The position numbers were made by a program, and so were the translations under genes. A stretch of 64,000 bases of DNA from positions 28,111 to 92,110 of IMG/VR virus record IMGVR_UViG_3300022842_000007. The stretch is one strand, 5' to 3'. The notes under the pieces were generated by a model. That model had not been told where the DNA came from. It did no database searches and saw only the letters and a list, made by a program, of their open reading frames with translations. The stretch's first letter is position 1; every line of letters begins with the position of its first letter. Of this stretch, positions 1 to 64,000 are shown one piece after another. Origin of the DNA: a virus.

Positions 1-27
1 CTTTCTTTGCAGTGATTCACTAAAAGA

Positions 28-35
28 GATAAATA
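28..35 (+). promoter_or_regulatory. T4-type late promoter (GATAAATA), 5 nt before the ATG at 41
   Basis: Matches the T4 gp55 late consensus TATAAATA; the motif recurs before most structural genes in the window. Confidence 0.75.
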
Positions 36-40
36 GTATT

Positions 41-2962
41 ATGGCCATAGATCAAGAAACATACAATACACGACTTTTCAAAAACTTAGATGTGCGAGGT
101 TATAAGCCAGTACCTAAGGATGCAAATAATGAGAGAACCAATCCACAACTTGCAGAAATAATAGAGTTTCAATTCATTAAAGACGGTGAAAACTACGGCA
201 AATGCTGGGCAACCATCGACAAAGCATCACAATTAAAAATATACTACGATACTAAGGTCTCGGAAAGTCCTCCAGGCCAAACAAAAGGAGTAGAATACGA
301 TGACTCCTGGTATGGCTTAATAAAACACCTAAAAAAATGGGCAATGGATAAACAATTATCATTCGATTTGATAGACAATCCAAAACAGATAAACGGTGAC
401 ATGAAGCAAAGGGAACATTATAAAATGAAAGAAAAAACAAATGAAGCGTATCATGCAGTCAACAAAACAACTTCGTACAACGACAACATACCAAATGTAA
501 AAGTTGTTATACAGCATGATAGAGCAGTACAAGAAGGCGAACAACGTTGGAGAAATGTACAGAAAATCTTCGTAGAAAATACAGAAGGTGAAAGATTTGC
601 GGTCCCTACTAGAATGCCTGGCATTGCACGAGTCTATGGTAGACACGTAGCAGAAGGCGGAACACCTTATGATGAACGTGGTAAGCACATCACTGCATTA
701 GTAGAAGAATACACTAAAATGGCGGGATTTGTCCGCGCCACTCGGAAAGGACAATTTAATGAATCAGTTGCGAAACTGATAGCAGAAGGCATCAACCATC
801 ACAAATCATTAAAAGAATCATTGCAAAGAATGCAAAGTCATAGAGGTTACAATCATTACTTCGAGTCTTGGACTCCACCATTAATGGAAGATGAGAGTGA
901 TTCATCCAGCATCGCAGAGATGTTTGCACAAGACACAATTGATCCACGAATTGAAAGTGTTTTACCTATTCTAAACAGATTAAACAGTGGCATCATTAAT
1001 GAAATTGAAGAAGTCAATGAGTTAGATCAGTGGGCTAAAGGAATCACGGAGATTACCGAAGCGCAAGAAGAGCGTCCATACATTTGCGTACATGCGCGAA
1101 AAGGCAGACACGAATGTCATGCGTCATCTTCATACGAAGCCGTTAAGAAAGCCGCGGATCATTGGAAATTAAAGTCAACGGCAGGCATTGATGCTTATCT
1201 AGCAGATGTTACTCATAGTACAGCGTCACTTGAAGAAGATTCTGGTTGTGCATGTGGATGTGGACCAAAAGACAAATGCACATGTGATGCGAGTTGCACT
1301 AAATGCGACTGTGCGAAAGACGACCTGAAAGAAGGGGCAATGTCTGAAATTCACATAGATGCTCAAGAAATGAGCAAAGAAGAATTTACAAAGAAACACC
1401 CCAAATTTGCCAAAGATTATGATTCAATTAATGCGTCTGCTCGTGATGAGAAAAAACCGACACAGGGTGAACTTGCTTTGCAAGGAGAACTTAATTTAAA
1501 AGAAGAATCGGTTTCCAAATTTGACGTTAAAGCTTTTGTCGCTAACCTGGAAAAGCAATATTCAGATGATGAAGGCAGTATTAAGCTTCTTGTTAAACAA
1601 AGAGTGTTAGAACTGAAGGCAGAATACCGAAAAAGTAAGCACGGGGACGCCAACACAGCAAAGAAAATACGGTTTCTTGAGCAATACCTACAACGTGAAG
1701 GGTATGCTCAAGTAGGTACTGCCGCAACGGCAGCCGAGAGAGAAATGAAGAAGCAGATTGGTACATTTGGTAGAGGGAAGATAGACCCCTCAGGAGCTGA
1801 TAATATGGATAGCAAAATTTCAATAGGTAAAGCATTAAGTGGGATTATAGGCATGGCCGCAGAGAGTCTTAACGAGTTCCAAGAAGAAGACTTCGATGAT
1901 GATCGTGAAGATGCACCCAAAAAATACAAACCTATATTAGTTGATATGGAAGGTAATGAAGTAGATTTGCCGTATCATACCAAAGACTTTAGAGGAGATC
2001 CTCTTACAGTAATAGGCTTCGAAGCACCTAGACACACAGCATCATCAGGAAGAATCTATACAGACACTGATAGAAGTTTTTTCCCAAGTGTAGCAAAATT
2101 AAAAATTATAAATCACGAATTTGATGACAATTTAGATGAGGCCGGCATGCCTTCGTCTGTTATTAAAAACAAACAGAGATTGGCTAGTATGTCAGATATT
2201 GAATTAGCAAAACTTCTCGGTAGCAAATCAAGTGAAGAACTAAAACAAATGGCATGGAGACACGGCTACAAAATGAAGTCTAATTACTATATAGACAGAG
2301 TTGCCAGGGGTTCTAAAGTAGATGAATCTGGTACGAAAACAGGTGCGCATGGTTATACTGTCCACACTGACGGTGCCCCATTAAGTTTTGCAGACTGGTG
2401 TAGCGAAAACAAGAGCGAAGATGCAGTATCGACAGATAATCGCAGTAAGGACGAACTAGAAGCATCATATAAAGAATACCGGAATGCAGTATCCTCTGCT
2501 CGCATGCAAGAGGACAATGAATTGTCTGAGATTAGAAAGTTGTCGGGCCATACCAAAGAAGCTAGTGTTGATGAAACGAGCGCAGGTGGCATGGACTTTG
2601 CTGGACATTTTAAAACAGGACCAGCTGGTCAGTGGAAGAATACAGGCAAGACTAAAGGTAAGCCTGCTAAAGTAGGTGACTTGGTTGGTGCAGAAGAAAG
2701 TGCAGATCCCTTGAAAGAAGACGAGATAGAATATGGAGAAGGTGATCTTGTAATCCTCAGAGGACAATCATACTACTTGCATATTGATGGAAACGGTACT
2801 ATATGGGCTGAGGATGATGACGGCGGAAGCTATGAGTTTATCCCAGGCACTGAACAACACCATGATCCTGCAGGTGAGAAAGAAGAAGAGATCGATGATA
2901 TTGATTTCGATCTAAACGAAGCAAATGACTTGCTCAATATTATCAAAAACATCAGAATATGA
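41..2962 (+). CDS. Large acidic virion/prohead-associated protein, probably processed into modules
   Basis: 973 aa; late promoter; many (L/I/V)-x-E motifs (ITE, LEE, LKE, LNE, LDE, VDE) separating short unrelated modules; one Cys-rich module. Confidence 0.6.
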   Translation: MAIDQETYNTRLFKNLDVRGYKPVPKDANNERTNPQLAEIIEFQFIKDGENYGKCWATIDKASQLKIYYDTKVSESPPGQTKGVEYDDSWYGLIKHLKKWAMDKQLSFDLIDNPKQINGDMKQREHYKMKEKTNEAYHAVNKTTSYNDNIPNVKVVIQHDRAVQEGEQRWRNVQKIFVENTEGERFAVPTRMPGIARVYGRHVAEGGTPYDERGKHITALVEEYTKMAGFVRATRKGQFNESVAKLIAEGINHHKSLKESLQRMQSHRGYNHYFESWTPPLMEDESDSSSIAEMFAQDTIDPRIESVLPILNRLNSGIINEIEEVNELDQWAKGITEITEAQEERPYICVHARKGRHECHASSSYEAVKKAADHWKLKSTAGIDAYLADVTHSTASLEEDSGCACGCGPKDKCTCDASCTKCDCAKDDLKEGAMSEIHIDAQEMSKEEFTKKHPKFAKDYDSINASARDEKKPTQGELALQGELNLKEESVSKFDVKAFVANLEKQYSDDEGSIKLLVKQRVLELKAEYRKSKHGDANTAKKIRFLEQYLQREGYAQVGTAATAAEREMKKQIGTFGRGKIDPSGADNMDSKISIGKALSGIIGMAAESLNEFQEEDFDDDREDAPKKYKPILVDMEGNEVDLPYHTKDFRGDPLTVIGFEAPRHTASSGRIYTDTDRSFFPSVAKLKIINHEFDDNLDEAGMPSSVIKNKQRLASMSDIELAKLLGSKSSEELKQMAWRHGYKMKSNYYIDRVARGSKVDESGTKTGAHGYTVHTDGAPLSFADWCSENKSEDAVSTDNRSKDELEASYKEYRNAVSSARMQEDNELSEIRKLSGHTKEASVDETSAGGMDFAGHFKTGPAGQWKNTGKTKGKPAKVGDLVGAEESADPLKEDEIEYGEGDLVILRGQSYYLHIDGNGTIWAEDDDGGSYEFIPGTEQHHDPAGEKEEEIDDIDFDLNEANDLLNIIKNIRI

Positions 2963-3171
2963 AATTTATATTTTCCATTCTGATAGCATTTAGTTTAACT
3001 AATTGTGCTACTATCCCCAAAGGCGATACGGCCTTTACAGAAATGGCTGGGAGACCAGTCAATATTCGTCTAATAGGACAGAAAGAAATGTGTGAACGTG
3101 AGCCAGAATCACTATTATGCGATGTCGAAGACGATGAGATAGACAACACAACCGAGAGCGACAACTTATGA
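2959..3171 (+). CDS. Small lipoprotein
   Basis: MKFIFSILIAFSLTNC is a signal peptide with a lipobox Cys; ATGA overlap with the upstream gene. Confidence 0.65.
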   Translation: MKFIFSILIAFSLTNCATIPKGDTAFTEMAGRPVNIRLIGQKEMCEREPESLLCDVEDDEIDNTTESDNL

Positions 3172-3512
3172 GCGTAAACTATAGAGAATTAGCAGTGTTA
3201 TTAGATTCACCTAAAGGAACAGGCAAGACCACTAGTATGGTTAACCAAGCCAAAGAGATAGGGGCGACAGTAATCGTCACTAATCCGCACATGCATTTAG
3301 GTCTCGGAAAGGCACACCAAATCGATACAGTAGGACTAAAACAATTACATACACTACATGGACTTAGAAAACCTTTATTAATCGATCACCATGCAATCAG
3401 TACGGTACTACTTGAAATGCAAAACGAGATCGACCGATTAACCTTTATAACCAATTCCAGCTGGTTGAGACGATTCTTTTCTTGGTTTGTCGTAAAACCA
3501 GCCAACGTTTAA
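3168..3512 (+). CDS. Small P-loop-containing hypothetical protein
   Basis: Walker A-like SPKGTGKTT and Walker B-like LLIDH in 114 aa; ATGA coupling. Confidence 0.55.
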   Translation: MSVNYRELAVLLDSPKGTGKTTSMVNQAKEIGATVIVTNPHMHLGLGKAHQIDTVGLKQLHTLHGLRKPLLIDHHAISTVLLEMQNEIDRLTFITNSSWLRRFFSWFVVKPANV

Positions 3513-3515
3513 CCA

Positions 3516-3926
3516 ATGAGTAAAGAAATAGCAATCAAAGTCCACAAACTAGTCGAAAGTAAATTCACCTATATTCACGATGATAAGCAATACATGCAGG
3601 CCGAACATTGGACGAGTCATGCTAAAGAAGTATTGGCTGGCAACGACTTTAAAGATGATTGTGACGGATTTGCTAACACTTGCGCAGAACTATTAATCAG
3701 AGAAGGCATCGATAGAAAAAAGGTGTCTATTGCATATTGCGTAACTGAAACAGGCGAAGATCATCTAGTATGTGGTGTCGTGATTGACGGCAAGACTTAT
3801 ATATTAGAAAACAGATTCAGTGAGATATACGATTGGAAAGACAAGACAAAGTATGATTTTAAATACTATATGAAGATGGACGATCCAGGCCAATGGTTTG
3901 AATTACCAACCAACCAACCTTATTAA
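3516..3926 (+). CDS. Transglutaminase-like cysteine proteinase (BTLCP/LapG-like)
   Basis: DDCDGFA (catalytic Cys), EDHLVC (His) and YILENR, the BTLCP Cys-His-acid pattern. Confidence 0.7.
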   Translation: MSKEIAIKVHKLVESKFTYIHDDKQYMQAEHWTSHAKEVLAGNDFKDDCDGFANTCAELLIREGIDRKKVSIAYCVTETGEDHLVCGVVIDGKTYILENRFSEIYDWKDKTKYDFKYYMKMDDPGQWFELPTNQPY

Positions 3927-3951
3927 AAAATAATTAAACGGGTAAATTCGG

Positions 3952-3991
3952 GATAAATACATATTGACACAGGTAGCTATTAGTGTATAAT
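3952..3991 (+). promoter_or_regulatory. Tandem late (GATAAATA 3952-3959) and sigma70-type (TTGACA-N16-TATAAT, 3964-3991) promoters of the SSB gene
   Basis: Exact consensus hexamers read directly from the sequence. Confidence 0.75.
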
Positions 3992-4101
3992 AGTTAAATG
4001 TGTTAGATACTGTTTTGAATAAAACTACACAAGTGAGACTTCGGTCTTACGACTACTAAACGAAAGCTAAAATTAAAGCATATTACAAAGGAGAAACAAG
4101 T

Positions 4102-5133
4102 ATGGCAAGTCTAGCTGACATCCGTGCCCGTCTGGCGGAACAAGAAACAAACACTAATACCCCTAAATCTGACGGGGCGATATATCCACATTGGAATATA
4201 GACGTAGGTGCATTAGCAACTGTGCGCTTCCTACCCGATGGCGATCCAGAGAACGCATTCTTTTGGATCGAACGTCAAATCATCAAACTACCATTTAATG
4301 GTATAAAAGGTGATACAAACTCAAAACACACCACTGTGCAAGTTCCTTGCGTAGAAATGTTTGGAGACAACTGTCCTATACTCGCAGAAGTTCGTCCTTG
4401 GTACAAAGACGAAACATTAAAAGCTATGGCAGGGAAATATTGGAAGAAACGTACTTACATCTTCCAAGGGTTTGTACGTCAAAATCCGATCGGAGAGGAC
4501 GAGACTCCTGCGAACCCAATTCGTAGATTCATTGTTGCACCACAAATCTTTGCTGGTATCAAAGCATCATTAATGGATACTGAGATTGAAGAAATGCCAA
4601 CTGATTCACTGCGTGGTCTTGATTTTAATATCAGAAAGACGCAGAAAGGTGAGTATGCTGATTATGCAACTTCGTCTTGGTCTCGTAAAGAGACTGCATT
4701 GACTGAAGCAGAACAAGCGGCTGTCGATGCGCATGGTCTATGGGATCTAAAAGAATTCTTACCCAAGAAGCCAAGTGAGTCAGAGTTACGTGTTATCAAA
4801 GAAATGTTTGAAGCATCAGTTGATGGTCTTCCATATGATCTTGAGAAGTGGGGAGCATACTATCGTCCATATGGTATGCAACTACCAGATCAGGCCTCAA
4901 AATCTGATTCTGCGGCACCAGCAGATCCTGCAACACCTGCAACACCTGCAACACCAGCAGATCCTGCACCACTACCAGAGGCGGCTATACCACAAGCCGC
5001 ATCACAGGCACCAGCTGAACCTGAGGCAAATATTCAAACCCCAAGTGCTGAACCTGTTAAAGATCCAGGTACTTCAAGTGATAAAGCACAAGACATTCTA
5101 GCAATGATTCGTGCAAGACAACGTACTGATTAA
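4102..5133 (+). CDS. gp32: Single-stranded DNA-binding protein (T4 gp32-like)
   Basis: VRFLP, Zn-ligand region VPC...NCPI, YWKKR, DFNIRK...YADY..S; strong RBS AAAGGAG; Pro/Ala-rich tail. Confidence 0.9.
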   Translation: MASLADIRARLAEQETNTNTPKSDGAIYPHWNIDVGALATVRFLPDGDPENAFFWIERQIIKLPFNGIKGDTNSKHTTVQVPCVEMFGDNCPILAEVRPWYKDETLKAMAGKYWKKRTYIFQGFVRQNPIGEDETPANPIRRFIVAPQIFAGIKASLMDTEIEEMPTDSLRGLDFNIRKTQKGEYADYATSSWSRKETALTEAEQAAVDAHGLWDLKEFLPKKPSESELRVIKEMFEASVDGLPYDLEKWGAYYRPYGMQLPDQASKSDSAAPADPATPATPATPADPAPLPEAAIPQAASQAPAEPEANIQTPSAEPVKDPGTSSDKAQDILAMIRARQRTD

Positions 5134-5143
5134 TATGGTTATC

Positions 5144-5168
5144 GGGGGAAGGCAACTTCCCCCATTTT
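5144..5168 (+). terminator. Rho-independent terminator after gp32
   Basis: GGGGGAAG-GCAA-CTTCCCCC then ATTTT. Confidence 0.7.
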
Positions 5169-5182
5169 GCAGGAGAAAAACA

Positions 5183-5407
5183 ATGACCTTACCAGAAGAA
5201 AGATTCAGGGCTCTCAAACAAGGCAAAAAATTATTAGAAGAATTATGCGACCCAGGCAAGACTCCAAGAGTTCCAAGTCTCGTTAGAGATAGGGCCAAAG
5301 CCGCACTTAGACATTTTCCTACTGATTTTGATTTAGATGATATTTTACAAAGTTGCCCAGAGTTACTAGATAAACCAACAATTCCAAAAAAACAATCTAA
5401 CCGATAG
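5183..5407 (+). CDS. Hypothetical phage protein (start moved to the ATG after AGGAG)
   Basis: MTLPEERFRAL...ALRHFP; RBS AGGAG at 5171-5175. Confidence 0.7.
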   Translation: MTLPEERFRALKQGKKLLEELCDPGKTPRVPSLVRDRAKAALRHFPTDFDLDDILQSCPELLDKPTIPKKQSNR

Positions 5408-5416
5408 GAGAATATT

Positions 5417-6499
5417 TTGGCTAAACCATTTGATGTGTCGAAATTTAGGAAAGACATAACAAAGTCCATTGAAGGACTTTCAGTAGGATTTCATGATCCA
5501 ACAGACTGGATCAGTACTGGCTCATATGCACTTAATTATTTAATCAGTGGAGACTTTCATAAAGGAGTCCCCTTAGGAAAAGTAACAGTCTTTGCAGGCG
5601 AATCAGGCGCAGGTAAATCATACTTTGCCGCCGGCAACATAGTGAAGTCAGCACAAGATCAAGGTATCTTTGTAGTCTTAATTGACACAGAGAATGCACT
5701 TGATGAGGCTTGGTTACAGGCTTTGCAAGTTGACACTAGCCCAGAAAAGTTAATTAAACTTAGTATGAGTATGATCGACGATGTAGCAAAAACTATATCA
5801 ACCTTTATGATAGATTACAAAGCGATGGCAGAAGAGGAACGTCCCAAAGTTCTGTTTGTAATTGATTCACTGGGTATGATGCTAACACCGACTGATGTTG
5901 CACAGTTTGAAAAAGGTGACATGAAAGGAGATATGGGTCGAAAACCCAAAGCACTTACATCTTTAGTAAGAAACACAGTTAATATGTTCGGCAGTTACAA
6001 TGTTGGACTCGTCGCAACCAATCACACATACGCATCACAAGATATGTTTGACCCAGATGACAAGATATCAGGTGGTCAAGGATTTATCTACGCATCAAGT
6101 ATCGTTGTTGCTATGAAAAAGATGAAACTGAAAGAAGATGATGATGGTAACAAGATTTCTGATGTCAGAGGTATTCGTGCAGGATGTAAAGTAATGAAGA
6201 CTCGTTATGCAAAACCTTTTGAAGGTGTGCAAGTGAAGATTCCTTACGAGACGGGCATGAACCCACATTCTGGACTTGTAGACTTGTTTGAAAAAGGAGG
6301 CGTGTTAACTAAGCAAGGGAATCGTTTAAAGTACATCACTCAAGATGGCACTGAAATTCTTCAATTTAGAAAGCCTTGGGAAGCTAATGTAGACGGTTGT
6401 TTAGATAAAGTGATGGAAGAATATGCTGAAGTCAAAGAAGCACTAGACAAACAAACTAACGAACAAGCTCAGGAAACTGAAGAAGGGGTATTACAGTGA
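5417..6499 (+). CDS. uvsX: RecA-like recombinase UvsX
   Basis: Walker A GESGAGKS, IDTENALD, VIDSLG, TNHTY, SGGQG; TTG start after AGGAG. Confidence 0.95.
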   Translation: MAKPFDVSKFRKDITKSIEGLSVGFHDPTDWISTGSYALNYLISGDFHKGVPLGKVTVFAGESGAGKSYFAAGNIVKSAQDQGIFVVLIDTENALDEAWLQALQVDTSPEKLIKLSMSMIDDVAKTISTFMIDYKAMAEEERPKVLFVIDSLGMMLTPTDVAQFEKGDMKGDMGRKPKALTSLVRNTVNMFGSYNVGLVATNHTYASQDMFDPDDKISGGQGFIYASSIVVAMKKMKLKEDDDGNKISDVRGIRAGCKVMKTRYAKPFEGVQVKIPYETGMNPHSGLVDLFEKGGVLTKQGNRLKYITQDGTEILQFRKPWEANVDGCLDKVMEEYAEVKEALDKQTNEQAQETEEGVLQ

Positions 6500-6741
6500 A
6501 CGTATCAGACTTAGCTGAAGTTTGGACACTAATCAAACCAAGTATTGTAGATGGTGATGTAAATGAAGCATCTGATCTATTGATTAATCACTTGATTGAT
6601 GGTGGACATTCTGCAATTGAACTTAAAAAAGCATTCGGAGATGACGAATCTATCACAGCGGCACTATCATATTTCACAGACGTTGATGTTGATGATAATG
6701 ACGATGAGGATGAGGATGACACCGACGATAATTGGGATTAG
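6496..6741 (+). CDS. Hypothetical acidic protein
   Basis: GTGA overlap with uvsX; Asp-rich C-terminus. Confidence 0.6.
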   Translation: MNVSDLAEVWTLIKPSIVDGDVNEASDLLINHLIDGGHSAIELKKAFGDDESITAALSYFTDVDVDDNDDEDEDDTDDNWD

Positions 6742-6751
6742 TGAGCATAAA

Positions 6752-6943
6752 ATGAGTAAACCAGATCCTCATAGCTACCTTAACTTAAACGTTTATATTA
6801 AAGACATGAAAAGTTATGCACAACGGGTAGGTAAGAACCCTAATAAATTTGAACTGTATCGGTACAAAGAGTTAGGGATTTATTCAATAACCGATCTGGT
6901 AGCACATCGCAAAAACAATCCATGGAGCAAAGTGGACCTATGA
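6752..6943 (+). CDS. Hypothetical protein
   Basis: In-frame ATG at 6752 fills the gap; stop overlaps the uvsY start (ATGA). Confidence 0.5.
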   Translation: MSKPDPHSYLNLNVYIKDMKSYAQRVGKNPNKFELYRYKELGIYSITDLVAHRKNNPWSKVDL

Positions 6944-7398
6944 ATTGGTATACCAGAGTAAGCCATGATCTGTCTGTAATACCAGACTTTATTACTCATT
7001 ATGAAAATGAGTTGATATCGTCTAAGATCGATGTACGAATTACCGGTTCGGTAGAAAAGCAAATCACTGCCTTGCCAGGTGTCACTGAGCATCGCTTCAA
7101 TCAATTACAAGAGGTTGAAGCGATACTCAATTTACTTAACATTAAATTACGCAAGATTCGCAGAACTCACTTTCAAAAGTACTTAGAGAAGTATCAACGA
7201 GCATTGACCTCGCGTGATGCTGAGAAGTATGTAGATGGTGAAGATGAAGTCATTGACTTTGAATACTTGATTAATGAGGTTGCTTTACTAAGAAACAAAT
7301 ATTTAGGCATAATGAAAGGATTGGACGCTAAACAGTGGCAGATGGGACACATTGTACGTCTCAGGACTGCTGGAATGGAAGATATTAGAGTAGATTAA
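6940..7398 (+). CDS. uvsY: Recombination mediator UvsY
   Basis: Helical ~150 aa with DAEKYVDGE and C-terminal IMKGLDAKQWQMGHIVRLR; follows uvsX. Confidence 0.8.
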   Translation: MNWYTRVSHDLSVIPDFITHYENELISSKIDVRITGSVEKQITALPGVTEHRFNQLQEVEAILNLLNIKLRKIRRTHFQKYLEKYQRALTSRDAEKYVDGEDEVIDFEYLINEVALLRNKYLGIMKGLDAKQWQMGHIVRLRTAGMEDIRVD

Positions 7399-7429
7399 GT
7401 ATTATTTTACAAATTAAAGTGAAAAAGTG

Positions 7430-7459
7430 TTGACAACCTTACCCAAAAGGTGTTAAGAT
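7430..7459 (+). promoter_or_regulatory. Sigma70-type (early) promoter TTGACA-N18-TAAGAT with extended -10 TG
   Basis: Read directly; A-rich UP element; spacer contains TACCCAAAAG. Confidence 0.7.
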
Positions 7460-7500
7460 AACATCTTTAAACGCACTGACACTCTAAGGTAGAAAATAAT

Positions 7501-8553
7501 ATGTCTAAAAATATAGTTGTTAAATTTGGCGAATACAGAAATCAGCCAATTGTTAATCAAGAATTCGTTCTCGTTAAAGGCTTCTCAGAAGGCAAACGCG
7601 GTCCTTATATCACTGTTAGAAACGATGGTCAATTTCCAAATATCAGCACTGCTAATGTTAAAGTAAAACTTAATAACGTTAATGATGTTCTTTGGAGTGG
7701 TGACCCAGTACTAGCAAGTGAATTTATCTCGCAACCTGGTGTTGTAGAAGAAGATTTAATCATAGAATCTGATGATGAGGCTATGGACAGAATCAGAAGT
7801 AGATTCGATATCTTAGATGATATGGCGGCTGCCGCTATCAGTGGAGACATTAGAGCAATGATCGTCTCAGGTCCTCCAGGAGTAGGCAAGTCATATGGTG
7901 TTGAACAGCAAATGATAGGTGCTTCGTTGTTTAGTCAACTGGAAAAAAATGTATTACCTCGATATGAAGTCGTTAAGGGAGCGATGACAGCATTGGGACT
8001 TTACAGAGTTCTTTATAAGTTTTCTGATCCCAAGAACGTCTTGGTGTTTGATGACTGTGATTCGGTATTTACTGATGATCTTGCTCTTAACATTCTTAAA
8101 GCGGCATTAGATTCAGGTAAGTCTAGGAAGATTTGCTGGAACTCAGATTCAAGTCTATTACGTAAAGAAGACATTCCAAACTCATTCGAGTTCAAAGGTA
8201 GTGCAATCTTTATTACTAACTTGAAGTTCGAGAACATTAAGTCTAAGAAGTTACAAGATCACTTGGATGCTTTGCAATCTAGGTGTCACTTTCTCGATCT
8301 AACTATCGATACTGATCGCGACAAGATGTTGCGTATCAAACAAGTTGACAGAGATTGTGCTGGTGGCCTGTTTAGAGATTACGATTTCGAAGACGGTGAA
8401 GATGAACAGGTACTTCAGTTTATGGAAGATAACGCAGACAGGTTAAGAGAAGTCTCAATGAGAATGGCTCTTAAACTCGCTGACTTGTTTAAGATCCAGA
8501 AGGACAATAACTGGGTCTTGTTAGCTGAATCAACTTGTATGCGTAGAGGTTAA
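7501..8553 (+). CDS. AAA+-type ATPase with a small N-terminal beta domain
   Basis: GPPGVGKS Walker A, LVFDDCD Walker B, FITN sensor, ALQSR arginine finger. Confidence 0.85.
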   Translation: MSKNIVVKFGEYRNQPIVNQEFVLVKGFSEGKRGPYITVRNDGQFPNISTANVKVKLNNVNDVLWSGDPVLASEFISQPGVVEEDLIIESDDEAMDRIRSRFDILDDMAAAAISGDIRAMIVSGPPGVGKSYGVEQQMIGASLFSQLEKNVLPRYEVVKGAMTALGLYRVLYKFSDPKNVLVFDDCDSVFTDDLALNILKAALDSGKSRKICWNSDSSLLRKEDIPNSFEFKGSAIFITNLKFENIKSKKLQDHLDALQSRCHFLDLTIDTDRDKMLRIKQVDRDCAGGLFRDYDFEDGEDEQVLQFMEDNADRLREVSMRMALKLADLFKIQKDNNWVLLAESTCMRRG

Positions 8554-8573
8554 AACTCTGTGTCAGGAGTGTT

Positions 8574-8597
8574 GGCGCCTTTCGGGGCGCCTTTTTT
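8574..8597 (+). terminator. Rho-independent terminator
   Basis: GGCGCCT-TTCG-GGGCGCC-TTTTTT. Confidence 0.85.
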
Positions 8598-8600
8598 ATT

Positions 8601-8639
8601 ACCAAACAGTTTGGTTTAATAGTTTAAAGGATATATAAT
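8601..8639 (+). promoter_or_regulatory. CC-N7 class sigma70-type promoter (TTGGTT-N17-TATAAT), leaderless
   Basis: ATG 6 nt after the -10 box; no Shine-Dalgarno. Confidence 0.6.
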
Positions 8640-8645
8640 ATACAC

Positions 8646-9677
8646 ATGAGAGACGAATTTACATGCAAAGAACATATCCTTTGGTTTATGATGACCAATG
8701 CCATTAGCTTGTCTCATTACGATCATAAATTTATTTCCAATATGCAAGTGTTCACGCACGAAAAGAAACAAATTACAAGCAACCAATCAGCGTTATTTAA
8801 TAAGTTACTGGGTAAATACACAAAGCAATTAATTAAATGTAAAAAGGATCCAGTAGAACTTGTAAAACTTCCATGGAAATGCGAAGTAATTTCAAGTCTG
8901 CCTCAATATACTAATGCTAATGTTGCCTACGATTCTGAGAATAACCTATTAACAGTTAGGGCGCCATTCAAAAGGCAGTTCCTTCAATATCAGCAGGGAA
9001 AGAAGGGAAATCCATGGCTATGGAATCCAACGAAAAAACGATATGAGGCTGTACCCGATACAAGAGCATTACGGGTTGCATATGATCATTTGCCCAAGTT
9101 TTTCAATACTGTGTATCACGATGGCCTCAATGATCTAATAGCCGAGATGGAAAAAGAAAAACAGCAATTCAATCGGCCAACACTGACCATTATTAATGGA
9201 GAATATGTTGTTGCAGTTTCCAATAAAATATTAGATGAGAAACTCGAAGGAATAGAACTTAATGCTACACCACAATGCCTGTATCAAATGTCATTACTGG
9301 GCATCAGCGTAGACAGCATCATCTTACAAAACGATCCTAAGTTGCTGTTTGCTTCTAAATACGCTAATGAATGTGATGTAGATGATTTAGATAAGATTCT
9401 GTCATGGATAGCTGAGTTGGGTTGTCGTTACCTGAGCCACCAATACAGCATGGGTGGAGAAATCGGCGGAGAAGTAAGACGGGCACTTGAAAAGGCAGGC
9501 ATAGCGTTAATACCACCTGGGCCTAAGTTCGACAAGATAGCGAAGAAAAAATGTAACAACACCTTGCCAATGTTGTGTCAATTTACTTCTACTATTAACT
9601 CGGACCAACATCATGGAGCCGGTGCTGTTGGTAAAATAATTGTAATAAAAAATGGAAGAGCGATAAAAATATTATGA
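8646..9677 (+). CDS. Hypothetical protein translationally coupled to uvsW
   Basis: 343-aa ORF; ATGA overlap with uvsW. Confidence 0.7.
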   Translation: MRDEFTCKEHILWFMMTNAISLSHYDHKFISNMQVFTHEKKQITSNQSALFNKLLGKYTKQLIKCKKDPVELVKLPWKCEVISSLPQYTNANVAYDSENNLLTVRAPFKRQFLQYQQGKKGNPWLWNPTKKRYEAVPDTRALRVAYDHLPKFFNTVYHDGLNDLIAEMEKEKQQFNRPTLTIINGEYVVAVSNKILDEKLEGIELNATPQCLYQMSLLGISVDSIILQNDPKLLFASKYANECDVDDLDKILSWIAELGCRYLSHQYSMGGEIGGEVRRALEKAGIALIPPGPKFDKIAKKKCNNTLPMLCQFTSTINSDQHHGAGAVGKIIVIKNGRAIKIL

Positions 9678-11137
9678 GCAAAGGAACTGCTATACTTAAA
9701 ATTAAAGACGAGGTCAATCTCAAGATTGAAGGGCTTGACCTCGATGCTCGCAGAACATTGATGCAGAAATTCGAGTACGAAGTCCCTGGCGCACGTTATA
9801 TGCCTGCTGTAAAACTAGGCAGATGGAATGGTAAAGTAAGTTACTGTTCATTAGCAGGATCAACGTTTATTAATTTACTCCCTGAGATTATACCAATCTT
9901 AGAAGACCTTAATTATAATATTGAGTTAGCAGACCTAAGAGAATATAAGACTTCGTTCAACTTCTCTGAGATCACATCTGAATCATATGCAGAGTGTAAG
10001 TGGCCTAAGGGTCACGTACATGAAGGAGAGTCTATTAAGCTAAGAGACTATCAAGTAGAAATTATTAATCAGTTCTTGGCACACCCTCAATCGATTCAAG
10101 AAATAGCAACTGGCGCAGGTAAGACTATCATGTCAGCCGCCTTGAGTCATAGTGTAGAATCATATGGTCGTAGCATTGTCATTGTTCCCAATAAGAGCTT
10201 GGTAACACAGACAGAAGAGGATTACATTAACCTGGGATTGGAGGTTGGTGTTTATTTTGGTGACAGAAAAGAATACTTTAAACAACATACAATCTGCACA
10301 TGGCAGTCGCTGAACAATCTATTAAAGAATACTAAAAAAGGCGAAGCACTATGCACGATAGACGAATTTATAGAAGGGGTAGTCTGTGTGATAGTAGATG
10401 AAGTGCATATGGCAAAAGCAGATGCATTAAAGACATTATTAACTGGTGTTATGGCTCATGTTCCCATACGTTGGGGACTGACAGGAACCGTCCCTAAAGC
10501 ACATTACGAACGATTAGCACTACAAGTTAGTCTTGGCGAAGTTATTAACAAATTGTCTGCCAGTGAGTTGCAGGACCAGGGAGTGTTAGCAAAATGTCAT
10601 GTGAACATAATGCAACTGCAAGACAACGCGGACTTTGGTGATTATCAAGGTGAGTTAAAATATTTACTCGGCGATAAAAAACGATTAGACAAATTGGCTA
10701 GTCTTATAGATGCAATATCTCTGTCAGGAAACACTCTGATACTAGTAGATCGTATCAATGCAGGCCATGAATTAGTCGAGCGTTTAGACGATGCAGTATT
10801 TGTATCAGGAGGAATGAAAGTTGTTGACAGAAAAGAAGAATATGACGATGTGGCCACGGCTACTAATAAAATTATTGTTGCTACTTACGGCGTGGCTAGT
10901 ACTGGTATTAATATTCCTAGGATTTTTAATCTTGTACTCCTTGAACCAGGTAAGAGTTTTGTTCGTGTCATACAGTCTATCGGTCGTGGCATTCGTAAAG
11001 CAGAAGACAAAGATTTTGTTCAAATCTGGGACTTGACAAGTTCATGTAAATTTGCAAAAAGGCATTTGACACAGCGCAAGGCTTTCTACAAAGAAGCAAA
11101 CTATCCATTTGTTGTTGAGAAAATACAATACAAATGA
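9674..11137 (+). CDS. uvsW: SF2 DNA helicase UvsW
   Basis: LRDYQ, ATGAGKT, DEVH, GLTGT, STGINIP, QSIGRGIR. Confidence 0.93.
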   Translation: MSKGTAILKIKDEVNLKIEGLDLDARRTLMQKFEYEVPGARYMPAVKLGRWNGKVSYCSLAGSTFINLLPEIIPILEDLNYNIELADLREYKTSFNFSEITSESYAECKWPKGHVHEGESIKLRDYQVEIINQFLAHPQSIQEIATGAGKTIMSAALSHSVESYGRSIVIVPNKSLVTQTEEDYINLGLEVGVYFGDRKEYFKQHTICTWQSLNNLLKNTKKGEALCTIDEFIEGVVCVIVDEVHMAKADALKTLLTGVMAHVPIRWGLTGTVPKAHYERLALQVSLGEVINKLSASELQDQGVLAKCHVNIMQLQDNADFGDYQGELKYLLGDKKRLDKLASLIDAISLSGNTLILVDRINAGHELVERLDDAVFVSGGMKVVDRKEEYDDVATATNKIIVATYGVASTGINIPRIFNLVLLEPGKSFVRVIQSIGRGIRKAEDKDFVQIWDLTSSCKFAKRHLTQRKAFYKEANYPFVVEKIQYK

Positions 11138-11138
11138 T

Positions 11139-11177
11139 ACCATTAAACTTGACTATCCTACTAGGAGCAGTTACAAT
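11139..11177 (+). promoter_or_regulatory. CC-N7 class promoter (TTGACT-N17-TACAAT), leaderless
   Basis: Read directly; ATG at 11184. Confidence 0.7.
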
Positions 11178-11183
11178 AACATC

Positions 11184-11687
11184 ATGAGAATATTAACACT
11201 AGAAGAAAACCTGTACTATAATTTAGAAACACTTCCGGAAGAGATTGATGATATGCGATTTGCAATATTAGACAACTCTAATCCGTCGTATGTGGATTAC
11301 TATTACATACCATTAATCTTTATTGAATCTTTCAATGCACCAGCAGTCGTATTGCAGATAGGTAACAGACAGATTAAGATGCCAGTTGATTGGCAAGTGT
11401 TAATAGGTGATGAAGAAGGAGGAGATTTAGAAACGCTCCCACTCTCAAGTCTAAACGATAGAGGTTTCTCTGTATTTGCGTTCAATCCTTTAAGTTCATT
11501 CTCACCTAGTTTCTTACCAATCGAAATAGTTGACATCTATTCTGATGTGACATGGTATGCTCCTAGACTACGCAATGGTCAGTTCCTGTGCGTGCCTATT
11601 GATGATAGTCCTAAGCCAAGATGTGTTTATTTCATTAAGGAGATAAGTCGTAATTGTGAGATCGTAGACTATGCACAGGTATTCTGA
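11184..11687 (+). CDS. Hypothetical protein, possible degenerate Hint (intein-like) fold
   Basis: Start MRILTL at 11184; pattern VLQIGNRQIKMPVDWQVL...LPLSSL..RG...IEIVDI....TWY. Confidence 0.6.
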   Translation: MRILTLEENLYYNLETLPEEIDDMRFAILDNSNPSYVDYYYIPLIFIESFNAPAVVLQIGNRQIKMPVDWQVLIGDEEGGDLETLPLSSLNDRGFSVFAFNPLSSFSPSFLPIEIVDIYSDVTWYAPRLRNGQFLCVPIDDSPKPRCVYFIKEISRNCEIVDYAQVF

Positions 11688-11689
11688 AA

Positions 11690-12277
11690 ATGGCTAAGGC
11701 GAAGGTTCCGATTGAAGAGAAGTTTGAGAAACAAGAGTTTGACTTATTTGAGGCAATTACTGCTATCGATAACAAAGATTATGGTTATTACGATAGACTA
11801 ACTCCAGAACAGCAAAGGAAGTTTGTTCCTTATATGATGTTACATTGGATCAGTGCGGTAAACGGTTCGCGAAAAATGGCACAGTATTATTTACAGAGTG
11901 TAGACTATCATGCTAACAAGTACGTGTTTAATGAAAATGTGATCAAGCATCCTAAACTACAGTGGTTGATGTTGTGTTCAGCCAGTCCCGGTATTGGTAA
12001 ACAATATCATGCATGGATACCGCAAATTAAAGCAGGTGTATCTAAGTTGAGAGACAAAGCAATACCAAAAGATATTAAAACGTATTTTAAAAAGATATAT
12101 CCTGCACTAACAGTGGGAGATTTGGCAGAAATGTCAGAAGCATATTGCGATCAACATAAACGCAAAATGTATTTGGCAAGCAAATTCCCTGAATTAAAAT
12201 TTGATGAGGTAGAATTACTGAGTGACATCGTTACCGAAAATGACATCGAAGAATACGAAAAAGAACTCGGCAACTAA
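11690..12277 (+). CDS. gp62: Clamp loader small subunit (gp62-like)
   Basis: FVPYMMLHWIS...N...HPKLQW...KQYHAWI pattern of T4-like gp62; gp44 is at 59276. Confidence 0.6.
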   Translation: MAKAKVPIEEKFEKQEFDLFEAITAIDNKDYGYYDRLTPEQQRKFVPYMMLHWISAVNGSRKMAQYYLQSVDYHANKYVFNENVIKHPKLQWLMLCSASPGIGKQYHAWIPQIKAGVSKLRDKAIPKDIKTYFKKIYPALTVGDLAEMSEAYCDQHKRKMYLASKFPELKFDEVELLSDIVTENDIEEYEKELGN

Positions 12278-12947
12278 ATTCGGTTGTGACTTCTGCGGTC
12301 GTAAATTTCTTAGAGAGAGTACGATTGAAGTACACCTATGTGAAAGTAAACGTAGATGGAGTGACAAAGGCCTTAAAGGCAATCGTATTGGGTTCGCCGC
12401 TTGGTTAAACTTTTATGCAAAGAATACGCCAACCAAAAAGCAAAAAACATATTTGGATTTTGTTAAAAGTTCCTATTATATTGCATTCGTTAAGTTTGGT
12501 CATTATTGTGTTAACATAAGATGCATCAATATCAATCAATATGCAGATTGGTTACTGAAGAGTCAAATCAAGATAGACAAGTGGACGAGTGATACAAATT
12601 ACACTAGATTTATTGTGGAGTATCTTAGAGCAGAAGATCCATTAGATGCAATTGCTCGTAGTATAGAATCTGCGATTAACATTGCACAGGACGCAAAGAT
12701 AGAGAACCACGATACTTTTAGATATGGTCCTCCGAATAAAATCTGTTACGAAATAACATCAGGTAGAATCTCTCCTTGGATTTTGTATCAAAGTAAATCT
12801 GGAGTAGAGTTTTTAGGGAAATTAGATTCAGGTCAACAAAACATGATATTAGAATACATCGATCCAGAACTATGGGCCATTAAGTTCTTAAGAAACACTG
12901 ACATCATTAGTGAAGTAAAAGATTTACTCAATCAAGCAGGTTATTAA
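12222..12947 (+). CDS. Hypothetical protein with an N-terminal zinc finger
   Basis: FGCDFCGRKFLRESTIEVHLC (C2HC finger); start uncertain. Confidence 0.7.
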   Translation: MTSLPKMTSKNTKKNSATKFGCDFCGRKFLRESTIEVHLCESKRRWSDKGLKGNRIGFAAWLNFYAKNTPTKKQKTYLDFVKSSYYIAFVKFGHYCVNIRCININQYADWLLKSQIKIDKWTSDTNYTRFIVEYLRAEDPLDAIARSIESAINIAQDAKIENHDTFRYGPPNKICYEITSGRISPWILYQSKSGVEFLGKLDSGQQNMILEYIDPELWAIKFLRNTDIISEVKDLLNQAGY

Positions 12948-13349
12948 ATGGCCAGTATAGTATCTAAAAAACTTGATAATAGATTCACTGGCTATAAACA
13001 TTTTAAATATCGTGCTAATTTGACCTCGTCCCAGCCAGTGCCAGAGATGTTTAGTTCAACACAAGGCGGCTATGCTGATTTAATCAATATCATAGACCAC
13101 GTTAAATTGCGAGATTGGTGCTGGGATACTTGGGGACCAAGCTGTGACTTAAAAGACTATATTAGAATTGCTGAACTAAGAGTATTTCTTGCTGTCAATG
13201 AGCGCACCAGACAGTCTGAAGATTATGAACTTAATGAACATTGGTGCTTTTCTAATGAATCAATAGTAAACACCAGAATAGGAAGAGAACGTCGAATTTA
13301 TTTAGCAGGTGATGCAGAACTTGCATGGCTAGGCCTAAAATGGCAATAA
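12948..13349 (+). CDS. Hypothetical phage protein
   Basis: Trp-rich LRDWCWDTWGPS; abuts the upstream stop. Confidence 0.65.
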   Translation: MASIVSKKLDNRFTGYKHFKYRANLTSSQPVPEMFSSTQGGYADLINIIDHVKLRDWCWDTWGPSCDLKDYIRIAELRVFLAVNERTRQSEDYELNEHWCFSNESIVNTRIGRERRIYLAGDAELAWLGLKWQ

Positions 13350-14047
13350 ACGAATTACACTATGACGGTAAAGGTTATGTCATTGAATATAAGGTTGTGG
13401 CAGATGAATTACTGGATGCAATCAGTGACAAACTAGATACCTGTTATCCAGTCAGAGCATCTACACATAGAAAAAAATATGCAGAGGCAGAAGACACACA
13501 GAAACTGCAAGGCGTTGCTGTTTGGTGGTCACAACTGACTGATGAATGGGATGAAGTTCAGACAATTAACAATTTGGTTTATCCAATAATTCAACAACAT
13601 ATGCCTAAGGCAAAGTTCTATGCGAGTGACATTGTAACTATTAATGGACCTTCTCGTTGGATTGGTCCGCATGTTGACACGCCTCATAGATTCACAGAAT
13701 ACAATGACGTAGCGCCAGACGAACTCTTGGGCATACAAGTCATTATACCATTAGAGACACTAGACGAGACTACAGGGGCTACCGGCCTGATCCCTTTCAG
13801 CCATAGAGAAGATTGGGATATACAAGATTGTTACGATGGTGTACATGATGATATGTTCAAAGACGAAGCAGTACAGCACGAGTTACCAAAAGGGTCGGTG
13901 TTGTTCTATAACACTCGATTGATGCATTCTACAATGCCATTAAATTTACCCAAAAAGCGATCTATTCTCTTGCTTAACTATTTACGGGATGATATAATAC
14001 AATCTGTAACAAAAATTGACAATATATGGAGTAGTAATGGCAAATGA
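13340..14047 (+). CDS. 2OG-Fe(II) dioxygenase, PhyH family
   Basis: HVD iron ligands, GAT.LIP.SH, KGSVLFYNTRLMHST and distal R. Confidence 0.85.
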   Translation: MAINELHYDGKGYVIEYKVVADELLDAISDKLDTCYPVRASTHRKKYAEAEDTQKLQGVAVWWSQLTDEWDEVQTINNLVYPIIQQHMPKAKFYASDIVTINGPSRWIGPHVDTPHRFTEYNDVAPDELLGIQVIIPLETLDETTGATGLIPFSHREDWDIQDCYDGVHDDMFKDEAVQHELPKGSVLFYNTRLMHSTMPLNLPKKRSILLLNYLRDDIIQSVTKIDNIWSSNGK

Positions 14048-14576
14048 TATAATGATAGATATGGAAACATTAAGCACGAGAGCCGACTGTGTGATATTAA
14101 CTATTGGTGCTGTGCGATTTGATCCCAGGGGCATTGGTGTAGTAGAGCGCATTGAAATCAGACCCACAATAGAAGAACAAACTGCCGATTTTGACAGACA
14201 TATTGATGAAGAGACTCTGGATTGGTGGGGAAGACAATCAGATGATGCAATCAATGAATCAATGGGTGATACAGGTCGAGTACCATTTAAAGTCGCAATG
14301 GAACAGTTGCACAAATTTTGTTGGAATCAAGGAAAGATATGGTCCAATGGTTCTGTTTTTGATGTAATCATAGCTGAACATGCATTCAATCAATTAGATA
14401 TAACTCATCCATGGCGATTCTGGAACATCAGAGACTGTCGAACAATATATAATCTTTGTAAAGTATCTTTAAAAGATGGTTCTCATGTAACCTCTCACAA
14501 AGCAGTAGAGGATGCTGAACACCAAGCAATAGTAGTGCAACGAGCATATTTAAAATTAACGGAAGCAGGATTGTAA
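14037..14576 (+). CDS. DEDDh 3'-5' exonuclease (DexA/DnaQ-like)
   Basis: ExoI DIMIDMET, ExoII NGSVFD, ExoIII HKAVEDA; GGAG RBS; TAATG coupling to the next gene. Confidence 0.85.
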   Translation: MANDIMIDMETLSTRADCVILTIGAVRFDPRGIGVVERIEIRPTIEEQTADFDRHIDEETLDWWGRQSDDAINESMGDTGRVPFKVAMEQLHKFCWNQGKIWSNGSVFDVIIAEHAFNQLDITHPWRFWNIRDCRTIYNLCKVSLKDGSHVTSHKAVEDAEHQAIVVQRAYLKLTEAGL

Positions 14577-15160
14577 TGCATCAATCGGATATTGACATAG
14601 ATTTTGGTGATAGGACGAAGTTGTTAAAAGTAATACAACATATTCCTGCATCCATGCGTAATGTCAGTCCGATTAAAAAGCATCCTACTGGTGTATACAT
14701 TACAGAAGTTCCGTATGATCCTGTTAATGATATGTGTGCATTGGATTACAAAGAAGCCGATGCTCGTAAATATTTTAAATTAGATTTGTTGAATGTAAAT
14801 GTGTATCAACAAGTTAAAGATGAACATCATTTGATTAGTCTTATGGCAGAGCCAAATTGGGAACGCCTTAAGGAAAAAGACTTCGTAGAGCAATTAATAC
14901 ACTTAAATAAACAATATGATATTTTACAAAAAATGCCACAAGAAATAAATAGTATTCCAAGATTAGCAATGTTCCTGGCTATCATTAGGCCTGCTAAAAG
15001 AACGCTCATAGGAAGAACGTGGGAACACATTAGTAAAACAGTATGGATAGATAACAATCGTGGGTACACATTTAAGAAATCGCATGCTGTAGCATACGCA
15101 CAATTAGTTGTGGTACATATGAATTTAATCGAAGAAGGAAAAACCCGTGACGGAATATAG
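14576..15160 (+). CDS. Minimal DNA polymerase III alpha (DnaE)-like protein, catalytic (C-terminal) half of a split enzyme
   Basis: SDIDIDF, KHPTGVYI, YFKLDLL, LAIIRP and GYTFKKSHAVAYA in DnaE order within 194 aa. Confidence 0.85.
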   Translation: MHQSDIDIDFGDRTKLLKVIQHIPASMRNVSPIKKHPTGVYITEVPYDPVNDMCALDYKEADARKYFKLDLLNVNVYQQVKDEHHLISLMAEPNWERLKEKDFVEQLIHLNKQYDILQKMPQEINSIPRLAMFLAIIRPAKRTLIGRTWEHISKTVWIDNNRGYTFKKSHAVAYAQLVVVHMNLIEEGKTRDGI

Positions 15161-15410
15161 CGATACAGTAGAAAGACAGCGGTTGCGCATAAACTCAGAG
15201 AAGTGGGGGAAGGGTATTACAACACTTCATGCGCATTCATTAACATCTATGTGGTATGATACACGCAAGACAGATGGCTCGGTAATAGACACTGAATACA
15301 ATAATGGTTCTATTAAACGAGTAATACAAAACACTGGTGAAATTATTTACTTTGGAAAAGCACTCACAGGAGATGCATTAATGGATGCATACGGAAGTCA
15401 TGGGCAATAA
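15147..15410 (+). CDS. Hypothetical protein
   Basis: GTG start after AAGGA; fills the gap. Confidence 0.55.
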   Translation: MTEYSDTVERQRLRINSEKWGKGITTLHAHSLTSMWYDTRKTDGSVIDTEYNNGSIKRVIQNTGEIIYFGKALTGDALMDAYGSHGQ

Positions 15411-15957
15411 ACTAGAACTTACGCTAATTGATGAAAGTAATCCTTTATTAAAAGAACCCTGCACTGCCTGGGATTTTACATCAGACGGTTCACCAACTGA
15501 ACTGGTGTCTGCTTTGACAAGAGTTATGTTTAGCCCTAATCATGGTGGTATTGGGTTGGCCGCACCACAGTGTGGAGTGATGAAAAATATATTTGTCATG
15601 GGAAGCAATGAAAATTTGATTGCTGTTATTAATCCTGTCATTGATGAATTAATTGGCGACAAAGAGATGTACTTAGAAGGTTGTTTAAGTTATCCTGATC
15701 TTTGGTTACATGTACTAAGACATCCAGAATGCATCGTATCGTATCAAACACTCGACGGCACTGCGGTTGAAAGAAAACATCTTACGGATCTACAAGCAAG
15801 AGTATTTTTACACGAATTTGATCATTTATTAGGTATAACATTTGAAGAACGAGTACAGAGTAAACTTAGTTTAGAATTAGCTAAGAAGCGTAGAGTAAAG
15901 AAGAGGCGTCAAACAGAAAAAGCTATCAAAAGAATGAAAGCGAAAGCAACTCAGTAG
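15400..15957 (+). CDS. def: Peptide deformylase
   Basis: GGIGLAAPQ, EGCLS, HEFDH; Lys/Arg-rich C-terminal helix. Confidence 0.95.
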   Translation: MGNKLELTLIDESNPLLKEPCTAWDFTSDGSPTELVSALTRVMFSPNHGGIGLAAPQCGVMKNIFVMGSNENLIAVINPVIDELIGDKEMYLEGCLSYPDLWLHVLRHPECIVSYQTLDGTAVERKHLTDLQARVFLHEFDHLLGITFEERVQSKLSLELAKKRRVKKRRQTEKAIKRMKAKATQ

Positions 15958-16343
15958 GTTCGTTTTACTAACGTAATAGATTTTCTCTTAACACGTTTCT
16001 TTTGAAAATCAGTCATACTAACAACAGGGCCGTGTAGTAAATTTAGTGCTTTGTTGTTGAATGTTCTGATAAAAGGTTTGAAGGCTGTCCATTCATCTTT
16101 CAAGAACAGGTTGATTGGTATTTGTCTATTCGATTCCCACCACCATACATCGCCTAATTCTAAAAACAGAACTTTAAGATCAGCATCATGTATCGCTCCG
16201 TAATCATACATAGTAGTGACCAGATCATCTCGGTTCTGTATGATGCCCACGTGGTCTTGTCCAGCATACTGAAGCACCGATATGAAAGGGTGAGTTTCGG
16301 TCAGTTTCTGAAAATAATCTAGTGGGTTCTTTGCATCTGTCAT
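15951..16343 (-). CDS. Hypothetical late protein
   Basis: 130 aa with WWWESNR; late-promoter-like TTAAATA at 16354-16360 (-), divergent from 16403. Confidence 0.7.
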   Translation of the reverse strand: MTDAKNPLDYFQKLTETHPFISVLQYAGQDHVGIIQNRDDLVTTMYDYGAIHDADLKVLFLELGDVWWWESNRQIPINLFLKDEWTAFKPFIRTFNNKALNLLHGPVVSMTDFQKKRVKRKSITLVKRTY

Positions 16344-16402
16344 AGTCTAATAGTATTTAACTCTGGAAAATAATTGGTGTAATTTCTTTAGATTGGGTTA
16401 AA

Positions 16403-16410
16403 GATAAATA
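16403..16410 (+). promoter_or_regulatory. Late promoter GATAAATA
   Basis: Followed by AAGGAG and the ATG at 16437. Confidence 0.7.
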
Positions 16411-16436
16411 TAGTTAATAAAGGAGATTAGAATGCC

Positions 16437-17237
16437 ATGTCTTACACGACATCAGTTTACACATACACAGTCCGACAGATTGTTGTCGTCCTGTCAGGTA
16501 CAAGTCCGAGGAAATATATGCCAGTTTATGCAAAACCATTAACACTAAACAAGGGTGTTGACAATCAACTACAGTTTCAGTTTCTGAATCAAGAGCAGAA
16601 GCCAGTAAACCTGTCGGCATTAGCGGCCGCTAACTTGCAAATTTCTTTCAGAGCATTAAACTCAGACGGTACCTCGGTCCTTTTTAGAAAGGCATTAGAA
16701 CCCGTATATGATGTTACTGGCATCTTTGTGCTAAACACCTCTGCCGCACTGATAGAAGACATTGTTGCTCAAAAAGGATCGTATTCTTTAGAATGGCCTA
16801 GTGGAAATCTAAAGTTACCGGTATTCACTGATTCAAAAGCAGGCGCACGTGGGGATTTAAATATTGTAGATTCGGTTCTACCGTCATTCGTCCCTTCACA
16901 ACTTGTCACGATTCCAAGCTCCCAGACGCTCCCTGCCGCAAATGCCAATGCGAATACGGTAGCTGTCACGTTTTTCTCAAGTACGATTGATACGCAATCT
17001 AATCCAATCCTATCGACCTCACTTGATTACGCAAATTTTGTTGGTAATATGACAATTCAAGGTTCAACTACGTCTGATGCAGACTATTATGACATCAGTT
17101 CATATGAATATGGCAACGCCGCAAATGGTGCATCTGAGTCTGGTACAATTGGTTACACGATCAATGGGTATCATCCATTCATCCAACTTAAATTTACTGC
17201 AAATGTGGGTAACATAACAACGATTCTAGCAAGATAA
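16437..17237 (+). CDS. Virion structural protein (BppU-N/Ig-like)
   Basis: LTLNKGVDNQLQFQFLNQEQKPVNL; Thr/Ser/Asn-rich beta protein; late promoter. Confidence 0.6.
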   Translation: MSYTTSVYTYTVRQIVVVLSGTSPRKYMPVYAKPLTLNKGVDNQLQFQFLNQEQKPVNLSALAAANLQISFRALNSDGTSVLFRKALEPVYDVTGIFVLNTSAALIEDIVAQKGSYSLEWPSGNLKLPVFTDSKAGARGDLNIVDSVLPSFVPSQLVTIPSSQTLPAANANANTVAVTFFSSTIDTQSNPILSTSLDYANFVGNMTIQGSTTSDADYYDISSYEYGNAANGASESGTIGYTINGYHPFIQLKFTANVGNITTILAR

Positions 17238-17240
17238 GTT

Positions 17241-17280
17241 ACCCTCTTTACTTGTTTTCTCATTCTTTTTAGTATATAAT
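17241..17280 (+). promoter_or_regulatory. CC-N7 class promoter (TTGTTT-N17-TATAAT), leaderless, for primase-helicase
   Basis: ATG 7 nt after the -10 box; no SD. Confidence 0.6.
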
Positions 17281-17287
17281 TACAGAT

Positions 17288-18265
17288 ATGTTTGATATAC
17301 TCACGATTATTCCTGGCAAAAAGAAAAAGACACAAAGCGGTTGGAATTCATTCAATGCTCCGTGCTGTGCTCATAATGGCCACACTCCCGATAAACGCAT
17401 GCGTGGCGGTATCAAACAAGATGGAGACAATTGGCAGTTTCATTGTTTCAATTGCAACTTCAAGTGTGGCTTCCAGTTAGGTAGATCGATCAGCAAAACG
17501 TGTCGTAGATTTCTACTCTGGCAAGGCATGCCTGAAACAGACATTAACAAATGGTCTTTGCATTCTGTTCAGCACAAAGACTTGATTAATTCGATATTGT
17601 CGAAAAAGAAACAGCTGGTGGTGCCGGCGTTTAAAGAAATGCCTATGCCTGCAGGCGAGTTGATTTACGCAGGGAACAAAAAGCATAAAGTTTATATAGA
17701 CTACCTACATACCAGAGGGATGACTCAAAATGATTATCCTTTTTTAGTAACCCCTGATGAAGAAGGTAGAGAAGCAAATAAATTGATTATACCCTTTACA
17801 TATCAAAACAAAGTTGTAGGTAGCACTAGTAGATACATAGATGGTAGAAAGCCCAAGTTTATAAGCGATCAACAACCAGGTTATGTATTCGGCACAGACT
17901 TGCAAAGGGACACGTGGGGAATAGTCTTGGTGTTTGAAGGCATCTTTGATGCAATCTCAATGAATGGGTTAGCAGTGACAGGTAGCGAAATCAATGATAA
18001 TCAAGCCGTGATTATTAAAAGATTGGGTAAACGTGTTATTGTTGTTCCTGATCAAGATAAAACAGGATTAGAGATATGTGATCGTGCATTAGACCTGGGT
18101 TTTGAGGTAGCACTACCAAATTGGTATGGTGCTGACAAAATGGATGCAAATGAGGCAATAATAAAATATGGTAAATTAAATACCCTACTAAGTATACTTG
18201 ATGCCGCAACCAGTAGTAAAATAGTTGTGGAAATGATGAGGAATAAAATTGCTAAAAGAATTTAA
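17288..18265 (+). CDS. gp61: DNA primase (gp61/DnaG-like)
   Basis: Zn-binding N-terminus (APCC...HCFNC); TOPRIM FEGIFDA and VPDQDKTG. Confidence 0.9.
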   Translation: MFDILTIIPGKKKKTQSGWNSFNAPCCAHNGHTPDKRMRGGIKQDGDNWQFHCFNCNFKCGFQLGRSISKTCRRFLLWQGMPETDINKWSLHSVQHKDLINSILSKKKQLVVPAFKEMPMPAGELIYAGNKKHKVYIDYLHTRGMTQNDYPFLVTPDEEGREANKLIIPFTYQNKVVGSTSRYIDGRKPKFISDQQPGYVFGTDLQRDTWGIVLVFEGIFDAISMNGLAVTGSEINDNQAVIIKRLGKRVIVVPDQDKTGLEICDRALDLGFEVALPNWYGADKMDANEAIIKYGKLNTLLSILDAATSSKIVVEMMRNKIAKRI

Positions 18266-19691
18266 CATAGAAGTGCAAGAGTTATTCTTGCGAATGATGG
18301 TAACGAACGCAGAACTATTTATAAGAACCAGTAATATATTTAACGCGGAAAATTTTGATCGTAAATTACAGCCAGTTGCAGAATTTATGATTGAACATTC
18401 AACTGAATATAAATGTCTGCCTGATCCTACACAGATCAAAGCAACAACTGGTGAAACAATAGAAGCAGTTTCAGATTTAGATGAAGGCCACTATGAATGG
18501 TTTATGGATGAGTTTGAAGCATTCACACGTAGACAAGAATTAGAAAGAGCCATCATGAAGTCGGTTGACCTTTTAGAACAAGGTGATTACAACCCTGTTG
18601 AGAAACTTATCAAAGATGCGGTGCAAATCTCATTACTAAGAAACATGGGCATCGACTATTTTGATGATCCACGTGGTCGATTGATGCATCTTAAACAGAG
18701 TAATGGAGAGTCCTCTACGGGCTGGCCTTGTCTTGATCAGAAACTCTATGGTGGCTTTAACAAAGGCGAACTACAGATTTTCGCTGGTGGCTCCGGTTCA
18801 GGTAAATCGTTGATGATGCAAAATCTATCAGTTAACTGGTTATTACAGGGCAAGTCAGGGGCATTCATCACACTTGAGTTAAGTGAGGAATTAACAGCAA
18901 TGCGTGTTGACTCAATGATAACTGGTACAAAAACAAAAGAGGTGTTTAAAGATTTAGATAATGTCGAGATGAAAGTGAAGATGAAACAAAAAGTATCCGG
19001 CAACTTTCGAATTAAGTATCTTGCGGCACAATCAACAGCAAACGATATTCGAGCATACGTCAAAGAATTGCAAATACAAACTGGCATGAAAATAGATTTC
19101 TTGTGTGTCGATTACTTAGATTTGCTAATGCCTGTTAGTGCAAAGGTATCTCCGAGTGACTTGTTTGTTAAAGACAAATATGTCTCTGAAGAACTTCGTA
19201 ACCTTGCAAAAGAGTTTGATATAATCTTTGTAACAGCATCACAGTTAAACAGAGGGGCAGTAGAAGAACTCGAATTTGATCACAGTCACATCTCTGGAGG
19301 CATCTCTAAAATACATACTGCTGATAATGTGTTTGGTATCTTTACTAGTCGTAGTATGCGAGAACGCGGTCGATATCAAATACAGTTGATGAAAACTAGA
19401 TCGAGTTCTGGAGTAGGACAAACAGTAGAACTAGCATTTGACACAGAAACATTGCGTATTACCGACCCAGGGGCAACTAGCACAACCGCATATGGAGCAT
19501 CCTCACCTGCATTGCCAGCACCGGTACGGAACTCCGCACAAATTCTCATGGAAAAATTCAAGACAACTTCAGCAGTTGGAGCAACGGATGAGTTAGTACA
19601 TGCTCAATTAGAGCCATCGAACAAAAAACCTGTCGGTGATATTCAAAGTACTAAATTAAAATCATTGTTGAACTCTCTAAAAGACAAATAA
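18249..19691 (+). CDS. gp41: Replicative DnaB-like helicase (gp41)
   Basis: GGSGSGKS, TLEL, VDYLDL, TASQLNR, KTR. Confidence 0.93.
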   Translation: MLKEFNIEVQELFLRMMVTNAELFIRTSNIFNAENFDRKLQPVAEFMIEHSTEYKCLPDPTQIKATTGETIEAVSDLDEGHYEWFMDEFEAFTRRQELERAIMKSVDLLEQGDYNPVEKLIKDAVQISLLRNMGIDYFDDPRGRLMHLKQSNGESSTGWPCLDQKLYGGFNKGELQIFAGGSGSGKSLMMQNLSVNWLLQGKSGAFITLELSEELTAMRVDSMITGTKTKEVFKDLDNVEMKVKMKQKVSGNFRIKYLAAQSTANDIRAYVKELQIQTGMKIDFLCVDYLDLLMPVSAKVSPSDLFVKDKYVSEELRNLAKEFDIIFVTASQLNRGAVEELEFDHSHISGGISKIHTADNVFGIFTSRSMRERGRYQIQLMKTRSSSGVGQTVELAFDTETLRITDPGATSTTAYGASSPALPAPVRNSAQILMEKFKTTSAVGATDELVHAQLEPSNKKPVGDIQSTKLKSLLNSLKDK

Positions 19692-19713
19692 TATGCCCAT
19701 ATGGGCACTAAAG

Positions 19714-19721
19714 ACTAAATA
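19714..19721 (+). promoter_or_regulatory. Late promoter ACTAAATA
   Basis: Variant of the late consensus; preceded by the palindrome TGCCCATATGGGCA. Confidence 0.55.
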
Positions 19722-19741
19722 GTACTAAGGAAAATACACTT

Positions 19742-19984
19742 ATGCAAAAGAAAACCCGAAGTCTATTAGAAGAACTTGAATCCATTGGTGTTAACCGCGA
19801 CATTCCTCATCTGGTTGAGTCTCGTGGTAGCAATATCATTACTAGTGCAGTTAATCTATTAGAATTCATTGAGAAAAACTTTAGCGAGGATGACGCTGAT
19901 ATGTTAGAGAAAAAATTATTAAGTGCTATTAAAGGAAGGGATAAAACTCGTTTTTCTAAGACGATGAAAAAAATACAAGGGTAA
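19742..19984 (+). CDS. Hypothetical late protein
   Basis: 80-aa ORF with RBS AAGG. Confidence 0.7.
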   Translation: MQKKTRSLLEELESIGVNRDIPHLVESRGSNIITSAVNLLEFIEKNFSEDDADMLEKKLLSAIKGRDKTRFSKTMKKIQG

Positions 19985-19988
19985 TACA

Positions 19989-20690
19989 ATGAAGTTCGAT
20001 GATGTAATCACAGAAGCCGGTATATTTAAGTTTGGTAACGACAAGAGCGCAGAAAAAGCACCTAGTATTAAAGGCGGAACGAATCGTGCTACAAAATTAT
20101 CAAAGAAAATCTTTCTTGACGATTTTTCAAGTGATTTAATAGGTTCCATACAAAGTGGATTGCAATCCGGCTTGATTCAGCCACCAATTATTGCAACAGC
20201 AAACGAAAATTATAACAGATTAAATCAAATACTCGAAACTGTCATCATGACATCTGAAAATACAGCATCCGCATCCGCAGGAATGGATATAAAGACATAT
20301 ATCGCGCAATGGCTTGGACAATATATGCAAGGGGTTGATTACACTGCGCATAAACCTGCTTTGTCTCGAATAATAGATCAAATAGCAGTAGCATATAACA
20401 ACAGTACTAATCCAAACAGTCCTAATATTGACAGAAATCTTGTAACTCAGTTAGGCAACGGTGGCTGGGCCGCATCAAAAAGTGTAGTGCCAAAAGGCGC
20501 AAAGAATTCAGTACCTGGCAGTACTATCTTGCCACCCAATGCTCCAGATGGACCGATTGATCACGATGCCGCAGACAATACAGGCGACCGAATTGATTAC
20601 GATGAGCCAGCATACAAAAGAGTAATTCCAAGAGAGAAATTCAGTGAGTCAGCCAAACGAGCAGAAAAACTGAAGAATCTGAAGAAGTAA
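19989..20690 (+). CDS. Putative internal head protein
   Basis: N-terminus MKFDDVITE resembles a capsid-targeting/cleavage leader. Confidence 0.55.
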   Translation: MKFDDVITEAGIFKFGNDKSAEKAPSIKGGTNRATKLSKKIFLDDFSSDLIGSIQSGLQSGLIQPPIIATANENYNRLNQILETVIMTSENTASASAGMDIKTYIAQWLGQYMQGVDYTAHKPALSRIIDQIAVAYNNSTNPNSPNIDRNLVTQLGNGGWAASKSVVPKGAKNSVPGSTILPPNAPDGPIDHDAADNTGDRIDYDEPAYKRVIPREKFSESAKRAEKLKNLKK

Positions 20691-20692
20691 TT

Positions 20693-21841
20693 ATGAACCT
20701 TGCCGAGTCACTCGCCAGTTTAACAAAAAAATTAAACGCGATCAGTATAGTTGAGGGCAAAGGACACTTGGACCACCCAGAAGACTTGGTATTTTTAGAT
20801 GATATCGCCGGCGCAAAACAAGCTATCTCAGCAATAGAACAGACTGTAAACAATCCAAACAATATAACAATCAAATGGGATGGTTATCCTGCCCTGATCT
20901 TCGGTCGTGGTACAGACGGTAGATTCTCTGTTATGGACAAGCATATGTTCAATAAGAGAGATGGTACTGGTCGTCAAGTATTCTCTCCTAAAGAATTTAA
21001 AGCATACGATGTAGCACGTGGAGTAAACAGAGGTGACTTGTACAATATTATTAATGGAATATGGTCAGGACTAGAAGCAAGTGATCGAGGCACGTTAGGT
21101 TTTTACTGGGGAGACTTGTTATTTTCTAAACCTCTCACCGCAGTTAACGGCGAGTATTCTTTCAAGGGAAATCCAAATGGCATCGCATACAAAGTCACCG
21201 CAGACAGTGATGTTGGTAAATTGTTAGCAAATAAAAAAGCTGGTATTGCAGTACATCAGTTTATTCCGGCAACTGCATCATCAATTGATGAAGCAGAATC
21301 ACTTGACGGTACAATAGGTACTCTCAAGGACAATTCAGACGTAGCAATTGTTCCTAGCAAAATGCCGATCACGCCTAACATCAAAATGCCAACTGATCTT
21401 AAAGGAAAAGCAGAACAAGAGATTGCCACAAATGCTAATGCTGTGCATTCTCTCATGCAGGCAGCACCTCAGTCCCGCAACTCATTTAACATGCTGTTTA
21501 CAGTATACGTTAACAAGAAAATTGTCTCTCAAGATTTGTCAAACATGTACAGTGGTTTTACAGATTTTATACAAAACCGCAAAATGACAGACTCGATGAG
21601 AACTAAAATTACTACTCATTTCAATAACCATAAAGCCGGTGTTGCTGGCGCATTTAAGATTTGGATAGCAATATATAATCTAAAACAAAATATCATTGCC
21701 CAACTAGATCAGGCCGCTAAGGCCAGCCCGGTTAAAGGGTTTTTAGATGATGGCACAGAGACCCATGAAGGGTTTGTTGCAAATGGTGTTAAGTTTGTCA
21801 ATCGTCAGGGCTTTTCTGCTCAAAATCTCGCTAAAAGATAG
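20693..21841 (+). CDS. ATP-dependent ligase-fold nucleotidyltransferase (RNA-ligase-like), probably virion-associated
   Basis: Motif I TIKWDG, motif III GDLLF, motif IV EGFV, motif V KFVNR; N-terminal HLDHPEDL. Confidence 0.65.
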   Translation: MNLAESLASLTKKLNAISIVEGKGHLDHPEDLVFLDDIAGAKQAISAIEQTVNNPNNITIKWDGYPALIFGRGTDGRFSVMDKHMFNKRDGTGRQVFSPKEFKAYDVARGVNRGDLYNIINGIWSGLEASDRGTLGFYWGDLLFSKPLTAVNGEYSFKGNPNGIAYKVTADSDVGKLLANKKAGIAVHQFIPATASSIDEAESLDGTIGTLKDNSDVAIVPSKMPITPNIKMPTDLKGKAEQEIATNANAVHSLMQAAPQSRNSFNMLFTVYVNKKIVSQDLSNMYSGFTDFIQNRKMTDSMRTKITTHFNNHKAGVAGAFKIWIAIYNLKQNIIAQLDQAAKASPVKGFLDDGTETHEGFVANGVKFVNRQGFSAQNLAKR

Positions 21842-21869
21842 TCTTATAACCTTGTTTTTTTACATTTAG

Positions 21870-21930
21870 CATAAATAAATGTATGGACCTCATGCTGAGG
21901 GACAACAAACTACAGGACTCGGAACGAGTC
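21870..21930 (+). promoter_or_regulatory. Late promoter CATAAATA and two 5'-leader hairpins
   Basis: CCTCA-TGC-TGAGG and GACTCG-GAA-CGAGTC directly downstream. Confidence 0.6.
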
Positions 21931-21950
21931 TTTAAAAAAGGAATATTATA

Positions 21951-22337
21951 ATGGCACAATTTACAAGAGCAAATGGTGATTTTCAACCAGTATTAAGATT
22001 AGACAGCACTTCTTATACTAACGGCGGCGTTAACGTTGCAACTACAGGCGTAACAGTACAACCACAAGGACCCAAGTTAGACTATTGGACAATCACTGCG
22101 GCCGGTGCTTTAACTCCTGCTGACCTTAAAGTCGGTTTTGATATAATTCAAAATAAAGCAACAATCTACATTTATGAGTATACAGACGCGGCTTCTGATC
22201 TATTAGCTATCGCAGTATACCCAACAGCGGCATATGATGCGGCTACGTTGCAGGTTGATGTTCGATTAGGACTTAACGGTTGGGTTGGATGTACAGCCGC
22301 GAGTGGTGCAGAATTTAGTGGTCTAGCACAAGCGTAA
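21951..22337 (+). CDS. Small, probably abundant virion protein (decoration-like)
   Basis: Own late promoter, structured leader, strong RBS and own terminator; Ala/Gly/Thr-rich. Confidence 0.65.
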   Translation: MAQFTRANGDFQPVLRLDSTSYTNGGVNVATTGVTVQPQGPKLDYWTITAAGALTPADLKVGFDIIQNKATIYIYEYTDAASDLLAIAVYPTAAYDAATLQVDVRLGLNGWVGCTAASGAEFSGLAQA

Positions 22338-22359
22338 GCTAACAACGTAACAAATTAAG

Positions 22360-22387
22360 AAGCCTCTTTTATTAGGGGCTTTTTTTT
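22360..22387 (+). terminator. Rho-independent terminator
   Basis: AGCCTCT...AGGGGCT followed by a T run. Confidence 0.75.
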
Positions 22388-22404
22388 GGTTACTAAATAG
22401 TCAT

Positions 22405-22851
22405 ATGAAAAGAATTTCATGTCATACTCTATTTGATATTACCAACACCAATGTGTTGAATCGTTCAAAGCCTGTGGGAGATAATATCGAGTTGTGGACG
22501 ATGCAACGAAATTCACAAGCAAATTTTGACACAATATTACAGTGTATAAGTCTTCGTGGCACACCAGACTTACTACAATATCCTCATAAAATAGAATTTG
22601 ATCCATACTTCGCAACCAAACATTTTGGTTTTTTAATAGACACGTTTAAAGATTTCTGGCATTGGCGATTTGATTTCTCGGTTCAACAGGACTCTGTATT
22701 TGATAACGGCATTGATTCTCTTGGTTATTTGATAAACGATTGTCACGAGATACCTATGCTAACCGTCGGCACAGAATGCCTAAGCAGTTTACCTAACTTC
22801 TTAGACTCTACACCAGAACTAGCCAACATTTACTTCGAGGAGCATGTATGA
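22405..22851 (+). CDS. Hypothetical late protein (leaderless)
   Basis: ACTAAATA 22392-22399, then 5 nt and ATG. Confidence 0.7.
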   Translation: MKRISCHTLFDITNTNVLNRSKPVGDNIELWTMQRNSQANFDTILQCISLRGTPDLLQYPHKIEFDPYFATKHFGFLIDTFKDFWHWRFDFSVQQDSVFDNGIDSLGYLINDCHEIPMLTVGTECLSSLPNFLDSTPELANIYFEEHV

Positions 22852-23402
22852 TGACGAAAGGTGAACTAATAGACAGGGATAAGATAACGCAATTATTTAA
22901 AGCAGAATTGCTCGATGGGTTAAAACACTCGTATATCAGCAATGATGATAGCGGTATCAAATTATTCGGTGAATACAGTATTCGGAGTACACCTGATAAT
23001 TGTTATGTAGTTAGCAAACCTCATTGGGGAGAAGACCTAGAATTTACAAATGCTAAAAATGCCACGACATATTGTGTATTGCATCATAATAATTTCTCAG
23101 AGATCGCAGGAAAAGTTTATACATTAGATGGTAAATTAGCAAGTATTAACTTAGATATTGCTATCCATACAAAAGGATACCAGAATTCTGGTAATACACT
23201 TGATCATAGATTAATTCAATTGACTAAATTGCAACATGATTTAGAAAAAAAGAAACAAATTGTCATACAGTTAACAAAACATATAAATACATCTAAAGAA
23301 ACACAACGCGCCATTTTTGCAAAACAAAAAAATAAGCGGCACCTAAAGACCAGGAATTCTACTGGCGATGATAAATACAAGTACAGATTAACTAGGAACT
23401 GA
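22848..23402 (+). CDS. Hypothetical protein
   Basis: GAGG RBS; overlaps the upstream stop. Confidence 0.65.
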   Translation: MMTKGELIDRDKITQLFKAELLDGLKHSYISNDDSGIKLFGEYSIRSTPDNCYVVSKPHWGEDLEFTNAKNATTYCVLHHNNFSEIAGKVYTLDGKLASINLDIAIHTKGYQNSGNTLDHRLIQLTKLQHDLEKKKQIVIQLTKHINTSKETQRAIFAKQKNKRHLKTRNSTGDDKYKYRLTRN

Positions 23403-23404
23403 TT

Positions 23405-24118
23405 ATGAAATTAAATGATTTAAACACGAAGAAAGGCCACGCCGTCACAGCGTTAAAAGAAAACTTTGAAGTTGATCTTAAAGTAAAGGGTCTTACTAAA
23501 ATACAAACCGAAACAATGCTTAATAAGCTAAAAGGTTTGCTCAAGGAAGCAAAAGAATCACGCACTTTTGGTGCAGACTATCCATCATACATGAAAATGG
23601 TGTTCATGGAACAGGCTCTCCGGGAGCATTACAAAACAGTTCCTGCTACACCAAGAACTAGAGTAATCACTGAAAACGAAGAAGTTAATCGTTCTCAAGT
23701 CATCTTGGCCGCACAGGACATGGTTGATTCTGTTCAAAAAATGTTAGAAGAAGTTTCTGATATGCTGGTCAAAGAAATGCCTGCACTTACGGACAGTATT
23801 CAAAGTGAAATTGGTGTCAATGAAGCACAAGCATTTGATCAAACAGCAGGCCAAGGTCTAGCTGAACTTAATCAATGTTTAGTTTCTGTTAAAGGTCAAC
23901 TTGATCAAGCATTATCTGGTGTCACCGGTGGCGAAGTTATTGATGCATTTGACGGAGACATTGATATGGGCATGGGCGACGGTGAAGTAGCTGTTGATGA
24001 CATGGATGTATCTGCACCAGTTGATGTTGTCGGTAATATAGACGGACCAACAATTGATGATGTAGAAGATATTGACGTAGACGTTTCTACAGGGCCAGTC
24101 GGCAGAGCAAGAAGGTAA
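23405..24118 (+). CDS. Putative prohead core/scaffold-like protein
   Basis: Late promoter at 23370-23377; coiled coil, acidic tail, LKE/ITE sites. Confidence 0.55.
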   Translation: MKLNDLNTKKGHAVTALKENFEVDLKVKGLTKIQTETMLNKLKGLLKEAKESRTFGADYPSYMKMVFMEQALREHYKTVPATPRTRVITENEEVNRSQVILAAQDMVDSVQKMLEEVSDMLVKEMPALTDSIQSEIGVNEAQAFDQTAGQGLAELNQCLVSVKGQLDQALSGVTGGEVIDAFDGDIDMGMGDGEVAVDDMDVSAPVDVVGNIDGPTIDDVEDIDVDVSTGPVGRARR

Positions 24119-24124
24119 GACCCA

Positions 24125-24487
24125 ATGAGGTTTTTCGAATTTGTTGAGCCTGCAGAAGAAGATGCACAGGTTGCCTCTATTATTGCAGTATCTAATCAAT
24201 TGCAACAGCACGTAGAAGACGAGACAGTCAATACGGACGATTTTATGGTTGATGATTTATTAGATTTGTTTCAAGCTAACGGTGTCATCTTAGATGTACA
24301 AGACCTCTACACAATGATTGATAAACCTTTACTTAAAGGAATCATATCAAATATAGAAGGTGACAAAATAGTCTTCAAAGGACACGAGCCAGTTAATATT
24401 GATCCAGATGATAGCAAATCTGATGGTGAAAGTACAGTTGCTAATATGGCAAAATCTGCTCAAACATCACCTGAATTCAAAATTTAA
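24125..24487 (+). CDS. Putative internal head protein
   Basis: N-terminus MRFFEFVE; acidic. Confidence 0.55.
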   Translation: MRFFEFVEPAEEDAQVASIIAVSNQLQQHVEDETVNTDDFMVDDLLDLFQANGVILDVQDLYTMIDKPLLKGIISNIEGDKIVFKGHEPVNIDPDDSKSDGESTVANMAKSAQTSPEFKI

Positions 24488-24526
24488 CCCAATTTAATAG
24501 ACACAGGTAAAGAAATGCTTTATACT
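24487..24526 (+). promoter_or_regulatory. CC-N7 class promoter (TAGACA-N17-TATACT)
   Basis: Read directly. Confidence 0.6.
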
Positions 24527-24549
24527 TGTGTATAAGGACAATTACTTTA

Positions 24550-24867
24550 ATGGACGTTACACAAATAGCAAAAGAAAAAATTAAAATGCACCTTGACAAC
24601 AGGGGCAAAGGCTTTGGTATACGTATAGGTATTGAAACGACTGGTTGCAGTGGTTATGCCTACAAACTTGAGTTTGCTGACATAATAGAGCCTGAAGATA
24701 TCAGATCAGATTATGATGGTTTCTCGGTGTTCATTGATCCCAAGGCTAAAACAATGCTTGACGGCATAACAGTTGATTATCAGAAAAAAGGACTCAATGA
24801 AGGTTTCGAGTTCATCAATCCAATAGAAAAAGCACGATGTGGTTGCGGAGAGAGCTTTACAATTTGA
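24550..24867 (+). CDS. iscA: A-type Fe-S cluster carrier (IscA/HesB)
   Basis: TTGCSGYAY and C-terminal CGCGESF. Confidence 0.93.
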   Translation: MDVTQIAKEKIKMHLDNRGKGFGIRIGIETTGCSGYAYKLEFADIIEPEDIRSDYDGFSVFIDPKAKTMLDGITVDYQKKGLNEGFEFINPIEKARCGCGESFTI

Positions 24868-25769
24868 AGTTGAAGATATCTCATTTAGTAGCCAATGGTT
24901 GTAGTTATACCTACGGTCATGGAATTCCTAATCCACTAGAAGATGCTTGGCCTTCTCTAGTAGCAAAAGAATTAGGTGTTCCTTTAGTCAATCTAGCTAT
25001 TCCTGGACAAGGGAATGACGCGATATATAGACACACAAATCGATATTTTTATAAAAATTTATACTATGATAACAATCCGTTATATATTCATGCATATTCT
25101 CAGTCTGCACGACAAGAAATATATGCTCACACAGATGTCCAGGGAAATATTAGCCAAGCGCATCAGTTACTTGATTCGAGCCCAGGCAACAAGTTGGCAC
25201 TTGATAAAGAAGTATTGTTGCAAACTGATGAGTGGGCATACCATTTACTAGAAGAACACAAATGTCATCTCTGGGCCAGCATTAATGCATTGTTAGATTC
25301 TTATAAGATTAACCACTTAGCAAGTGACTATATGCCACAGACAGATGGTGCAGTCCGGTCCTGGATGTGGCAACATAATTACAATTTACAGGCTGAAATA
25401 TACACTCATAGTAATAAATTAACAGACTTTAATATAGTCACTCACCATATACCTAAAACTTCATGCTTGCATGAGACTGAAGAAGGACACCGATACCTTG
25501 CAGATTATATCCTGCGGCAAATAAATGCTAGATGGGACGGTGTAGAAGTAATAACAGAAGACTATGCAACATTAGGAGACTCGATGGTAGTAGCACCAAA
25601 TGCAAGTGATCGTATTCGACGTATAGGTATAGACAGAACAAAAGTAGATGAAGTAAAAGAATTGCCTAGTCAGTGGCTACACAATCTTTATTATCTAAAT
25701 GAATTAGGTTTGCCTTGGCTCGATATGCATTGGATGGGTAAACCACACCTCGAGGCTGAACTACCATGA
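24864..25769 (+). CDS. SGNH/GDSL hydrolase-like protein
   Basis: ANGCSYTYG, NLAIPGQGN, late His motif CLHETEEGH; start uncertain (TTGA overlap assumed). Confidence 0.65.
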   Translation: MKLKISHLVANGCSYTYGHGIPNPLEDAWPSLVAKELGVPLVNLAIPGQGNDAIYRHTNRYFYKNLYYDNNPLYIHAYSQSARQEIYAHTDVQGNISQAHQLLDSSPGNKLALDKEVLLQTDEWAYHLLEEHKCHLWASINALLDSYKINHLASDYMPQTDGAVRSWMWQHNYNLQAEIYTHSNKLTDFNIVTHHIPKTSCLHETEEGHRYLADYILRQINARWDGVEVITEDYATLGDSMVVAPNASDRIRRIGIDRTKVDEVKELPSQWLHNLYYLNELGLPWLDMHWMGKPHLEAELP

Positions 25770-26449
25770 TAACACCTAAATATCCCTACAAAATCCTTGA
25801 GAAAGGTGACTACAATGGATCGCGCAAATACCATGCTCCAGGCGGCCAGAAACTTCCGAGTGTTACAACTATATTAAGTGCCACTTCATCAGAAGAAAAG
25901 AAACAAGGATTAGAGGCCTGGCGCAAGCGAGTTGGATATGCCCAAGCGGAAGCGATCACTCTTGAAGCGGGAAGTCGTGGAACACGCATGCACAAGTGGC
26001 TCGAAGACTACATCAAAACAGATGTGAGAGGGACTCCTGGTTCAAACCCATACAGTAAACAAAGTTATAAAATGGCTCGGGAGATTATTGGTAAAGGACT
26101 TAAAAACTGTGATGAGTATTGGGGTACTGAAATTTCATTATGGTTCCCTGACATCTATGCTGGCACCACTGATTTAGTCGGTGTACACGCAGGTGATGAC
26201 GCTATCATGGATCACAAACAATCGAACAAGCCCAAAAAGCGTGAATGGATTGATGAGTACTTCATTCAGCTAACCGCTTACGCTGATGCTCACAACGAAC
26301 TCTACGGCACAAAAATACGCAAAGGTGTTATCTTTATGTGTAGTAAAGATTACCAATACCAAGAATTTATTGTCCAAGGCAATGAGTTTGATAGGTATCA
26401 CCAACTGTGGTTAAAGAAATTAGATCAATACTATACCCAGTTTCTGTAG
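25766..26449 (+). CDS. PD-(D/E)xK exonuclease (RecB/Cas4-like phage exonuclease)
   Basis: LPSVTTIL, RGTRMH, AGTTD, MDHK, QLTAY. Confidence 0.85.
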   Translation: MITPKYPYKILEKGDYNGSRKYHAPGGQKLPSVTTILSATSSEEKKQGLEAWRKRVGYAQAEAITLEAGSRGTRMHKWLEDYIKTDVRGTPGSNPYSKQSYKMAREIIGKGLKNCDEYWGTEISLWFPDIYAGTTDLVGVHAGDDAIMDHKQSNKPKKREWIDEYFIQLTAYADAHNELYGTKIRKGVIFMCSKDYQYQEFIVQGNEFDRYHQLWLKKLDQYYTQFL

Positions 26450-26508
26450 TCTTCTAGCTTTCTAAAATTTCTAAGATAAATAAGTATAATCACAGGAAAG
26501 TTATACTT

Positions 26509-28773
26509 ATGGCTATTATTCAAATCTCTAAACTTCAACAACGAGCAGGTAACCTGGTTGACTTACCTCAACTAGTGGAAGCAGAAATGGCCTGGGCATC
26601 TGATGCCAGAAGACTTTTCATTGGTAAAACAGTTAGCGGCTTAGAGAATGTTGAAGTATTAACCTCGTATTCTGCTATTACTTTTAGTCAAATTGACGGC
26701 GCAGTCGGAAATCTAAACATCTCAAATACAGTGGCTGATGGCCAAGTACTTGCATACGATGGTACTAATTGGGTCAACAAGGGTGGAACTGTTGGTGGCA
26801 CAGTCGATCTAGGTGCAGTAGGTAATGTATCAATCGCAGGTGGATCAACTGGTTATGTCTTAGAAACTGATGGTCTTGGTAATCTTACGTGGTCTTCAAA
26901 AGGCACAGAAACTGCATTCATTCAATCAATTTCACAAGCAAATCCAGGTTTAGTCACGACTGCTGATAACAGTTCACTAGTCTCGGGTGCGGCAGTCACG
27001 ATTACTAACTGTCCAGGAATGACTGAGGTCAACGGTGGCACATATTATGCAAACGTGCAGACATCAAATACATTTACACTTTACTCTGATCTAGCGTTAT
27101 CTACTGCGGTGGATACATCTGGATTTACTGCCTACTCGAACACATCAATGACTGCGACTTCTACTGCTACTAATATTATCACAGTCGGTGATGCGACATT
27201 GTTTGCCCTGAATATACCAGCAAGATTTGTCGGTGATGTCAGCGGAACAAACCTAGATAACGCGAATACTTTTTATATTAAAACAGCATCAGGTACTTCT
27301 GTCACAGTTTCAGACGAATTGTTAGCTAACGGAGTTGCTGGTAGTGTATTTGCATTACAGACGGTCTCTGGTCTTTCTGTTAGCATGTATGGAACGGGCG
27401 GTAGATTAGTATCTCCATTAGGTGGCGCAACTAGCGCGGCAAGTGCAGGGTCATCAACAAATACACAAGTTTTGTACAATGACACAAATTTAATACAAGG
27501 CGATGCAGACTTTACATACGACTCTACTGGAGCCGGATTGTTAACATTAACTGGCAACGCTAATGTTGGTAACTTGAACAGCACTGGTTCAGTTACATCA
27601 TCAAGACTTTTTTCAAACGTAGCAACAGGTACAACTCCAATTGTTGTCACATCTACCACACGAGTAGCAAATTTAAACGTATCAAATTCACTTGTCTCAG
27701 GTACGGTATATACAGCGGCACAGCCGGCAATTACTTCTGTTGGTACACTAGTATCGTTAGCAGTAACAGGAAATATTACTTCGGGTAATGTAGCAGGTAC
27801 AGGTGGAGTATTCACGTATGTCTCGGGAGATGGAGCAAACTTAACTGCTTTGTCTGGCGCAAATGTAACTGGTGAAGTGCCGTTCGCGGATACAGCAAAC
27901 GCAGTAGCAGGAGCTAATGTATCAGGCGCAGTAAGTTTCGCAACTACAGCAAACAATGTAGCAGGAGCAAACGTCTCTGGTGAAGTTGATTTTGCACAAG
28001 TAGCAAACGCAGTAGCAGGAGCAAATGTATCAGGTGCTGTCGCATTAGCAACAAGTGCTACATCTGCAAATGCAGTAGCTGGAGCTAACGTCTCTGGTAC
28101 TGTTCCTTCAGCAACTCTAGCAACTTTTGCAACAACAGCAAACGCAGTAGCAGGTGGTAACGTATCAGGTACAGTTGCTTTGGCAACAACAGCAGGCTCT
28201 GTAACAACTGCGGCACAAGGAAATATCACATCAGTCGGTGCACTTACTTCACTCACTGTCAGTGGAGCATTGAATGTATTAGCTGGTACATTACAAGCAG
28301 ACACATTAACAACAGGTGCATCAGGCACTGCGGGTTCGATCACGGGTAACTGGACATTGACATCAGGCTCACGCCTTACTGCAACATATGCGGATTTGGC
28401 TGAGTACTATGAAGGTGATAGTGAATACGAATCTGGGCAAGTTTTAGATTTCGGTGGCGAAAAAGAAGTTCATCTTTCTGCTACTGAATGCAGTCAACGA
28501 GTAGCTGGTATTGTTACCACTTCACCAGCATATGTCATGAACGACGATTGTCCAGGACTTAAAGTTGCGGTTGCTCTACAAGGGCGAGTACCGACTAAAG
28601 TAACAGGCAAATGTGAGAAAGGAGACATGATGGTCTCTGATGGTGCAGGACATGCAACTGCTTGGTACAATGTAGTAACCAGTATGCAACCAGGTGTTGT
28701 TATAGGTAAAGCAATTCAAGCACGTACGGACACTGATCTTGGTATTATAGAAATAGCAGTCGGCCGACTCTAG
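26509..28773 (+). CDS. Tail fibre/spike with Mtd-N-like start and C-terminal autocleaving chaperone
   Basis: QQRAG..LPQL..AEMAWASD.RRLFIG N-terminus; ANAVAGANVSG repeats; ADLAEYY...GRVP.KV...IGKA C-terminus; late promoter 26475-26482. Confidence 0.8.
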   Translation: MAIIQISKLQQRAGNLVDLPQLVEAEMAWASDARRLFIGKTVSGLENVEVLTSYSAITFSQIDGAVGNLNISNTVADGQVLAYDGTNWVNKGGTVGGTVDLGAVGNVSIAGGSTGYVLETDGLGNLTWSSKGTETAFIQSISQANPGLVTTADNSSLVSGAAVTITNCPGMTEVNGGTYYANVQTSNTFTLYSDLALSTAVDTSGFTAYSNTSMTATSTATNIITVGDATLFALNIPARFVGDVSGTNLDNANTFYIKTASGTSVTVSDELLANGVAGSVFALQTVSGLSVSMYGTGGRLVSPLGGATSAASAGSSTNTQVLYNDTNLIQGDADFTYDSTGAGLLTLTGNANVGNLNSTGSVTSSRLFSNVATGTTPIVVTSTTRVANLNVSNSLVSGTVYTAAQPAITSVGTLVSLAVTGNITSGNVAGTGGVFTYVSGDGANLTALSGANVTGEVPFADTANAVAGANVSGAVSFATTANNVAGANVSGEVDFAQVANAVAGANVSGAVALATSATSANAVAGANVSGTVPSATLATFATTANAVAGGNVSGTVALATTAGSVTTAAQGNITSVGALTSLTVSGALNVLAGTLQADTLTTGASGTAGSITGNWTLTSGSRLTATYADLAEYYEGDSEYESGQVLDFGGEKEVHLSATECSQRVAGIVTTSPAYVMNDDCPGLKVAVALQGRVPTKVTGKCEKGDMMVSDGAGHATAWYNVVTSMQPGVVIGKAIQARTDTDLGIIEIAVGRL
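27840..28200 (+). repeat. Coding tandem repeats (ANAVAG[A/G]NVSG units)
   Basis: About 6-7 imperfect 54-72-bp units; the same units occur in 49430-52438. Confidence 0.85.
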
Positions 28774-28800
28774 TACAAATAGCTAAAATCTCAAACTAAT

Positions 28801-28890
28801 CATAAATACATTTGATTGTTCTCGTTTATTCGAAAACTCAAATAAACAATCTCATGCGGGTTTGCCCCCGAACGTGCGACCTAGAACGTC
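28801..28890 (+). ncRNA. Candidate structured 5' leader RNA after the late promoter CATAAATA
   Basis: Three stems plus a possible loop-to-5' pairing (see findings). Confidence 0.35.
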
Positions 28891-28919
28891 TCAAACTCAA
28901 ATCTTAGGAGAAAAACAAA

Positions 28920-30713
28920 ATGGCAAATCGATTAAAAATCACAAAAGCTACCAAAACGTTTAGTATTACTGGTATCGGCGCATCAACAGCCGCTGGCACT
29001 AATAGACAAGCGATTATCACAGTAGCCGCAGGCGGATTAAAACCTGCAACTAAAACTATGACAAATTCAGACCTTCAAGTTGGCGACAAATTCTTAGTTG
29101 CAACTACTCAAAATGGACTAACAGCAGGTACTACTTACTATGTAGGTGAAGTACTTTCTGACACAACATTCGTACCCTTTCGATTATCACCAGATGATAT
29201 GCAACCAGCAGCCGGCACAACAAGTCCACAATGGCCAGGTGGCGGATCACCTGTTACTACTGCAAGTGGCGCAATAGCAGTAGCTACTACAGTAGCAATA
29301 TCAGGTAGTGGATACCCGACGCCTAGCAACGCAACAGGCCCTCAAATGGGTGTAGTTGGTGGAGACACATCATTATTTGGTTCACAACTTACAGTGACTT
29401 CGGCCATTGCTGTAGCGGCTCCAGGCAGGTATTGGTTCGATGCCGCGTCAGCAGACGTATTCGGTGACAAAGACGCAGACTTTGCAACTAATGCAACAGT
29501 AGGCGAGCAATTGTCAAAAAGCTTTACACAAGATAATGTTCCATTTGTAGTAGGTGATCTTATTGTTGGATATTCATACATTATTAGTAACGCAGGCACT
29601 ACAGACTTTACAGGAATTGGTGCAGAAAACAACAATCATGGTACAGTCTTTGTAGCAACTGGTGTTGGCGCAGGTACAGGTACAGTACTTTATTCAGGTT
29701 CTGGTTCTCTTAACTTAGAATTAGGAACAGTGGGTTCTGTAGATGTAGTAGCAACAAACACTGCAAGTTCTTCAGCAGGCACAGGTTTAATTACATGCGC
29801 TTCGACTGCGGATTTTGATCTATTTGCTCCTATCTGGTTTACAGCAACTATCGGTGGACTAACAGCAAACACAACATACTTTGTTTTAACAATCCCAAGT
29901 GCGACTACATTCAGTGTCTCAGCAACTAGAAATGGAGCAGGATTAGCACTATCTACTACAACTGTAACAACTCCCGCTAACATAGAAAAATTAACTCTAG
30001 GCGCTGTTTCTAATCTTACAGCATACGACGAGGCTTCAATCTATGGCGCAAACGATGATGCGGATTCTTTCATTCTACGTCAAAAAGGCAAAAGAAAATA
30101 CTTAGTACAGAATTCAGCAGGTAACTCAGGAATTTGTACATTAGTTGACGGTGCTGGAGCAACATTGAATGCAAATGAAATGAGTATTTCAGGTACATAC
30201 AGAGCATCAACAGGTAATGCTGGTGGACTTGCGGGTGTTACATCCTTTGCACAATCAATCTCTGATGTTAATGGATTGCCATTCACTAATGCTGAAGGCA
30301 CTACAGTTACTGCCGCATATAACCCAGGCATGCAAGCAACATTCGTAGCGGCACCAGCGGCTATTGCTTACCCGGCAATTGTTTCGGGTACTAGATACGC
30401 AGTTATTTCAGATGGCACTACTACAGCGGCATTACTAACAGCAGTTGGTTCAACAAGTGTTGCGGCCGCGACAGGATATACAATAGGAAAGTCTTACATC
30501 ATTACAACGGCAGGCACTACAGACTTTACACTTATCGGTGCTGATGATAGTGTAGTAGGTACTATCTTTACTGCAACTGGTGTAGGCTCAGGTACAGGTT
30601 TTGCAAGTGACGCGATCTTTACAGCGACTAATGCCGGAACTGGTGCAACGACAGGTACATTCCAACAGTACTCTCAGACTGGTTCTAACAAGCCAATTAT
30701 TGCATTTGCATAA
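28920..30713 (+). CDS. Virion structural protein (fibre/decoration-like, modular)
   Basis: Thr/Ala/Gly-rich; two GLTA.TTY[YF]V modules and SYII..AGTTDFT.IGA modules; ILRQKGKRKYLV. Confidence 0.7.
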   Translation: MANRLKITKATKTFSITGIGASTAAGTNRQAIITVAAGGLKPATKTMTNSDLQVGDKFLVATTQNGLTAGTTYYVGEVLSDTTFVPFRLSPDDMQPAAGTTSPQWPGGGSPVTTASGAIAVATTVAISGSGYPTPSNATGPQMGVVGGDTSLFGSQLTVTSAIAVAAPGRYWFDAASADVFGDKDADFATNATVGEQLSKSFTQDNVPFVVGDLIVGYSYIISNAGTTDFTGIGAENNNHGTVFVATGVGAGTGTVLYSGSGSLNLELGTVGSVDVVATNTASSSAGTGLITCASTADFDLFAPIWFTATIGGLTANTTYFVLTIPSATTFSVSATRNGAGLALSTTTVTTPANIEKLTLGAVSNLTAYDEASIYGANDDADSFILRQKGKRKYLVQNSAGNSGICTLVDGAGATLNANEMSISGTYRASTGNAGGLAGVTSFAQSISDVNGLPFTNAEGTTVTAAYNPGMQATFVAAPAAIAYPAIVSGTRYAVISDGTTTAALLTAVGSTSVAAATGYTIGKSYIITTAGTTDFTLIGADDSVVGTIFTATGVGSGTGFASDAIFTATNAGTGATTGTFQQYSQTGSNKPIIAFA

Positions 30714-30739
30714 TCTAACAACTTAAAGGGAATTAGGTA

Positions 30740-31066
30740 ATGGCACAAAATAATGCACAGAGAGTAGGAGCGAATGAATCTAGCATCGCAGTCCTCCAAG
30801 TTGAATTCAGAAATTTGGATTCTAAATTTGATACATCTTTAGCTGATGTGAGAGCAGACGTTAAAGAAGTATCAGAAAAAATAGACAAGTACAGTGAAAG
30901 TACGCTTCAGATACTGAAAGAGGTTCAATTAATAAACCTTAATTCTTATACTGAGATATCGAACAAAGTAGCAGGACTTGAAAAATGGAGATGGATGATG
31001 ATGGGTGCAGGTGTTGTACTTGGTGGGCTAGGATATTCAGGTATTGAATCTTTTATGTCACCCTAA
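30740..31066 (+). CDS. Coiled-coil protein with a C-terminal membrane helix (holin/XhlA-like candidate)
   Basis: LEKWRWMMMGAGVVLGGLGY hydrophobic end. Confidence 0.5.
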   Translation: MAQNNAQRVGANESSIAVLQVEFRNLDSKFDTSLADVRADVKEVSEKIDKYSESTLQILKEVQLINLNSYTEISNKVAGLEKWRWMMMGAGVVLGGLGYSGIESFMSP

Positions 31067-31083
31067 CAAATGATATGACGTTT

Positions 31084-31113
31084 AAGAATGGGGACTTCGG
31101 TCCCCATTCTTTT
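31084..31113. terminator. Bidirectional terminator between convergent genes
   Basis: AAGAATGGGGAC-TTCG-GTCCCCATTCTT, a 12-bp stem. Confidence 0.85.
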
Positions 31114-31119
31114 GGATGT

Positions 31120-31533
31120 CTATAAGGAAGTTAATACTTTCATTTTTTCTACTACATTATCAATATTAATAGTGGAAAACAAGCCAGGATGTAATGGTTT
31201 GGGATACATGTTGTTTCCTACCCAAGCGTAACCACAATGCTCATCGTTTAAGATAGGTGTAAATTCATTCTCTATTGCACAAAAGAATGTATGATATGCA
31301 AATGTATTATTGACAAACTTTTGAATTGGTACTAATTTAAAATCATCAGACCAAATTTGAATTTCTTCGTTGCATTCTCTTTTTAACCCGATAAGCAAAG
31401 TTTCGTTCTTTTCGATCTTGCCGCCTGGAATAGACCATGTAGGATTCTTGTTCTCATTTCTAAGTAGATATAAAAATCGATGAGTAGATTTACTGTAAAA
31501 AAAGATGCCAGCGGATTGATTAACAATGATCAT
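31120..31533 (-). CDS. Nudix hydrolase
   Basis: Nudix box GGKIEKNETLLIGLKRECNEE; leaderless late promoter at 31539-31546 (-). Confidence 0.9.
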   Translation of the reverse strand: MIIVNQSAGIFFYSKSTHRFLYLLRNENKNPTWSIPGGKIEKNETLLIGLKRECNEEIQIWSDDFKLVPIQKFVNNTFAYHTFFCAIENEFTPILNDEHCGYAWVGNNMYPKPLHPGLFSTINIDNVVEKMKVLTSL

Positions 31534-31563
31534 ACAGTTATTTATTAGGTGAACAAAGGTGCC

Positions 31564-33162
31564 TTAAATAACTACGCTGTAATCACCTTCACCATAGTAA
31601 CCTTCGTAAGACTTCATCCATGCCGCCACCTTTGCTGGATGGTCAGGATCTTCTGGTGTTGCCGCCCATCTATATTGAATCTGTGTAGTTAGATTAGTTA
31701 CGTAATCGACTTGATCTTCATTTACATTTGCATCATATGAAACAAACCATTTCGAAATATCTGCGTTGAATTGTAGAATATCATTTGCTTGTGCTGTAAC
31801 AACATTATACACTGTACCGGTACCAGCTGGCTGTACATTATTCATCGTGAAGATAGTGCCGATTGTGTTTGTTGCCGCACTATACTGAGCAAAATTAGAT
31901 GTACCTACACTAGCAATCATGTATTTTGATCCAGAGACCATAGCAGTTGCAATTATTGCTTGGGGTATTTCAGATTCTCCAGTGACACTTCCTATGATTG
32001 TCCCCCAAGAGGATGAATCACTTCCTATACTGTCTACTAACAAATATCTAACTCCGATTACTGGTCCTGGCAGACCGGCATTCGGTCCAGTGATCTGTGG
32101 ATTAATAACACTGTTAACTGGTGTCAATGTGTTTGCCGGCAATGTATCTGGATCAACACTAAATATCAAGTATCTATCATCCAGCGGGTCAACTACTATT
32201 GTACCTACAATTTCATGGTCCATGTATGGATTTACTAGCCATATCTGAGAAATACCTGGACGATATGCTCCGTATACTTGTAATAGTGCAGTCCAAAAGA
32301 TACTAGTATCTGGATTGACTGGTGCATCTAATGAATCATTGGGTACTAAGGCAGTTGTTTCGTTCTGTGGCAGTAACTGCAATGAGTTGCCTATAAACAA
32401 TAACTGATAACCGTACGGTGATACTTTCTGTCTAGTTCCCATAAGCAAGTCATCGTTATCCATATCTTCAATTGTCTTGCCGTCAAAAATAGAAGCAATA
32501 ACTTTGTTAATGACACCATACTTTCTAAGTTTTGCCGATGTTGTCAACCATATGGGTATGTAAAATTTCCAGGACATCACATCGATTGGATTTCCTGTGC
32601 CTTGCGGAATACTACGAGATGAGAATGTTAACCCATCTTGATAAACGACTGACAATGAAGTCCAATCTACAAAATTATCGGTGCTTTGAATTTCTAAACT
32701 TGGATTGAATAATGTTCCTAACTGTTCAATTATTTCTAGTTTTTGCTGATAGTTAGTTGTCCAAATATCAACTTGTACTCTCAATGTATACGGTACCGGC
32801 ATTAGTTTCTCAACAGTGAATGCCTGACCCTGTGTTGTCTCGTAAGAGCCAGTAGCACTGTCAAACGATCTTTGTCTTATGTTTTGTTTCTCTACGAAAT
32901 AAGGCTCTTGTGTGCGTTTCTGATCATATTCGAGTCCATTAATAAAATATGTCATTAGTGGAGCCGAAGGCAGATTGCTTGCAGAATTATTCGCCATAAT
33001 AGTAGCAGCCTGCCTACTCGCATCACCATATTGAACTGGTACACGCCGTAAGATGAGATTACCGTTTGGATCCTTTCCGTTAGAAACATACCATTCACTA
33101 AAGATTTTTTGAAACTGTAATAAAAATCTTCTTATCTGATTATCGTAAAAATATTGTGCCAT
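31564..33162 (-). CDS. gp15: Tail sheath stabiliser/terminator (gp15-like) with C-terminal extension
   Basis: YFYDNQIRRFL, VPVQYG, PVPYTL...QIIE-like QKLEIIEQ..LFNP. Confidence 0.8.
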   Translation of the reverse strand: MAQYFYDNQIRRFLLQFQKIFSEWYVSNGKDPNGNLILRRVPVQYGDASRQAATIMANNSASNLPSAPLMTYFINGLEYDQKRTQEPYFVEKQNIRQRSFDSATGSYETTQGQAFTVEKLMPVPYTLRVQVDIWTTNYQQKLEIIEQLGTLFNPSLEIQSTDNFVDWTSLSVVYQDGLTFSSRSIPQGTGNPIDVMSWKFYIPIWLTTSAKLRKYGVINKVIASIFDGKTIEDMDNDDLLMGTRQKVSPYGYQLLFIGNSLQLLPQNETTALVPNDSLDAPVNPDTSIFWTALLQVYGAYRPGISQIWLVNPYMDHEIVGTIVVDPLDDRYLIFSVDPDTLPANTLTPVNSVINPQITGPNAGLPGPVIGVRYLLVDSIGSDSSSWGTIIGSVTGESEIPQAIIATAMVSGSKYMIASVGTSNFAQYSAATNTIGTIFTMNNVQPAGTGTVYNVVTAQANDILQFNADISKWFVSYDANVNEDQVDYVTNLTTQIQYRWAATPEDPDHPAKVAAWMKSYEGYYGEGDYSVVI

Positions 33163-34910
33163 TATGTTCCGTCACTTGGTGGATTGTCATCTGGTGCTAA
33201 GTCTAAGAGTGAAGATAGCGGTTGTGCAGATGCTATGTTCCCTTCATCATTATTTATGTAAATATTATCATCGTTATTAATAAATCCAGATTGCAATGAT
33301 TTATCGACCGAGGTATAGCCTGTTTCAGTTCTAACATTCTCGTCCACTCTTAACCAGAGTGTTCCTGACCAACGATACAATACATTCGGTGAGTAATCGA
33401 TTCGTAAGAAGTAATATCCTACTGTAGGTGATGATGGGAATGAGATTCCTGCACCAGTCGGCAAGCCATTAGGGGCAGTACCATCACCAGTTAAGTATCC
33501 TGATGTGTAACCAAATGACTTTGGCGTAGAACGAGCAATGAATTGGAATCTAGGATCACAATCTGCTCTATAGTCCATTGTGTTAGGACCATATGGCTCA
33601 GTACCTGTGAAGCCTGACTGTTCAGGATCTTGGTCTGCCGTTGCATAAGTGTTATCAGCCGTACCATATGGACCAGTAACTGGTCCAGAAATATTAACTG
33701 CTAATAATTTAGTACCTTCTAGTGCTCCTGAGCCTGTAGCAGACATCTCTGGTGCTTCAATCATTATCGATAAGCTTGCTTCTACGAATTTAGCAATCAC
33801 CTGATCTAGGTCAATATCTTGACCCTTCATTTTAGACTGCATAACTTCAAGCACTTCTTTTGGTATCTTTATGCCAGTTGATGCGTTTCTATAGTTAGCA
33901 CTTTTCATCGTCACTACTTGGCCGGTTGCTGATAATGGTGAATTGCCTGGCATCCATGCTCGAACATCAGTCGGCGGTGCCGGTTGATTCTCTTTCTGAG
34001 ACAAAACACCATTTGCTTCGTACAATCCATAAGTAGGGATAATGTAAAACTTCGAGGAGTCATATCCTGCTTTCGGTAGAATCCGATCTGCTTCTTTTAG
34101 TACAGCATCATTGATTCTAATATTTTCGTTGTAACGGCCTAATACATCTTTTAATGTATTAGATGCGTCTAGTTCCCAATATAGATCAGGGTCAGTTGCA
34201 CCAGGTTTAGTACCAGCTGGTACTTCTTGCAATGATGTGTAATTTTTATCACCGAACGTAATTACATATCCAGGTGGATAATCTGATGTTATATCCCAAT
34301 CTCCTAGGTAGTTGTCGATGTCGGTTGGTTGTTCAAGGATATTAGAGAACTCTTGGCTATCAACCATTTTCTCACATTTAATACGCCAAAGATGCGGGTA
34401 CCAATCAGACGCAAATCCTTCACTTGCGTAGTTCGAATCCGTAACTTGATAAAATCTTCTCAGTGCAGTTGGGAATGTCTCGTTAAGACCATCGTAGTCA
34501 AGCAAGTGAGGTAACTCAATGACATCACCGACCATTAATTTTCTACCAACGATGTCAATCATATTATTGTAATGAATAGTTACAAAAATAGTATCATTAC
34601 TTAAGAATAAACCGAATTGGCTCAGGTCAAAATCTAAGTTCTGTACATTATAATGACCACGTAATCTGTAAATATCTTTTGCATACTTTCTATCTCTGTT
34701 CTCTAGGAACAGTAAATCTTGTATGTTATTTGGGTTTAATGCATCATATTGTGGTTGACTGAAATCTGCTGAGGCACCTTGGTCCTCAGGACCAAGATAT
34801 TTGTGTACGAACAAGTCCGTACCGCCCACAGTCATTTGTTCAGAAATATTTCTGTCGAAAAAACGGTAGTCGTTTTGTTTTTCTTCTCTGTATAAACTGA
34901 GTCTAGGCAT
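33162..34910 (-). CDS. gp14: Neck protein gp14-like, extended (start MPRLSLY at 34910)
   Basis: LSQFGLFL, GDVIELPHL, W.PHLWRIKC; leaderless late promoter at 34916-34923 (-). Confidence 0.75.
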   Translation of the reverse strand: MPRLSLYREEKQNDYRFFDRNISEQMTVGGTDLFVHKYLGPEDQGASADFSQPQYDALNPNNIQDLLFLENRDRKYAKDIYRLRGHYNVQNLDFDLSQFGLFLSNDTIFVTIHYNNMIDIVGRKLMVGDVIELPHLLDYDGLNETFPTALRRFYQVTDSNYASEGFASDWYPHLWRIKCEKMVDSQEFSNILEQPTDIDNYLGDWDITSDYPPGYVITFGDKNYTSLQEVPAGTKPGATDPDLYWELDASNTLKDVLGRYNENIRINDAVLKEADRILPKAGYDSSKFYIIPTYGLYEANGVLSQKENQPAPPTDVRAWMPGNSPLSATGQVVTMKSANYRNASTGIKIPKEVLEVMQSKMKGQDIDLDQVIAKFVEASLSIMIEAPEMSATGSGALEGTKLLAVNISGPVTGPYGTADNTYATADQDPEQSGFTGTEPYGPNTMDYRADCDPRFQFIARSTPKSFGYTSGYLTGDGTAPNGLPTGAGISFPSSPTVGYYFLRIDYSPNVLYRWSGTLWLRVDENVRTETGYTSVDKSLQSGFINNDDNIYINNDEGNIASAQPLSSLLDLAPDDNPPSDGT

Positions 34911-34962
34911 ATATATATTTATCGTAAAGAATGCCAAGTACATATTCTGGGGAAAAAAGATA

Positions 34963-34991
34963 TTGCTTTGTAAAAAAATATAACGTATAAT
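34963..34991 (+). promoter_or_regulatory. Sigma70-type promoter TTGCTT-N17-TATAAT
   Basis: Read directly. Confidence 0.6.
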
Positions 34992-35035
34992 TCGCGAGAT
35001 ATATAAGTACGTATTAAAATTAGCAGAGGATACTA

Positions 35036-36181
35036 ATGGCAAAGAGAAAAGGAAAGCCGGTTTATTTTACCCCAGAACCGAAGTGGACAGACTATCAATC
35101 TATCACCGACCCAGATGCACAAGCAAAAGCATATCAGGATTGTCAGTACTTTATTCGTACTGAGATCGCAGATAAGAAAAAAATTACAATCATAAGAGCA
35201 TGGATAAAAGAGGAATCTGGTTGGCCTGACAAAGATATTGAGGTCATTCTTCGAAATCCAGACTGGGCATTCAGTACTCAATCTGAAGCTGTCTTCTTCA
35301 AAACAAAAGTAGGCTATCTGCCACAAGCAAATAGAGATTATGTTGAAAAGCAAAGGCCCGATTGGGTAGAGCGCGGTTTGCAAATTAAACAAGAAAAAGA
35401 AGAGAAGACCAGTGACAACCCGAATCGGCCCTCGATTCAAGACATTATGAATGACAAGTTACTTGAGGCTGGTGGGGAAATTGATGGTTTGATCGATGAA
35501 TGGTTTAAAAATAAACGTAAACTAGATGTGCCCATGATACAATCGAGTATAATGAAATTTCTTAATCTTTACAGTCCTTTAGCACAACATATACCCAAAT
35601 TAGTTTTGTTATATGAAAAAGAAAAGCTTGAGTTTATCGAAGTAATAAAAGGCAAAGACGACCAGTTAGTTGAGGGATATGAACATCTCACTAAAACAAA
35701 ATTAAAACAAAGTGTAATTCTTTATGATCACATCATAAGCACGTTAAATTCATATGCTACTCTCAAGATTCAATCTAGGACAAAACGCAAGACTAAGCCT
35801 ATCTCTCCCGAGAAGGCTGTATCTAAGTTAAAATATTTAAAAGAATTCACCACTGATCAACTGAAGCTGAAAAGCGTCAAACCAACTGCACTGCATCTAT
35901 CAAAAGAAGCATGGGTATATGATACAGGAAAACGTAAACTGCATCATTATGTAGCAGACGATTTAGGTGGAGAAATGTTTGTCAAGGGCAACACATTGCT
36001 AGGCTTTGATAAAGTAAAGAGTCAGATCAAAACTCTGCGCAAGCCTCATGAACAAATCAAAGAAGTAATGGGGAGCAAGCCAGCCGCAAGGACTTACTTC
36101 GACAAGATCAAATCTGTTGGCATTAGACCAACAGGTCGCTTCAACGACCATATCATTATCTTAAAGGCTCACCAGAGATAA
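35036..36181 (+). CDS. Hypothetical basic phage protein
   Basis: 381-aa ORF, GAGG RBS; no motif I recognise with confidence. Confidence 0.75.
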   Translation: MAKRKGKPVYFTPEPKWTDYQSITDPDAQAKAYQDCQYFIRTEIADKKKITIIRAWIKEESGWPDKDIEVILRNPDWAFSTQSEAVFFKTKVGYLPQANRDYVEKQRPDWVERGLQIKQEKEEKTSDNPNRPSIQDIMNDKLLEAGGEIDGLIDEWFKNKRKLDVPMIQSSIMKFLNLYSPLAQHIPKLVLLYEKEKLEFIEVIKGKDDQLVEGYEHLTKTKLKQSVILYDHIISTLNSYATLKIQSRTKRKTKPISPEKAVSKLKYLKEFTTDQLKLKSVKPTALHLSKEAWVYDTGKRKLHHYVADDLGGEMFVKGNTLLGFDKVKSQIKTLRKPHEQIKEVMGSKPAARTYFDKIKSVGIRPTGRFNDHIIILKAHQR

Positions 36182-36205
36182 ATACTCGTAACAGGAAATA
36201 TTTTT

Positions 36206-36991
36206 ATGGCAGCCGATAACTTAGCAGTACCAAACAACGAGAATCTTGAGCAACTTAAAGAAGACATGTTCGAAAACCTACGCATGCGTTTAGGTGACGG
36301 TATCATCGATATAGAACTTGATCCAAATCACTACGAACAAGCCTATAAATATGCTGTACTTACTTATAGACAAAGAGCAGAGAACTCGGTGCAGGAAACT
36401 TACACTTTGCTAACAGTAGAAAGAGATAGAGATACATACACGTTGCCGTCAGAGTTTATTAATGTCAGGCAAGTATTCAGAAGAACAATCGGTTTAGAGA
36501 CTGGGCCAGGCGCATCGTCATTCGATCCATTCTCAAGCGCCATCTTAAATACATACCTATTGAACTATAACCATTCAGGTGGTTTAGCAACATATGACTT
36601 CTATGCAAGCTATGTAGAACTTGCCGCAAGAATGTTCGGTGGCTTTGTAGTTTATACATTCGATTCAGTAACCAAACAAATCAGACTTGTCAGAGATTTT
36701 AAAGGCTCTGGAGAACAAATTCTTATATGGGCTGACATTTCTCGTCCAGAAACTTCGTTATTACAAGATCCAGGCATCACACCTTGGATATATGATTTCA
36801 CATTAGGAACACTCAAACTTATCATTGGTGAAGCACGTGAAAAGTTCTCGACTATTCAAGGTCCAGGTGGTGGTACTGCTCTAAACGGTGCCGCTATGAA
36901 AGCAGAAGGCAAAGCAGAGCAAGAAAGATGCCTGAAAGACCTCAGAGACTATGTTGATTACTCACAGCCACTCACTTGGGTTCAAGGCTAG
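36206..36991 (+). CDS. gp13: Neck protein gp13-like
   Basis: LRMRLG...IELD, KFSTIQGPGGGTALNG; late promoter 36177-36184. Confidence 0.85.
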   Translation: MAADNLAVPNNENLEQLKEDMFENLRMRLGDGIIDIELDPNHYEQAYKYAVLTYRQRAENSVQETYTLLTVERDRDTYTLPSEFINVRQVFRRTIGLETGPGASSFDPFSSAILNTYLLNYNHSGGLATYDFYASYVELAARMFGGFVVYTFDSVTKQIRLVRDFKGSGEQILIWADISRPETSLLQDPGITPWIYDFTLGTLKLIIGEAREKFSTIQGPGGGTALNGAAMKAEGKAEQERCLKDLRDYVDYSQPLTWVQG

Positions 36992-36999
36992 CATCTAAG

Positions 37000-37146
37000 G
37001 TGATTAACAGTATTCAATTCACAGACAATATTTGGTATATCGGAATTGAATGTGGGGATATCGCATCCATGATGCCGTTTAAAGGCCATATCGACACTAT
37101 TGATATTACAACCACTGATTTAGAAAACGTAGACCCTTGTATCTGA
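37000..37146 (+). CDS. Possible 48-aa ORF (VINSIQFTDNIWYIGIECGD...)
   Basis: Open frame GTG..TGA filling the gap after gp13; no convincing RBS. Confidence 0.25.
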   Translation: MINSIQFTDNIWYIGIECGDIASMMPFKGHIDTIDITTTDLENVDPCI

Positions 37147-37164
37147 ATGGGTAGAGTAGATTAG

Positions 37165-37204
37165 ACCCAAAACATTTGACTTTCGCTTCAATATACTCTA
37201 ATAT
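37165..37204 (+). promoter_or_regulatory. CC-N7 class promoter (TTGACT-N17-TAATAT)
   Basis: Read directly. Confidence 0.55.
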
Positions 37205-37228
37205 GACTATCTAAATAAAGGATTATCA

Positions 37229-37846
37229 ATGATAGTAGGTATTACAGGCTTGATGGGCAGTGGTAAAGATACCGCCGCTGATTATCTCATCGACGTTCAT
37301 GGTTTCACTAGACTCAGTTATGCAGGCGCCCTCAAAGATTCTATTTCCTCAATTTTTGGTTGGGACCGAGAAATGTTAGAAGGTACCACACCACGCAGTA
37401 GAGAATGGCGAGAAGAAGTCGATGTATGGTGGTCAAATAGATTACAAATGCCAGATTTAACTCCTCGTTGGGTTTTGCAGTATTGGGGAACAGAAGTAGC
37501 TAGGCGCACCTTTCACGATGATATCTGGATAGCATCTGTAGATAATAAAATGCGAGCTACAACCGACAATATTGTCATCACTGATTGTCGTTTTAAAAAT
37601 GAATTTACTTCAATCAAAAATGCTGGTGGTTTCACTATTCGAGTTGAACGAGGTGAACAACCGCTATGGCTACCATTTGCAAGAGATTATAATCTGACAA
37701 GTAACCCACAAGCATTGGCTGAGTTAACCAATTTCAATGTACATGCAAGTGAATACAGCGCCATTGGCGTAGAGTACGATTATAAGATTGATAACAATGG
37801 CACAATAGACGAGTTGCATAAAAACATAGAGCGCCGATTGTTTTAA
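37229..37846 (+). CDS. gp1: Deoxynucleoside monophosphate kinase (T4 gp1-like)
   Basis: GLMGSGKDT, TPRWVLQYWGTE, ITDCRF.NE, HASE. Confidence 0.9.
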   Translation: MIVGITGLMGSGKDTAADYLIDVHGFTRLSYAGALKDSISSIFGWDREMLEGTTPRSREWREEVDVWWSNRLQMPDLTPRWVLQYWGTEVARRTFHDDIWIASVDNKMRATTDNIVITDCRFKNEFTSIKNAGGFTIRVERGEQPLWLPFARDYNLTSNPQALAELTNFNVHASEYSAIGVEYDYKIDNNGTIDELHKNIERRLF

Positions 37847-38193
37847 TAATCTACAGTTAAATCTCCACGTATCCACAATACGTTCTTTTTCTTAACAACC
37901 TCGACGCAGTTTAAGCAGATCGTTCTTAGATTTGTAAAATCTGTGTTTTGTGGGTTACCATCTATATGAAACACTGTCATTTGGCTAGAGTATAAACCCT
38001 GAAAGCCACAAAGAAAACAAGTAGTATCTTTCTTGTATCCTGCTTTTTGCCACAAGTATACAGTCGCCCTCTTAGGATTATTCTTCCCACAGGTATCGCA
38101 TATGCTCCGATAATGTCGAGTGCCGTTCTTTATATAATTGACGGCACATACATTTTTGTTGCATTTTTTGCATATTGGTCTTGACACTGACAT
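37843..38193 (-). CDS. Zn-finger HNH-like protein
   Basis: Four CxxC pairs; FHIDGNPQN...NLRTICLNC; leaderless late promoter at 38199-38206 (-). Confidence 0.75.
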   Translation of the reverse strand: MSVSRPICKKCNKNVCAVNYIKNGTRHYRSICDTCGKNNPKRATVYLWQKAGYKKDTTCFLCGFQGLYSSQMTVFHIDGNPQNTDFTNLRTICLNCVEVVKKKNVLWIRGDLTVDY

Positions 38194-38198
38194 ATACG

Positions 38199-38259
38199 TA
38201 TTTATGAAATACCTTCGAAGGTGTCGTTATCCGCTATTTTTTTCATTCCGAGATAAATA
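38199..38259. promoter_or_regulatory. Divergent late promoters around a 12-bp palindrome
   Basis: CATAAATA (-, 38199-38206), ACCTTCGAAGGT (38211-38222), GATAAATA (+, 38252-38259). Confidence 0.65.
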
Positions 38260-38314
38260 ATAGTATGAAAAACACAGGGTGTAACCCTCACAATCATACA
38301 AAAGGACTAATATT

Positions 38315-41300
38315 ATGGCACTAACATCACCAGGCGTACAAGTATCGATAATTGATGAAAGTCAATATCTGGCAGGGGCTCCTGCATCAATCCCATTTAT
38401 TGTTTTAGCAACAGCAGAAAACAAAGCGGACCCAACAAGTACCGGCACAGCGGCGGCAACCACTGCGGCTAATGCAGGTAAAATGTATAGAGTTACAAGT
38501 CAACGCGACCTGGTTACTTTATATGGAAACCCATTCTTCTATTCTTCAGCAAGCGGAACAGCACTTCAAGGATATGAATTAAATGAATACGGTTTGTTAG
38601 CGGCTTACTCAGCACTTGGTATTTCTAATCAAGTTTTCTGTTTAAGAGCAGACATTGATCTAGCTAGTTTAGTGGGATCAACAGGTCGCCCAACAGGAGC
38701 TCCTAAAAACGGTTCTTACTGGTTAGACACAACTAGTTCTACTTGGGGAATTAACGAATTTAATGCAACAACCGGCGCATTTACTGCAACGGCACCAACT
38801 GTTATATCACTATCTACTTTAGTATCAGCTGGCGCACCATTATCATCAATCGGAAATATCGGTGATTATGCAATTGTATCAATCCCTGATTATACATTAC
38901 CAAATTCATCTACTGCACCAACTTATTGGTACAAAGATCGCACTAACACTTGGGTAGGCATAGGAAGTACAGGATGGCTTTCTGCTCATCCTGCACTTCA
39001 AAGTACAGTTTCAGATCCTGTACTAACAGCTACTGATACTGTTACTTTCGTTCTAAACGGAACAAACAGTGCAGTGCTTACTGTTTCGGCAGCACCTAAC
39101 AACACTGTAGCAGACTTAGCATCACAGATTAATGCATTGAATTGGAAGTGGATCTCAGCGGCAGTAGAGTCTGGTAAACTTACTATCTATTCTGCTCAAA
39201 CAGGTGGAAGCACAGTCGATCCTTACTACGTTAGATTTAACGATGCAGGCTCCGGCGACACCATTATGGCTGATTTAGGATTTACTGGTACTACAGTAAC
39301 TGGATTTCAACCTAAAGCATTCTACGGCACATCTGCTCAACAACCATCATGGCAAGTTGGGCAGGCTGCACCAGCTCCAACTGGATCTGTTTGGGTTAAA
39401 GTAGCAGGAACTGGCTTACAGCCAGTTATCTCAGAGTATGATTCAACATCTATATCATATACTGCAAAGACACCAACATTTGCTTCAAGTGACTGGGCAC
39501 AGATTTATGCTTCAGACTCAACAGGCGGACAAGCAATACCAGCTGGTAGTGTTTATGCACAGTATGGATTTGATTCAGATTACTTAGCTAGCCCACTTTA
39601 CTATTTCTACAGAGCCACAACAGGTGCAACTACAGTTCAGGGTACTAATACGACTCCTGACTTTACATCTGGTCCTTACGTTGCTTCTGTTCAAATTACT
39701 ACACCTGGCGCTTCTGCACTAAGTACTAAGTACACATTTAATCTAGCAAATAACACTGATGCAACAGACTTTGTAACTTCATGGCAATCAATGAATCTTC
39801 CTTATACATCAGCGACAGTTAATGATGACGGAACTATAACACTATCTCACACAGCAGGTGGAGTTATTGTATTAGATGATTTTTCTGATTCTACCGGTGT
39901 ATCTTCTGGTCTCTGGTTAGAAGCAGGATTCGAAGATGCAACAGTCGGATGCAAACCTGGACCATTCAGAAATGATATTTCATTCTCTGTAACACAAAGT
40001 TCAACTACAGGGTCAGGCGCAGGCTTAAACATTGCTGTATCAAACGATTATGGCTACTATACTTTCGAACCAACAAGTGTTGGTTCAGGTGGTACTGGTC
40101 ATGCAGTCGGAGATCAAGTTACGTTCTTAGGCTCTGGCTTAGGTGGAGCTACAACAGCTAATGATTTAGTCGTTGTTGTTTCTTCTGTGAATGCTGGCGT
40201 AGTTACTTCTTATACTTGGTTCTCAGGTGTAGGTGCAAACGCATTTACAGTTCAATTGTCTAACTGGAAAGAGTTTTCTGTTACTACAACAGGCGCGAAT
40301 TCATTGACAGCGAACGAAGGCGCTCCAACAGCAGTCCCAACTAACATGGCTAACTGGTATTACTCATCAACTGATCAAGTTGATATTATGGTAAACTACG
40401 GTGGCGGATGGAAGGGTTATAAAAATCAAGGATATGATGCAAATGGATTACCTAGCCCATCAGTAGCTAACGCAACTAATGCAAATGGTCCACTAGTAAG
40501 TGCGACTGAGCCGACTACACAAGATAATGCTGGCTTATCAGCATTAGTATACGGCGATCTTTGGTTAAGCACTGCTGATTTAGAACGGTATCCTCTTCTG
40601 TATAGATATCAACAAATTACTCAAGTAGGTGGCGGATCAGCAACTGATGAATGGGTGTTAATAGACAACTCAGATCAAACTAATCCATCTGGAATTTTGT
40701 TTAATGACGTTCGTTGGGCAACTAATGCTACAACTAACCCAGCAAATGATCCAATTCCAACTGTTATCTCATTGCTATCAAGTGATTACGCAGATATTGA
40801 TGCTCCTTCAGAAGCAAACTACCCACAAGGTATGTTAGTTTGGAACACAAGACGTTCTAGTTACAATGTAAAACAGTACAGAGTTAACTGGTTTAATGCT
40901 GACAGATTCCCAAATAAAGTTCTTCCTTCTGAGAAGGATGCATGGGTAACTGCTTCAGGCGAACAATCAAACGGCGCTATGTATGCAGGTCGTAAAGCAC
41001 AAAGAGCAATGGTTGTACAGTCAATGAGGTCAGCGATAGACAGCAATACGGCTATCAGAGATGAAGATAACTTCTTCAATTTACAAGCATCTCCGAACTA
41101 CCCAGAACTACAACCCAATATGATTGCGTTGAACTCTGACAGAGGTGAGACATCTTACATTGTTGGTGATACTCCAATGAGACTTAAAGATGATGCAACT
41201 GAAATTCAGGCTTGGGCAACTAACACAGCGTTAGCGGCTTCTACAGGAGAAGACGGACTTGTAACTAGAAATACTTACATGGGTCTATTCTATCCATCGG

Positions 41301-41926
41301 GTATCACTACTGACTTAGCAGGTAAATTAGTGGCTGTTCCATCATCACACATGATGATAAGAACAATGTTGCGTAACGATAATGTTGCTTATCCTTGGTT
41401 AGCTCCAGCGGGAACTAGACGTGGACTTATTGACAATGCGGCAAACATTGGTTATCTTGATGCAGAGGGCGAGTTCCAAGCAATAAGAACACGCATTGGT
41501 ATCAGAGATGTGTTATACACAAACTTTATCAACCCAATGGTATTCTTCACAGGTAATGGTTTATTGAACTATGGTAACAAAACATCATTCAATTCATCAT
41601 CTGCACTTGATAGAATCAACGTAGCACGATTGATTGCTTACATACGTAGACAATTGATATTAGCGGCGAGACCATTCGTATTCGAACCAAACGATGCTCA
41701 AACAAGAAAGTCTATTACATCAGTAGTAGAGTCATTGTTCCAGGATCTAGTTTCAACACGTGGTTTGTATGACTATTCAATTGTTTGTGATTCATCTAAC
41801 AATACACCAGCAAGAATAGATAGAAATGAACTTTGGATCGACATAGCAGTGGAGCCAGTCAAGGCGGCTGAATTCATCTATGTTCCAGTTAGAATATTCA
41901 ACACTGGCGAATTATCAGGTTCATAA
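38315..41926 (+). CDS. gp18: Tail sheath protein (gp18), with large insertions
   Basis: SPGVQV..IDES N-terminus; PWLAPAG.RRG, DRINVARL, FVFEPND, CDSSNNTP..IDRNEL, PVKAAEFIY. Confidence 0.95.
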   Translation: MALTSPGVQVSIIDESQYLAGAPASIPFIVLATAENKADPTSTGTAAATTAANAGKMYRVTSQRDLVTLYGNPFFYSSASGTALQGYELNEYGLLAAYSALGISNQVFCLRADIDLASLVGSTGRPTGAPKNGSYWLDTTSSTWGINEFNATTGAFTATAPTVISLSTLVSAGAPLSSIGNIGDYAIVSIPDYTLPNSSTAPTYWYKDRTNTWVGIGSTGWLSAHPALQSTVSDPVLTATDTVTFVLNGTNSAVLTVSAAPNNTVADLASQINALNWKWISAAVESGKLTIYSAQTGGSTVDPYYVRFNDAGSGDTIMADLGFTGTTVTGFQPKAFYGTSAQQPSWQVGQAAPAPTGSVWVKVAGTGLQPVISEYDSTSISYTAKTPTFASSDWAQIYASDSTGGQAIPAGSVYAQYGFDSDYLASPLYYFYRATTGATTVQGTNTTPDFTSGPYVASVQITTPGASALSTKYTFNLANNTDATDFVTSWQSMNLPYTSATVNDDGTITLSHTAGGVIVLDDFSDSTGVSSGLWLEAGFEDATVGCKPGPFRNDISFSVTQSSTTGSGAGLNIAVSNDYGYYTFEPTSVGSGGTGHAVGDQVTFLGSGLGGATTANDLVVVVSSVNAGVVTSYTWFSGVGANAFTVQLSNWKEFSVTTTGANSLTANEGAPTAVPTNMANWYYSSTDQVDIMVNYGGGWKGYKNQGYDANGLPSPSVANATNANGPLVSATEPTTQDNAGLSALVYGDLWLSTADLERYPLLYRYQQITQVGGGSATDEWVLIDNSDQTNPSGILFNDVRWATNATTNPANDPIPTVISLLSSDYADIDAPSEANYPQGMLVWNTRRSSYNVKQYRVNWFNADRFPNKVLPSEKDAWVTASGEQSNGAMYAGRKAQRAMVVQSMRSAIDSNTAIRDEDNFFNLQASPNYPELQPNMIALNSDRGETSYIVGDTPMRLKDDATEIQAWATNTALAASTGEDGLVTRNTYMGLFYPSGITTDLAGKLVAVPSSHMMIRTMLRNDNVAYPWLAPAGTRRGLIDNAANIGYLDAEGEFQAIRTRIGIRDVLYTNFINPMVFFTGNGLLNYGNKTSFNSSSALDRINVARLIAYIRRQLILAARPFVFEPNDAQTRKSITSVVESLFQDLVSTRGLYDYSIVCDSSNNTPARIDRNELWIDIAVEPVKAAEFIYVPVRIFNTGELSGS

Positions 41927-41931
41927 GAAAT

Positions 41932-41960
41932 ATCAAAGAGGCTTCGGCCTCTTTGATTTT
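41932..41960 (+). terminator. Terminator between sheath and tube
   Basis: ATCAAAGAGGC-TTCG-GCCTCTTTGAT-TTT; a late promoter follows at 41965-41972. Confidence 0.8.
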
Positions 41961-42007
41961 AAAAGATAAATATATATAGATATATTTAATATTAGGAGAT
42001 TAATAAC

Positions 42008-42658
42008 ATGGCATCAGCCTCAGAGACATTAGCAAAACTATCGGTTAATACCGATGACGCAACCGGTAATCAAAGCCTATTGATGCCGAAACTTCAATAT
42101 AGGTTCCGGGTGAACTTTGTTGGGTTTGGTAATATAGGTGCAACGAACGAAGAACTTTCCCTTACACGACAAGTAATTGATTGTGCTAGACCACAAGTTC
42201 AATTCGATCAGATTACATTGAATGCATATAATTCACGTGTTTATCTAGCTGGTAAGCACACATGGCAAACCCTTGCTCTCAACGTCAGAGATGATGCTTC
42301 AGGTTTAGTATCTCAAGCAGTTGGCGCACAGTTACAACGTCAATTAGATTTCTACGAGCAGTCTTCTGCCCCAACTGGTTCAGACTACAAGTTCCAAATG
42401 GAAATTCAAATCTTAGATGGTGGTAACGGCGTTACTACACCAAACGTTTTGGAAAACTGGTCAGTAGCAGGTTGTTTCTTACAGCAAGCAAACTATCAGC
42501 AACTTAACTATGGAACATCTGACGCGGTGTCCATTGCATTGACAATCCAGTTCGACAATGCAGTTCAAACAAATGGATCGGAAGGATCATTAGATTCTTT
42601 ACCTGGCGCAGGTGTAGGACAATCAGGCATCTTAACAACAGGTGGTACAACTGTCTAA
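42008..42658 (+). CDS. gp19: Tail tube protein (gp19)
   Basis: YRFRV.F, YLAGKHTW..L..RDD, W...GCF, LTIQFDNA; follows the sheath. Confidence 0.9.
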   Translation: MASASETLAKLSVNTDDATGNQSLLMPKLQYRFRVNFVGFGNIGATNEELSLTRQVIDCARPQVQFDQITLNAYNSRVYLAGKHTWQTLALNVRDDASGLVSQAVGAQLQRQLDFYEQSSAPTGSDYKFQMEIQILDGGNGVTTPNVLENWSVAGCFLQQANYQQLNYGTSDAVSIALTIQFDNAVQTNGSEGSLDSLPGAGVGQSGILTTGGTTV

Positions 42659-42683
42659 ATTATAGACATTTTAACATTAAAAG

Positions 42684-42705
42684 AACTGGGCCTCCCAGTT
42701 TTTTT
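42684..42705 (+). terminator. Rho-independent terminator
   Basis: AACTGGG-CCT-CCCAGTT-TTTTT. Confidence 0.75.
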
Positions 42706-42750
42706 ATGGCTTTTATCTTTAGATAAATAATACTATAGGAGATAATATAA

Positions 42751-43935
42751 ATGGGTGCATTAGACGGAGTAGTATCCGGAATTAAAAGAGACATTTTGGG
42801 CCAAACATACTTGCGTGATTATACTCATGCGTCCAAGATATTCTTGCCGGGCAGTCAGAGTAATGCTCCGAAAGTCAAATTTATATTTCATACCTATTTT
42901 GAAATCAATGAGCAGGCATGGAAACCACCCACTGGACAAAACTATGGTCTACTAGTAAAACAAGTTAAGTTACCTTCTTTTAGTTTTGACACCACTGAAC
43001 TTAATCAGTATAATCGAAAACGCATAATTCAATCTAAAATTAAATATCAACCGATAGACATTGTATTCCACGATGACAATGCATCACAAATGACTGCGAT
43101 GTGGAATGCTTACTATCAGTATAATTACGCTGATTCTTGGAATCCAGAAGTTAACACTACTACCACTGGCGTAGATCGAACAAAGGCTTATAATAGGCGT
43201 AACATATACGATCCTTCTTTGACTGAAGACATGCAATACGGGTATAGGGGTGGGTCTACCAATGATAATACGACTGATCTAAATCCAAACTTTGGTTCAA
43301 AAGTTCCTTTCTTTAACAATATTACTATATACGGCATGTGGCAGGGTAAATTCTTGTCATATACATTAATCAATCCTATTATAACAAATTTTGCACATGA
43401 TACGTATGATTACAATGAAGGTGGCGGCATCATGCAAAACACAATGACATTTGATTATGAAACTGTCATATACAACACCGGCCAGATAGATGATGATGAA
43501 AAGACAGCAGATGTTGTAGGATTTGCAGATCAGTCAAACTACGATCTTTCGCCAAGCCCACTCGCTAGCGGTCCTCTAAATTCTCTATCGGATGTTCTCA
43601 AGAGAATGGCTAGTATGGACTCTATTAGTATTGCTGAGTTATATGCATTACAGAAAAGAATATCCTCAGGTGAATTTACAGAAAATGGGATAAACGAAGC
43701 AAGGAACGGACTTCAAGCCTTGATCTTAAATAGAATTGCAGGTGGCAACATGACATTCAAAGAGGCATTCTTCCCAACAAATGGTGTTAGTGGAACGATG
43801 GTCAACATTGCTAACCAAGGCACTGTTACAGGTACAATCCCAGTTTCAGCCGAAGCAGGTGAACCACTTACCGCAGGACAACAAGTTTTTAATCAAGCCG
43901 CGACTCTAGTAGTCGGACGATTGTTGGGAGGCTAA
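42751..43935 (+). CDS. Tube-like baseplate hub/tail-tube initiator (gp48/gp54-like)
   Basis: Tube-fold motifs LVKQVKLP, YQPIDIVFHDD, LINPIIT.F.HD, MTFDYE; late promoter 42722-42729. Confidence 0.7.
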   Translation: MGALDGVVSGIKRDILGQTYLRDYTHASKIFLPGSQSNAPKVKFIFHTYFEINEQAWKPPTGQNYGLLVKQVKLPSFSFDTTELNQYNRKRIIQSKIKYQPIDIVFHDDNASQMTAMWNAYYQYNYADSWNPEVNTTTTGVDRTKAYNRRNIYDPSLTEDMQYGYRGGSTNDNTTDLNPNFGSKVPFFNNITIYGMWQGKFLSYTLINPIITNFAHDTYDYNEGGGIMQNTMTFDYETVIYNTGQIDDDEKTADVVGFADQSNYDLSPSPLASGPLNSLSDVLKRMASMDSISIAELYALQKRISSGEFTENGINEARNGLQALILNRIAGGNMTFKEAFFPTNGVSGTMVNIANQGTVTGTIPVSAEAGEPLTAGQQVFNQAATLVVGRLLGG

Positions 43936-43938
43936 ACA

Positions 43939-44316
43939 ATGGCATTAGATATAACACAGCAAGAGACTACGGTAGAAATATTCGACACGTTTTACTCAAC
44001 AAAAGTAACAGTGCCAGCTGATCAATGGGACGTGGTAAATTCATATTTTGCAGGCGTGTTAAAGGGCGATCCTAATTCAGCATCAGCAAAAAAGACAGCA
44101 TCACAATTTGCAACAGTACTCTTTAGAATAGCACAAGAGACTGGCACCGACATCATGGTATTCATGGATTACTTCAGAACTAACGTAACAACAAAATTAC
44201 AAGTAACAGAAGAAATGGCATTTTATCTTAATCTATTGAAGTCCAAAACAGCATTGTACGGAATATCTCAAGTACCTATTCCGAATCAAACAGTTCAACG
44301 AAATGTAATTCCATAA
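43939..44316 (+). CDS. Hypothetical (baseplate-region) protein
   Basis: GGAGG RBS; in a structural operon. Confidence 0.7.
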   Translation: MALDITQQETTVEIFDTFYSTKVTVPADQWDVVNSYFAGVLKGDPNSASAKKTASQFATVLFRIAQETGTDIMVFMDYFRTNVTTKLQVTEEMAFYLNLLKSKTALYGISQVPIPNQTVQRNVIP

Positions 44317-44326
44317 GGTTTACTTA

Positions 44327-44776
44327 ATGGCGCGCAAACGTAAATACGCAAACGGTATCTATACAATAAAAAATCCAGCAAAGTATGTAGGCAAGGGCAA
44401 GCCTAGATACAGATCGGGATGGGAACTTACGTTTATGATTTTTTGTGATAACAATGACAAGATACTCAACTGGGCGAGTGAATCATTAGTTATACCATAC
44501 ATACACCCTTTTACTGGTAAACGTACTAATTATATACCTGACTTCTTTATTGTTTATCAAGACAAATATGGTAAAACAAGAGCAGAGTTAATAGAGATTA
44601 AACCAAAGAAAGAAAGCATTATTGAAGCTAAAGTTGCAAACGCAAGAACACAGGCAATCGTAGCAATTAATCATGCTAAGTGGAGATCAGCACAGGCGTA
44701 CTGTAAGGCACAGGGATTGGTTTTCCGTGTCGTAACTGAAGATGACATCTGGTACCAAGGCGGGAAAAAGAGATAA
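44327..44776 (+). CDS. gp4: Head completion nuclease (gp4, TnsA-N-like)
   Basis: KNPAKYVG, YRSGWE, WASE, YIPDF, IEIKP, N.AKW..A, F.VVTE. Confidence 0.9.
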   Translation: MARKRKYANGIYTIKNPAKYVGKGKPRYRSGWELTFMIFCDNNDKILNWASESLVIPYIHPFTGKRTNYIPDFFIVYQDKYGKTRAELIEIKPKKESIIEAKVANARTQAIVAINHAKWRSAQAYCKAQGLVFRVVTEDDIWYQGGKKR

Positions 44777-45646
44777 ATAAAAGTGTAGATCGCGATACTG
44801 TAATATCCATCTACTCTAACAGCTTAAAAGGAGCCACCAGCAATGATATTTATTAAAAACAAATACACAAAAACATATTATAGCATTATATCTATTGCAT
44901 CCACCAGAACGGTATCTAAAGAAATTTATACAGAAAAGCATCATGTAATCCCTAAATCTTTGGGTGGTGACAACAGCAAAAGTAATTTATCTGTGTTAAC
45001 TGCTCGCGAGCATTTTATATGCCACTTACTATTAACAAAAATGCTAACAGGGCCCGCAAAATCTAAAATGGTATATGCGCTTAGTATGCTAATGAATGGT
45101 AAGCGGATAGGAAAGCGCAGTGATTACACCATAAATGGACGGTGGTATGCACACGCTAAGATATTAGTTGCTAACGCCACCACCGAATACTGGACACCCA
45201 AGCGACGGAAAACTAGATCAGAACAAGTTACTGCATATTATGCAAAGGTTGATAAAACAACAGAGGCATACAAGAATCGCAATAACAGCATACGAGAATA
45301 TCAGCTTAATAAAGTATGGACACAAAAGGCAATAGACAATAGACTTGCAAACTGTTTAAAATCAGCAGTTAAAAGCAAAGGTGTTAAAAATCCAGAGCAT
45401 AGTCAGCGGTTGAAGGGTGGAACCCAAACAGCAGAATCTAATGCCAAGCGATCAGCATCACTTCGGGGCAGAAAAACATCTTCGGGTTCCTTAGGTCATA
45501 CCTGGTCTGATGAAACTAAACAAAAGATGTCAGAATCCCAAAAGAATGTGCCATTATGGGAATGCCCACATTGTAATATAAGGGTACGAGCTAGCCATTT
45601 TAAAAGGTGGCATAATGACAACTGTAAGCACAAGACCACAAAATGA
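44772..45646 (+). mobile_element. Free-standing homing endonuclease cassette (late promoter, hairpin leader, HNH gene)
   Basis: Interrupts a run of morphogenesis genes; own GATAAATA and structured leader. Confidence 0.6.
44843..45646 (+). CDS. HNH homing endonuclease with NUMOD3-type repeats
   Basis: EKHHVIPKSLGG...NL..LTAREHFICH; HTWSDETKQKMS; C-terminal CPHC...WHNDNC. Confidence 0.9.
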   Translation: MIFIKNKYTKTYYSIISIASTRTVSKEIYTEKHHVIPKSLGGDNSKSNLSVLTAREHFICHLLLTKMLTGPAKSKMVYALSMLMNGKRIGKRSDYTINGRWYAHAKILVANATTEYWTPKRRKTRSEQVTAYYAKVDKTTEAYKNRNNSIREYQLNKVWTQKAIDNRLANCLKSAVKSKGVKNPEHSQRLKGGTQTAESNAKRSASLRGRKTSSGSLGHTWSDETKQKMSESQKNVPLWECPHCNIRVRASHFKRWHNDNCKHKTTK

Positions 45647-45680
45647 TTTTCGTGCTGCCGGCATTAAGCTAAATACATAT

Positions 45681-46190
45681 ATGACTAACAAACTTGAAGA
45701 ACTTTTTGATCTAGCAGTAAGTGAAAGAAATAATGAAGGCAATGAACTGGCGGAACCGTTACCTGATCAAACCGGAGACGTTACTCTGGAAGCTATAAAC
45801 AGTCTCGAAAAGATAGATCAGGCACTGCCAACTGTTAGAGGATTAGACGCATCTGATGCGGAGATGGATGAACTGTCTGATATGGCAAAAGATAGTTACA
45901 GAGATTTGATGGATTTAGGCATGCAAGTAGACTCTCGTTTCAGTGGAGACATTTTCAGTGTAGCTAGTACCATGTTAAGTCATGCTATCACTGCTAAAAC
46001 TGCCAAACTAAACAAGAAATTAAAGATGATTGATTTGCAATTAAAAAAAGTCACATTAGAGCAACGTCAATCAAAAGTAGATGAAAAACTAAACAACATA
46101 CCTCTAGGCGAGATCGGAGGGGACGGTGGTCAGAATCTGTCTCGCAATGAATTACTGCGTCTTTTAAATCCGAAAATCTCAGAGGAATGA
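45681..46190 (+). CDS. Probable terminase small subunit (gp16-like); start MTNKLEE
   Basis: Helical pattern DLMDLG.....DIFSVA..ML......KMIDLQ.KK resembling T4-like gp16; leaderless late promoter at 45668-45675. Confidence 0.45.
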   Translation: MTNKLEELFDLAVSERNNEGNELAEPLPDQTGDVTLEAINSLEKIDQALPTVRGLDASDAEMDELSDMAKDSYRDLMDLGMQVDSRFSGDIFSVASTMLSHAITAKTAKLNKKLKMIDLQLKKVTLEQRQSKVDEKLNNIPLGEIGGDGGQNLSRNELLRLLNPKISEE

Positions 46191-46217
46191 TAAATATATT
46201 ACACGGGAACAAAACAT

Positions 46218-46838
46218 ATGAGAAGTCTTAAACAATACATTGCAGAAAGCGTCCACACTTATGATTATACAATCAAAGTTGCAGGTGACGTAGAGAAACA
46301 GTTTTTAGAGTTGTTTAAATACAACCTAGACAAGTTCTCCCCCATCGACATTAAAGGTCCAACCTCAACGCCAGTGCAAAAAGATCCATATGGATTTCCT
46401 AATCTTAATAATGAACCTGTTCATATTTTTAAGTGTAAATTTGCATATCCCTGCACTGAACCAATGGTTCAGCAGATGGCACAATTATTAGGTCACAATA
46501 TTAATTATGTTCGTATGGTACCAACAGCGTTCAACGATAGCATCAATAACGAAATGGACCAGTATGAAAATCAAGCATCTCATTCCCCTCTATTAGATCA
46601 TCCAGATCTGGAAGACAACGGAAAAGAAGCCGCCGACGAATATGGTAACAAGTATATTAATAGTATCAAAGCTCAATCAGAAGACCAAAAGAAAATAGGC
46701 CTGCCAGTTGATCAACGAAATACTAAAGATGCATTTGATCCTTGGAAGCCCTGGACAGATGATCAACAAGGCGGAAACAAAAGCCCAATGACTGATATTA
46801 AACGGGCTCCTAAGCCTGAAACTTCGGCTGGGTACTAA
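46218..46838 (+). CDS. Putative internal head protein with a capsid-targeting sequence
   Basis: MRSLKQYIAE closely resembles the T4 internal-protein CTS MKTYQEFIAE; late promoter 46189-46196. Confidence 0.6.
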   Translation: MRSLKQYIAESVHTYDYTIKVAGDVEKQFLELFKYNLDKFSPIDIKGPTSTPVQKDPYGFPNLNNEPVHIFKCKFAYPCTEPMVQQMAQLLGHNINYVRMVPTAFNDSINNEMDQYENQASHSPLLDHPDLEDNGKEAADEYGNKYINSIKAQSEDQKKIGLPVDQRNTKDAFDPWKPWTDDQQGGNKSPMTDIKRAPKPETSAGY

Positions 46839-46848
46839 GGAAAAAATT

Positions 46849-49320
46849 ATGGATTTTAAAAATATATTAACTACATTGGGCGAGATCACAGAGACTGCAC
46901 CAATAGAAAACCCTAAAGTCTCACCACCCACTACAAAAGAAGTATTAAATGAGTCCGCACCTGTTGCCACTTCACGTGCTTACACAGGTCCTTCATTGAA
47001 GGATGTCTTCACAGATTTAATGGAAGCAGATATTTCATTAGAGCCAGTTCAATCAGGTGCACAAACAATTAAATCAGACGGAGAAGCAGTTGGTGTAGCA
47101 CATACACCCCAAGCCGCAACTCAAATGAAAGCCTCATTAGAAAACGGCGAGATCACATTTAATGGCGACAGTGATACTGGAATGAACGAAGACTGCACAG
47201 ATGAACAAATACAAGAAGCAGAAGATTGGATTGACGGCGCAGTTAAGAAGCCTGGCGCATTTAGAGCCCAAGCAGAAAACGCAGGAATGTCTACAGCGGC
47301 ATTTGCTAAATATGTTCTGGCCCACAAAGACAAATTCAATGCTAAAACAGAAAAACGAGCAAATCTTGCAAAAACATTTAGTAAGATGGCATCAGAAGGT
47401 GATGGATCTGGATCTACAGGTGGACAATCTCCACTAACTTACGTTGAGAGCAAATCTCCGAAATTGCCTTCTTTGTCACGTGTTAAATCAATGTGCAACG
47501 AAGGACTGACTGTATCCAGTATATTACAACTGCACTCAAGGTGCAACCAAAAAGAACTAAAAACTATGATTAATAAAACCAAAACACAATTAAAAGAAGG
47601 CGCTGATCACATTCTTAAGGCCGCAAAGCACATGGGTAAATCTCATGGTCTATGTAAAGGTGGATATTCGTGTCCACATGATGAAGGTTCTGAAGGACAT
47701 AGAGCATACCATGAAGGTTATGTAGAAGGACTTGATGAATGCATGGGCATTCGCAATGAACCAGTAGTAGGCCTTGTTAAAGAAGAACCACCAATCGTAG
47801 ACACTATGGCATCTTACGGTGCAATGGGCGAAGCAGAAACTTCACCAGACGGAAACGTCGGTGCTGATGATTCCGGCGCATATGACAAGTATGACTGGAA
47901 TGCAGAGACAGTAGCACGTAAAGGAATTGCTGAAGAAGATGATGCTTGGACTTTTGAATCATTTGAAAGCGATTTAGATGCATTGTTAAATGAAGACAAA
48001 GTAGATGAAGGTGTTACGATCTCTATCACTCAAGGTGAAGGAGAGGAAGACAGAGTTAGTGTTAACGCAACTGATGCTGAAGCAGATAGCTTACTTAAAT
48101 TTGTTAAAGACGTTGGGTTAGGCAACTACGGTGATGCAGAAGTCGAGGCAGACGCTATAGAGCCAGGCGAGGTATCATTTTATGGTTCACCAGATGCTCC
48201 AGCAGAAGAAATGGGTTCACATGATGACATGCTTAAATTGATGGGTATTATGGACTTGGGAGACGAGATAGAAGATCCTGCTACAGGCACCGAATATGAT
48301 ACTAATGATTTCGAAGACGAAGTTGACGTAGAAGTAATTGACGGTGATACAGAAGAATGCTGTGAAGGTTGCGGAAACAAACTAAGCGAAGGTTGTGGTT
48401 GTGATAAAACGGATGAAGGCGCTAATATGGCCGCTCAATACGGACCAGACTCTGGTGCAGATAACTCATCAAACGATGAGAAAGGCAACGCCGCGGCAAA
48501 CGCCGCATTGGCATCAAATGATGCTGACACTCCTCAGCTAGTTAAAGAAAAAGAATCTGGTGTCGAAATAGATGCCAACGATGTTAAACCTGAGTCAGAC
48601 GATATGCACGAAGATCAAGGTTATAATGACGAGGAAGATGAGTCATTGGGTATGAGAGATGGCAGAGCTTCTCATAAAGACGATAATTATCATTCACGTA
48701 GAGATCAGTCTAGGGGTGATTACGGGAACAGGGACGCCGGTTCTATTATGAAAGAGATGTTAAACATGCTATCAGAAGTTGGTGCAGAATCTTCAGAAGA
48801 ACCAGAGCAACCACTTTCCCAACACGATGATCCAGGTTTATTAACAGCAGAAAGCGCAGAAGATGCACCAGCTGATGATCTTCAAGGTGATACAGAGGAA
48901 CTAGCAGAGACTGAAACTGATGATCAAAGAGAATTCAAAGTTGCAGAAGGTAAATTACCTGCAGGACTACAAGCATATCAAGATAAAAAGAACGGCAAGA
49001 AAGATGATAGTGCTGAGGAAGAGACAGATGAAGATAAGGAAGTCGATGAAGATAAGGAAGAAGAATTGAATGAATGGGCCAATGATGCTGGTAAAAATGG
49101 CACAGAAACATCATTCGAACAAGACATCGACTTTATGACTAATGTAATCTCTGGTGGACTTAACAAGCAGAAATCAACAGGGCAAGCAACAGTCCCAGTC
49201 ATTGCGGATCAAAAAGATCGCACTGGTTACAATGGTTCAGATTTAGTTAAAGAAGGGTCTATCATGTCACATGATGGTTTAGCAGGCTTAATGCTCAAAA
49301 TGGACGAACTAAGTAAATAA
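46849..49320 (+). CDS. Very acidic prohead core/internal polyprotein
   Basis: 823 aa, E/D-rich, many (L/I/V)xE sites, embedded basic and Cys-rich modules. Confidence 0.6.
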   Translation: MDFKNILTTLGEITETAPIENPKVSPPTTKEVLNESAPVATSRAYTGPSLKDVFTDLMEADISLEPVQSGAQTIKSDGEAVGVAHTPQAATQMKASLENGEITFNGDSDTGMNEDCTDEQIQEAEDWIDGAVKKPGAFRAQAENAGMSTAAFAKYVLAHKDKFNAKTEKRANLAKTFSKMASEGDGSGSTGGQSPLTYVESKSPKLPSLSRVKSMCNEGLTVSSILQLHSRCNQKELKTMINKTKTQLKEGADHILKAAKHMGKSHGLCKGGYSCPHDEGSEGHRAYHEGYVEGLDECMGIRNEPVVGLVKEEPPIVDTMASYGAMGEAETSPDGNVGADDSGAYDKYDWNAETVARKGIAEEDDAWTFESFESDLDALLNEDKVDEGVTISITQGEGEEDRVSVNATDAEADSLLKFVKDVGLGNYGDAEVEADAIEPGEVSFYGSPDAPAEEMGSHDDMLKLMGIMDLGDEIEDPATGTEYDTNDFEDEVDVEVIDGDTEECCEGCGNKLSEGCGCDKTDEGANMAAQYGPDSGADNSSNDEKGNAAANAALASNDADTPQLVKEKESGVEIDANDVKPESDDMHEDQGYNDEEDESLGMRDGRASHKDDNYHSRRDQSRGDYGNRDAGSIMKEMLNMLSEVGAESSEEPEQPLSQHDDPGLLTAESAEDAPADDLQGDTEELAETETDDQREFKVAEGKLPAGLQAYQDKKNGKKDDSAEEETDEDKEVDEDKEEELNEWANDAGKNGTETSFEQDIDFMTNVISGGLNKQKSTGQATVPVIADQKDRTGYNGSDLVKEGSIMSHDGLAGLMLKMDELSK

Positions 49321-49347
49321 ATAATAAGAAACGTAGTTACACGCTTC

Positions 49348-49376
49348 AAATACCCGGCTAAGTCGGGTATTTTTTT
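49348..49376 (+). terminator. Rho-independent terminator
   Basis: AAATACCCGGC-TAA-GTCGGGTATTT-TTTT. Confidence 0.8.
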
Positions 49377-49429
49377 GGATCGATGATATGGATGGGAATG
49401 ATAAATACTACTATTAGGAACTAATCCAT

Positions 49430-52400
49430 ATGGCACAAAGAAATATTGACTTCGGCGCATTCCCAGACGATCCAGATGCAGATGCGATACGCTCGGCATT
49501 CGAAAAAGTACAATTAAATTTTACAGAAGTATTTGCGGGTCTAGGTGATCAAGCAGTTGTCTCTGTCAATAAAACAGCGGGCGCAGGTGTAACAGTAAAT
49601 CAATCTACTGGTAACGTAGTTGTTACTGCCAACCTCGCATGTGTGCAGATGACCACCACTACATTACAATTAGGGCAATCTGGTCCTGGTAATGGTGTAG
49701 CTGGCGGTACTATTATACTTAATGCTTCTACCCAACAAGCAACGATTGATTTACCAACAAACATTGTTACAGGTCTAGTAAATCTGACTGCGACAGGAAA
49801 TGTCACTGGTGGCAATGTCAATGCGACTTCTGGTGGTGGTAATTTTCAATGGGTTAAGGGTGATGGAGCAAATTTAACAAATATCGTAGCGTTAGTAGCA
49901 CAAACCGTATCAAACGCGGCACAGCCAAATATTACATCAGTGGGAACATTATCTGGATTAGCAGTAACAGGCAATATTACTTCGGGTAATGTAGCAGGTA
50001 CAGGTGGGGTATTCACGTATTTCTCGGGAGATGGCGCAAATTTAAGTTTTATTGCAGGTGGTAACGTAACAGGTACTGTACCATTTGCAACAACAGCGAA
50101 CGCAGTATCAGGGGCTAATGTCTCAGGTGAAGTAGATTTTGCTCAAGTAGCAAATGCAGTAGCAGGCGCAAATGTCTCGGGTACTGTTCCTTTAGCGACA
50201 TCGGCCACGACAGCAGGCACAGTAACAACTGCCGCACAACCAAATATTACATCAACGGGTACACTCACTGTATTAAATTCAAGTGGCACGATAACTGCTC
50301 CTGCATTTACAGCGAACACTGGTATCTTTACTGGTGATGGTGCGGGCTTAACCAATGTTACTGGCGCAAACGTCTCAGGCGCTGTTCCGTTTGCAGGAAC
50401 AGCAAATGCAGTAGCAGGCGCAAATGTCTCGGGTGAAGTTGATTTTGCACAAGTAGCAAACGCAGTAGCAGGGGCAAATGTCTCAGGTGAAGTAACCTTC
50501 GCCGCAACAGCAAATGCAGTAGCAGGCGCAAATGTAACAGGTACTGTTTCTTTAGCATCTTTGGCAACGTTCGCAACCACAGCAAATGCAGTAGCAGGAG
50601 CTAATGTCTCAGGTACAGTCCCAGTAGCGACAAGTGCTACATCAGCAAACGCAGTAGCAGGAGCAAATGTCTCAGGTACTGTTCCATTAGCAACTACAGC
50701 AGGTACTGTAACAACTGCGGCTCAGCCAAATATTACTTCTGTAGGTACTTTAACCGCATTAACTGTGACAGCAGATATTGTTGGTAGTGTTACGGGTAGC
50801 GCGGCTACTATAACAACGGCCGCACAACCAAATATTACTTCTGTAGGTACATTATCTACACTAGCAGTTACTGGAAATATTGCATCAGGTAATGTTGCAG
50901 GCACAGGTGGAGTATTCACGTATGTCTCGGGAGATGGAGCGAACTTAACAAACCTCTCAGTATCAGCAGGATCAAGCATTGTCAATGGATCTAGTAACGC
51001 AACAGTTGATGCTAGTGGTGCATTCAGAGTTTCGACTGGTGGAACAGCAAATTTATTAGTAGTACAAGATACAGGTGTAACAGCAATAGTAACAGGTTCT
51101 ATGTCAGTAACAGGTGGATTAGAAGCCATAAACTTTAATAGTACATCAAACTTAGGCCCAGTAGCTAATGTAACAATCACTGGTGGAACCAGTGGTGGCT
51201 TCTTAAAGACAAATGGTTCAGGTACCTTATCGTTCGACACTGCAACACTAGTTCCAGCACAAGGTGCAGACACACAGATCATATTTAATGATGGTGGCTC
51301 TACATATGCTGGTAACACAGGCTTTACGTTTAATAAAGCATCTGGTGATGTTGCTGTCCCAGGTAATATCAATGTACCTGCAGGAAAGAATATAGTAGCA
51401 GGTGGCAATGTTAATGCTACTTTACTCGGTGGAGCTTTATCAACTGCCGCACAACCTAACATTACATCAGTGGGTACATTGACATCATTGATTTTAGGCG
51501 GTGCATTTAACACAAACAGCAATATCATTACTAACGCTGGTAATATCGAAATATCTAGCGGCTCGGGAACATTCAAAGGTAATGGCGGTGGATTAACAAA
51601 TTTACCAGGTGCTAACGTATCAGGTGCTGTCCCATTAGCAACAAGTGCTACATCAGCGAACGCAGTAGCAGGTGCCAATGTCTCAGGTGAAGTTGATTTT
51701 GCACAAGTAGCAAACGCAGTAGCAGGTGCCAATGTCTCAGGTACAGTCGCACTAGCAACTACAGCAACTACCGCAAGTACAGCGAACGCAGTAGCAGGTG
51801 GTAACGTATCAGGTGCAGTCGCATTAGCATCAAGTGCTACATCAGCAAACGCAGTAGCAGGGGCAAATGTCTCAGGTGCAGTCGCATTAGCATCAAGTGC
51901 TACATCAGCAAACGCAGTAGCAGGTGGTAACGTATCAGGTGCAGTAAGTTTCGCAACAACAGCAAACGCAGTAGCAGGTGGTAACGTATCAGGTGCAGTA
52001 AGTTTCGCAAGTACAGCGAACGCAGTAGCGGGTGCCAACGTATCTGGTCAAGTAGCAAATTCACTTGTCTCAGGTACGGTATATACAGCGGCACAACCCA
52101 ACGTTACATCAGTTGGTACATTGCTGTTGCATTCAAATACCGATACTGTCTCGGCCGCCGGAACGACACAAGGCGATGCAACACAATTAACAACTGAGAT
52201 AAACAGAGTTACAACTGTCGGTGCAAGTTCAGGTGTTAAACTACCGAATGCTGTCGGTGGATTAATAATTTTTATTACTAATACATCAGCAACTACATTG
52301 GCAGTATATCCTAACACGAGCGATATAATTAATTCACTCGGTACTAACGCATCGTACTCGCATCCTGCAGGCGGAACATTACAGTATATCTGTACCAACG

Positions 52401-52438
52401 CTACAAATTGGTATACTGTAGGCGCGACATATGCATAA
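49430..52438 (+). CDS. Long tail fibre-like protein
   Basis: IDFGAFPDD..AD.IR.AF.K...NF.E baseplate-anchor N-terminus; ANAVAGANVSG and TAAQPNITSVG repeats; late promoter 49400-49407. Confidence 0.8.
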   Translation: MAQRNIDFGAFPDDPDADAIRSAFEKVQLNFTEVFAGLGDQAVVSVNKTAGAGVTVNQSTGNVVVTANLACVQMTTTTLQLGQSGPGNGVAGGTIILNASTQQATIDLPTNIVTGLVNLTATGNVTGGNVNATSGGGNFQWVKGDGANLTNIVALVAQTVSNAAQPNITSVGTLSGLAVTGNITSGNVAGTGGVFTYFSGDGANLSFIAGGNVTGTVPFATTANAVSGANVSGEVDFAQVANAVAGANVSGTVPLATSATTAGTVTTAAQPNITSTGTLTVLNSSGTITAPAFTANTGIFTGDGAGLTNVTGANVSGAVPFAGTANAVAGANVSGEVDFAQVANAVAGANVSGEVTFAATANAVAGANVTGTVSLASLATFATTANAVAGANVSGTVPVATSATSANAVAGANVSGTVPLATTAGTVTTAAQPNITSVGTLTALTVTADIVGSVTGSAATITTAAQPNITSVGTLSTLAVTGNIASGNVAGTGGVFTYVSGDGANLTNLSVSAGSSIVNGSSNATVDASGAFRVSTGGTANLLVVQDTGVTAIVTGSMSVTGGLEAINFNSTSNLGPVANVTITGGTSGGFLKTNGSGTLSFDTATLVPAQGADTQIIFNDGGSTYAGNTGFTFNKASGDVAVPGNINVPAGKNIVAGGNVNATLLGGALSTAAQPNITSVGTLTSLILGGAFNTNSNIITNAGNIEISSGSGTFKGNGGGLTNLPGANVSGAVPLATSATSANAVAGANVSGEVDFAQVANAVAGANVSGTVALATTATTASTANAVAGGNVSGAVALASSATSANAVAGANVSGAVALASSATSANAVAGGNVSGAVSFATTANAVAGGNVSGAVSFASTANAVAGANVSGQVANSLVSGTVYTAAQPNVTSVGTLLLHSNTDTVSAAGTTQGDATQLTTEINRVTTVGASSGVKLPNAVGGLIIFITNTSATTLAVYPNTSDIINSLGTNASYSHPAGGTLQYICTNATNWYTVGATYA
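50040..52050 (+). repeat. Two blocks of coding ANAVAG[A/G]NVSG repeats (about 50040-50700 and 51600-52050)
   Basis: Many near-identical gcaaa(t/c)gcagtagcagg units. Confidence 0.85.
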
Positions 52439-52467
52439 TGTTTTGCATATTTAGAAGGAAAAAGCAA

Positions 52468-52929
52468 ATGAAATTAAGTAACAATTTCACAGTAGCAGAG
52501 TTTATCAAAAGCCAAACTGCATTACGTCATGATTTGGATAATAGCATGTCCGAAGAACATTTCGAAAATGCAAAATTACTATGTGAAAATGTAATACAAT
52601 TAGTTAGGGATCATTTTGGCCCTACAACGATTTCCAGTGGATATCGCGGCACCGCTCTTAATAAAAAAGTAGGTGGAAGCAGTAAATCACAGCATTGTGA
52701 GGGGAAAGCGGCCGATACTGAAGTGGCTGGCGTGACTAATTATGAACTTGCGAAATGGATAGAAGAGAATTGTGAATTTGATCAACTTATTTTAGAGTTT
52801 TATACTCCTGGCATCCCCGATTCAGGATGGGTGCATGTTTCATATAATAAAGACGGAAACAGAAAAGAAACATTGACTGCATCCAGAATAAATAAAAAAA
52901 CTCATTACTCATATGGATTACAAAAATGA
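52468..52929 (+). CDS. Peptidase M15A (Zn-dependent), probable endolysin
   Basis: LSNNFT..EF, SSGYR, SQHCEGKAAD, WVHVSY; AAGGA RBS before ATG 52468. Confidence 0.88.
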   Translation: MKLSNNFTVAEFIKSQTALRHDLDNSMSEEHFENAKLLCENVIQLVRDHFGPTTISSGYRGTALNKKVGGSSKSQHCEGKAADTEVAGVTNYELAKWIEENCEFDQLILEFYTPGIPDSGWVHVSYNKDGNRKETLTASRINKKTHYSYGLQK

Positions 52930-55469
52930 GCCATGGTCCAGACTGGACAACCCCTGCAGGGACAATAGGAACGTATCCATCTCAAGTTGAGATGTCATTT
53001 ACATTTTCTGCGACTGCAATTTCCCCAGGTACAGCAGTTACATATACTGTCTTAAGTGGCAGTATACCTAGCGGTCTCGTACTAAACACAACTACTGGTG
53101 TATTATCAGGAGTACCATCTACCATTGGTGGTGATACCGTGTATAATTTTGCTATTAGAGCATCTGACAATCAAGTAGGTACAGATCAAACAATAGCAGA
53201 CAGAACATTTAGCGTAGAAATTAGTGGTGTTGCGGCACCTACCTTTACTACGCCAACAGGCACAATTTTAAATACGAACGACAGTGTTTGGAGAGAAATC
53301 CAAATTGAAATTTCTAATCCAGTTACTACTAATGCATATTCTATTAGAGTAGCACAAGGAAAATTGCCGCCTGGACTTGAGATAAACACTCAAGGATTAA
53401 TAAGAGGCTATGCTGATGCACCTATCATTAATGTTAACTATCCTTTAGTGACAACATCAGCATTGGCTATATCTTCAAACATTATACAAGTACTAAGCAC
53501 GACTGGATTTATACTAGAAAGACCTATTAACTTCTCGGGAACAGTCTATGGAGACATTGTTGCTGGTAGAACGTATTTTATTAAAACTATCATAGATGCA
53601 ACAACTTTTACTATATCAGACTCTAGGGGTGGAAGTGAAGTTGTACTGGTTGACGCTGTTGGTAATATGACGGCATCACTACCACAAATTCAAGTTGGTC
53701 AACCAACTGTTCAAACTTATAGCTTTACATTAGGACTTGATTCATTGTTGGGGACGGCAATCGAATCATACATTATCGTGGTTGCCAATCAAAATGCATC
53801 GTCAAGTGAAGGTGGTCCTGGATATCCAGGCAACAGCAGAACACCAACAATCTTTAACACTCGACCTGCAACATTTGACGTAGGTAAAAATGATCCTACT
53901 AATTATGGATATTATGTTTTCCCTAACGACAACGAGAATACCACATATTTACCAGCCCAGCCAGCAGATATTGGACAGTATCAAAGTGGGGAGTATTTTG
54001 CTTTTAAAATGTTGGGAAAAGATTTTGATGGTGACGCATTAACATATCTATACGCAGATTTACCCTTGGGAATAGTCGGAGATCCAGTTACTGGATGGAT
54101 TACTGGATATCCCACGATTGCTGAAGGCATAAGTGAATTTTCTTTTTCTGTGAATGTCAGAAAGTCAAGTTTTACTAATGTATCTAGTACAACATTTAAT
54201 TATAGCATGCGTGTTACTAACGGTATACTCGGTACAGTGACGTGGATCACGCCTACTGCATTAGGCACTATGTTTAATAGCCAAACATCTGTATTAGCAG
54301 TGAGTGCAACAGCAGACGTGGACCTATCTTTCAGAGTAACTAGTGGCGCACTCCCATCTAATTTAGTATTACTAGATAGTGGTGAAATATCTGGTATCGT
54401 CGCTTATCAACCAACTGTTGGTATTCTTCCAGCTAATGCAGAGACATCGTTTGACTTTACAATTGAAGCATACTCACCTATCTACCCAATAGTTCATTCT
54501 ACTAAAGAATTTACACTTGAAATCAAGCAAGAGTTTTCCCAACCAACAGACACATTATATATTAAATGCGTTCCATCAATCGCGGATAGAAATATTATCA
54601 ACCAATTGTTAACAAGTACCACGATCATTCCATCAGCAGACTTGTATAGAGCAGAAGATGTGAATTTTGGAAAATCGACTAGTATTGTATACGAACATGC
54701 ATATGGCATTTATGCGAGTGACTTTGATGAATATGTAATAGCATTAGAAAAGAATCATTACTGGAGAAACATTACTCTCGGTGAGATAAAGACAGCAGTT
54801 GCAAAAAACAATGCCGGTGATGTAGTCTATGAAGTTGTTTATTCACAAGTACAAGACAATTTAGTTAATCCTAAGGGAAAAAGTGTTAGCAAAACGATTA
54901 CGTGGCCCAGAGACATTCCGATAAACTTAGGAAACTGGTACACCAGTGCCACTGACATTTATTCCAGCTATGTTGGAGAAGGGACAGTAGCTGGTCAACC
55001 AGCATACTTTACATCATTAACACCAGGATTTGCCAGAACACTGTATCCAAATAGTTTAGACAACATGAGGGCACAGACAGGTGATGTGTTAGGACAGGAA
55101 TATGACTTTAGATTGTTGCCTGCTTGGATGACATCTCAGCAACCAAATGGCTCAACATTAGGGTATACTCCTGCTTGGGTCATAGCATACTGTCAGCCTG
55201 GAACATCAGCCCAGATTAAAACGAATGTAGAAACACTCTGGGTTGATCCTATAGGAAACCCATACACATTAAACACGATTAATTTTGAATTAGACAGGAT
55301 AACGGTTGATAAATCTATTACTTACGACTATGATAATAATGTAGTACCTCCTGCATGGACAGGTTTACCAAGTGCATCGCCTCCTCCGTCCCCAACAGAT
55401 TCTAAAGATTTCCATGTGTTGTTTCCAAGAAAAACCATCTTACCAGACGAGAAAAATGTATCTGGTTAA
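52926..55469 (+). CDS. Baseplate/virion protein with cadherin/Ig-like repeats
   Basis: Repeated SG.LP.GL.L...G.I.G motifs; ATGA coupling. Confidence 0.75.
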   Translation: MSHGPDWTTPAGTIGTYPSQVEMSFTFSATAISPGTAVTYTVLSGSIPSGLVLNTTTGVLSGVPSTIGGDTVYNFAIRASDNQVGTDQTIADRTFSVEISGVAAPTFTTPTGTILNTNDSVWREIQIEISNPVTTNAYSIRVAQGKLPPGLEINTQGLIRGYADAPIINVNYPLVTTSALAISSNIIQVLSTTGFILERPINFSGTVYGDIVAGRTYFIKTIIDATTFTISDSRGGSEVVLVDAVGNMTASLPQIQVGQPTVQTYSFTLGLDSLLGTAIESYIIVVANQNASSSEGGPGYPGNSRTPTIFNTRPATFDVGKNDPTNYGYYVFPNDNENTTYLPAQPADIGQYQSGEYFAFKMLGKDFDGDALTYLYADLPLGIVGDPVTGWITGYPTIAEGISEFSFSVNVRKSSFTNVSSTTFNYSMRVTNGILGTVTWITPTALGTMFNSQTSVLAVSATADVDLSFRVTSGALPSNLVLLDSGEISGIVAYQPTVGILPANAETSFDFTIEAYSPIYPIVHSTKEFTLEIKQEFSQPTDTLYIKCVPSIADRNIINQLLTSTTIIPSADLYRAEDVNFGKSTSIVYEHAYGIYASDFDEYVIALEKNHYWRNITLGEIKTAVAKNNAGDVVYEVVYSQVQDNLVNPKGKSVSKTITWPRDIPINLGNWYTSATDIYSSYVGEGTVAGQPAYFTSLTPGFARTLYPNSLDNMRAQTGDVLGQEYDFRLLPAWMTSQQPNGSTLGYTPAWVIAYCQPGTSAQIKTNVETLWVDPIGNPYTLNTINFELDRITVDKSITYDYDNNVVPPAWTGLPSASPPPSPTDSKDFHVLFPRKTILPDEKNVSG

Positions 55470-55511
55470 TTTGAGTTGATAAATAAGTATAGCAGAGAGA
55501 ACTAATAAATT

Positions 55512-56813
55512 ATGAGCACGATCAATACAAACGGCATCGATGTTAATTATCCAAAACCTGGAGTGAACAACTCGACGCAGGGATTCAGAGATAATACAAC
55601 TGCTATTAAGAATAATCTTAATACGGCTGGAATAGAAATCACGGACTTACAAGAGAAGGTTGTTGTTAAAGCAGGCTTGGTAGGAATACCTATCAATAAT
55701 GACATGGCCAATACTCTTATTAGCAATGCGGCAATCAGATCGTTTCGTTCTACCACATACAATCTAGGAAATTCTATTGCAGGCACAATTGTAATTGATG
55801 CTACCTTAGGTGATGTGCAATATGGCACAATCACAGGCAACACTACCCTGCAACTAGCAGGTTGGGCACCAACTAATACTCAAAGTAAAATAGAATTAGA
55901 TTTAACGATAGCAAATACCGAAGCATATATTATTTTTCCAGGCACAGTAACTGGTAGTGATGTGATCATTGAAAATAATACAACTGTTGGTGGAAACCTA
56001 GCAATTACTGCACCGTACAATGTTACTAATCTACAATATTCATTAGTTACGACTGATTGTGGCAACTCGGTTACCATCGAACCTCTTAATAGACCCTATC
56101 AAACATCTCAAGTAGAAGTCAGAAATGTAATTACACCAACAGGTTATCAAGGTGATGTCAACGGAGACATCGCATTAGCACCAAAAATACAGCCAGTCTT
56201 AGTGACTGCCACGACAACATCATCTAATATCTTAACAACTGCATCAACAGAAGGTTTCTATCTAGGTATGCCAATTCAATTTTATGGAGTTGTGTTCGGT
56301 AACATCGTTGCAGGAACTATATATTATGTCCGAACAATAGTTGCAAACACTTCATTTACAGTTAGTGCATCAGAAGGCGGCGCAGACTTTGCTTTAGTCA
56401 CGGCCTCTGGGACAATGCAAGGCGCTCCCACAGTATACGTCTATCTATGCGTAGGCGCGTTTGATAGTAGTGTCACGACTGCAAACGTATATTCATCTGA
56501 TGCAACAACCGATAGAATAGAGTTTGCTACCACTGTATCGAACATTGCAAGTTATGGTCTTAATCAACCAATCGTATTTACAGGTGCAAATATCACAACT
56601 ACAGGTCTGTTAACAAATACTGCTTATTACATAAAAACGGTAAATGTAGGAGCAAATACAGAAATAACAGTAAGTCGCTCACGTGCCAATGGTATTGCAG
56701 GAACAACAGAGGAATTAACTACTGTCGCAGGTGGCTCGATAGCTTCTGTTACTGGAACTGCATACACTCAAGGCAATGATATTTGGAAACGAACAAATTT
56801 GGTTTCCTTTTAA
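55512..56813 (+). CDS. Virion structural (fibre/baseplate-associated) protein
   Basis: YP.PGVNN.TQGFRDN N-terminus; beta modules; IWKR end; late promoter 55478-55485. Confidence 0.7.
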   Translation: MSTINTNGIDVNYPKPGVNNSTQGFRDNTTAIKNNLNTAGIEITDLQEKVVVKAGLVGIPINNDMANTLISNAAIRSFRSTTYNLGNSIAGTIVIDATLGDVQYGTITGNTTLQLAGWAPTNTQSKIELDLTIANTEAYIIFPGTVTGSDVIIENNTTVGGNLAITAPYNVTNLQYSLVTTDCGNSVTIEPLNRPYQTSQVEVRNVITPTGYQGDVNGDIALAPKIQPVLVTATTTSSNILTTASTEGFYLGMPIQFYGVVFGNIVAGTIYYVRTIVANTSFTVSASEGGADFALVTASGTMQGAPTVYVYLCVGAFDSSVTTANVYSSDATTDRIEFATTVSNIASYGLNQPIVFTGANITTTGLLTNTAYYIKTVNVGANTEITVSRSRANGIAGTTEELTTVAGGSIASVTGTAYTQGNDIWKRTNLVSF

Positions 56814-56822
56814 GGAGGCGTT

Positions 56823-57068
56823 ATGACAATACCACATCCTTTTGTCAGTGATTTATCTGATAAAAGCGTAGAAGAGTTGCAAGAAACTCTGAGTCAACTC
56901 ACCAATAAAATTACTATTGCTTATAGCATGGGCAACCAACCACTCATACATCAATTGACCATGGCCATAGTCAGCTACAAAGAAGAACATAGAAAACAAT
57001 TAGATGTTTTGTTTGGTGAGAAAGATTTAGCAGACAACATAAAGGTAGAGGGGGATAACAAACAGTGA
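56823..57068 (+). CDS. Hypothetical helical protein
   Basis: AAGGAGG RBS. Confidence 0.75.
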   Translation: MTIPHPFVSDLSDKSVEELQETLSQLTNKITIAYSMGNQPLIHQLTMAIVSYKEEHRKQLDVLFGEKDLADNIKVEGDNKQ

Positions 57069-57640
57069 GTACTAGGATTGAGCGCGATATTGCATTTGAT
57101 AGTGCTGTCCATTTCGCTGAAAACTTCTATATCAGTCAATATTACATTACCCTTTCGATGATAGTCCAAACAAACGTCATCTCAGAACAAAATAAAGCAT
57201 TAGAAAGAATACTACACTTTACACACACCGTACTTAATAACGCTTTGTTCATTGATCAGTCAGACCTCGACGCAATTGACAAATACAAAAACGCTGGCAT
57301 GAGAGTATGTGTTATGCCAGACGAACCATACGATCAAATAGTATCAATGACATTACTACAAAAGTTTAATGCTATCACAGAAGGCCGTCTACACATCACT
57401 GACTGTACCTTAGGATCTAGTTTAGGCGATGGCGTAAGATTCTGTACTGTGCAAGAAGCATCAGATAATGCTATTGAACATGGGCCCGGCCTTTGGTGGA
57501 ACTGTAGCAATCTATGCACCGAGCATACAGCAGATAAAGCACGAACAGAAAATATAGTCCATCTATTCACTGATGACGCTTGGGAAAGTCTAGACCTTAC
57601 CTTCGTAAAGAAAACGGGCAAATCAGCCCACAAAAAGTAA
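57065..57640 (+). CDS. Hypothetical protein, possible degenerate QueD/PTPS T-fold
   Basis: IERDIAFDSAVHF...LNNALF...EPYDQIV; GTGA coupling. Confidence 0.55.
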   Translation: MSTRIERDIAFDSAVHFAENFYISQYYITLSMIVQTNVISEQNKALERILHFTHTVLNNALFIDQSDLDAIDKYKNAGMRVCVMPDEPYDQIVSMTLLQKFNAITEGRLHITDCTLGSSLGDGVRFCTVQEASDNAIEHGPGLWWNCSNLCTEHTADKARTENIVHLFTDDAWESLDLTFVKKTGKSAHKK

Positions 57641-57678
57641 TCCATTTTACTTGCTTATTCACCTAATTACTGTACAAT
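57641..57678 (+). promoter_or_regulatory. CC-N7 class promoter (TTGCTT-N16-TACAAT), leaderless
   Basis: ATG 6 nt after the -10 box. Confidence 0.6.
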
Positions 57679-57684
57679 AGACGC

Positions 57685-58191
57685 ATGATTGTAAATATCT
57701 TTGGACAGCCTGTCTACTCCGAAAATGACTTATTTGACCTATACATGGTTGATCCTAAACTAACGTTGAAAAAAACTCTAACTGATAGTAAAATAGATTT
57801 TAATGCAGAATTAGATTTGAGTGCAATTCCAGAATTAATTAAGCATGAATTAAAACATATATCTGTAGCAGAGTTTGATGAAGAAATGAGAAGCAACTGG
57901 TTCATGCCGGAATCATATAAAAACTTAGATATTGCAGAATGGGTGTTAAATCAATGCACACATGAAGAAGAACTCCAGCGTGTGGGCAAAGAATTGTTAC
58001 TGTACCAAAAACGAGAATTATTTCCTTTACTTCAATACATGAAGTATCTTGTAGACTTGATGAGGGAACATGACATCGTATGGGGCGTTGGGCGAGGATC
58101 TAGTGTTTCAAGTTTTGTTTTGTTTTTGATCGGTATTCACCGTATAAATAGTTTATATTACGATTTAGATATCAAAGAATTTTTAAAATAG
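57685..58191 (+). CDS. Minimal DnaE-like protein, N-terminal half of a split enzyme
   Basis: RV.KEL, LVD.MRE.DIVWGVGRGSSVSS.VL.LIGI..I....YDL...EFL matches the DnaE GPGRGS...LLFERFL segment. Confidence 0.85.
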   Translation: MIVNIFGQPVYSENDLFDLYMVDPKLTLKKTLTDSKIDFNAELDLSAIPELIKHELKHISVAEFDEEMRSNWFMPESYKNLDIAEWVLNQCTHEEELQRVGKELLLYQKRELFPLLQYMKYLVDLMREHDIVWGVGRGSSVSSFVLFLIGIHRINSLYYDLDIKEFLK

Positions 58192-58200
58192 GAAAATAGC

Positions 58201-58833
58201 ATGAAAAATTACACAACAGCACGAGGAAAAAGTTTGGATATGTCTGGTTTAATCGCTAGACACGAAAAAACCAGAGCCGTGAGCAACAAAGGAAACGTGA
58301 ATGCGCGAGGGGACGAGATTGATTCCCAAGGACAAGTTGTTATACCTGCCAGTCAAAAAGCCGCAAAGTCTTATGCACAACAAGTAGGATCACAAACAGC
58401 GGTGGCCAGACCAGAGCAACCTAACATTAGTCCTAGTGCTAATCCTAATGCACCTCTATCTCCTAAGCAATTACGAGAACTCGAAGCATTAAAAAAGGCA
58501 GAACCTGTAGTCCCGAATCCAGATGTTGATACTCCGTTACTCGACAAACTGATTGAAAGTTCAGCGCCGGTAAAAAGTCTAAGTCCATCAGAGATTAGCC
58601 AAGCAGAATTAGAACCAATTGATGAACCCGAAAAAGTTGTAATGAAATCAGCAGATGATGCACCTGATAGTTTTGGTGCAGAGGGAGAATTGCATCGTGA
58701 AGAAACCGAACTTGCTGAGTTAGAAGAAGACTTTGACATCGAAGCAATCAAAAAAGCGGCATTAGAAAACATAGTCGTAGAACCAGCACCGAAAACTAAA
58801 CAAGTTAAATCTACCAAAAAGGGAAAAAAGTAA
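58201..58833 (+). CDS. Hypothetical protein
   Basis: N-terminal GNVNARGDEI; low-complexity C-terminal half. Confidence 0.7.
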   Translation: MKNYTTARGKSLDMSGLIARHEKTRAVSNKGNVNARGDEIDSQGQVVIPASQKAAKSYAQQVGSQTAVARPEQPNISPSANPNAPLSPKQLRELEALKKAEPVVPNPDVDTPLLDKLIESSAPVKSLSPSEISQAELEPIDEPEKVVMKSADDAPDSFGAEGELHREETELAELEEDFDIEAIKKAALENIVVEPAPKTKQVKSTKKGKK

Positions 58834-59211
58834 ATGGCGATTGGCCTTAAATCTAATATAAATGCAATCAATATATCGAGTCTTCGAGCGATTGCTGATA
58901 AAGTTATAGTACATGATATGAAATTTGGTAGCAACCAACTAGCCAGTGGCATTATCATTATGGATGATGATAAGAAGTCAGAAGGTATTAAACCAAGATG
59001 GGCGAGAGTCTATTCTATCGGTCCTCGTGCAACTATAGATGTAAAAGTAGGACAATATGTTCTTGTCGCTCATGGTCGTTGGGACCGTGGCATCAACATC
59101 GTAGACAAAAATGGTCCAACTACAATACGGTGCGTCGATCCGAAAGACTGCCTGTTAGTAAGTGATGAACCACAAAACGAGGCGGCATTCGGTCCCAACG
59201 AAGGCGCATAA
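58834..59211 (+). CDS. groES: Co-chaperonin GroES (gp31-like)
   Basis: LRAIADKVIV, ASGIII, V..IGP....VKVGQYVL. Confidence 0.85.
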   Translation: MAIGLKSNINAINISSLRAIADKVIVHDMKFGSNQLASGIIIMDDDKKSEGIKPRWARVYSIGPRATIDVKVGQYVLVAHGRWDRGINIVDKNGPTTIRCVDPKDCLLVSDEPQNEAAFGPNEGA

Positions 59212-59214
59212 TTT

Positions 59215-59254
59215 ACCCGTTAAAATTTACATCGCGAAATAATCAGAGTATAAT
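59215..59254 (+). promoter_or_regulatory. CC-N7 class promoter (TTTACA-N17-TATAAT)
   Basis: Read directly. Confidence 0.65.
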
Positions 59255-59275
59255 ACATCATTACAGAGGAACTGC

Positions 59276-60199
59276 ATGAAAAATCAACTTTGGGTAGAGA
59301 AGTATCGTCCTAGTACCGTAGAAGATTATGTCTTCACAGACCCAATACAAAAAGGACAAGTAGAACATTGGATTAAAGAAGGATCGTTCCCTCATCTATT
59401 GATGTCTGGTGATCCAGGTACTGGCAAGACTACACTTGCTAAAGTATTAATACAAGAGTTAGGTGTAGAAGAATATGATGTTTTAACTATTAACGCATCT
59501 CGTGAAAATGGCATTGACGTTTTGCGTGACAAAATTAATGGCTTTGTACAAACTATGCCATTCGGTAAGTTCAAGGTTGTACTGTTAGACGAGGCTGATT
59601 ATTTAACTCAGCCTTCACAGGCCGCTTTAAGAAATGATATGGAACAATACCACGAGACAGTCAGATACATATTGACATGTAACTATGCTCACAAGATCAT
59701 TCCTGCGCTGAAGTCACGTTGTCATGTATATCACATTGCTAAGCCAGACATGGTTGAATTCACAGCACGAGGTGCAGTTGTACTAGCATCTGAGGGCGTT
59801 GACTTCGATTTAGACACGCTAGATACATATGTTCGTGCTACATACCCTGACTTACGTAAGTGTCTCAATCAATTGCAGGTAAACAGCAGTTCCGGCGCTC
59901 TGAGGGCACCTCAGGCAATAGGCCAGAGTGAAGATGAACTATTAGTCACTGCTACTACATTATTTAAAGCAGGAAAACTTACTGATGCTAGACAGCAGTT
60001 AATGCAGTATGTCGCATTGTATCCTACTAGAATAGAAGACACCTATCGTTGGATGTATGAAAACTTAGATTTATTCGGTGCATCAGACGAACAACGTGAC
60101 GCAAACATTGTCGTGATTAGAAATGGATTAGCGAATTTACCTTTAGTGGGTATTCCTGAAATCTCTCTAGCCGCAACTTTAGTTGAACTCACTTCATAA
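59276..60199 (+). CDS. gp44: Clamp loader large subunit (gp44/RFC-like)
   Basis: LWVEKYRP, GDPGTGKT, LDEAD, TCNY, SRC, PDLRK. Confidence 0.95.
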   Translation: MKNQLWVEKYRPSTVEDYVFTDPIQKGQVEHWIKEGSFPHLLMSGDPGTGKTTLAKVLIQELGVEEYDVLTINASRENGIDVLRDKINGFVQTMPFGKFKVVLLDEADYLTQPSQAALRNDMEQYHETVRYILTCNYAHKIIPALKSRCHVYHIAKPDMVEFTARGAVVLASEGVDFDLDTLDTYVRATYPDLRKCLNQLQVNSSSGALRAPQAIGQSEDELLVTATTLFKAGKLTDARQQLMQYVALYPTRIEDTYRWMYENLDLFGASDEQRDANIVVIRNGLANLPLVGIPEISLAATLVELTS

Positions 60200-60217
60200 T
60201 TACAGAAGAATAAAACT

Positions 60218-60496
60218 ATGCGATATTTAATGATACAATTTATACGAAAACAGAACGGTCAAATTGACGAGTTGGTTAACGTAGCGAAAAAGATAAAAAT
60301 GTCTGATCACAGTACTAAGAACGTTATTTTAGACTATGCTAGGAAAACAGTTGAGAAGTGTGTTATCGAAGGTTCTGATCACGATACTACATTTGACAGT
60401 ATGCATTTATATTATAATAAAATCTATCCAACACTCATTGAACAGTTGGTAAAAGAAGCGCCAATCGAGAAAGAAACTCGCAAACAGAAAAAGTGA
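60218..60496 (+). CDS. Hypothetical protein
   Basis: 92-aa ORF in the operon. Confidence 0.65.
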   Translation: MRYLMIQFIRKQNGQIDELVNVAKKIKMSDHSTKNVILDYARKTVEKCVIEGSDHDTTFDSMHLYYNKIYPTLIEQLVKEAPIEKETRKQKK

Positions 60497-60502
60497 CACT
60501 AT

Positions 60503-60712
60503 ATGGCTAGTACAACATTAAATGACACCCCTGAGGAAGAACTACGATGCATGTTGGTTGATAAAAACAACGAATGTAATGCTCTTAGACAAGAAATCAT
60601 AATACTCAAGGAGAATGTAGCCGAAGAACAAGCAGGAAAATACCTAGCATATGCTAAGTTTATAAACTTACAAAAAGAGATGCAGAAACTGGTCGATGCA
60701 GATAGTCCATGA
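60503..60712 (+). CDS. Hypothetical coiled-coil protein
   Basis: 69 aa; ATGA overlap with the next gene. Confidence 0.55.
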   Translation: MASTTLNDTPEEELRCMLVDKNNECNALRQEIIILKENVAEEQAGKYLAYAKFINLQKEMQKLVDADSP

Positions 60713-61488
60713 ACTTACCTGTACCAAACATGTATGTTTGGGAAATGCTGTTAGATAGTAATAGAACTAACGCATATATAAAGTACCTCAGACAACATGC
60801 CAAAGATAAAGTCATTGTTGATTGCGGTGCTGGTGCTGGTTTCTTTACATGGTTGAGTATAAAGTACGGAGCCAAAAAAGTTTATAGTTGTGAGATACAC
60901 TTTCCTTCTTATAATATTTTACGAAGCAAATATAGAGACACGGATCAAGTCGAAGTCTTAAACATAGACCTTTTTAATGACACGTTACCGAAAGGTGATA
61001 TCTATATACATGAGTTGTTTGGTCACTGTGCATTAACAGAAGGAATAATCTTCTTCCTTGCCAATTGTCAAAGGCAACAAATACATAATATTTTTCCAAA
61101 TAACTTAAAACTTATATCTTGTAAGATAGAGCATTTACAGCAGAAAGCCGTTACTTTAGAAAACTTCGATGATAGTAATTTAGACAAAGACTTAATTGAA
61201 TTTTTTGAGTTAAGTAATAAAAAGATTGACCCTGACAGATACCTGTACAATACAAATTATACTATTGCAGACGGTAGTGAAGAAGTAATATTTGATAGTA
61301 ATATATTTGATTTGTTAGATTTAAGTTTTGAACCAAGTGGATCGCACACCTATTTTGAAGCAGGATTTAATGATGAATATTATTCAAGTTTTGTTAAAAA
61401 ACAAAATTCATGGGAAATTAAAAAACAAATTACTTATCCTTATCTAGTATATCCAGCATATGCTCGGAGTGTACTGAATCGAAACTAG
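60709..61488 (+). CDS. Class I SAM-dependent methyltransferase, protein arginine methyltransferase (PRMT)-like
   Basis: EMLLDSNRT.AY, VIVDCGAGAG, GAKKVYSCE, DIYIHELFGHCALTEG, IFP. Confidence 0.75.
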   Translation: MNLPVPNMYVWEMLLDSNRTNAYIKYLRQHAKDKVIVDCGAGAGFFTWLSIKYGAKKVYSCEIHFPSYNILRSKYRDTDQVEVLNIDLFNDTLPKGDIYIHELFGHCALTEGIIFFLANCQRQQIHNIFPNNLKLISCKIEHLQQKAVTLENFDDSNLDKDLIEFFELSNKKIDPDRYLYNTNYTIADGSEEVIFDSNIFDLLDLSFEPSGSHTYFEAGFNDEYYSSFVKKQNSWEIKKQITYPYLVYPAYARSVLNRN

Positions 61489-61516
61489 AAAGACCTTTTA
61501 GGGGACAAACCTATTC

Positions 61517-61555
61517 AGTAGTCGAAAGGGTCTTAATGACCCTTTCTTTTTGGTT
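61517..61555 (+). terminator. Terminator, copy 1 of a direct repeat
   Basis: GAAAGGGTC-TTAAT-GACCCTTTC-TTTTT. Confidence 0.8.
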
Positions 61556-61563
61556 AAAACGGC

Positions 61564-61592
61564 TTGACTTTGGGTACCCAAAGTAGTATAAT
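61564..61592 (+). promoter_or_regulatory. Sigma70-type promoter TTGACT-N17-TATAAT overlapped by an 18-bp perfect palindrome
   Basis: ACTTTGGGTACCCAAAGT at 61567-61584. Confidence 0.8.
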
Positions 61593-61625
61593 AGTATCAT
61601 AAGTTAAACAAATAAGGGTATTATT

Positions 61626-62081
61626 ATGACTGAAGAACAATATTTAGACGAACAAGACAGATTCGAGGCTATAGAGGAGAAAGGAAGAAACTATGGAAAG
61701 GATTCTAAATTACCAAAGGTATTAGGAAGACTTGCTCTTATGTTTGGTGTATTTGTATTAGTTATTGCGTCTTTCGATGATAGCACTGATAGCACTTCGG
61801 AATCAGATCAAATTGCAATTGCTCAAAAAGCAGAAAAAGAACGTAAGGGTTTTCATTGTTTAAGTGCATGGGACGGATCAAATAGTTCTTTAGTCAGAAC
61901 CGCTAAAAATGTTATGAGAGATCCAAAAAGTTTTGAACATATCGAAACAAGGATTGCACCAGTTACTAATGGTCAGCATACAATTACAATGACATACAGA
62001 GGCAGAAATGGCTTTGGTGGAATGGCAGTTGAAAAAGCAGGAGCTTATGTCTCTAACGCAACATGTAAAGTGTTAATGTAA
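61626..62081 (+). CDS. Single-pass membrane protein (moron-like)
   Basis: TM segment LALMFGVFVLVIASF; MRDPKSFEH and YRGRNGFGG; two Cys. Confidence 0.75.
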   Translation: MTEEQYLDEQDRFEAIEEKGRNYGKDSKLPKVLGRLALMFGVFVLVIASFDDSTDSTSESDQIAIAQKAEKERKGFHCLSAWDGSNSSLVRTAKNVMRDPKSFEHIETRIAPVTNGQHTITMTYRGRNGFGGMAVEKAGAYVSNATCKVLM

Positions 62082-62089
62082 AGTTAAAG

Positions 62090-62127
62090 AGTAGTCGAAA
62101 GGGTCGTTAAGACCCTTTCGTTTGGTT
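62090..62127. terminator. Terminator, copy 2 of the direct repeat (between convergent genes)
   Basis: CGAAAGGGTC-GTTAA-GACCCTTTCG. Confidence 0.8.
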
Positions 62128-62144
62128 CATAAGGACCTATGAAA

Positions 62145-62930
62145 TTATTGATACATGTTTAAAATATGTTCGATTATTTTATGTCTCCTTATGTCTTTTT
62201 GATCGAATTCACATACAGTCATGCCTGGAACCTTATTTTTTTCAATTCGCCTTTGGAGATCAAGCAAGCCATTATCCGGAGTTTTTCGGTCAGTCTGTTC
62301 AATATCACCATTGATTACGATTTTACTACCTTCTGCAATCCGTGTCATTAACATTTTTATTTGTGACGGTGTTGCGTTCTGGGCTTCATCTAATATAATC
62401 CAACTGTGCTTGAAGTTTCTGCCTCGACAAAATGCTAACGGAGTAATCTCAATGATTCCTTCTTTTAACATATATTCGATTTCGCTCTGTCCATAGTATT
62501 CTTTAACTATGTCAAATAATGGCCTTACCCACGGTTCCATTTTTGAGTTTAAATCACCTGGTAAAAATCCATGTTTCTCATCATCTACTGCGACAGCTGG
62601 TCTTGTCAATAATATCTTTTTACACTGTCCGTTTCTTAATGCCCTCATTGCCGCCAACATTGCTAAGTAGGTTTTACCTGTGCCAGCAGGACCAGCGACC
62701 ATAACGATATCGGTTTCAGGGTCATTTAATGAAATAATATATTTTTCCTGATTTATACTCTGTGGTATTAATTCGATTGGTCTACGTGATGCTTGCTTTT
62801 TACTATACTTGTCAAAGTCAATAGTTTTAGAGGAATTCATATAATACGTATCCTCTGTCCCTGATCGAGTTTCCTTGTGCGTGTAGGGTTCATGTTTTTT
62901 TCTTAATGCTCCAGTTTTTCGTTTACTCAT
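62145..62930 (-). CDS. phoH: PhoH-family ATPase
   Basis: GPAGTGKT, GFLPG, RGR, ILDEAQN, TRI, GDIEQTD. Confidence 0.95.
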   Translation of the reverse strand: MSKRKTGALRKKHEPYTHKETRSGTEDTYYMNSSKTIDFDKYSKKQASRRPIELIPQSINQEKYIISLNDPETDIVMVAGPAGTGKTYLAMLAAMRALRNGQCKKILLTRPAVAVDDEKHGFLPGDLNSKMEPWVRPLFDIVKEYYGQSEIEYMLKEGIIEITPLAFCRGRNFKHSWIILDEAQNATPSQIKMLMTRIAEGSKIVINGDIEQTDRKTPDNGLLDLQRRIEKNKVPGMTVCEFDQKDIRRHKIIEHILNMYQ

Positions 62931-63118
62931 AAATTGTTTCCTGTTGTTTAAGTTAGCGTGAGTGAGAATAACATATCCTCATATGTACTTACTATAGGTC
63001 ATTTACGTAAACTCTCATATGTCTTTAATTTGTGAATACGTGATAAATACATGTTCCCACAACATTAATAAACCAGCTTCAAAAATTATATTACAATTCA
63101 CTTTAGATAAATACTAGT

Positions 63119-63748
63119 ATGAGCGAAGGAATAACAGGCGACAATCTTGCTTCAGAGCAAGCAAATGCATTTTTTAAGAACATTGACTTTATAAGCATTG
63201 TAGACACTATTAAAAATATCTACATGTCAGACGGGTCGATGAATACTCTTTTGGATTTCGAAAGGGTCTTGGATGAAGCAGATGTGTATGCCTTCAGAAA
63301 TTGGATCAATGGTGAATTGGTGCAAGGCCCAGACATTGGAAGGTACGCATGTACATGTACTTTCATGTGGCCTTACGCCATGATGCCAGATCCAAGAGCC
63401 ACATTAAGATTATCTGCAATCGGTTGTAGTGTTAAGATAATGAAATCAAAAATTGAAGTCCCTGTCGCAGTCGAATCATATGAAGACTTTCAAGCAGGAA
63501 GTCGTTATCCTAAAATGCAAGAAAACAAAGTTTGGTTTGTGCAAATACAAATACCGTTTGATCTTATGGATGATATTAAAGAGGGTTCAGTTGATCTCGC
63601 TGATGAAACAATTGATTTATCAGAAATCGAGGACGCATATGACGCAGACCTTGACCAAGCAAAACCTGAAGATGCAGAAGATTCATCAGCCGCAATAGAT
63701 GATGTAGCTGGCCAAGATGAAAATGCAGACGGAGCATTCCAAATATAA
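63119..63748 (+). CDS. Hypothetical late protein (leaderless)
   Basis: GATAAATA 63106-63113, then 5 nt and ATG; acidic tail. Confidence 0.75.
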   Translation: MSEGITGDNLASEQANAFFKNIDFISIVDTIKNIYMSDGSMNTLLDFERVLDEADVYAFRNWINGELVQGPDIGRYACTCTFMWPYAMMPDPRATLRLSAIGCSVKIMKSKIEVPVAVESYEDFQAGSRYPKMQENKVWFVQIQIPFDLMDDIKEGSVDLADETIDLSEIEDAYDADLDQAKPEDAEDSSAAIDDVAGQDENADGAFQI

Positions 63749-64000
63749 TGAGTACTATAACTGAAAGTTTGAATTATTTAGATATGGAGGGACAGATGAC
63801 CTCTTATCTTTCTATCGATGAATATGCCGCTAAGATGGGCGAAGACAAAGACATTATTACAGTAACATTTACAGTTAAATCAGAATCGGTAGGTGAGGAT
63901 TTAGTTTCTTGGTTCGAACGAGGATATTCATTTGTCCTAGACGCGAGTGTAAGTGACGGTGAACTTGAACCTGGCAAATATCTAGTATTTGTTGAAATGG
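63748..64000 (+). CDS. Hypothetical protein, truncated by the window end (MSTITESLNYLDMEG...)
   Basis: TAATG coupling; frame stays open to the end of the window. Confidence 0.65.
   Translation, partial: MSTITESLNYLDMEGQMTSYLSIDEYAAKMGEDKDIITVTFTVKSESVGEDLVSWFERGYSFVLDASVSDGELEPGKYLVFVEM

Follow-up and report, generated by a model that had tools for sequence, protein, structure and literature searches.

Genes and gene products

Two genes that lie 42.5 kb apart in the window (the whole 64-kb stretch of DNA that was analysed) encode proteins related to successive parts of the alpha subunit of bacterial DNA polymerase III (Pol III), here called the N-half and the C-half. Their positions are given in Table 1, together with those of an exonuclease gene and two promoter-like sites.

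Table 1. Features of the two loci, in order of position in the window.
Feature	Position	Strand	Description and basis
Promoter-like site upstream of the exonuclease/C-half gene pair	13969..13998	+	CTTGCTTA-N16-TATAAT; consensus match
Rv2179c-like (DEDD-type) 3'-5' exonuclease gene	14037..14576	+	Pfam PF16473, E 9.1e-34
C-half of putative split minimal Pol III alpha	14576..15160	+	194 aa; ORF, PHROG, profile, AlphaFold model
Promoter-like site before the N-half	57650..57678	+	sigma-70-like, CTTGCTTA-N15-TACAAT; consensus match
N-half of putative split minimal Pol III alpha	57685..58191	+	168 aa; ORF, Pfam, PHROG, structural alignment

The N-half matched Pfam family PF07733 (DNA_pol3_alpha) with an E-value of 1.3e-9 and 38.5 bits (cut-off 23.9 bits) over profile positions 16-94 of 260, and this was the sole PF07733 match in a search of the whole record. 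The protein also matched phrog_11127 end to end (E 5.7e-40). Residues 73-167 aligned with residues 279-390 of E. coli DnaE (Z 7.2, rmsd 2.9, 87 aligned) and correspond to the first part of the palm, including the triphosphate-binding GRGS loop (G136-S139), which was invariant across 30 N-halves. Residues 1-72 form a lineage-specific extension, and the chain ends in ...EFLK, followed by the stop codon. When the N-half was folded alone the pLDDT was 59 in the GRGS block and 43 at the C-terminal residues 161-168.

The C-half, which starts with MHQSDIDIDF, had zero matches in the Pfam search and matched phrog_11778 end to end (E 1.2e-54). A profile built from 76 representatives with 29-53% identity to the query was compared with the PDB, and the matches were confined to Pol III alpha chains (E. 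coli 5m1s_A, E 9.5e-6), with coverage of E. coli DnaE residues 538-641 and 739-769. The AlphaFold model (pLDDT 94.9) aligned over 182-189 of its 194 residues with Taq Pol III alpha (residues 459-841; Z 9.9, rmsd 3.5) and E. coli DnaE (residues 397-781; Z 8.6, rmsd 3.4), and the best unrelated fold reached a Z of 3.1 only. For both halves, bacterial C-family polymerases were the best and only clear structural matches. The C-half contains the second part of the palm, with the catalytic residues D5, D7 and D70, and trimmed fingers with R138-P139 and a KKSH motif. According to the structural alignments, counted from the first aligned residue, D5 and D7 correspond to Taq D463/D465 and E. coli D401/D403; D70 corresponds to E. 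coli D555 in the profile alignment, and K168/H170 of the KKSH motif to E. coli K758/H760. Residues D5, D7, K68, D70, R138 and P139 were invariant in all 76 representatives, and D9, H36, G39, K167 and H170 nearly so.

Junction of the two halves

Together the halves comprise 362 aa, about one third of the 1160 aa of E. coli DnaE, and they meet at the FL / DxD junction with approximately six DnaE residues absent between them. The split point was identical to the residue among relatives, as 29/29 aligned split N-halves ended in ...EF[LI]K. The pair has the features of the C-family catalytic core, i.e. the Pol-beta-like palm, the GS triphosphate loop and the three catalytic aspartates, and departs from the canonical DnaE/PolC replicase layout, in which PHP, thumb, full fingers, clamp-binding motif and OB fold are found in one chain of ~1000-1400 aa. 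Pfam did not detect PHP, OB or HhH domains in either half, and a tau-binding domain, a recognisable clamp-binding tail and a built-in proofreading domain were not found by Pfam and structural comparison. The 194 residues of the C-half span E. coli DnaE 397-781, so that about 190 residues, the thumb included, are gone.

Cyanobacteria offer the textbook example of a split DnaE joined by an intein: the halves, dnaE-n and dnaE-c, are likewise encoded far apart, and each brings a split-intein fragment through which they are spliced into a full-length DnaE with all domains. Post-translational ligation into one chain, by trans-splicing or otherwise, was therefore considered for the phage pair, which is minimal and broken at another point. 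Room for a split intein would mean roughly 100 plus 35 additional residues, and none are there: the N-half stops at the junction, some six DnaE residues short of the C-half start, and the C-half has just four residues ahead of the DxD motif, so that no spare sequence is left and an intein cannot fit. The Pfam search of both proteins also returned no Hint or intein domain. Joining of the halves after translation is effectively refuted by the protein lengths.

The initial annotation had described open reading frames of 168 and 194 aa (362 aa combined) that abut almost exactly at the FL / PDxD junction without an intein, retain all three catalytic aspartates, lack PHP, HhH and OB regions and have a heavily trimmed thumb and fingers. 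The reading frames are as it stated, the abutment is borne out by the DnaE alignments of both halves, and the remaining points agree with the residue conservation, domain searches and alignments given above.

Distribution, gene order and selection

Both halves were present as separate genes in 8/8 IMG/VR records in which the expected position lies on the contig. The first set consisted of five long records, all with a separate N-half ORF of 168-178 aa located 35-44 kb from the C-half. In the second set the N-half was present in 3/3 records whose contig includes the expected position, and it was not found in two records where that position falls beyond the contig end. Over the eight relatives the distance between the halves was 35-47 kb. 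Similarly, all four complete cultured phages (SCTP-2, PA5oct, Atu_ph07 and 121Q) carry both halves, 31-182 kb apart. The co-occurrence and the conserved split point that the annotation had proposed as checks were thus both observed.

The window shares its gene order around each half with PA5oct, Atu_ph07 and 121Q: the C-half lies between a UvsW-like helicase gene and the genes for primase and a gp41-like helicase, and the N-half is followed by a small ORF, a GroES-like gene and the clamp loader. The window contains T4-like replisome genes for a UvsW-like helicase, a primase, a DnaB/gp41-like helicase and a clamp loader. Both halves are under purifying selection, with pN of 0.12-0.33 versus pS of 0.70-0.93; synonymous sites were saturated, and dN/dS was about 0.10-0.16 where dS was computable.

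A separate family B polymerase (PolB) of ~800-1100 aa was found in 4/4 complete relatives and 2/5 long fragments, and in one of the relatives (G001) its gene is located another 25 kb past the N-half. No PolB was detected in the window's own 92-kb record, but this is a fragment with a completeness of 26% that stops 6 kb beyond the N-half. The view of the annotation that the pair is unlikely to be the processive replicase fits with this separate polymerase and with the missing thumb, clamp-binding, OB and tau-binding parts.

Predicted complex and fused homologue

Co-folding of the two proteins gave an ipSAE of 0.90 in three runs versus 0.41 for the best control, and the mark was reached by 58/80 solved complexes and 2/110 mismatched pairs, although this pass may reflect likeness to, or memory of, solved DnaE structures and not independent evidence of binding. 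At least 96% of the contacts were common to the three runs and the partner pLDDT was at least 89, with a mean of 89 for the N-half chain. In the predicted complex the GRGS strand (N-half 129-142) is packed against the DxD strand (C-half 2-11), and the most confident contacts include D65 and W72, two invariant residues of the N-half.

A natural fusion was also found: P0302 (375 aa) consists of an N-half (39% identity), a linker of 10 residues and a C-half (38% identity), and its PF07733 match extends across the N-half/C-half junction. The fused form is rare, as it was represented by this single metagenomic sequence on a 2.4-kb contig. Co-occurrence, selection, the fused homologue and the predicted complex support the suggestion of the annotation that one enzyme is assembled from two polypeptides, with an active site to which both contribute.

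Relation to known polymerases

A minimal DNA Pol III alpha, split over distant genes of group 2.2 jumbo phages and accompanied by a family B polymerase, was described by Iyer, Anantharaman, Krishnan, Burroughs and Aravind (Iyer et al. 2021, Viruses 13:63, PMC7824862), who independently arrived at the same reading. In the sections of that paper on this system, NTP binding is assigned to the N-terminal piece and Mg2+/template binding to the C-terminal one; the two are encoded by separate distant genes, the other Pol III domains are absent and the replisome context is T4-like, as in the window. Family B polymerases are likewise found in relatives. The split enzyme itself is thus already known, from the same phage group, and both halves are PHROGs families. 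Relative to those sections, the fused form, the structural mapping of residues, the complex prediction, the shared promoter-like sites and the lineage-restricted exonuclease neighbour are new.

Group 2.2 comprises T4-like jumbo phages of the Rak2/PA5oct/Atu_ph07 type, and the synteny of the window with PA5oct, Atu_ph07 and 121Q agrees with this placement. The window phage, an uncultured aquatic relative, has a C-half 36-46% and an N-half 41-55% identical to those of the cultured phages. Its sublineage differs from the cultured phages in having the Rv2179c-like exonuclease directly upstream of the C-half, and in an N-half with its own promoter-like site abutting the ATG.

With bacterial DnaE and PolC (E. 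coli DnaE, Taq Pol III alpha, G. kaustophilus PolC) the pair shares the Pol-beta-like palm, the GS loop, the three catalytic aspartates and the RP/KSH fingers. Unlike these enzymes it is virus-encoded in phages whose relatives also have a family B polymerase, its chain is interrupted after the GS helix, before the DxD strand, and it lacks the PHP, thumb, beta-clamp-binding, OB and tau-binding parts. Reduced C-family polymerases are also encoded by other phages (the relative G005; Streptomyces and Rhizobium phages), but these compact DnaE-like proteins consist of one unbroken chain in which both the PF07733 (E 1.3e-42) and the finger (E 1.4e-16) domain are complete. The 559-aa PHP-less DnaE of G005 was considered as a fused version of the split pair and rejected, as the relationship is too distant; no such protein turned up in the window record or four other fragments.

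Proposed function

We consider it probable, at roughly 0.7, that the two genes encode the subunits of a minimal split DNA Pol III alpha of group 2.2 jumbo phages, which is active with low processivity beside PolB. The N-half would provide the first part of the Pol-beta-like palm, with the GRGS loop holding the triphosphate of the incoming nucleotide, and the C-half would provide the metal-binding Asp strand (D5, D7) and the third Asp with a lysine (K68, D70), while its shortened fingers (R138, K168, H170) may close the nucleotide pocket. As the active site is incomplete in each half, the two would have to associate non-covalently, as a heterodimer of ~42 kDa. Such a heterodimer may be an active, template-dependent DNA polymerase of low processivity that works beside the family B replicase in a T4-like replisome. 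In DnaE the thumb holds the primer-template duplex; with the thumb absent and ~190 residues of palm insert and fingers missing, binding of DNA may be weak or need other factors. Gene neighbourhood and analogy weakly suggest that the enzyme would extend primers or fill short lagging-strand gaps, or serve in repair, rather than carry out bulk synthesis; primer extension and gap filling had also been put forward, as possibilities, in the initial annotation.

Many untemplated transferases also have the Pol-beta-like fold, and the loss of the thumb and of most DNA-binding parts of DnaE would suit a heterodimer that uses the palm only to add nucleotides without a template, an activity that the initial annotation had raised, be it as a terminal transferase, in tailing or capping of DNA or RNA ends, in making a nucleotide signal, or as a decoy. 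We regard this as unlikely, as more than a bare palm is retained: the RP (R138-P139) and KKSH (K168/H170) elements, which in DnaE shape the pocket for the templated dNTP, are invariant or nearly so, the clear structural neighbours are replicative C-family polymerases alone, over nearly the whole C-half, and both genes are embedded among replisome genes. There is about as little to be expected from the opposite reading, in which the pair is the principal replicase of the phage, or shares replication equally with a second polymerase, one per strand, as PolC and DnaE do in Bacillus. The pair is indeed kept in every relative examined, inside replication modules, but all complete relatives have a full-length family B polymerase, and an enzyme without thumb, clamp-binding tail, OB, tau-binding and proofreading domains is poorly equipped for processive synthesis alone.

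It is less likely still that the proteins are catalytically dead, surviving as relics or serving the replisome as structural adaptors. Such a reading would suit the extreme reduction of the enzyme, and the literature searched contained neither a measured activity nor biochemical or genetic data on any family member. However, the invariant residues are precisely the catalytic and nucleotide-binding ones (D5, D7, K68, D70, R138 and the GRGS loop), and the purifying selection on both genes is strong.

Exonuclease neighbour and promoter-like sites

The TAA stop codon of the exonuclease gene overlaps the ATG of the C-half (TAATG). Among 80 related IMG/VR loci, the exonuclease was located at most 1.3 kb upstream of the C-half in 46, nearly all of them with a C-half at least 59% identical. 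It was absent directly upstream of the C-half in PA5oct, 121Q and Atu_ph07, and the exonuclease family was present in just one of the four complete phages. The exonuclease is a neighbour and possibly a partner of the split enzyme.

The pattern CTTGCTTA-N14-17-TANAAT matched just twice in the 64-kb window, at the two promoter-like sites, and gave no match in each of 100 shuffles. The -10 box of the site before the N-half ends 6 nt ahead of the ATG, and the mRNA may therefore be leaderless or nearly so. A similar site was found 5-10 nt ahead of the N-half ATG in 8/8 marine relatives.

For the aquatic sublineage one could picture a three-protein mini Pol III core in which the two alpha pieces and the exonuclease, as an epsilon-like proofreader, are co-regulated from the two matching promoter-like sites and serve a T4-like replisome as the polymerase that extends primers and then hands over; taken as a whole we think this unlikely. 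We know of no such division of labour in T4-type phages. The proposed hand-off role of the three-protein unit can be likened to that of Bacillus DnaE or eukaryotic Pol alpha.

The two genes and their family matches

Both ORFs to which the initial annotation had assigned a split, reduced DNA polymerase III alpha are present, and they encode proteins of 168 aa (N-half) and 194 aa (C-half) from genes 42.5 kb apart. Over positions 16-94 of its 260-position profile, Pfam family PF07733 (DNA_pol3_alpha) matched the N-half with 38.5 bits (cut-off 23.9), and the family phrog_11127 ('DNA polymerase') covered it end to end (E 5.7e-40). The C-half was likewise covered end to end by phrog_11778 ('DNA polymerase', E 1.2e-54) and had no match in Pfam. 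Searched with Pfam, neither protein contained a PHP, OB, HhH or Hint domain, which agrees with the proposed absence of recognisable PHP, HhH and OB regions. The window is the final 64 kb of a 92,110-bp IMG/VR virus record with a CheckV completeness of 26%, indicating that the record covers only part of a jumbo phage genome of about 350 kb. At the nucleotide level neither region matched any of 50,697 phage records, and relatives were reached by protein-level searches only.

Features of the split polymerase and its surroundings (window coordinates unless a locus is named)
Feature	Position	Strand	Remarks
N-half	57685-58191	+	168 aa; PF07733 and phrog_11127 matches
C-half	14576-15160	+	194 aa; phrog_11778 match
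Rv2179c-like 3'-5' exonuclease	14037-14576		upstream of C-half; PF16473 E 9.1e-34
Helicase, primase, DnaB/gp41-like helicase, gp44-like clamp loader	9674-11137, 17288-19691, 59276-60199		T4-like replisome set
GroES-like gene	58834-59211
PhyH-type gene, peptide deformylase gene	13325-14047 and 15385-15957
Promoter-like site	13969-13998		before exonuclease/C-half pair; consensus match only
Promoter-like site	57650-57678		abuts N-half ATG; consensus match only
Unsplit DnaE, 559 aa	L095:1390-3066 (G005:C1:54889-56565)	+	PF07733 E 1.3e-42; finger domain E 1.4e-16

The split mini Pol III alpha is already published, and the window is a correct rediscovery, in which the original observation is confirmed and its interpretation supported. 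In Iyer et al. (2021; PMC7824862) the enzyme is suggested to cooperate with a family B DNA polymerase (PolB) in the synthesis of one strand or in repair. Both halves are already families in PHROGs v4, and many GenBank records label them DNA polymerase III alpha. A literature search for later functional work returned genome annotations only, and no biochemical or genetic study was found. What the window adds is a new, distant aquatic member together with supporting detail. The family is very abundant in metagenomes: more than 7,900 clusters at 90% identity were matched per half, of 8,000 candidates scored, and for the C-half there are 388 clusters when grouped at 50% identity, while its IMG/VR loci number at least 598.

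The halves correspond to adjoining parts of DnaE

As a single sequence the C-half found nothing relevant in the PDB, and a profile was required, which was built on 76 full-length family representatives with 29-53% identity to the query. With this profile the PDB matches were Pol III alpha chains only, with E. coli DnaE (5m1s_A) at the top (E 9.5e-6). The profile alignment placed C-half residues 54-140 on E. coli DnaE 538-641, from the K-x-D strand up to the RP motif, and residues 151-180 on 739-769, which hold the FNKSH motif. For the AlphaFold model of the C-half (pLDDT 94.9, pTM 0.88), 189 residues superposed on Taq Pol III alpha 459-841 at 3.5 Å rmsd (Z 9.9) and 182 on E. coli DnaE 397-781 at 3.4 Å rmsd (Z 8.6). 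The model also matched M. tuberculosis DnaE1 (5lew, Z 9.7) and residues 968-1304 of 9qpc, a 'DNA polymerase with inhibitor' (Z 7.0), against a Z of 3.1 for the next unrelated fold. The N-half model was weaker (pLDDT 79.6). Of its residues 73-167, 87 superposed on E. coli DnaE 279-390 at 2.9 Å rmsd (Z 7.2), and this segment also aligned with M. tuberculosis DnaE1 307-413 (Z 7.3); residues 1-72 had no DnaE counterpart. These scores came from VIA-align, as Foldseek gave weak E-values (0.015 for the C-half model, 0.09 for the N-half model) with Pol III alpha throughout its top rows for both.

According to the structural alignments the N-half stops near DnaE residue 390 and the C-half begins at 397, so the two proteins abut, as had been claimed. 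The 194 residues of the C-half cover 385 of E. coli DnaE, meaning that about 190 residues have been deleted, the thumb among them; the trimming of thumb and fingers that had been described is thus borne out. Counted from the first aligned residue of the structural alignments, D5 and D7 of the C-half equal D463/D465 of Taq and D401/D403 of E. coli, and the profile alignment assigns D70 to the KFDFLGL strand of E. coli, where D555 lies. The three Asp matched in this way are the catalytic residues of Taq Pol III alpha and E. coli DnaE. All three are retained as the initial annotation stated, since D5, D7 and D70 are invariant across the C-half family together with K68, R138 and P139; D9, H36, G39, K167 and H170 are nearly invariant. 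Among 30 N-halves the entire G134-S140 segment (GVGRGSS) is invariant, and so are D65 and W72 of the N-terminal extension. The split point is conserved as well, with 29 of 29 split N-halves ending at the identical residue (...EF[LI]K).

Co-folding of the two proteins gave an ipSAE of 0.90 in three runs compared to 0.41 for the best control, although this pass may partly reflect memory of the intact fold because DnaE structures have been solved. Of 80 solved complexes 58 reached that mark, as did 2 of 110 mismatched pairs. At least 96% of the contacts agreed between runs, and the partner pLDDT was at least 89. In the predicted complex N-half residues 129-142, with the GRGS strand, lie against C-half residues 2-11, with the DxD strand. 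Contacts predicted with the highest confidence include those of the invariant D65 and W72, which touch C-half residues 42-44 and 64-66. Folded alone, the N-half had a pLDDT of 59 for the GRGS block and of 43 for its last residues (161-168). The prediction shows that the pieces fit together as they do in DnaE, rather than that they bind in a cell.

Co-occurrence, gene order and fusion

A separate N-half ORF of 168-178 aa was found 35-44 kb from the C-half in all five long IMG/VR records that had been picked because they contain the C-half. In five more records the N-half was present in the three that include its expected position, and missing in the two where this position falls off the contig end; the halves thus co-occur wherever the contig allows it. 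Both are single-copy in the four complete cultured phages SCTP-2, PA5oct, Atu_ph07 and 121Q, 31-182 kb apart. With tblastn over phage records the C-half was detected in 96 and the shorter N-half motif in 86; the SCTP-2 N-half, not among the 40 tblastn matches listed, was recovered by a more sensitive profile search.

In the window, PA5oct, Atu_ph07 and 121Q the C-half is flanked by a UvsW-like helicase on one side and a primase/gp41-like helicase pair on the other, and the N-half is directly followed by a small ORF, a GroES-like gene and a clamp loader. As this synteny is common to all four, the split and both gene positions are ancestral to the group. The window helicase, which occupies the place of the UvsW-like helicase of 121Q, matches PHROG 'DNA helicase' families, and the replisome genes of the window form a T4-like set.

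Among the 388 representative clusters one metagenomic protein, P0302 (375 aa), carries both halves on one chain. Its residues 74-180 correspond to the N-half (39% identity), followed by a 10-residue linker and the C-half from DFDID onward (38% identity), and its PF07733 match spans the junction. This fused form is rare, P0302 being a singleton from an ENA contig of 2,415 bp. A scan of viral contigs found no relative, and a metagenome scan gave no more than L002 and L003, both DnaE genes of the ordinary full-length kind.

A search for longer proteins gave a single match, P0241 (350 aa), which was ruled out as a fusion of the two halves, having only the last ~115 C-half residues behind unrelated sequence. 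On an ENA contig of 2,036 bp, its 225 unrelated residues precede the fingers part of the C-half at 49% identity, without the catalytic aspartates, and it may have arisen by chimeric assembly or by domain shuffling. The DnaE gene at L002:8366-12382 (OKRZ01000398.1) is of ordinary full size, with PHP on a separate upstream ORF (382 aa) and a polymerase body of 933 aa; its break point, either a frameshift or a true split, differs from that of the mini enzyme.

Likely role beside a family B polymerase

The separate PolB that the initial annotation had named as something to look for is encoded, at ~800-1100 aa, in all four complete relatives and in 2 of 5 long fragments. None was found in the window's own 92-kb record, which would be explained by the end of that record lying 6 kb past the N-half; in the relative G001, PolB sits ~25 kb past the N-half.

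Thumb, clamp-binding part, OB part and proofreading domain are all absent from the mini enzyme, in which the residues forming the templated dNTP pocket of DnaE are retained. With these parts lost and these residues kept, we take the heterodimer to be a predicted active, poorly processive, template-dependent polymerase, accessory to a PolB replicase. From gene neighbourhood and analogy only, its most plausible role would be lagging-strand primer extension or gap filling, or repair. The heavy trimming could also be that of an untemplated transferase, which we consider unlikely with the templated pocket in place. About as improbable is that the pair is one of two strand-specific replicases; the PolB of the complete relatives would supply the other, and a clamp-binding part is what the pair lacks.

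The losses could further be those of an inactive relic, and here the sequences speak for purifying selection on both halves. Compared to relatives, pN was 0.12-0.33 against a pS of 0.70-0.93, at which synonymous sites are saturated, and dN/dS was 0.10-0.16 for both halves where dS was computable. A relic is accordingly judged very improbable. Joining of the halves after translation is hardly credible: neither end has space for an intein fragment and Pfam found no Hint domain, in line with the intein-less split originally described. The accessory, template-dependent polymerase is thus preferred.

Few predicted C-family polymerase cores are as small as this pair, at ~42 kDa in two chains. If active, the pair would define minimal parts for Pol III-type catalysis, would be a model for the possible modular assembly of the bacterial replicase, as argued by Iyer et al. 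(PMC7824862), and would raise the question why very widespread jumbo phages keep a second, bacterial-type polymerase beside an archaeo-eukaryotic-type family B replicase. It is an attractive target for biochemistry, and the remaining problem is biochemical rather than genomic.

Neighbouring genes and promoter-like sites

The TAA stop of the exonuclease gene overlaps the C-half ATG (TAATG). Its translation probably begins at the ATG at 14037, which has GGAG 5 nt upstream, and not at the listed TTG (14016). The pairing occurred in 46 of 80 related IMG/VR loci, in some with a small gene between, and essentially coincides with C-halves of 59% identity or more; the exonuclease was missing from most loci at 57% identity or less. 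In PA5oct, 121Q and Atu_ph07 it was not found upstream of the C-half, and the exonuclease family is present in only one of the four complete phages. The exonuclease was therefore rejected as an obligate partner, its patchy occurrence making it a lineage-specific neighbour and no defining part of the system; within its lineage it may be a proofreading partner.

A promoter-like motif, CTTGCTTA-N14-17-TANAAT, has exactly two copies in the window and none in 100 shuffles; with fixed spacing only the N-half site was returned. All eight marine relatives (upstream regions of loci L090-L098) have a similar sigma-70-type consensus match, with a -10 box that ends 5-10 nt ahead of the N-half start codon. 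This position suggests N-half mRNAs that are leaderless or nearly so and come from early or middle-type promoters. In PA5oct, Atu_ph07 and 121Q the N-half gene abuts or overlaps the upstream ORF, and the site was not seen.

The relative G005 has both split halves and PolB plus, within a few kb of the PolB gene, a gene for an unsplit, PHP-less DnaE of 559 aa. Neither the window record nor four other fragments yielded this DnaE, and its closest phage-database match is in an uncultured 484-kb phage (37.6% identity). Two auxiliary metabolic genes are inserted into the replication module, one of PhyH type (phytanoyl-CoA dioxygenase family) upstream of the C-half operon and one for a peptide deformylase downstream; both recur beside this operon in many marine relatives.
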